A DNA stretch of 17,846 nt from Deltaproteobacteria bacterium (GTDB lineage Bacteria; SAR324; NAC60-12): positions 1 to 17,846 of the forward strand of contig JAYOTF010000048.1 in NCBI GenBank assembly GCA_038150265.1, written 5' to 3'. The notes below the pieces were generated by a model. The model did no database searches, was not told where the DNA came from, and worked only from the letters and a program-made list of their open reading frames with translations. Positions 1 through 17,846 of this stretch are shown here, in pieces (position 1 is the first letter of the stretch; the number at the start of each line of letters is the position of its first letter). Made by a program: the position numbers and the translations under genes.

Positions 1-74
1 TGAACCTGGAAGGCACCGATGCCGCCTCCGGATTTCCCTTCACCAACACGGAGGACTTCACCTTCTTCAGCTAA
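1..74 (+). CDS. 3' end of an unidentified upstream CDS (partial)
   Basis: Frame 3 reads ...NLEGTDAASGFPFTNTEDFTFFS-TAA(72-74) with strongly C/G-ending codons like neighbouring genes, followed by a 42-bp gap to the next gene. Too short to assign a family. Confidence 0.6.
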   Translation, partial: NLEGTDAASGFPFTNTEDFTFFS

Positions 75-116
75 CGTCCATTTTGCACGTCTAACCCCAT
101 TTTCAGGAGCTTGAAC

Positions 117-1229
117 ATGTCCTCCAAAATAAGAGTTGGTGTCATTGGAACCAGTTGGTGGGCCGATGCCATGTACCTGCCCTCGCTCAAAGGCGTGGAC
201 GCCGCCGAAGTCGTTGCCTGCTGCGGACGAGACCGGGAGCGGACTCAGGCATTTGCCGCACGCTGGGACATTCCGCACGTGTACACCAACTGGGAGCACC
301 TGCTGGAAGAGGCGCCTCTGGACGCGGTCATCATCACCACTCCCAACCACACCCACCACGACATGACGCTCCGGGCTGTGGAGCAGGGGCTGCACGTCCT
401 TTGTGAAAAACCGCTGGGCCTCAACTACGGTGAAGCCAGGCGCATGACCGAAGCGGCAGCCGCGCACTCACGGGTCACGATGACGCCGTTTACCTACTCC
501 TTTGTTCCGATGACCCAGCGGATCAAGGGGCTGCTGGAGGAAGGCTACCTTGGGCAACCCTACCACCTCAACTTCCGTTACTTTGCGAACTTTGCACGTG
601 ATCCCGGCTACTTCTGGCGGTTTGACCCTCGCTACTCCGGTTCCGGAGTGCTGGGGGACATTGGTTCCCACTTCCTCTACCTCGCCCTCTGGTTCTTTGG
701 GGACGTCACTCACGTCATGGCAGAGGTCTCCCGGATTGGCCCCCGGGTGGAGCAAGACCCGGCCGGTCGGCCCTACACGCCAGCAGATGACGTCAGCACC
801 CTGCTGCTGACCTTTGCCAATGGCGCTCAGGGCGTCATTCAGGCCTCCGCCCTTGCCCACGAGCCCACGCCCTGGGGACAGGCGCACTACTTCGACCTCC
901 ACGGGTCCGGAGGAACGCTGCACGCCTGGACCGACTGGGAGCAGGTGTATGAGTTAAAGGGAGCGCGTCACGCTGAGGTCGGCTACCAGGATCTCGAAAT
1001 TCCGGAGCTGATGCACAATGGCCAGAAGCGGACGGACATTCAGCAGATGTACAAGGAAACCTTCCGTCAGCACGGAAAGATGACAGGTGAGTTCATTGAG
1101 GCGATCCGGACCCAGGGAAGCTGTCGTCCGGATTTGGCTGAGGGAGCCCGGGTGCAGCGGGTCCTGGATGCCGCCCTCCTCAGCTCCACCGAAGGACGGC
1201 GGGTCGCCATTGAGGAAATCACGGGCTAA
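117..1229 (+). CDS. Gfo/Idh/MocA family NAD(P)-dependent oxidoreductase
   Basis: N-terminal Rossmann strand IRVGVIGTSWWA, HVLCEKP motif and GVLGDIGSH catalytic segment. AGGAG at 105-109 sits 7 nt before ATG 117, favouring this start over TTG 111. Confidence 0.92.
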   Translation: MSSKIRVGVIGTSWWADAMYLPSLKGVDAAEVVACCGRDRERTQAFAARWDIPHVYTNWEHLLEEAPLDAVIITTPNHTHHDMTLRAVEQGLHVLCEKPLGLNYGEARRMTEAAAAHSRVTMTPFTYSFVPMTQRIKGLLEEGYLGQPYHLNFRYFANFARDPGYFWRFDPRYSGSGVLGDIGSHFLYLALWFFGDVTHVMAEVSRIGPRVEQDPAGRPYTPADDVSTLLLTFANGAQGVIQASALAHEPTPWGQAHYFDLHGSGGTLHAWTDWEQVYELKGARHAEVGYQDLEIPELMHNGQKRTDIQQMYKETFRQHGKMTGEFIEAIRTQGSCRPDLAEGARVQRVLDAALLSSTEGRRVAIEEITG

Positions 1230-1254
1230 GGACCGCCCAACACGTCCGGAAGCC

Positions 1255-1268
1255 CGCTCGGCCGAGCG
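1255..1268. terminator. GC-rich palindrome between convergent genes (possible bidirectional terminator or pause hairpin)
   Basis: Perfect 14-bp palindrome CGCTCGGCCGAGCG in the 44-bp gap between the convergent stops at 1229 and 1274. No U-tract on either side. Confidence 0.35.
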
Positions 1269-1273
1269 CAGTG

Positions 1274-2752
1274 CTAGAGCTGCGAGGTCAGGTGGTACAC
1301 CCGCGCCTGCCGTGCGGAAAGGGCCTCCCACTGCTCGGCAACCTCCGGATTGGGCTCAAAGACCTCGGCTTCGTTCGTCATGGCGCTGGCGGCCTCTTCA
1401 AAGCTGCTGTACCAGCCGGCTCCCACTGCCGCAGAAATACCGGCTCCGAGAGACGACGCCTCATTGGACAGGCTCCGCTTGGCCGGAAGCCCTGTGGAGT
1501 CGGCAATCATCTGCATCCACAGCGCGCTCTGCGCTCCCCCTCCAATCACATTGATCTGCTGCAGGGCCACCCCCTGTTCCTGCATCGCCTTCAGCGCTCG
1601 GGCAGACTCCAGCGTGAGCGCCTCCAGCGAGGCTCGGTACAGGTGCGCCTGCGTGTGATGCGTCCCCAGCCCCAGAAACGCGCCCCGCGCTTGCGGATTC
1701 CAGTAGGGGTCCATGCAGCCGGCAAGGTACGTACAGGCGACCACGCCTTCGGAGCCGATGTCCAGGGTCCGGGCTTCCTGCTCCAGTCGGTTCAGCAGCG
1801 CGGCAGACCGCTGCTCGTCGGAAAAGTTATCCACGAACCAGTTGACAAAGTAGGCGCCAGCGCGCTGGACCGCTTCCAGGAAGTACCCCTCCCCGGTGGG
1901 AGACGTCATGGTCCGCCAGTAGTTGCTGAGGCGCAGCTCGGAAGACGAGGCACCCGCGATGATGGCGGTTCCCAGGTTGAGGTAGGCCCGTCCGCCTGCG
2001 ATGGCGTTCACTCCAAGTCCGGCGCACTGGCCATCTCCTCCGGCCGCAAAGAGCGGTGTCTTGGGGGCGAGCCCCAGCGGCTCGGCCACTGCCGGAAGGA
2101 CCTCGCCCAGTCGGGTTCCCGGGCGAACCGCTTCCGGAAGCTGCTGCGGGCTCACGTTCACGGCCTCCAGCAACGTCTGTGACCACTGCTTCTCGGCAAT
2201 GTCAAAGATGGCAAACGGGTCCGCACTGGTCCACGAGGTCTGGAAGGTTCCCGTCAGGCGATGGATGAGGTAGCTCTGGACGTCGAGCAGGTGTCGGGTC
2301 TGCTGGAGCACCTCCGGCTGGTGGTTGGCCATCCAGCGCAGCCGATACAGCACAGGGGTCACATCGACGGGCTTCCCGGTGATGCGGTGAATCTCGTCAC
2401 CGCCGACCTGTTCACACAGCTGCCCCACCTCTTCGAGCGCACGCTCATCAAGCCAGAGCATGGCCGGGCGGATGGAGCGGCCGTTCTCATCCAGAAAGGA
2501 CACCGTCTCCCGCTGGTTGGAAATGCCAATGCCGTCCACGCAGGTGGCATCCACGGGCTCCAGGGCCTGTTGCAGCGCAATCCGGTTGGCCTCCCACCAC
2601 TCATCGGGCTCCTGTTCGGCAAAGCCCGGCTGAGGCGCCGAGAGGGAAAGCGGCGCGCGGCCCTCACTGACCGGACGCCCCTGCTGATCCCAGACAATCG
2701 CCTTGACGGATTGTGTGGAGCTGTCGATGCCAATCACGTAACGGTCCTTCAT
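1274..2752 (-). CDS. FGGY-family carbohydrate kinase (xylulokinase-like)
   Basis: Motifs GIDSSTQSVKA, ISNQRET, LWLDER, AAGGDGQCAGLG, LNLGTA and IGGGAQS. Strong RBS (GGAGAGGAG). The ATG overlaps the regulator's TGA (ATGA, 2749-2752). Confidence 0.92.
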   Translation of the reverse strand: MKDRYVIGIDSSTQSVKAIVWDQQGRPVSEGRAPLSLSAPQPGFAEQEPDEWWEANRIALQQALEPVDATCVDGIGISNQRETVSFLDENGRSIRPAMLWLDERALEEVGQLCEQVGGDEIHRITGKPVDVTPVLYRLRWMANHQPEVLQQTRHLLDVQSYLIHRLTGTFQTSWTSADPFAIFDIAEKQWSQTLLEAVNVSPQQLPEAVRPGTRLGEVLPAVAEPLGLAPKTPLFAAGGDGQCAGLGVNAIAGGRAYLNLGTAIIAGASSSELRLSNYWRTMTSPTGEGYFLEAVQRAGAYFVNWFVDNFSDEQRSAALLNRLEQEARTLDIGSEGVVACTYLAGCMDPYWNPQARGAFLGLGTHHTQAHLYRASLEALTLESARALKAMQEQGVALQQINVIGGGAQSALWMQMIADSTGLPAKRSLSNEASSLGAGISAAVGAGWYSSFEEAASAMTNEAEVFEPNPEVAEQWEALSARQARVYHLTSQL

Positions 2753-3744
2753 GATCTCCTCTCCATCTGCAGTTCAGTCGCAGAGCCGGTTCCACTCAGC
2801 AGCGCTGAGGCCGTCTCATAATCGGTTACCAGGTGCGTCACGTACCCGCCCTTGAGGGTGGCTTTGATCGCGTCAATCTTTTGCTTGCCACCGGCCACTG
2901 CCAGCCGGCAGGGGATGGGCTTGATCTCCTCCAGTGTCACCCCGATCATGCGCTCGTCCATTTCGGTATAAATCTGGGAGCCGTCTTCATCGAGCATCCG
3001 GCCGATGATGGTTCCCACCGCGCCCTGCGCCTTGTAGCGCGACATGAGGGTTTCGCCAATGAACCCGGAACGCGCCACGGTGCTTTCTGGAGCAATGTCT
3101 CCAATGCCAAAAAGGATGATCCGGGAAGAGCGGATGGCCTCAAACTGGCTTTCGATCACGTCCTCCTGGAGCAACTCATTGCGGAGTCGGCTATGAGACA
3201 GCACGGCTGGAGCGAGGAAGTTCATGCAGCGCGCGTTGAGCTGATTGGCCATCACCGAGGTGCACAGCTCCGGAGAGAAGTCAAAGGTGCCCTGAATGCT
3301 GCCCACCACCTGCACCACCGTCAGGTTGCTCAACGAGGTCCGGGGCATTGACTGCGCCACCGAAAGCACCGTCTTTCCCCATGCCACGCCCACCACGTCA
3401 TTGGGTTCCAGCATCGCATAAAGCGTCCGGGCCGCGGCCTCCCCCAAGCGGTTCGCCAATTGTCCGTCTTCTGGCCCTCTCGGAATGACCATGCAGCCTT
3501 CCAACCCATAGGCCTGCTTCAGTTCCTGCGAGACGACCGTGTTTTCAATGGCCTTTTCATCAAACTTGATCGAGACAATCCCCTTGTCTCGCGCTTCCTG
3601 AAGGTAGTTCACCACCGATGCCCGGGAAACGCCCAACTCCTTGGCCACTTCGCTCTGGTTCAGTTGATCCACATAGTACAACCACGCTGCCCACACAATC
3701 ACATCCTGAAACTCAGGGGGCGCCTTCCGGAATTTGATCCTCAT
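2749..3744 (-). CDS. SorC/DeoR (LsrR/EryD-like) sugar-binding transcriptional regulator
   Basis: N-terminal HTH AAWLYYVDQLNQSEVAKELGVSRASVVNYLQEARDKGIV, then the sugar-binding domain motifs VGVAWGKT, FGIG, VAGGKQK and LVTD. Start placed at ATG 3744 (MRIKFRK), preceded by GAGAGG/AGGA, rather than at 3798. Confidence 0.92.
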   Translation of the reverse strand: MRIKFRKAPPEFQDVIVWAAWLYYVDQLNQSEVAKELGVSRASVVNYLQEARDKGIVSIKFDEKAIENTVVSQELKQAYGLEGCMVIPRGPEDGQLANRLGEAAARTLYAMLEPNDVVGVAWGKTVLSVAQSMPRTSLSNLTVVQVVGSIQGTFDFSPELCTSVMANQLNARCMNFLAPAVLSHSRLRNELLQEDVIESQFEAIRSSRIILFGIGDIAPESTVARSGFIGETLMSRYKAQGAVGTIIGRMLDEDGSQIYTEMDERMIGVTLEEIKPIPCRLAVAGGKQKIDAIKATLKGGYVTHLVTDYETASALLSGTGSATELQMERRS

Positions 3745-3995
3745 GCAGTCCTGACCTCTCTCATCATCAATCGTTGCTCCGTGACCACCACTTCCCATCC
3801 GGAACCCATGGCCTTTTGAGAGACTACGTGGGCTCCGGTAAAAAGCGAATTTATTTTTGGATTTGACATTGAACCCAAATTAGATTCAAGTCTATTTAAC
3901 TTTTATCAGAAGTTTGTGACTTTTGGTGAATCAAAAGTTAAAAAATTATGAATTTTGTACTATTCAGGCTTTCTATCAGTTGAGTTGTAAAAAAT
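3745..3995. promoter_or_regulatory. Divergent AT-rich promoter/operator region
   Basis: Sharp AT-rich island (about 3840-3995) in otherwise GC-rich DNA between divergent genes. Contains TTGACA at 3863-3868, the inverted repeat TGACTTTTGG-N4-TCAAAAGTTA at 3917-3940, and related boxes at 3897 and 3949. Confidence 0.75.
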
Positions 3996-5315
3996 ATGGG
4001 AAACTGGACCGCACTCATTGACGACATCATTCAGGGCCGCTGGCTCAATCCCGAGACAGGGGAATACGCTCAGGTTCCGTATGAGTCCATCATCATCGAA
4101 GACAGCCTTGATGGCCAGGAAGCCGACCTGCTGGCCAGCGTGGGACTGACCGACAACCTGGTGCTGGTGTGCGACGAAACCACCTACGGCGCCCTGGGCA
4201 AACGGGTGGAAGCCAACCTGCGCCAAGCGGGGCACCCGGTCACGCTGCTCACCCTCGATCACCCGCACGCCGACCTGGAGGAGGTCGCGCAGCTCAGCGA
4301 GAAAATTCGGTCCTTCGACGGTGTGGTCGCAGTGGGTTCCGGAACCATCAACGACGTCTGCAAGCACGCGACCTTGCAGAATCAGCAGCGTTACGCGGTC
4401 TTTGCCACCGCCGGCTCCATGAACGGCTACACCTCGACCACCGCCTCCATGCGTTTGGAATCCGGACTCAAGGTGTCCCTTCCCTCTCATGCGCCAGCGG
4501 GCTTCTTTGTGGACCTGGAAGTGAGCGCTCAGGCGCCGTCTTACCTGGCAGCCTCGGGCTTTGGAGACTGCCTCTGCCGCTCCGTGGCCCAAGTGGACTG
4601 GTGGATGTCGCACCGCCTGCTGGGAACGAAGTATCACCCCTCGGCGTACCTCATTCAGGAGCAGGATGAGCGGGAACTGAACGCCCGGGCGGCCGGACTG
4701 AAGGCCGGGCATCCGGAGGCGATCGGCTACCTCTTCCGGGTCCTGACCCTGTGTGGCCTCGGGGTTTCCTTTACCGGGGTCTCCAACCCGGGCTCCATGG
4801 GGGAGCATCAGATTTCACATTACATCGACTGCTTTGCCGGCGACCGCCACCCCGGCACCCTTCACGGGCAACAGGTCGGCGTGGCGTCTCTGACGATGGC
4901 ACGCCTGCAACGAGCGCTCCTGGCGCAAGACCGTCCCCCCGTGATGCAGGCCACCCAGGTCGATGCCACCGGAATGCAGCAGCGCATGGGCGCCAGCATT
5001 GCGGAGCAGTGTCAGGTTGAGTTTGAAAAGAAGGCCTTCACCGAAGCTTCGGTTGCAGCCGTGAATGCGCGGCTCGCGGAAATTTGGGACGACCTGAAGG
5101 CTGAGGTCCAGCCATTCCTCATTGCTGTTGAAGAAATGGAAACGATGCTCCGGGATTCCGGAGGACCCACTACCTATGAAGAGCTTGGGGTTGAGGGAGA
5201 CTTGTACCGAGAAGCGGTTGTGCATTGTCGCGAGATGCGCAACCGTTACTCCTTCCTTGACATCGCAGCCGACAGTGGCCTGCTTGAACCCTTTGCCGAT
5301 CAAGAGGTGGCATGA
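3996..5315 (+). CDS. AraM/EgsA-like sn-glycerol-1-phosphate dehydrogenase family enzyme (DHQS/Fe-ADH superfamily)
   Basis: Motifs AVGSGTINDVCK (NAD binding), TAGSMNGYTS, ASGFGD (metal Asp), GEHQISH and LHGQQVG (metal His residues). 439 aa. No clear Shine-Dalgarno; A-rich sequence precedes the ATG. Confidence 0.85.
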   Translation: MGNWTALIDDIIQGRWLNPETGEYAQVPYESIIIEDSLDGQEADLLASVGLTDNLVLVCDETTYGALGKRVEANLRQAGHPVTLLTLDHPHADLEEVAQLSEKIRSFDGVVAVGSGTINDVCKHATLQNQQRYAVFATAGSMNGYTSTTASMRLESGLKVSLPSHAPAGFFVDLEVSAQAPSYLAASGFGDCLCRSVAQVDWWMSHRLLGTKYHPSAYLIQEQDERELNARAAGLKAGHPEAIGYLFRVLTLCGLGVSFTGVSNPGSMGEHQISHYIDCFAGDRHPGTLHGQQVGVASLTMARLQRALLAQDRPPVMQATQVDATGMQQRMGASIAEQCQVEFEKKAFTEASVAAVNARLAEIWDDLKAEVQPFLIAVEEMETMLRDSGGPTTYEELGVEGDLYREAVVHCREMRNRYSFLDIAADSGLLEPFADQEVA

Positions 5316-6118
5316 AACCATTCCGAGACATGAGCATCGCCCTCAGCAAGAGCCTGAAGGGCGTTTTCTTTGACATTGACGACACCATCACCACCGAAGG
5401 ACGCCTGGAAGGGCATGCCTACCTGGCGGTGGAGCAGCTCCAGCAAGAAGGCCTCCTGACCATCCCCATCACCGGACGTCCAGCTGGGTGGTGCGACCTG
5501 ATTGCCCGCTTCTGGCCCGTTGATGGCGTGGTTGGAGAAAACGGCGCCTTCTCCTTTGCCTACGACCGCAAGAACGCCAAGATGCTCCGCTCCTTCGCGG
5601 TTCCGGAAGCCACCCGCAAGGAGGACCGCAAGAAGCTGGAGGCCCTGAAGCAGACCATCCTGGACGCGGTTCCGGGGTGTGCCATCAGCGCCGATCAGCA
5701 GTACCGCGAAGCGGACCTGGCCATCGATTTCTGCGAAGACGTCCCCGCCTTGCCGTACTCCGAGGTCGAGAAGATTCAGCAGCTCTTTGCGGACGCCGGC
5801 GCCGAGGCCAAGATTTCGTCCATCCACGTCAACGGCTGGTTTGGAAGCTACGACAAGCTGACCGCCTGCAAGCGGTTTGTGCACGAACAGTTCGGCATCA
5901 ACCTGGACGAAGAGAAGGAGCAGTTTCTCTTTGTCGGAGACAGCCCCAACGATGAGCCGATGTTCCAGTTCTTCCCGAACGCCTGTGGCGTTGCCAATGT
6001 GCTTCAGTTTGCCGAGACCCTGCAGCATCCTCCGGCCTGGATCACCGAGCAGCCGAGCGGGCAGGGGTTTGTGGAACTGGTGCAGCACGTGCTGGCTCAG
6101 CGACACACCCAGGGATAA
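5312..6118 (+). CDS. HAD-superfamily subfamily IIB hydrolase (putative sugar/polyol-phosphate phosphatase)
   Basis: Motif I FDIDDTIT, motif II ITGR, GENGA, conserved Lys in YDK, motif IV VGDSPND. ATGA overlap with the upstream gene. Confidence 0.88.
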   Translation: MKPFRDMSIALSKSLKGVFFDIDDTITTEGRLEGHAYLAVEQLQQEGLLTIPITGRPAGWCDLIARFWPVDGVVGENGAFSFAYDRKNAKMLRSFAVPEATRKEDRKKLEALKQTILDAVPGCAISADQQYREADLAIDFCEDVPALPYSEVEKIQQLFADAGAEAKISSIHVNGWFGSYDKLTACKRFVHEQFGINLDEEKEQFLFVGDSPNDEPMFQFFPNACGVANVLQFAETLQHPPAWITEQPSGQGFVELVQHVLAQRHTQG

Positions 6119-6123
6119 GGCTG

Positions 6124-7005
6124 ATGCGCAACCGGAGTCGTTTCATTCTGTCGGATCACCCCCTGCCCTGGCTCTTTCCGCTCGTGTCCGTGCTGGTGGT
6201 GTTCACCATCTACCCCCTGTTTTACAACATCTGGCTGAGCTTCCACGAGTACTCCACTCGCAAGCGCCGCCTGATTTCAGTGGGAGGCGACAACTGGGCT
6301 CAGCTGGCATCCGACTCGCGCTTCTGGGAATCCCTGAGCGTGACCTTCACCTACTTCCTGGTGGCCCTGGCCATTGAGTTGGTGCTGGGCATTGCCATTG
6401 CGCTGCTGCTCGACTCCGATGAGCCCACCTTCGGCATCCTCCGGGGGCTGCTCACGATGACCCTCGTCATTCCTCCAGCCATTGCCGGGATGATGTTTCT
6501 CCTGATGGAAGACGCGGAGTTCGGGATCATCAGCCTCCTGCTGCAGGACCTCGGGATTCTGGACCCCACGCAGCCCCTGCTTTCCACTCCGGGAACAGCG
6601 CTGGCGGGGGTGCTGCTGGCCGAGGTGTGGCAGTGGACCCCCTTCATGGTCCTGATCTTCATGGCCGGGTTGCGATCCCTTCCGCATGAGCCCTTTGAGG
6701 CGGCGATGATCGATGGCGCCTCTGGCTGGCAGATGTTCACCAAACTGACCCTGCCGATGATGAGCAAGGTCATCGCCATTGCGGTCCTCATCCGGGGCAT
6801 CGACCTCTTCCGGGTCTTTGACTACGTCTTTGTGATGACCTCCGGAGGCCCTGGTACCTCAACGTATGCCCTCAGCCTGTACTCGTGGCAGCAGACGTTC
6901 AGTTTTGTCAAATGGGGATACGGGGCCACCTTGAGTCTGGTGACCCTGCTGATTGTGCTGATTACGGCCAATCTCTTCATCAAAGTCATGAAGATCAAAT
7001 GGTAA
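6124..7005 (+). CDS. CUT1 carbohydrate ABC transporter permease (MalF-like)
   Basis: About six hydrophobic segments, EVWQWTPF, EAA loop EAAMIDGASGWQMF, and TSGGPG. Confidence 0.95.
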   Translation: MRNRSRFILSDHPLPWLFPLVSVLVVFTIYPLFYNIWLSFHEYSTRKRRLISVGGDNWAQLASDSRFWESLSVTFTYFLVALAIELVLGIAIALLLDSDEPTFGILRGLLTMTLVIPPAIAGMMFLLMEDAEFGIISLLLQDLGILDPTQPLLSTPGTALAGVLLAEVWQWTPFMVLIFMAGLRSLPHEPFEAAMIDGASGWQMFTKLTLPMMSKVIAIAVLIRGIDLFRVFDYVFVMTSGGPGTSTYALSLYSWQQTFSFVKWGYGATLSLVTLLIVLITANLFIKVMKIKW

Positions 7006-7009
7006 GGCT

Positions 7010-7882
7010 ATGACAGGAAAGCGCTTGCTGCGCATCGTGGTGGCTTGGGGAGTGGTGCTCACCTTCTTCTTCCCCATCTACTACTGGACCACCGTCGCAT
7101 TCAAGTCGGGGAAGGACGTCTTCACCAAGGATCCGGAGCTGTTTTTCTTCAATCCGACCTTTGAGAACTTCGAGAAGGTCTTTGGAATCTCCCTCGGGTT
7201 CGGGTTTGGCTCGCAGTCCACGGTCACACCGGGAGGAGGCAACTTCTACATGGGCCCCCGGCTCTGGGACACCATTGTGGTCGCCGTCGGGTCGACCTTC
7301 TGTGCTGTGCTCATTGCCACCCTCGCCGCCTATGCCCTTTCCCGCATCCGCTTCCGGGGACGGCACCAGTTTGTGGCCTGGGTCCTCTCCACCCGCATGA
7401 TGCCGCCGGTCGCTGTTGCGGTGCCCATGTTCTTCATCTACAAGGAATTTGGACTGCTGGACTCCTACCTCGGGATCATCCTCATTCACACCATCATGAA
7501 CCTGCCCCTGGCGGTGCTGTTGCTCAAGAGCTTCTTTGACGACATTCCTGCCGAGATTGATGAGAGTGCAATGATCGATGGGGCCACCCGCTGGGAAATC
7601 TTCTGGAAGGTCGTCCTGCCCATGGCCCGAGGAGGCCTGGCGGCCACGGCGGTTCTGTGCTTCATCTTCAGCTGGACGGAATTCCTCTTTGTGCTGACGC
7701 TGACCCAGACCAGCCTGAAGACGGTTCCAGTCGTCTCTTCAACGTTTGTCACCTCCATTGGCACAGCTTGGGGAAATATGGCCGCGCTTGGAGCCGCGTC
7801 TGTCATCCCCGCCTTCATCTTCATCCTATTGGTTCAAAAGCACCTGGTCCGTGGATTGACCATGGGCTCCTTGAAGCAATAG
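7010..7882 (+). CDS. CUT1 carbohydrate ABC transporter permease (MalG-like)
   Basis: AAYALSR, EAA loop EIDESAMIDGA, FIFSWTEF, and C-terminal QKHLVRGLTMGSLK. Confidence 0.95.
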   Translation: MTGKRLLRIVVAWGVVLTFFFPIYYWTTVAFKSGKDVFTKDPELFFFNPTFENFEKVFGISLGFGFGSQSTVTPGGGNFYMGPRLWDTIVVAVGSTFCAVLIATLAAYALSRIRFRGRHQFVAWVLSTRMMPPVAVAVPMFFIYKEFGLLDSYLGIILIHTIMNLPLAVLLLKSFFDDIPAEIDESAMIDGATRWEIFWKVVLPMARGGLAATAVLCFIFSWTEFLFVLTLTQTSLKTVPVVSSTFVTSIGTAWGNMAALGAASVIPAFIFILLVQKHLVRGLTMGSLKQ

Positions 7883-7888
7883 ATCCCC

Positions 7889-7926
7889 CGGCCCGCTCGG
7901 GCCGCAATCCCTCGGCAGCAATGCCG
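7889..7926 (+). other. Two small hairpins 5' of the solute-binding protein gene
   Basis: CGGCCC-GCTC-GGGCCG (7889-7904) and CGGCA-GCAA-TGCCG (7913-7926, GNRA tetraloop). Confidence 0.5.
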
Positions 7927-7955
7927 GACCCAAGTGGTAGAGCTTAGAGGTAACT

Positions 7956-9446
7956 ATGATGGATCAAACAAGAAAAGCGCATCTGGCGAACATCACGGAC
8001 AAGTACGTGAAGGGTCAGATGAACCGACGGAATTTCATGAAGAATGCCGCCAAGCTCGGATTAGGAGTCGGCGCCATGGCCTATGGCATGGGAGGACGCC
8101 CCTTCCTGAAGACCGCCCAGGCAGCCGACCTCGAGCCCTCTGCCGAGGTCCTGAGCTGGCTCCGGGATGTCGGAAAGCCCTTCCGTGGCACCACCCTCAA
8201 GCTGGCCACTGAGTCCACGCCGCCATCCAACGCGATTGCGACCCAACTCAAGCAGTACTTTGAGGAAGCCTCCGGAATCAAGATCGAGATCGAAGTCCTC
8301 CCCCTGGAGCAGGTCCTGCAGAAGCTGACGCTGGACGTGGCCTCCAGCCTGGGCACCTACGACCTCTACTACATCGACCAAAGCTGGGCCGCCAGCTTCT
8401 CTCGGGACGTCTACGACCCGCGCGAGCAGTACGAAGGCAACGCGGACCTCGCCATGCCGAACTACAACCTCGACGACTTCCTCCCCGCCCTTGTGGACGG
8501 CATTGCCAAGTACGAAGACCGCTGGGTTGGGGTTCCGTATGACATCCCGATCTTCATCATGATCTACCGCAAGGACATCTATGAGAAGTTCGGCCTGACG
8601 GCGCCCACCACCCTGGAGCAGCTCTACCAGAACTCGAAGATCATCACCGATGAAATGGGTCCGAACATGTACGGAACCTCCGGCCAGATGAAGTCCGGAC
8701 ACTACAGCCTCGAGTGCGACTGGACCGCCTGGCTGTGGGGACACGGTGGCTCCATCTTTGGGCCAGACGGCAAGTTCACCGGAAACGATGCCCAGGGCCT
8801 TGCGGCGCTGGACTACTGGACCAAGCTCGAAAAGACCATGCCCCCTGGCGTACACGGTTGGACCTGGGACGGACAGGGCCAGTCGGTGGCACAAGGCGTG
8901 GCCGCCTCCATGCTCAGCTGGGGGGAGTTCTTCCCGTACTTCGATGACCCGAATGCCACCAAGGTGTCCGGACTCTGCGAGGCCGTGGTGCCTCCGCAGC
9001 CGATTGCGCTCCGGAACAGCTCTCAGACCGGATACGGTGAAATTCCGGGAGTCGGTCACCAGGGGGGAAGCTCCCTCGCCGTGTCTCGCTACTCCAAGAA
9101 TGTGGATGCCGCCTGGATCTTCATGCAGTGGGCCACCTGTGCCGACACGCAGGCCCTCATCACCACCCTCGGAGGCGGAACGGGCCCCACCCGGACCAGT
9201 GTCTATGACGATCCGCGCGTCAAGGCCAATGCCCGCGTCGGCGCTGGCACCACCCGGCACCTCGACGTGGTCCGCGAAACCATCGCCAACCACATGGGCT
9301 CCGAGCCCGACCTGCCCGAGTGGGCGGAAATCTCCAGCGACACCATCCCTGTGGCGCTTGGCAAGTACTTCGCAGGAGACTACTCCTCACCGAAGGCCCT
9401 CCTCGACGACATCCAGAAGCAAGTGGACGACATCGTTGAAGGCTAA
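7956..9446 (+). CDS. CUT1 ABC transporter solute-binding protein with twin-arginine (Tat) signal peptide
   Basis: MNRRNFMK twin-arginine motif, hydrophobic stretch and AQA cleavage site, no lipobox Cys. SBP_bac_1-type segments (GVPYDIPIFIMIYRKDI, APTTLEQ, AAWIFMQWAT). RBS AGAGG upstream. Confidence 0.93.
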   Translation: MMDQTRKAHLANITDKYVKGQMNRRNFMKNAAKLGLGVGAMAYGMGGRPFLKTAQAADLEPSAEVLSWLRDVGKPFRGTTLKLATESTPPSNAIATQLKQYFEEASGIKIEIEVLPLEQVLQKLTLDVASSLGTYDLYYIDQSWAASFSRDVYDPREQYEGNADLAMPNYNLDDFLPALVDGIAKYEDRWVGVPYDIPIFIMIYRKDIYEKFGLTAPTTLEQLYQNSKIITDEMGPNMYGTSGQMKSGHYSLECDWTAWLWGHGGSIFGPDGKFTGNDAQGLAALDYWTKLEKTMPPGVHGWTWDGQGQSVAQGVAASMLSWGEFFPYFDDPNATKVSGLCEAVVPPQPIALRNSSQTGYGEIPGVGHQGGSSLAVSRYSKNVDAAWIFMQWATCADTQALITTLGGGTGPTRTSVYDDPRVKANARVGAGTTRHLDVVRETIANHMGSEPDLPEWAEISSDTIPVALGKYFAGDYSSPKALLDDIQKQVDDIVEG

Positions 9447-9454
9447 TTGAACCC

Positions 9455-9490
9455 GGTCGCAGGCTTCGGTCTGCGACCTTCTTTTCTGTT
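9455..9490 (+). terminator. Intra-operon intrinsic terminator-like or mRNA-stabilising hairpin
   Basis: 10-bp stem GGTCGCAGGC-TTCG-GTCTGCGACC with a cUUCGg tetraloop, followed by TTCTTTTCTGTT, immediately before the RBS (AAAGGAGG) of the SDR gene. Confidence 0.75.
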
Positions 9491-9501
9491 AAAGGAGGAA
9501 C

Positions 9502-10227
9502 ATGGCACAAAAACCCCTCGTCGCCATCACCGGCGCCAGTTCCGGAATTGGAGAGGCCACGGCTCGCGCCTTCTCCGATGCAGGGCACCCGCTGCTCCTG
9601 ATGGCCCGGCGACTCGACCGCATGGAAGCCCTCAACCTGCCCAACACCCTCTGCAAGCAGGTCGATGTCCGGGACCGCGACGCCCTTGCCGCGGCAGTGG
9701 CTGAAGCTGAAGCCCTTTACGGCCCAACGGACCTGATGTTCTGCAACGCGGGCATTGCCCGACTCGGCGACATTGGCGCCCAGGATCCGGAGGACTGGGA
9801 TGAAATGATCGACATCAACATCCGGGGCGTGATGTACTCCGTCCATGCTGTCATGAAGGGCATGATGGACCGCCGGCACGGGACGCTGGTGATGATGAGC
9901 TCCATCGCCGGACGCAAGGTTTACCCCGATCACACCGTCTACTGTGGCACCAAGTTCTTTGTTCACGGCGTTTCCGAAAGCCTCCGCGAGTACCTATCGG
10001 AGTACGATGTCCGGGTGCTGGTTCTCTCGCCTGGCATCATTGAAACGGAGGTCCTCGACCATGTGAAGGACCCGCAGACGCTCGCCAACTACAAGGCCAA
10101 CAAGGTGGCCATTGGCGGAGGCATTTCGTCTGACTACGTGGCCCAGCTCATCCTCGATGCCTACCAACTGCCCCAAAACGCGCTGGTTCAGGAAATCTGT
10201 ATCACTCCGACCCGGCAGAAATACTGA
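9502..10227 (+). CDS. Classical short-chain dehydrogenase/reductase (YdfG-like, probably NADP-preferring)
   Basis: TGASSGIG, ARR basic residues after beta-2, NAG, catalytic Ser (MSS) and YCGTK (YxxxK). Strong RBS at 9491-9498. Confidence 0.92.
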   Translation: MAQKPLVAITGASSGIGEATARAFSDAGHPLLLMARRLDRMEALNLPNTLCKQVDVRDRDALAAAVAEAEALYGPTDLMFCNAGIARLGDIGAQDPEDWDEMIDINIRGVMYSVHAVMKGMMDRRHGTLVMMSSIAGRKVYPDHTVYCGTKFFVHGVSESLREYLSEYDVRVLVLSPGIIETEVLDHVKDPQTLANYKANKVAIGGGISSDYVAQLILDAYQLPQNALVQEICITPTRQKY

Positions 10228-10237
10228 ACAGAGCGTC

Positions 10238-11305
10238 ATGTCTACTGTAGAATTCCAGAGCATCTCCAAGTCCTTCGGCAGCACCCAGGTCCTCAACGAA
10301 ATCTCCTTCAAGATTGAGGACCACGAGTTTGTGGTCCTGCTGGGGCCTTCCGGTTGCGGCAAGACCACCCTCCTGCGCATGACGGCCGGGCTCGAAAGCG
10401 TCTCTGCCGGAGACCTCCTCATTGGCGGAGAGCGGGTCAACGACGTGCACCCGCGGGACCGGAACATTGCGATGGTGTTCCAGAACTACGCGCTCTATCC
10501 CACCATGCGGGTGGATGACAACATCGCCTTCAGCCTCACCATCAACAAGTCCCCGCTGGAGAAGATCCGGGAAAAGGTGGAGTGGGCTGCCGGCATCCTC
10601 AACCTCAAGCCCTACCTTCAGCGCTTCCCCAAGGAGCTGTCGGGCGGGCAACGCCAACGCGTGGCCATGGGACGAGCCATGGTCCGGGAAGCCGGTGTCT
10701 TCCTGTTTGACGAGCCCCTCTCCAACCTCGATGCGAAGCTCCGGGCACACATGCGCATGGAAATTCGCCAGCTGCATGACAAGCTGAAGACCACGACCAT
10801 CTATGTGACACACGACCAGATTGAAGCCATGACCATGGCCGACAAGATTGTCGTCATGAACTCCGGACGCATTGAGCAGATCGGCTCCCCCGATGAAGTC
10901 TATGAGCGCCCCGTCAGCATCTACGTGGCAGACTTCATTGGCTCGCCCTCGATGAACTTCCTCGAAGGCCACGTGGTTGCTGAAAACGGCGAGCCCTACT
11001 TCAGCTGCTCCGGCCTGCGAGTGCCCCTTGGCCCTGACGCTGCCCCCTTTGCCGGAAAACCCGTCATCGGCGGCCTCCGGCCCACGGAAATTGGCCTCAC
11101 CAAAAATCCACACTCCCCGGTTAAGATTGTCTACAAGGAACGAACCGGAGCCGATGTGAACCTGTTTTCAGAAGCCGAAGGGCAAGAAATCCGCATCAGT
11201 GTTCCCAAAGACACCGATCTGGACATTGGTGACACCGTTACCCTTGAGATTGACGCCAGCAAGCTCCACCTCTTTGATCCGGTGACGGAAGCACGCATCA
11301 ACTAA
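10238..11305 (+). CDS. CUT1 ABC transporter ATP-binding protein (MalK/UgpC-like)
   Basis: Walker A GPSGCGKT, VFQNYALYP, LSGGQRQR, FLFDEPLSNLDA, YVTHDQ, FIGSP and a C-terminal TOBE/OB region. Start moved from 10112 to ATG 10238 (MSTVEF), which removes the overlap with the SDR. Confidence 0.95.
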   Translation: MSTVEFQSISKSFGSTQVLNEISFKIEDHEFVVLLGPSGCGKTTLLRMTAGLESVSAGDLLIGGERVNDVHPRDRNIAMVFQNYALYPTMRVDDNIAFSLTINKSPLEKIREKVEWAAGILNLKPYLQRFPKELSGGQRQRVAMGRAMVREAGVFLFDEPLSNLDAKLRAHMRMEIRQLHDKLKTTTIYVTHDQIEAMTMADKIVVMNSGRIEQIGSPDEVYERPVSIYVADFIGSPSMNFLEGHVVAENGEPYFSCSGLRVPLGPDAAPFAGKPVIGGLRPTEIGLTKNPHSPVKIVYKERTGADVNLFSEAEGQEIRISVPKDTDLDIGDTVTLEIDASKLHLFDPVTEARIN

Positions 11306-11328
11306 CCCCATCACTCAGAAGGAGTTTC

Positions 11329-11988
11329 ATGACCAAAGCCGAAAAAGAGCTACGGCAAGAAATCATCAATCAGTGCCTGTGGATGAATGCCTCTGGGCTC
11401 AACCAGGGAACCTCCGGGAACATCTCGGCGCGGTACAAGGACGCGATGCTGATCACCCCGAGCGGCATTCCGTACGACCAGCTCAAGCCCGAAATGATGG
11501 CGTCCATGCCCCTCGAAGGGGAATACGGCAGCTGGGAAGGCCCCCTCAAGCCGTCCACCGAGTGGCGCTTTCACCTCGACATCATGAAGGCCCGAGACGA
11601 CGTCAACAGCGTGGTCCATACCCACTCGACCTTTGCCACCAGCATCGCCATTACCGGACGCGAGATCCCGGCCTGCCACTACATGATTGCCGCTGCCGGA
11701 GGTCCCACCATCCGGTGTGCCCCCTACGCTCGCTTTGGGACGGAGGCGCTCTCTCAAAATGCCCTGGACGCCCTGGAAGGACGCACCGGCTGCCTGCTTG
11801 CCAACCACGGCGTGATTGCCACCGGAAGCTCCCTTGCGAAAGCCATGTGGCTGGCGGTGGAAATCGAAACGCTCGCCAAGCAGTACTTCTACAGCGCACT
11901 CCTCGGAGGAGCCAACATCCTGACCGATGAGCAGATCGACGAGACCCTCAAGGGCATGGCGAACTACGGGCTCCAGGACCCCAAGTAA
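11329..11988 (+). CDS. fucA: Class II aldolase, L-fuculose-1-phosphate aldolase (FucA/Ald2-like)
   Basis: GTSGNIS, ITPSG, PSTEWRFH (catalytic Glu), HTH and NHG (Zn His triad), CHYMIAAAGG, and C-terminal NYG tyrosine tail as in FucA. RBS AAGGAG. The symbol reflects family, not proven substrate. Confidence 0.85.
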   Translation: MTKAEKELRQEIINQCLWMNASGLNQGTSGNISARYKDAMLITPSGIPYDQLKPEMMASMPLEGEYGSWEGPLKPSTEWRFHLDIMKARDDVNSVVHTHSTFATSIAITGREIPACHYMIAAAGGPTIRCAPYARFGTEALSQNALDALEGRTGCLLANHGVIATGSSLAKAMWLAVEIETLAKQYFYSALLGGANILTDEQIDETLKGMANYGLQDPK

Positions 11989-12000
11989 CCTCGATTTTGA

Positions 12001-12168
12001 ACACGCCTGATCCTGTCTCTCTCTCCTACTTGAAGGTTGAGGCGTGTGAAGTGGCACCCGGGGCTCCGGCTTCTGGTGCTGCCGCCCAGCGGACGGTGGC
12101 GACATAACATCCGCCTTCTTTCTCATGTCCTCTCCTGGGCAGGAACAGGTTCTCTCGGTTCCTGCCCA
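12001..12168 (+). other. Cluster of tandem hairpins in a 222-bp intra-operon spacer (candidate structured RNA)
   Basis: ACACGCCT/AGGCGTGT (12001-12047); GTGGCACCCGGGGC-TCCG-GCTTCTGGTGCTGC (from 12051, UNCG loop); GCCGCC/GGTGGC (12081-12100); GACAT/ATGTC; perfect 11-bp TGGGCAGGAAC/GTTCCTGCCCA (12136-12168). Confidence 0.55.
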
Positions 12169-12210
12169 ACCCAACGGGTCACCCTCAACTCATTCGCAGG
12201 CTCCGCGTCC

Positions 12211-13266
12211 ATGGCTTCCGAACTCCTTCCTCCTCAAACCGAGGAGTACTCACGCTTCCTCGCTCTTTCTGAAGAGCTGGGCAAAAACCTGCTGCTGGTT
12301 CAGGCGGCAGGCGGGAACACGTCTCTCAAGCACAGCGGGCACCTCTGGGTGAAGGCCTCTGGAACCTGGCTGGCGGATGCCACCTCCCGCGCCATCATGG
12401 TCCCAGTGGACCTCGTCGCCCTCCGGCAGGCGCTCGCTCAAAACGACGCCCGAGCCGAGCACCCCCAGAACTTCAGCCTGGGACCCGAAGGTGGGCTCCG
12501 TCCTTCCATTGAAACCGTGGTCCACGCCGTGATGCCTCAAAAGGTCGTCCTGCACGTCCACTGTGTCGAGACCATCGCCTGGGCCGTGCAGACCGAGGCC
12601 GAGGCCCTGCTGGCGGAACGCCTCGCTGGCGAAAACTGGGCCCTCATTCCGTACACGCGCCCCGGGCTTCCACTGGCGCAGGCCATTCAGCAACAGATGA
12701 CGCCCGAGACCCGGGTCCTCATCCTCGGCAACCACGGCCTGGTGGTCGCCGGTGACACCCTTGACGAAGCCCGCCAGCGGCTCTACTCCGTCCACCATCA
12801 GCTGGCCCGGCCTCGGCGTCCCGACTCAGCAGCCCCCGTGGCCGAGTTGCGCGAGGCGGCGGCCCACACCCCTTACCGCCTTGCCGAAGAATCCGTTCAC
12901 AGTTTGGCAATGGACCCGCTTTCCCTTAAACTGGGCGCCGACGGGTCGATGTATCCCGACCACGTCATCTTCCTCGGGTCCGGACTCTCTGTGCTTCCCA
13001 CAGGAGCCTCCTTCTCCGACTACCTCCAGCGGTTTGGCGACGCGCCGCCCAAAGCGGTGGTGCTGGAAAACACCGGGGTCCTCATTCATGAAGAGGCCCC
13101 CCGAGGCATCGACGAAATGCTGCTCGGCCTCAAGGAAATCACGGCTCGTCTGAACGCCCATGATGCGGTTCGGAAGCTGCAGGTCGACGAAGAGGCGGCT
13201 CTGCTGAATTGGGATGCCGAGAAGTACCGACAGCTGCTGGCCCAGCGCCAGGAACAGGTGGCCTGA
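12211..13266 (+). CDS. Class II aldolase/adducin-fold protein (resembles the N-terminal domain of bifunctional RhaD-SDR proteins)
   Basis: LVQAAGGNTSLK, LWVKASGTWL, LRPSIET..HA, VLHVH, ILGNHGL and YPDHVIFLG. Start placed at ATG 12211 (351 aa); the ORF-track extension to 12037 runs through the hairpins and is not homology-like. Confidence 0.85.
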   Translation: MASELLPPQTEEYSRFLALSEELGKNLLLVQAAGGNTSLKHSGHLWVKASGTWLADATSRAIMVPVDLVALRQALAQNDARAEHPQNFSLGPEGGLRPSIETVVHAVMPQKVVLHVHCVETIAWAVQTEAEALLAERLAGENWALIPYTRPGLPLAQAIQQQMTPETRVLILGNHGLVVAGDTLDEARQRLYSVHHQLARPRRPDSAAPVAELREAAAHTPYRLAEESVHSLAMDPLSLKLGADGSMYPDHVIFLGSGLSVLPTGASFSDYLQRFGDAPPKAVVLENTGVLIHEEAPRGIDEMLLGLKEITARLNAHDAVRKLQVDEEAALLNWDAEKYRQLLAQRQEQVA

Positions 13267-13289
13267 GCCTTTTTTGCTCCAAGCTCAAC

Positions 13290-14582
13290 ATGACCAACGC
13301 ACACGATTTTCTCTGTCTGGGCCTCGACTTTGGAACCTCCGGGGTCCGGGCCATTCTCCTGGATGCCGACCAGCAGGTGGTGGCTCAGCACAGCACCCCC
13401 ATGTCTGTCGGTGGCGCCAACCCACGTGCCCCGGAAGTGTGGTGGCAAACCCTGGAGCACACGCTCCGGGGCCTCCGTGCCGCTCACCCGGACGCCCTGA
13501 CACGGGTCCGGGCCCTGGCCATTGATGGCACTTCCGGAACCATGCTGCCGGTGAACGCTTCCGGGCAGCCGCTGGCCGAGGCCTTGATGTACAACGACCC
13601 CGTCACCAATCCGGACCTTCTGGACGCAATTGCTCGCGAAGCCCCCAAGGAAAGCGCCGCCCACGGGGCCACCTCCGGACTCGCCAAGCTCCTCCAGCTA
13701 CAGGGCACCCCAGACGTCCACAAGGTCCTGCATCAGGCAGATTGGGCCGCTGGGCGGCTGATGGGCGATTTCCGTTTCAGTGACGAAAACAACGCGCTCA
13801 AAACCGGATACGACCCCATCTCCCGAGCCTGGCCGGAGTGGCTGAGCCGCACGGCTGCACAGGTGGACCTGCTTCCGGAAGTGAAGGAACCCGGCTCGCC
13901 TCTTGGTCCCCTTGCCCCAGATTGGGCAGAAGCCTTTGGGCTTCCTCCCGAAACGCTGGTGGTGGCAGGTTCCACCGATGGCTGCGCCGCCTTTCTCGCT
14001 ACCGGCGCTTCTGAAGTCGGAGATGGCGTCACCTCGCTGGGCTCCACCCTTGTTGTCAAACTGCTCTGCGAAGCGCCCATCTTTGCGCCTGAGTTTGGCA
14101 TCTACAGCCACCGGCTTGGGTCCACCTGGCTCGCTGGCGGCGCGTCCAACACCGGAGGAGCCGTCCTCGCCCACTTCTTCAGCAACGAGGAGCTGGCGAC
14201 CCTTTCTCGCGCCCTTGACCCGGAGCATCCGACCGGGCTCGACTACTACCCGCTCCTGAAGCGCGGGGAACGCTTCCCCCTCAACGACCCCAACCTCGAC
14301 CCACGGCTCGACCCACGCCCGGAGGACGATCACCTCTTTCTGCAGGGCATGCTGGAGGGCATGGCTCGGATTGAGACCCTGGCGTATCGGCAACTGGCAC
14401 AACTGGGCGCGCCGGCGCTCCAATCCGTCCGGACGGTGGGCGGAGGCGCCAACAACCCGGGCTGGACCACGATCCGGCAGAGTGGCCTGCAGGTTCCGAT
14501 GCTCCCGGTTGCGTCCGAAGCCGCCGCTTCCGGAGCCGCCCGGCTTGCCTGGCAGGGGTGGTGGGCGTCCGGAGGCTCATGA
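13290..14582 (+). CDS. FGGY carbohydrate kinase, short SePSK/AtXK-1 (D-ribulokinase-like) subfamily
   Basis: LGLDFGTSGVR, IDGTSGT, LHQADW, SDENNALKTGYD, GSTDGCAAFLA, TSLGSTLVVK, GIYSHRL, WLAGGASNTGG and YYPL..RGERFP, which I recognise as signatures of the roughly 430-aa cyanobacterial/plant-type subfamily. Start placed at ATG 13290. Confidence 0.85.
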   Translation: MTNAHDFLCLGLDFGTSGVRAILLDADQQVVAQHSTPMSVGGANPRAPEVWWQTLEHTLRGLRAAHPDALTRVRALAIDGTSGTMLPVNASGQPLAEALMYNDPVTNPDLLDAIAREAPKESAAHGATSGLAKLLQLQGTPDVHKVLHQADWAAGRLMGDFRFSDENNALKTGYDPISRAWPEWLSRTAAQVDLLPEVKEPGSPLGPLAPDWAEAFGLPPETLVVAGSTDGCAAFLATGASEVGDGVTSLGSTLVVKLLCEAPIFAPEFGIYSHRLGSTWLAGGASNTGGAVLAHFFSNEELATLSRALDPEHPTGLDYYPLLKRGERFPLNDPNLDPRLDPRPEDDHLFLQGMLEGMARIETLAYRQLAQLGAPALQSVRTVGGGANNPGWTTIRQSGLQVPMLPVASEAAASGAARLAWQGWWASGGS

Positions 14583-15421
14583 GCGGCGTGACCCTGACCA
14601 CCGTTGCCCAACTTGCCGAGGCCTTTGACGTCTTTCTCCTCGATCAGTTCGGAGTCCTTCACAACGGACAAGAGCCGTATCCGGGAGCCCTGGACGCCCT
14701 GGAGCGCCTTCAGGCTGCCGGGAAGCAGGTGATCCTGCTCTCCAACTCCGGAAAGCGTGCCGAGGTCAACCAGGTCCGGATGGAGCGCCTCGGCTTCTCT
14801 CGAGACCTCTTTCAGCGCCTGGTCACGTCTGGGGAAGTCGCTCACGCGCTGTTTCAGGAGCAGTTGACCTCCCTCGGCCTGCAGGAAGGCGCCCGGTGCT
14901 TCATCATCTCCCGAGACACCGACCGCTCGGCGCTGGACGGGACCTCGCTCCAGGAAGTGCCCTCGGCCGAGGAAGCGGACGTGGTCATTCTGATGGGCAG
15001 CGAGGCTGACCGGGAAGCAGTGGAGGTCACCCTGAAGCGCCTCCAGCCGGCCCTGGACCGGAACCTCCCCTGCGTGTGCCTCAATCCCGACAAGTGGATG
15101 CTCACGCCCAGTGGACTGTGTGCCGGGTCCGGAACCTTTGCCGAGCACTACGAAACCCAAGGAGGCGCCGTCCTCTGGATTGGAAAGCCCTACCCGGAGA
15201 TCTACCACTTTGCGCAGCAGCATGGTGGTTTTTCCCAAGACGAGGCCGTGGCCATCGGAGACTCGATTGAGCACGACATCGCCGGAGCCACTCGCTTTGG
15301 GTGTGCCGGGGCCCTGGTTCGTTCCGGGATCCTCGTGGACGCCACGCCCGACGAGCTGGAACAACTCATGACCGAGCATCAGGCTCGTCCCCAGTTTGAG
15401 CTGCCCACCTTCTGCTGGTAG
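14579..15421 (+). CDS. HAD-superfamily subfamily IIA hydrolase (TIGR01459-like, NagD/AraL class)
   Basis: Motif I LLDQFGVLH, LLSNS, VTSGE, NPD, IGKPYP and motif IV IGDSIEHDIAG. ATGA overlap with the kinase stop (14579-14582). Confidence 0.87.
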   Translation: MSGVTLTTVAQLAEAFDVFLLDQFGVLHNGQEPYPGALDALERLQAAGKQVILLSNSGKRAEVNQVRMERLGFSRDLFQRLVTSGEVAHALFQEQLTSLGLQEGARCFIISRDTDRSALDGTSLQEVPSAEEADVVILMGSEADREAVEVTLKRLQPALDRNLPCVCLNPDKWMLTPSGLCAGSGTFAEHYETQGGAVLWIGKPYPEIYHFAQQHGGFSQDEAVAIGDSIEHDIAGATRFGCAGALVRSGILVDATPDELEQLMTEHQARPQFELPTFCW

Positions 15422-15470
15422 CGCTTCAGCCCCTTCCGTTTGACCCCCATTTTCTTACCCACTTTCAGGT

Positions 15471-15504
15471 CTTCCTTCAGGCTCAAACAAAGCTCTGAAG
15501 GAAG
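15471..15504. terminator. Hairpin downstream of the catabolic operon (probable terminator or 3' stabiliser)
   Basis: Perfect 10-bp inverted repeat CTTCCTTCAG...CTGAAGGAAG with inner GCT/AGC pairing, 50 bp after the last stop. No clear U-tract. Confidence 0.5.
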
Positions 15505-15546
15505 CGTGACGGTCTCCTAACCAATCCTTGACGCCAGGCAAATCGA

Positions 15547-15626
15547 CAGGTGGGAAATTGATGGTTTGTTGCGCAACAACTTCAGTTTCCAGACCTGCAT
15601 GACCTCATTCGCGAGGTCTCCATCAA
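15547..15626 (+). promoter_or_regulatory. Palindromic or structured leader upstream of the ugpB-like gene
   Basis: Perfect 14-bp palindrome TTGTTGCGCAACAA (15566-15579) nested in a longer imperfect inverted repeat (15547-15597), then GACCTC/GAGGTC (15601-15618). TTGACG lies at 15528-15533. Confidence 0.5.
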
Positions 15627-15645
15627 CTTGTCCGTTAGGGTAGAA

Positions 15646-16956
15646 ATGAACCTCAAGAATCTTGTGAAGGGAGCACTCCTTGGTGTTTCCATGACGGCTG
15701 CCACGGCCGCCTTTGCCGCCACTGAAATCCAGTGGTGGCACGCCATGGAGGGAAACCTCGGTGAAACGGTCAACCAGATTGCCAAGGACTTCAACGCGTC
15801 TCAGTCCGAGTACAAGCTGACCCCGGTCTTCAAGGGCGGATACGAGGACACCATGACTGCGGGAATTGCCGCTTTCCGGGCGAAGCAGCAGCCGCACATC
15901 ATCCAGATCTTTGATGCTGGTGCGGCGACCATCATCAATGCCAAAGGCGCCGTGCTTCCGGTTCAGGACCTGCTTGCCAAGTATGGGGTCGGTTTTGATG
16001 CCAACAACTACATCAGCGGCGTCCGGTCGTTCTATGCCGACGGCACCGGAAAAATGGTGGGCATGCCGTTCAACAGCTCCACCCCGGTGATGTACTACAA
16101 CAAGGACGCCTTCCAGAAGGCTGGTTTGACGCTGCCCCCCGCGACTTGGGAAGACTTTGAAAGCCGCGTGGCGCCGGCCCTGAAGGAAGCGGGATACATC
16201 GCCATGGCCCAGTCTCACAGCCCCTGGATCTTCTCTGAGAACTTCCACTCTCGGCACAACCTGCCCATGGCCACGAACAATAACGGGTTTGGAGGACTGG
16301 ACACCAAGATCCTCTACAACAACCCTGCGATGGTGGCCCACTGGTCTAAAATGAAGGAGTGGCAGGACAAGGGCTTCTACAAGTACTATGGGCGCGCCTG
16401 GGGCGATAACCAGAACGCGTTTGTCAATGAAGAAGTCGCCATCTGGTTCGGCTCCTCGGGCTCATTCGGTGGGCTGAAGAACTCCGCCAAGTTTGATTTC
16501 GGCACCACTTATCTGCCCTACTGGCAGTCTGTGACCAACAAGCCGACCAACACCTTCATTGGGGGCGCTGCGCTGTTTGCCATGTCCGGTCACAGCGATG
16601 AAGAGTACCGCGGTGTTGCCAAGTTCTTTGAGTACCTCACCAAGCCCGAGGTGCAGTTCTACTGGCACCGGGAAACCGGCTATGTCCCGATCACCAACGC
16701 CGCCTATGAGCTGGCTCGGAGCGAGGGCTACTACCGCGACAATCCGGATGCAGAAGTGGGCATCCTTCAGCTGAACCTGCCGGGTGGCGAGTACTCCAAG
16801 GGCTACCAACTGGGCTTCTATGTCCAGGTCCGGGAAGTCATGTACGAAGAGTTCGACAAGCTCTTCGCGGGCAAGGAAGACGCCAAGACCGCGCTGGCCA
16901 ACATTGAAGATGGCGCCAACAAGCTGCTGACCAAGTTCGCTCGCACCTACAACTGA
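15646..16956 (+). CDS. ugpB: sn-glycerol-3-phosphate/glycerophosphodiester-type ABC solute-binding protein (UgpB-like)
   Basis: Sec signal ending AFA|A; TEIQWWHAMEG, FKGGYEDTMTAGIAAFRA, MPFNSSTPVMYYNKDAF, ENF, IGGA and WHRETGYVP are typical of UgpB. Start placed at ATG 15646. Confidence 0.85.
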   Translation: MNLKNLVKGALLGVSMTAATAAFAATEIQWWHAMEGNLGETVNQIAKDFNASQSEYKLTPVFKGGYEDTMTAGIAAFRAKQQPHIIQIFDAGAATIINAKGAVLPVQDLLAKYGVGFDANNYISGVRSFYADGTGKMVGMPFNSSTPVMYYNKDAFQKAGLTLPPATWEDFESRVAPALKEAGYIAMAQSHSPWIFSENFHSRHNLPMATNNNGFGGLDTKILYNNPAMVAHWSKMKEWQDKGFYKYYGRAWGDNQNAFVNEEVAIWFGSSGSFGGLKNSAKFDFGTTYLPYWQSVTNKPTNTFIGGAALFAMSGHSDEEYRGVAKFFEYLTKPEVQFYWHRETGYVPITNAAYELARSEGYYRDNPDAEVGILQLNLPGGEYSKGYQLGFYVQVREVMYEEFDKLFAGKEDAKTALANIEDGANKLLTKFARTYN

Positions 16957-16970
16957 TCCTCGCTTGTTCC

Positions 16971-16994
16971 TGACCGAGCCTCCGGGCTCGGTCA
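16971..16994 (+). other. Intercistronic mRNA-stabilising hairpin after ugpB
   Basis: Perfect 10-bp stem TGACCGAGCC-TCCG-GGCTCGGTCA with a cUCCGg (UNCG) tetraloop and no U-tract. Confidence 0.7.
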
Positions 16995-17009
16995 CTTCCG
17001 GGTACTCCC

Positions 17010-17846
17010 TTGAAACGCGTCACGTTTTCTCACTCGCCCATCCCCTACCTGTTTGTCTTGCCGCAAATCCTCATCATTGCGGTGTTTTTCCTCTGGCCCT
17101 CCTTTGAAGCCATTCGCCTCTCGTTCTTCCTGGAAGACCCCTGGGGCCTCTCGAATGAATTCGTCTGGTTCGAAAACTACCAGACCATTTTTGAGGATCC
17201 GGAGTACGTGGGCACCCTGGTCGCGACCCTGATCTTTTCGCTGAGTGTCACGCTGCTTTCCCTGGGAGGAGCCATGCTCCTGGCGGTTCAGGTGGATGGT
17301 TTGCTCCGAGGAGGAGGGACGTATCGTCCGCTGATCACCTGGGCCTATGCGATTGCTCCGGCGGTGGCAGGCCTCGTGGTTCGCTTCCTGTTCAGTCCGC
17401 AAATCGGGCCGATCTACGCCCTCTTGAATCCCGACGGGCAACCGCCGTGGTTTGAGCCCACGCTGGACTCAATGGACGCCTGGGTGGTGGTCACCACCGG
17501 AGCCGTCTGGCGACAGGTCAGCGTCAACTTCATCTACCTGCTGGCAGGCTTGCAGTCCATTCCACGGGCCGTCCTGGAGGCGTCTCGGATTGACAACCCA
17601 AGTGGCTTCGGACGCTTCTGGGGGGTCACCTTTCCCCTGCTTGCCCCGACGCTGTTCTTCCTGATGGTCATCAACTTCAGCTACGCCTTCTTTGAAACCT
17701 TTGCCATCATTGACACCGTCTTTCCGTTTGGTCCGCCTTCCGGAGCCGCCAGTCTGGTGTACAAGGTTTATGTCGATGGCTTCAAGGGAGCGGACCTTGG
17801 AGGATCGTCGGCGCAGTCGGTGGTCCTGATGCTGTTTGTGCTCGCC
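17010..17846 (+). CDS. ugpA: UgpA-like ABC permease (partial, runs off window; absent from the ORF track)
   Basis: Manual translation from TTG 17010: MKRVTFSHSPIPYLFVLPQILIIAVFFLWP...VWFENY...YAIAPAVAG...VWRQVSVNFIYLLAGLQSIP...EASRID...TFPLLAPTLFFL..INFSYAFFETFAIID...LVYKVYVDGF..ADLGGSSAQSVVLM. An in-frame TGA at 16971 makes this TTG the only plausible start. Confidence 0.9.
   Translation, partial: MKRVTFSHSPIPYLFVLPQILIIAVFFLWPSFEAIRLSFFLEDPWGLSNEFVWFENYQTIFEDPEYVGTLVATLIFSLSVTLLSLGGAMLLAVQVDGLLRGGGTYRPLITWAYAIAPAVAGLVVRFLFSPQIGPIYALLNPDGQPPWFEPTLDSMDAWVVVTTGAVWRQVSVNFIYLLAGLQSIPRAVLEASRIDNPSGFGRFWGVTFPLLAPTLFFLMVINFSYAFFETFAIIDTVFPFGPPSGAASLVYKVYVDGFKGADLGGSSAQSVVLMLFVLA

Follow-up and report, generated by a model that had tools for sequence, protein, structure and literature searches.

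The window analyzed here, a stretch of 17,846 nucleotides, holds a genuine self-regulated gene cluster predicted to serve the import and breakdown of a small sugar alcohol. Profile searches with Pfam and NCBIfam placed every gene where a preliminary description had put it, and its reading of the region as a locus for regulated uptake and catabolism is supported. The three ATGA overlaps reported there, between regulator and first kinase (R/K1, 2749-2752), dehydrogenase and first phosphatase (D1/P1, 5312-5315) and second kinase and second phosphatase (K2/P2, 14579-14582), are present in the sequence. Isomerase, mutarotase and glycosidase families, which had been described as missing, were likewise not found among the 24 scanned ORFs of the window (small ORFs excluded). 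None of the enzymes of the locus reached an NCBIfam equivalog cut-off.

Two genes on the reverse strand form a divergent operon of which K1 is the second gene, the stop of R overlapping its start. R (2749..3798) is a SorC-family sugar-binding transcription regulator (Sugar-bind, 230 bits in Pfam) that scored 203 bits against the Bacillus DeoR model of NCBIfam, with a cut-off of 420. K1 (1274..2752) is a XylB-like FGGY kinase (FGGY_N 193 bits and FGGY_C 110 bits in Pfam; 324.5 bits against the NCBIfam XylB model TIGR01312, cut-off 380), whose closest solved relative is the E. coli xylulose kinase 2itm (E 6.5e-55); its identity to the kinase in the eryA position of S. meliloti is about 25%. The AT-rich divergent control region at 3799..3995, assigned to neither strand, would act as an operator or promoter. 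It contains inverted repeats (3906-3925/3932-3951 and 3884-3904/3933-3953), and the motifs GGATTTGACATT, ATCAAGT and TGAATTTTG are conserved in two relatives of the same genus; no sigma-70 consensus site was called within it.

All other features lie on the forward strand. D1 (3996..5315), the marker that defines the conserved core, is a metal-dependent NAD(P) dehydrogenase of 439 aa resembling G1PDH and AraM (Fe-ADH_2, 124 bits in Pfam). It scored 148 bits against the NCBIfam G1PDH equivalog model (cut-off 413), and its closest solved relative is the G1PDH 9h4x (E 1.9e-35). The GD, GEHxxSH and LHG motifs, which we take to be the zinc ligands, line up with their counterparts in solved structures of G1PDH and glycerol dehydrogenase. 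The solved enzymes, however, carry an aspartate in an S-x-D-G motif where D1 has an asparagine, its family showing S-M-N-G-Y at this place in 106 of 120 homologues, so that a phosphorylated substrate is not assured. P1 (5312..6118), coupled to D1, is a HAD-IIB phosphatase (TIGR01484, 64 bits, cut-off 41.8) with invariant columns that include the HAD motif-like D21/D23/T25, T54-G55-R56 and G209-D210/D214. A sequence search returned no solved relative of P1. In fold, its AlphaFold model (pLDDT 95.7) most closely resembles two archaeal HAD-IIB proteins, 1wr8 (Z 21.6, rmsd 2.6, 224 aligned) and 1kyt (Z 19.8); trehalose-6-phosphate, sugar-phosphate and MpgP phosphatases rank next.

The transporter block comprises two CUT1-type ABC permeases, T1 (6124..7005; BPD_transp_1, 54 bits in Pfam), with 68-75% identity to rhizobial, Paracoccus and Thiothrix-like copies, and T2 (7010..7882; BPD_transp_1, 62 bits), with 70-82% identity to alphaproteobacterial ones. 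The periplasmic solute-binding protein SBP (7956..9446; SBP_bac_1, 101 bits) has no match in NCBIfam and probably starts at ATG 8019, which would provide a twin-arginine-like leader, RRNFMK. Its closest solved relative, 5iai (E 9.4e-40), contains ribitol (PMC8468352). Right after the SBP gene, a strong stem-loop (9455..9478), with a 10-pair stem including 7 G-C pairs followed by the T-rich tail TTCTTTTCTG, might be a partial terminator within the operon; as the 11 terminator-like sites across the window are in no excess over the shuffled mean of 15.4, we treat it as a lead only. Inside the block lies SDR (9502..10227), a classical short-chain dehydrogenase of 241 aa (adh_short, 150 bits in Pfam) that matches generic SDR models of NCBIfam alone, each below its cut-off, and that is the most conserved protein of the locus, with 71-82% identity across classes. 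It is distinct from the SDR domain of RhaW type, to which it shows 23% identity over 107 residues. The MalK/UgpC-type ATPase (10238..11305, start taken from the translation; ABC_tran 105 bits, OB_MalK and TOBE_2 in Pfam) passes the UgpC subfamily model of NCBIfam (462 bits, cut-off 432).

The tail consists of A1, A2, K2 and P2. The S. meliloti names used here (lalA, rbtB, rbtC, rbtA, fucA1) were assigned from the order and families of the genes in a single annotated record and are presumptive. A1 (11329..11988; Aldolase_II, 182 bits in Pfam) is a FucA-type class II aldolase, with 226 bits against PRK08087 (NCBIfam cut-off 264), and aligns over its whole length with E. coli FucA (1fua, E 4.8e-58). 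The class II aldolase of 222 aa in the S. meliloti polyol locus (presumed fucA1) shares 62% identity with it, and the gene following D1-P1 in SAR324-like relatives 81-83%. A2 (12211..13266; Aldolase_II, 82 bits) is a class II aldolase-fold protein that most likely starts at ATG 12211 (351 aa) rather than at 12037. It is related to the RhaE half of RhaEW, with 28% identity to the N-terminal half of a bifunctional aldolase/SDR, and a pairwise alignment places its SIE, HVH and GNHG opposite STE, HTH and ANHG of A1. In S. meliloti, the gene located between eryB and FGGY (presumed lalA) encodes a class II aldolase of likewise 351 aa with 45% identity to A2, a value below the 49% cut-off that the published account sets for LalA homologues. 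K2 (13290..14582), with a most likely start at ATG 13290 (430 aa), is an FGGY kinase of the SePSK/AtXK-1 type with about 22% identity to K1 and 54% to the S. meliloti FGGY gene adjoining lalA (presumed rbtB). For its closest solved relative, 5htn (E 1.5e-98), PMC4880283 reports that D-ribulose stimulates ATP turnover and states that the physiological role is unknown. P2 (14579..15421), most likely starting at ATG 14579 and coupled to K2, is a HAD-IIA phosphatase of the TIGR01459 family (235 bits, cut-off 104). It shows 46% identity over 275 residues to the third triad gene of a Rhizobium genome and, in the S. meliloti record, 44% over 158 residues to an unlisted gene (presumed rbtC); in Aminobacter, the third triad gene is annotated as a TIGR01459 HAD.

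The conserved co-occurrence proposed as a check in the preliminary description was found for the core, that is the SorC regulator, XylB-like FGGY kinase, G1PDH-like dehydrogenase, HAD-IIB phosphatase and CUT1 transporter with embedded SDR. This core recurs in 64 loci of other species, in Alphaproteobacteria, Thiothrix-like and SAR324-like genomes, and the 38 of them with full 10-kb flanks contain K1 (37), R (36), P1 (33) and SDR (31). The gene arrangement exceeds chance, although the locus counts are not independent events, as the carrier species are related to one another. The same enzyme set also occurs in a second order, D1-SDR-permeases-SBP-kinase-P1-ATPase. Of the 38 loci, 26 contain a class II aldolase (RhaEW-like bifunctional in 22, FucA-like in 4, A2-like in 4) and 12 show none within 10 kb; RhaEW is described in PMC3870299 as cleaving L-rhamnulose-1-phosphate to DHAP and oxidizing the aldehyde. 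An EryB/GlpD-type polyol-phosphate dehydrogenase adjoins D1-P1 in 15 of the 38.

The tail accompanies the core in a minority of loci: the A2-K2-P2 triad stands alongside it in 4 of 64, a further locus has only A2 and K2, and triads of this type are present too in erythritol-type and rhamnose loci. A single indivisible 13-gene pathway unlike anything known is not supported. Another SAR324-like genus has R, K1, D1, P1, A1, A2, K2 and P2 clustered again in a different order, which supports a linkage of tail and core. Judged by sequence, the locus is a mosaic of these two parts, with a core that appears widespread yet undescribed, and its operon history appears to comprise three pieces: a SAR324-type D1-P1-A1 unit, an inserted transporter and SDR block shared with Alphaproteobacteria, and a triad of the lalA-rbtB-rbtC type.

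Our preferred reading, with a probability of about 0.42, is a kinase-first route in which a pentitol would be converted via pentitol-1-phosphate to pentulose-1-phosphate and on to DHAP and glycolaldehyde, or as a 5-phosphate to the pentose phosphate pathway. Under control of R, the CUT1 transporter would import an acyclic polyol of small size, most probably a pentitol. K1 would place a phosphate onto its terminal carbon, and D1, mirroring the FAD-dependent EryB/GlpD-type enzyme in stereochemistry, would oxidize the hydroxyl adjacent to the phosphate ester to yield a ketose-1-phosphate. A1 could then cleave this product in the manner of FucA to DHAP and glycolaldehyde; in a second possible fate, P2 and/or P1 together with the D-ribulokinase-like K2 would shift the phosphate from C1 to C5, after which A2, perhaps an AraD-like epimerase, would adjust the configuration so that the product can enter the pentose phosphate pathway. 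Provided that C2 follows the stereochemistry of G1PDH and C3/C4 that of FucA, the simplest predicted substrate is D-arabitol, leading to D-ribulose-1-phosphate.

The coupling of D1 to a HAD phosphatase and the EryB/GlpD-type neighbor in 15 of the 38 related loci support a phosphorylated substrate, while the frequent class II aldolases and the full-length match of A1 to FucA argue for a ketose-1-phosphate. The link to pentitols comes from the ribitol in the nearest solved relative of SBP, the S. meliloti homologues of the tail and the D-ribulose response of the solved relative of K2. The phosphorylate-first idea of the preliminary description fits the EryB/GlpD-type neighbor, the aldolases and the use of the S. 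meliloti EryA kinase for erythritol, adonitol and L-arabitol, as reported in PMC3599248. Besides the asparagine in D1, several observations speak against it: K1 scores nearest to xylulokinase, which phosphorylates a ketose and not a polyol, SDR and P1 are highly conserved without a necessary role in the route, 12 loci lack a class II aldolase in their 10-kb flanks, and S. meliloti fucA1 is reported in PMC3599248 to be dispensable for growth on the three polyols.

The main rival, which we regard as possible but rather unlikely, is an ordinary oxidize-first route in which SDR (or perhaps D1, acting like a glycerol dehydrogenase) would oxidize the free pentitol to a pentulose. K1 and K2 would then form pentulose-5-phosphates to be epimerized by A2 for the pentose phosphate pathway, with D1-P1 accessory and A1 dispensable as fucA1 is in S. 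meliloti. Such an order agrees with the XylB-like model and structure matches of K1, the conservation of SDR, the departure of D1 from the S-x-D-G motif of solved G1PDH and the D-ribulose response seen with 5htn. On its contig C27, the same genome carries a paralogous module composed of a SorC regulator, ABC transporter, SDR, D1 paralogue and a kinase scoring above the XylB cut-off (407 bits). This module contains no HAD protein or aldolase and would fit this route, with the G1PDH-like enzyme in some other role. A parallel for an accessory D1-P1 is the AraM and AraL pair of the Bacillus subtilis arabinose operon. G1PDH activity of AraM is cited in PMC5059525. Oxidation of the free polyol, however, leaves no role for the companions of D1, the coupled phosphatase, the EryB/GlpD-type enzyme and the DHAP-type aldolases. 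It also sits poorly with a locus in Acidiphilium that keeps K1, R, D1, P1, a GlpD-like enzyme and a FucA-like aldolase with an unrelated CUT2 transporter and without SDR, and with the reported use of the S. meliloti kinase for pentitols themselves.

Improbable in our view is a route for tetritols (erythritol, D-threitol or L-threitol), in which K1 would make a tetritol phosphate with the C2 configuration of glycerol-1-phosphate and D1 would yield erythrulose-1-phosphate, which would be isomerized to erythrose-4-phosphate or, through cleavage by A1, give DHAP and formaldehyde. Erythritol-type genes do occur in D1 loci: beside the EryB/GlpD-like neighbors, an Ahrensia locus has TIM, RpiB, DeoR and an EryC-like gene, and another D1-related locus Dak1/Dak2 and RpiB. 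The stereochemistries of D1 and EryB-type enzymes would moreover be complementary, judging from the known specificities of G1PDH and GlpD. In the genome under study (completeness 97.8%), however, RpiB, EryC-like and Dak homologues are absent and there is no second TIM, which makes the route to erythrose-4-phosphate unlikely, and formaldehyde is an unattractive catabolic end product. The nearest solved relative of SBP holds a pentitol (PMC8468352), and the tail genes are linked to pentitols, not erythritol (PMC3599248).

Still less probable is that D1 is a true sn-glycerol-1-phosphate dehydrogenase, as its homologues are annotated, which with P1 would turn DHAP via glycerol-1-phosphate into glycerol, serving as a redox valve or in the synthesis of ether-type lipids, outside the sugar-alcohol pathway proper. 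The aligned metal-site motifs and the small archaeal HAD-IIB folds nearest to P1 are consistent with it, but D1 scores far below the equivalog cut-off and its family replaces the aspartate of S-x-D-G. PcrB/GGGPS was not found in the 97.8% complete genome, whereas control genomes responded, and a lipid role leaves the tie of D1 to kinase, SorC regulator and importer in the 38 loci unexplained. Uptake and processing of autoinducer-2, in which R would be LsrR and K1 LsrK, is hardly credible, since in spite of a divergent R-K1 pair next to an ABC importer that resembles lsrRK/lsrACDB, the LsrR and LsrK models give 157 and 178 bits against cut-offs of 486 and 528, other models score higher, the transporter is of CUT1 rather than the ribose type found in Lsr, and no LsrF/LsrG-type genes were found among the scanned ORFs.

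The statement that the gene set matches no described pathway can be upheld for the core, as it is conserved and literature searches for the set K1/R/D1/P1/SDR found no publication, but not for A1, A2, K2 and P2, the homologues of S. meliloti fucA1, lalA, rbtB and rbtC. The suboperon lalA-rbtB-rbtC is genetically tied to adonitol (ribitol) and L-arabitol catabolism (PMC3599248). The four tail genes would have counterparts already tied genetically to the use of ribitol and L-arabitol in a root-nodule bacterium.

A scan of the long open reading frames against Pfam and NCBIfam recovered every gene named in the preliminary description on the contig, whose 17,846 bases constitute the entire window and which belongs to an assembly of 3.39 Mb and 97.8% completeness. 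On the minus strand the SorC regulator R (2749-3798) is followed downstream by the FGGY kinase K1 (1274-2752), and an AT-rich control region of 197 bases separates this operon from a divergent one of eleven genes on the plus strand. The latter comprises the G1PDH-like dehydrogenase D1 (3996-5315), the HAD-IIB protein P1 (5312-6118), two permeases (6124-7005 and 7010-7882), the SBP of the CUT1 transporter (7956-9446), an SDR (9502-10227), the ATPase (10238-11305), the FucA-like protein A1 (11329-11988) and a contiguous triad of the larger class II aldolase-fold protein A2 (351 residues), the second FGGY kinase K2 (430 residues) and P2, a HAD-IIA protein of the TIGR01459 family. Reading of the sequence moved the starts of these last three genes to 12211, 13290 and 14579, respectively, and bore out the three proposed ATGA overlaps, found at R/K1, D1/P1 and K2/P2. 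Between the two operons a consensus scan gave no promoter, and its promoter and terminator counts did not exceed shuffled expectation. Note that the SBP gene is directly followed by a G+C-rich stem-loop of 10 pairs with a T-rich tail (9455-9478), possibly an intra-operon attenuator raising the expression of SBP relative to the downstream genes.

The genes at either end of the contig are not counted as part of the locus, since they are not kept beside D1 in other species. A GFO/IDH/MocA oxidoreductase (111-1229), convergent with K1 and best matched by the levoglucosan dehydrogenase model (133 bits, cut-off 650), is retained only in a same-genus relative (87%). At the other end, a gap of 206 bases precedes ugpB (from 15628; 435 bits, cut-off 411), followed by the first part of ugpA from 17010. 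Both (15628-17846) belong to a separate sn-glycerol-3-phosphate importer, and not one of the 64 other loci has it beside D1. None of the enzymes of the locus reached an NCBIfam equivalog cut-off, and the only cut-offs passed were those of the P2 family, to which no function is assigned, a generic HAD-IIB subfamily and an ATPase subfamily.

Scanning for D1 in one genome per species, in a collection with only 88 genomes of the window's phylum, yielded 64 loci, to which all window proteins were compared by tblastn. The conserved co-occurrence put forward as a check in the preliminary description is found for the core: among the 38 loci whose 10-kb flanks are complete, which come from species related to one another and hence are not independent events, D1 is accompanied by K1 in 37, R in 36, P1 in 33, the SDR in 31 and a related SBP in 30. 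An EryB/GlpD-type FAD enzyme is present in 15 of the 38. Any class II aldolase is found in 26, most often a RhaEW-like bifunctional aldolase/SDR placed after the ATPase gene (22 of 38), and a FucA-like aldolase or an A2-like protein in four each, while 12 have no aldolase within reach. The core set also occurs in a second gene order, D1-SDR-permeases-SBP-kinase-P1-ATPase. In Acidiphilium, K1 and R are divergent from D1-P1-glpD-transporter-FucA-like, with an unrelated CUT2 transporter and without the SDR, and one S. meliloti strain carries K1 and R together with D1, P1, a GlpD-like stretch, transporter, SDR, ATPase and a RhaEW-like gene; this GlpD-like stretch is a partial-length match that is absent from the annotation. 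A degraded copy of the core resides on the conjugative plasmid p42a of Rhizobium etli CFN 42 (L073 9138-19124); its gene table, which is known to be incomplete, lists the kinase, the regulator, D1, the SDR and the bifunctional aldolase/SDR but no transporter or HAD gene, and the copy offered no clue to function.

Relatives of D1 number in the thousands and are usually named sn-glycerol-1-phosphate dehydrogenase; those named in Rhizobium, Mesorhizobium, Bradyrhizobium and Ensifer are 62-65% identical. The core itself is found in many rhizobia, roseobacters, lichen-associated Acetobacteraceae and SAR324-like marine bacteria. Full-text literature searches returned nothing on the K1/D1/P1 core and, among related routes, brought up only engineered xylulose-1-P and ribulose-1-P pathways.

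The cluster as a whole, taken in the preliminary description as one complete locus, was not upheld as a single conserved 13-gene unit and was rejected as such, as the tail (A1, A2, K2 and P2) accompanies the core in few loci and also occurs in erythritol and rhamnose loci. A sister SAR324-like genus has R-K1-eryA-like-2-hydroxyacid dehydrogenase-A2-K2-P2 divergent from SBP'-permeases-D1-P1-A1, so that core and tail are linked again in another layout; its cluster includes an rbtA-like gene as well as the eryA-like one (58%). D1-P1-A1 are contiguous in this genus, and in the window a transporter-plus-SDR block (6124-11305) lies between P1 and A1. Identity to alphaproteobacterial and Thiothrix-like copies is 70-82% for the block and 51-64% for D1, K1, R and P1, and these four are closer to the sister genus. 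Since the block is more alike to Alphaproteobacteria than D1, K1 and R are, the identities point to a mosaic history, and the block looks like an inserted, laterally shared segment. The G+C content of the region is approximately 44-46% in the sister genus (L087-L089) versus approximately 60% in the window, within the same family.

The tail can be compared with an annotated S. meliloti record that opens with a sugar-binding regulator, a transporter with two ATPases, a carbohydrate kinase and a 2-hydroxyacid dehydrogenase, continues with a class II aldolase (222 residues), a glycerol-3-phosphate dehydrogenase, a class II aldolase (351 residues) and an FGGY kinase, and ends with an unlisted gap, a sugar-phosphate isomerase, DeoR, TIM and RpiB. 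It represents the locus for erythritol, adonitol and L-arabitol that Geddes and Oresnik described. The S. meliloti/Bradyrhizobium-type locus comprises eryD, mptABCDE, eryA, rbtA, fucA1, eryB, lalA-rbtB-rbtC, eryC and eryR-tpiB-rpiB. Their 2013 paper names lalA-rbtB-rbtC as "the key component" in polyol loci of the Bradyrhizobium type and reports that fucA1 is not needed in S. meliloti (PMC3599248). From the gene order we infer that A1 corresponds to fucA1 (62%), A2 to lalA (45%), K2 to rbtB (54%) and P2 to rbtC (44% over 158 residues). A2-K2-P2 has the composition of a lalA-rbtB-rbtC-type suboperon, namely an aldolase-fold protein, an FGGY kinase and a HAD phosphatase, and P2 scores 235.3 bits against TIGR01459, a model of the hypothetical equivalog type with a cut-off of 103.75. 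At 45% identity A2 falls below the 49% cut-off for LalA used in PMC3599248. The gene table of S. meliloti CP090106.1 does not list the rbtC-position gene (L100 15330-16185), whose match to P2 covers only 158 residues; the gene may have been disrupted or simply left out of the table. Full-text searches yielded no biochemical study of LalA, RbtB or RbtC.

Relatives of A2 at about 49% identity are plentiful in Mesorhizobium and Ensifer. A Rhizobium genome with a D1 core also has a second, ery-type locus with permeases, two ATPases, an eryA-like kinase, an A1-like gene (59% identical to A1), an EryB-like gene, homologues of A2 (47%), K2 (51%) and P2 (46%) in the order A2-K2-P2, and an EryC-like gene. 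On plasmid pAM01 of Aminobacter sp. MSH1 the triad is flanked by rhaS and rhaI in a rhamnose locus (L108 8974-12150) that has a FucA-like gene after rhaM. The three genes, for a class II aldolase, an FGGY kinase and a TIGR01459 HAD, also stand together in a rhamnose locus at L015 2069-6537, and in Mesorhizobium composti the gene following the triad is RhaI (842 bits). Because it is found in rhamnose loci, the triad may serve general ketose-1-phosphate handling rather than a pentitol-specific function. The claim that the gene set matches no described pathway thus stands for the core, for which no description was found, and fails for the tail, whose members are homologues of the fucA1/lalA-rbtB-rbtC positions of S. 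meliloti. The locus is a variant of the rhizobial polyol locus that carries a widespread core without a published description that we could find.

The functional assignment of this core centers on D1, which scores 147.8 bits against the G1PDH model NF002022 (cut-off 413) and 124 bits against Fe-ADH_2. Its GD, GEHxxSH and LHG motifs, which we take to be metal ligands, align with the solved G1PDH and glycerol dehydrogenase structures 9h4x, 3ce9 and 4rgq, the nearest being 9h4x, a G1PDH of 414 residues. An Asn in D1 replaces the Asp of S-x-D-G that is present in the solved G1PDH and glycerol dehydrogenases. The resulting stretch S-M-N-G-Y-T-S, near residue 140, occurs in 106 of 120 homologues, the other 14 giving no match, and may be a specificity signature. 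PcrB/GGGPS (PF01884) was not found in the window's genome (97.8% complete), with control genomes responding to the search, and proteins of 770-2195 residues included no fused forms of D1, the latter being weak evidence. The labels "sn-glycerol-1-phosphate dehydrogenase" and "3-dehydroquinate synthase" on its homologues are probably misleading, and an annotation as G1PDH could wrongly imply archaeal-type lipid synthesis in these bacteria.

For the kinases, the XylB model (cut-off 380.25) gave 324.5 bits with K1 and 118.5 bits with K2. Matches of R to the LsrR model (156.8 bits, cut-off 486) and of K1 to the LsrK model (178.4 bits, cut-off 528) were likewise below threshold, and the ORFs scanned included no other Lsr-type gene. 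A close relative of K2 is SePSK (E 1.5e-98), whose ATP turnover rises with D-ribulose and whose role is stated as unknown in PMC4880283; no assigned physiological role was found in the literature for the plant/cyanobacterial XK-1/SePSK kinases. A1 aligns over its full length with E. coli FucA (1fua, E 4.8e-58, residues 7-216 versus 5-212) and remains below the FucA models PRK08087 (225.8 versus 264 bits) and TIGR01086 (212.1 versus 400.25 bits). It retains STE, HTH and ANHG, which we take to be the metal-binding/catalytic stretches as in E. coli FucA, and SIE, HVH and GNHG of A2 align to them. A2 is 28% identical to the RhaE half of RhaEW and, at 351 residues without an SDR domain, reaches 69.9 bits with the RhaEW model TIGR02632 (RhaD_aldol-ADH, cut-off 567.75). 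A split RhaEW made up of A2 and the free SDR was rejected, the SDR being only 23% identical to the RhaW-type domain over 107 residues. P1 has a confident structure model (AlphaFold, pLDDT 95.7), which in a fold search resembled small archaeal HAD-IIB proteins and sugar-phosphate phosphatases most closely, and the 50 matches listed comprise only phosphatases and no phosphomannomutase, a result with which a mutase would still be compatible. No solved relative of P1 was found by sequence. The nearest solved relative of the SBP is 5iai, which holds ribitol (PMC8468352).

In the window's genome, genes for RpiB, EryC-like and Dak proteins were not found, nor was an eryA-like gene above about 26% identity. 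There is only one TIM (38% identity) and, elsewhere in the genome, one GlpD-like gene (30%), and GlcD-like genes are below cut-off. A second, paralogous module lies on another contig of this genome, C27 (about 14250-27110; L107 1749-14623), and encodes SBP, permeases and ATPase, a kinase whose XylB score of 407 bits exceeds the cut-off, a SorC regulator, another permease and SBP, a D1 paralogue of 448 residues that is about 30% identical to D1, and an SDR. Both a HAD phosphatase and an aldolase are absent from this module.

We favor a kinase-first pentitol route, with a probability of roughly 0.4, in which K1 and then D1 would convert a pentitol to a pentulose-1-phosphate. This product would be consumed by a FucA-type aldolase, yielding DHAP and glycolaldehyde, or by a trio of the RbtC/RbtB/LalA type, where the phosphatase-kinase pair RbtC/RbtB would shift the phosphate to the 5-position. 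The preference is based on the company that D1 keeps, namely a coupled phosphatase, an EryB-type dehydrogenase and DHAP-type aldolases, and on the precedent of S. meliloti, where a kinase is reported to be used for the pentitols. By analogy with the stereochemistry of G1PDH and FucA, the predicted substrate is D-arabitol, which would give D-ribulose-1-P. Against these arguments stands a strong rival, an oxidise-first polyol route: K1 is nearest to xylulokinase, the C27 module, which lacks HAD phosphatase and aldolase, has a kinase passing the XylB cut-off alongside its D1 paralogue and SDR, and the kinase-first route leaves the SDR and P1 without a necessary role.

It is a more doubtful proposition that the D1 family as such consists of NAD(P)-dependent polyol-1-phosphate dehydrogenases derived from archaeal-type G1PDH, mirror partners of EryB that would form with K1 a widespread kinase-first route from pentitol to pentulose-1-phosphate. 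If true, it would assign a chemistry to lalA-rbtBC and to the plant/cyanobacterial XK-1/SePSK kinases. Sugar alcohols, ribitol, arabitol and erythritol among them, serve algae, fungi, lichens and plant roots as major carbon currencies. Solving the route would correct the annotation and provide a function for a large family derived from G1PDH, account for the requirement for a second kinase and a phosphatase among the lalA-rbtBC genes, and perhaps reveal a physiological role for the SePSK/AtXK-1 kinases.

Several known systems share features with this locus. The araABDLMNPQ operon of B. subtilis encodes AraM, a G1PDH, and AraL, a HAD phosphatase, beside the AraNPQ importer, and the window likewise combines a G1PDH-family dehydrogenase and a HAD phosphatase with a CUT1-type importer. 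AraL is a HAD-IIA protein, however, whereas P1 is HAD-IIB, equivalents of araA, araB and araD are missing from the window at family cut-off, and the window's genome has no PcrB partner. The G1PDH activity of AraM is cited in PMC5059525. RhaEW, a bifunctional aldolase/L-lactaldehyde dehydrogenase, cleaves L-rhamnulose-1-P and oxidises the aldehyde (PMC3870299). A2 is a stand-alone relative of its RhaE half, but the window lacks the fused SDR domain, the rhamnose isomerase rhaI and the mutarotase rhaM.

The E. coli D-arabinose route via D-ribulose-1-phosphate ends in DHAP and glycolaldehyde, the same products as those proposed here. It differs in that the window lacks a FucI isomerase, K1 and K2 both score low against FucK, and the ketose-1-phosphate would derive from a polyol phosphate rather than from a ketose kinase. 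In the erythritol pathway of Brucella the kinase EryA is followed by the polyol-phosphate dehydrogenase EryB. The proposed kinase-first route resembles this Brucella/Rhizobium pathway in that the polyol would be phosphorylated first and the carbon beside the phosphate ester oxidised thereafter, and an EryB/GlpD-type gene adjoins D1-P1 in the 15 related loci that carry one. The isomerases EryC, TpiA2 and RpiB are lacking in the window and its genome, and EryB is an FAD enzyme, in contrast to D1 with its NAD(P)/metal-dependent G1PDH fold; D1 would take the C2 configuration opposite to that of EryB.

The S. meliloti polyol locus differs from the window in its eryA, rbtA, eryB, eryC, tpiB and rpiB genes, none of which the window contains, and is itself without the G1PDH-like dehydrogenase, the HAD-IIB phosphatase and the SDR. 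K1 is only about 25% identical to the eryA-position kinase and is no EryA orthologue, R shares only 28% identity with the eryD-position protein and the SBP 23% with the mptA-position protein, and the CUT1 system has one ATPase, compared to two in Mpt. Both loci combine a SorC-family regulator and an ABC importer with two distinct FGGY kinases, two distinct class II aldolase-fold proteins, a TIGR01459-type HAD phosphatase and dehydrogenases positioned to act after a kinase.
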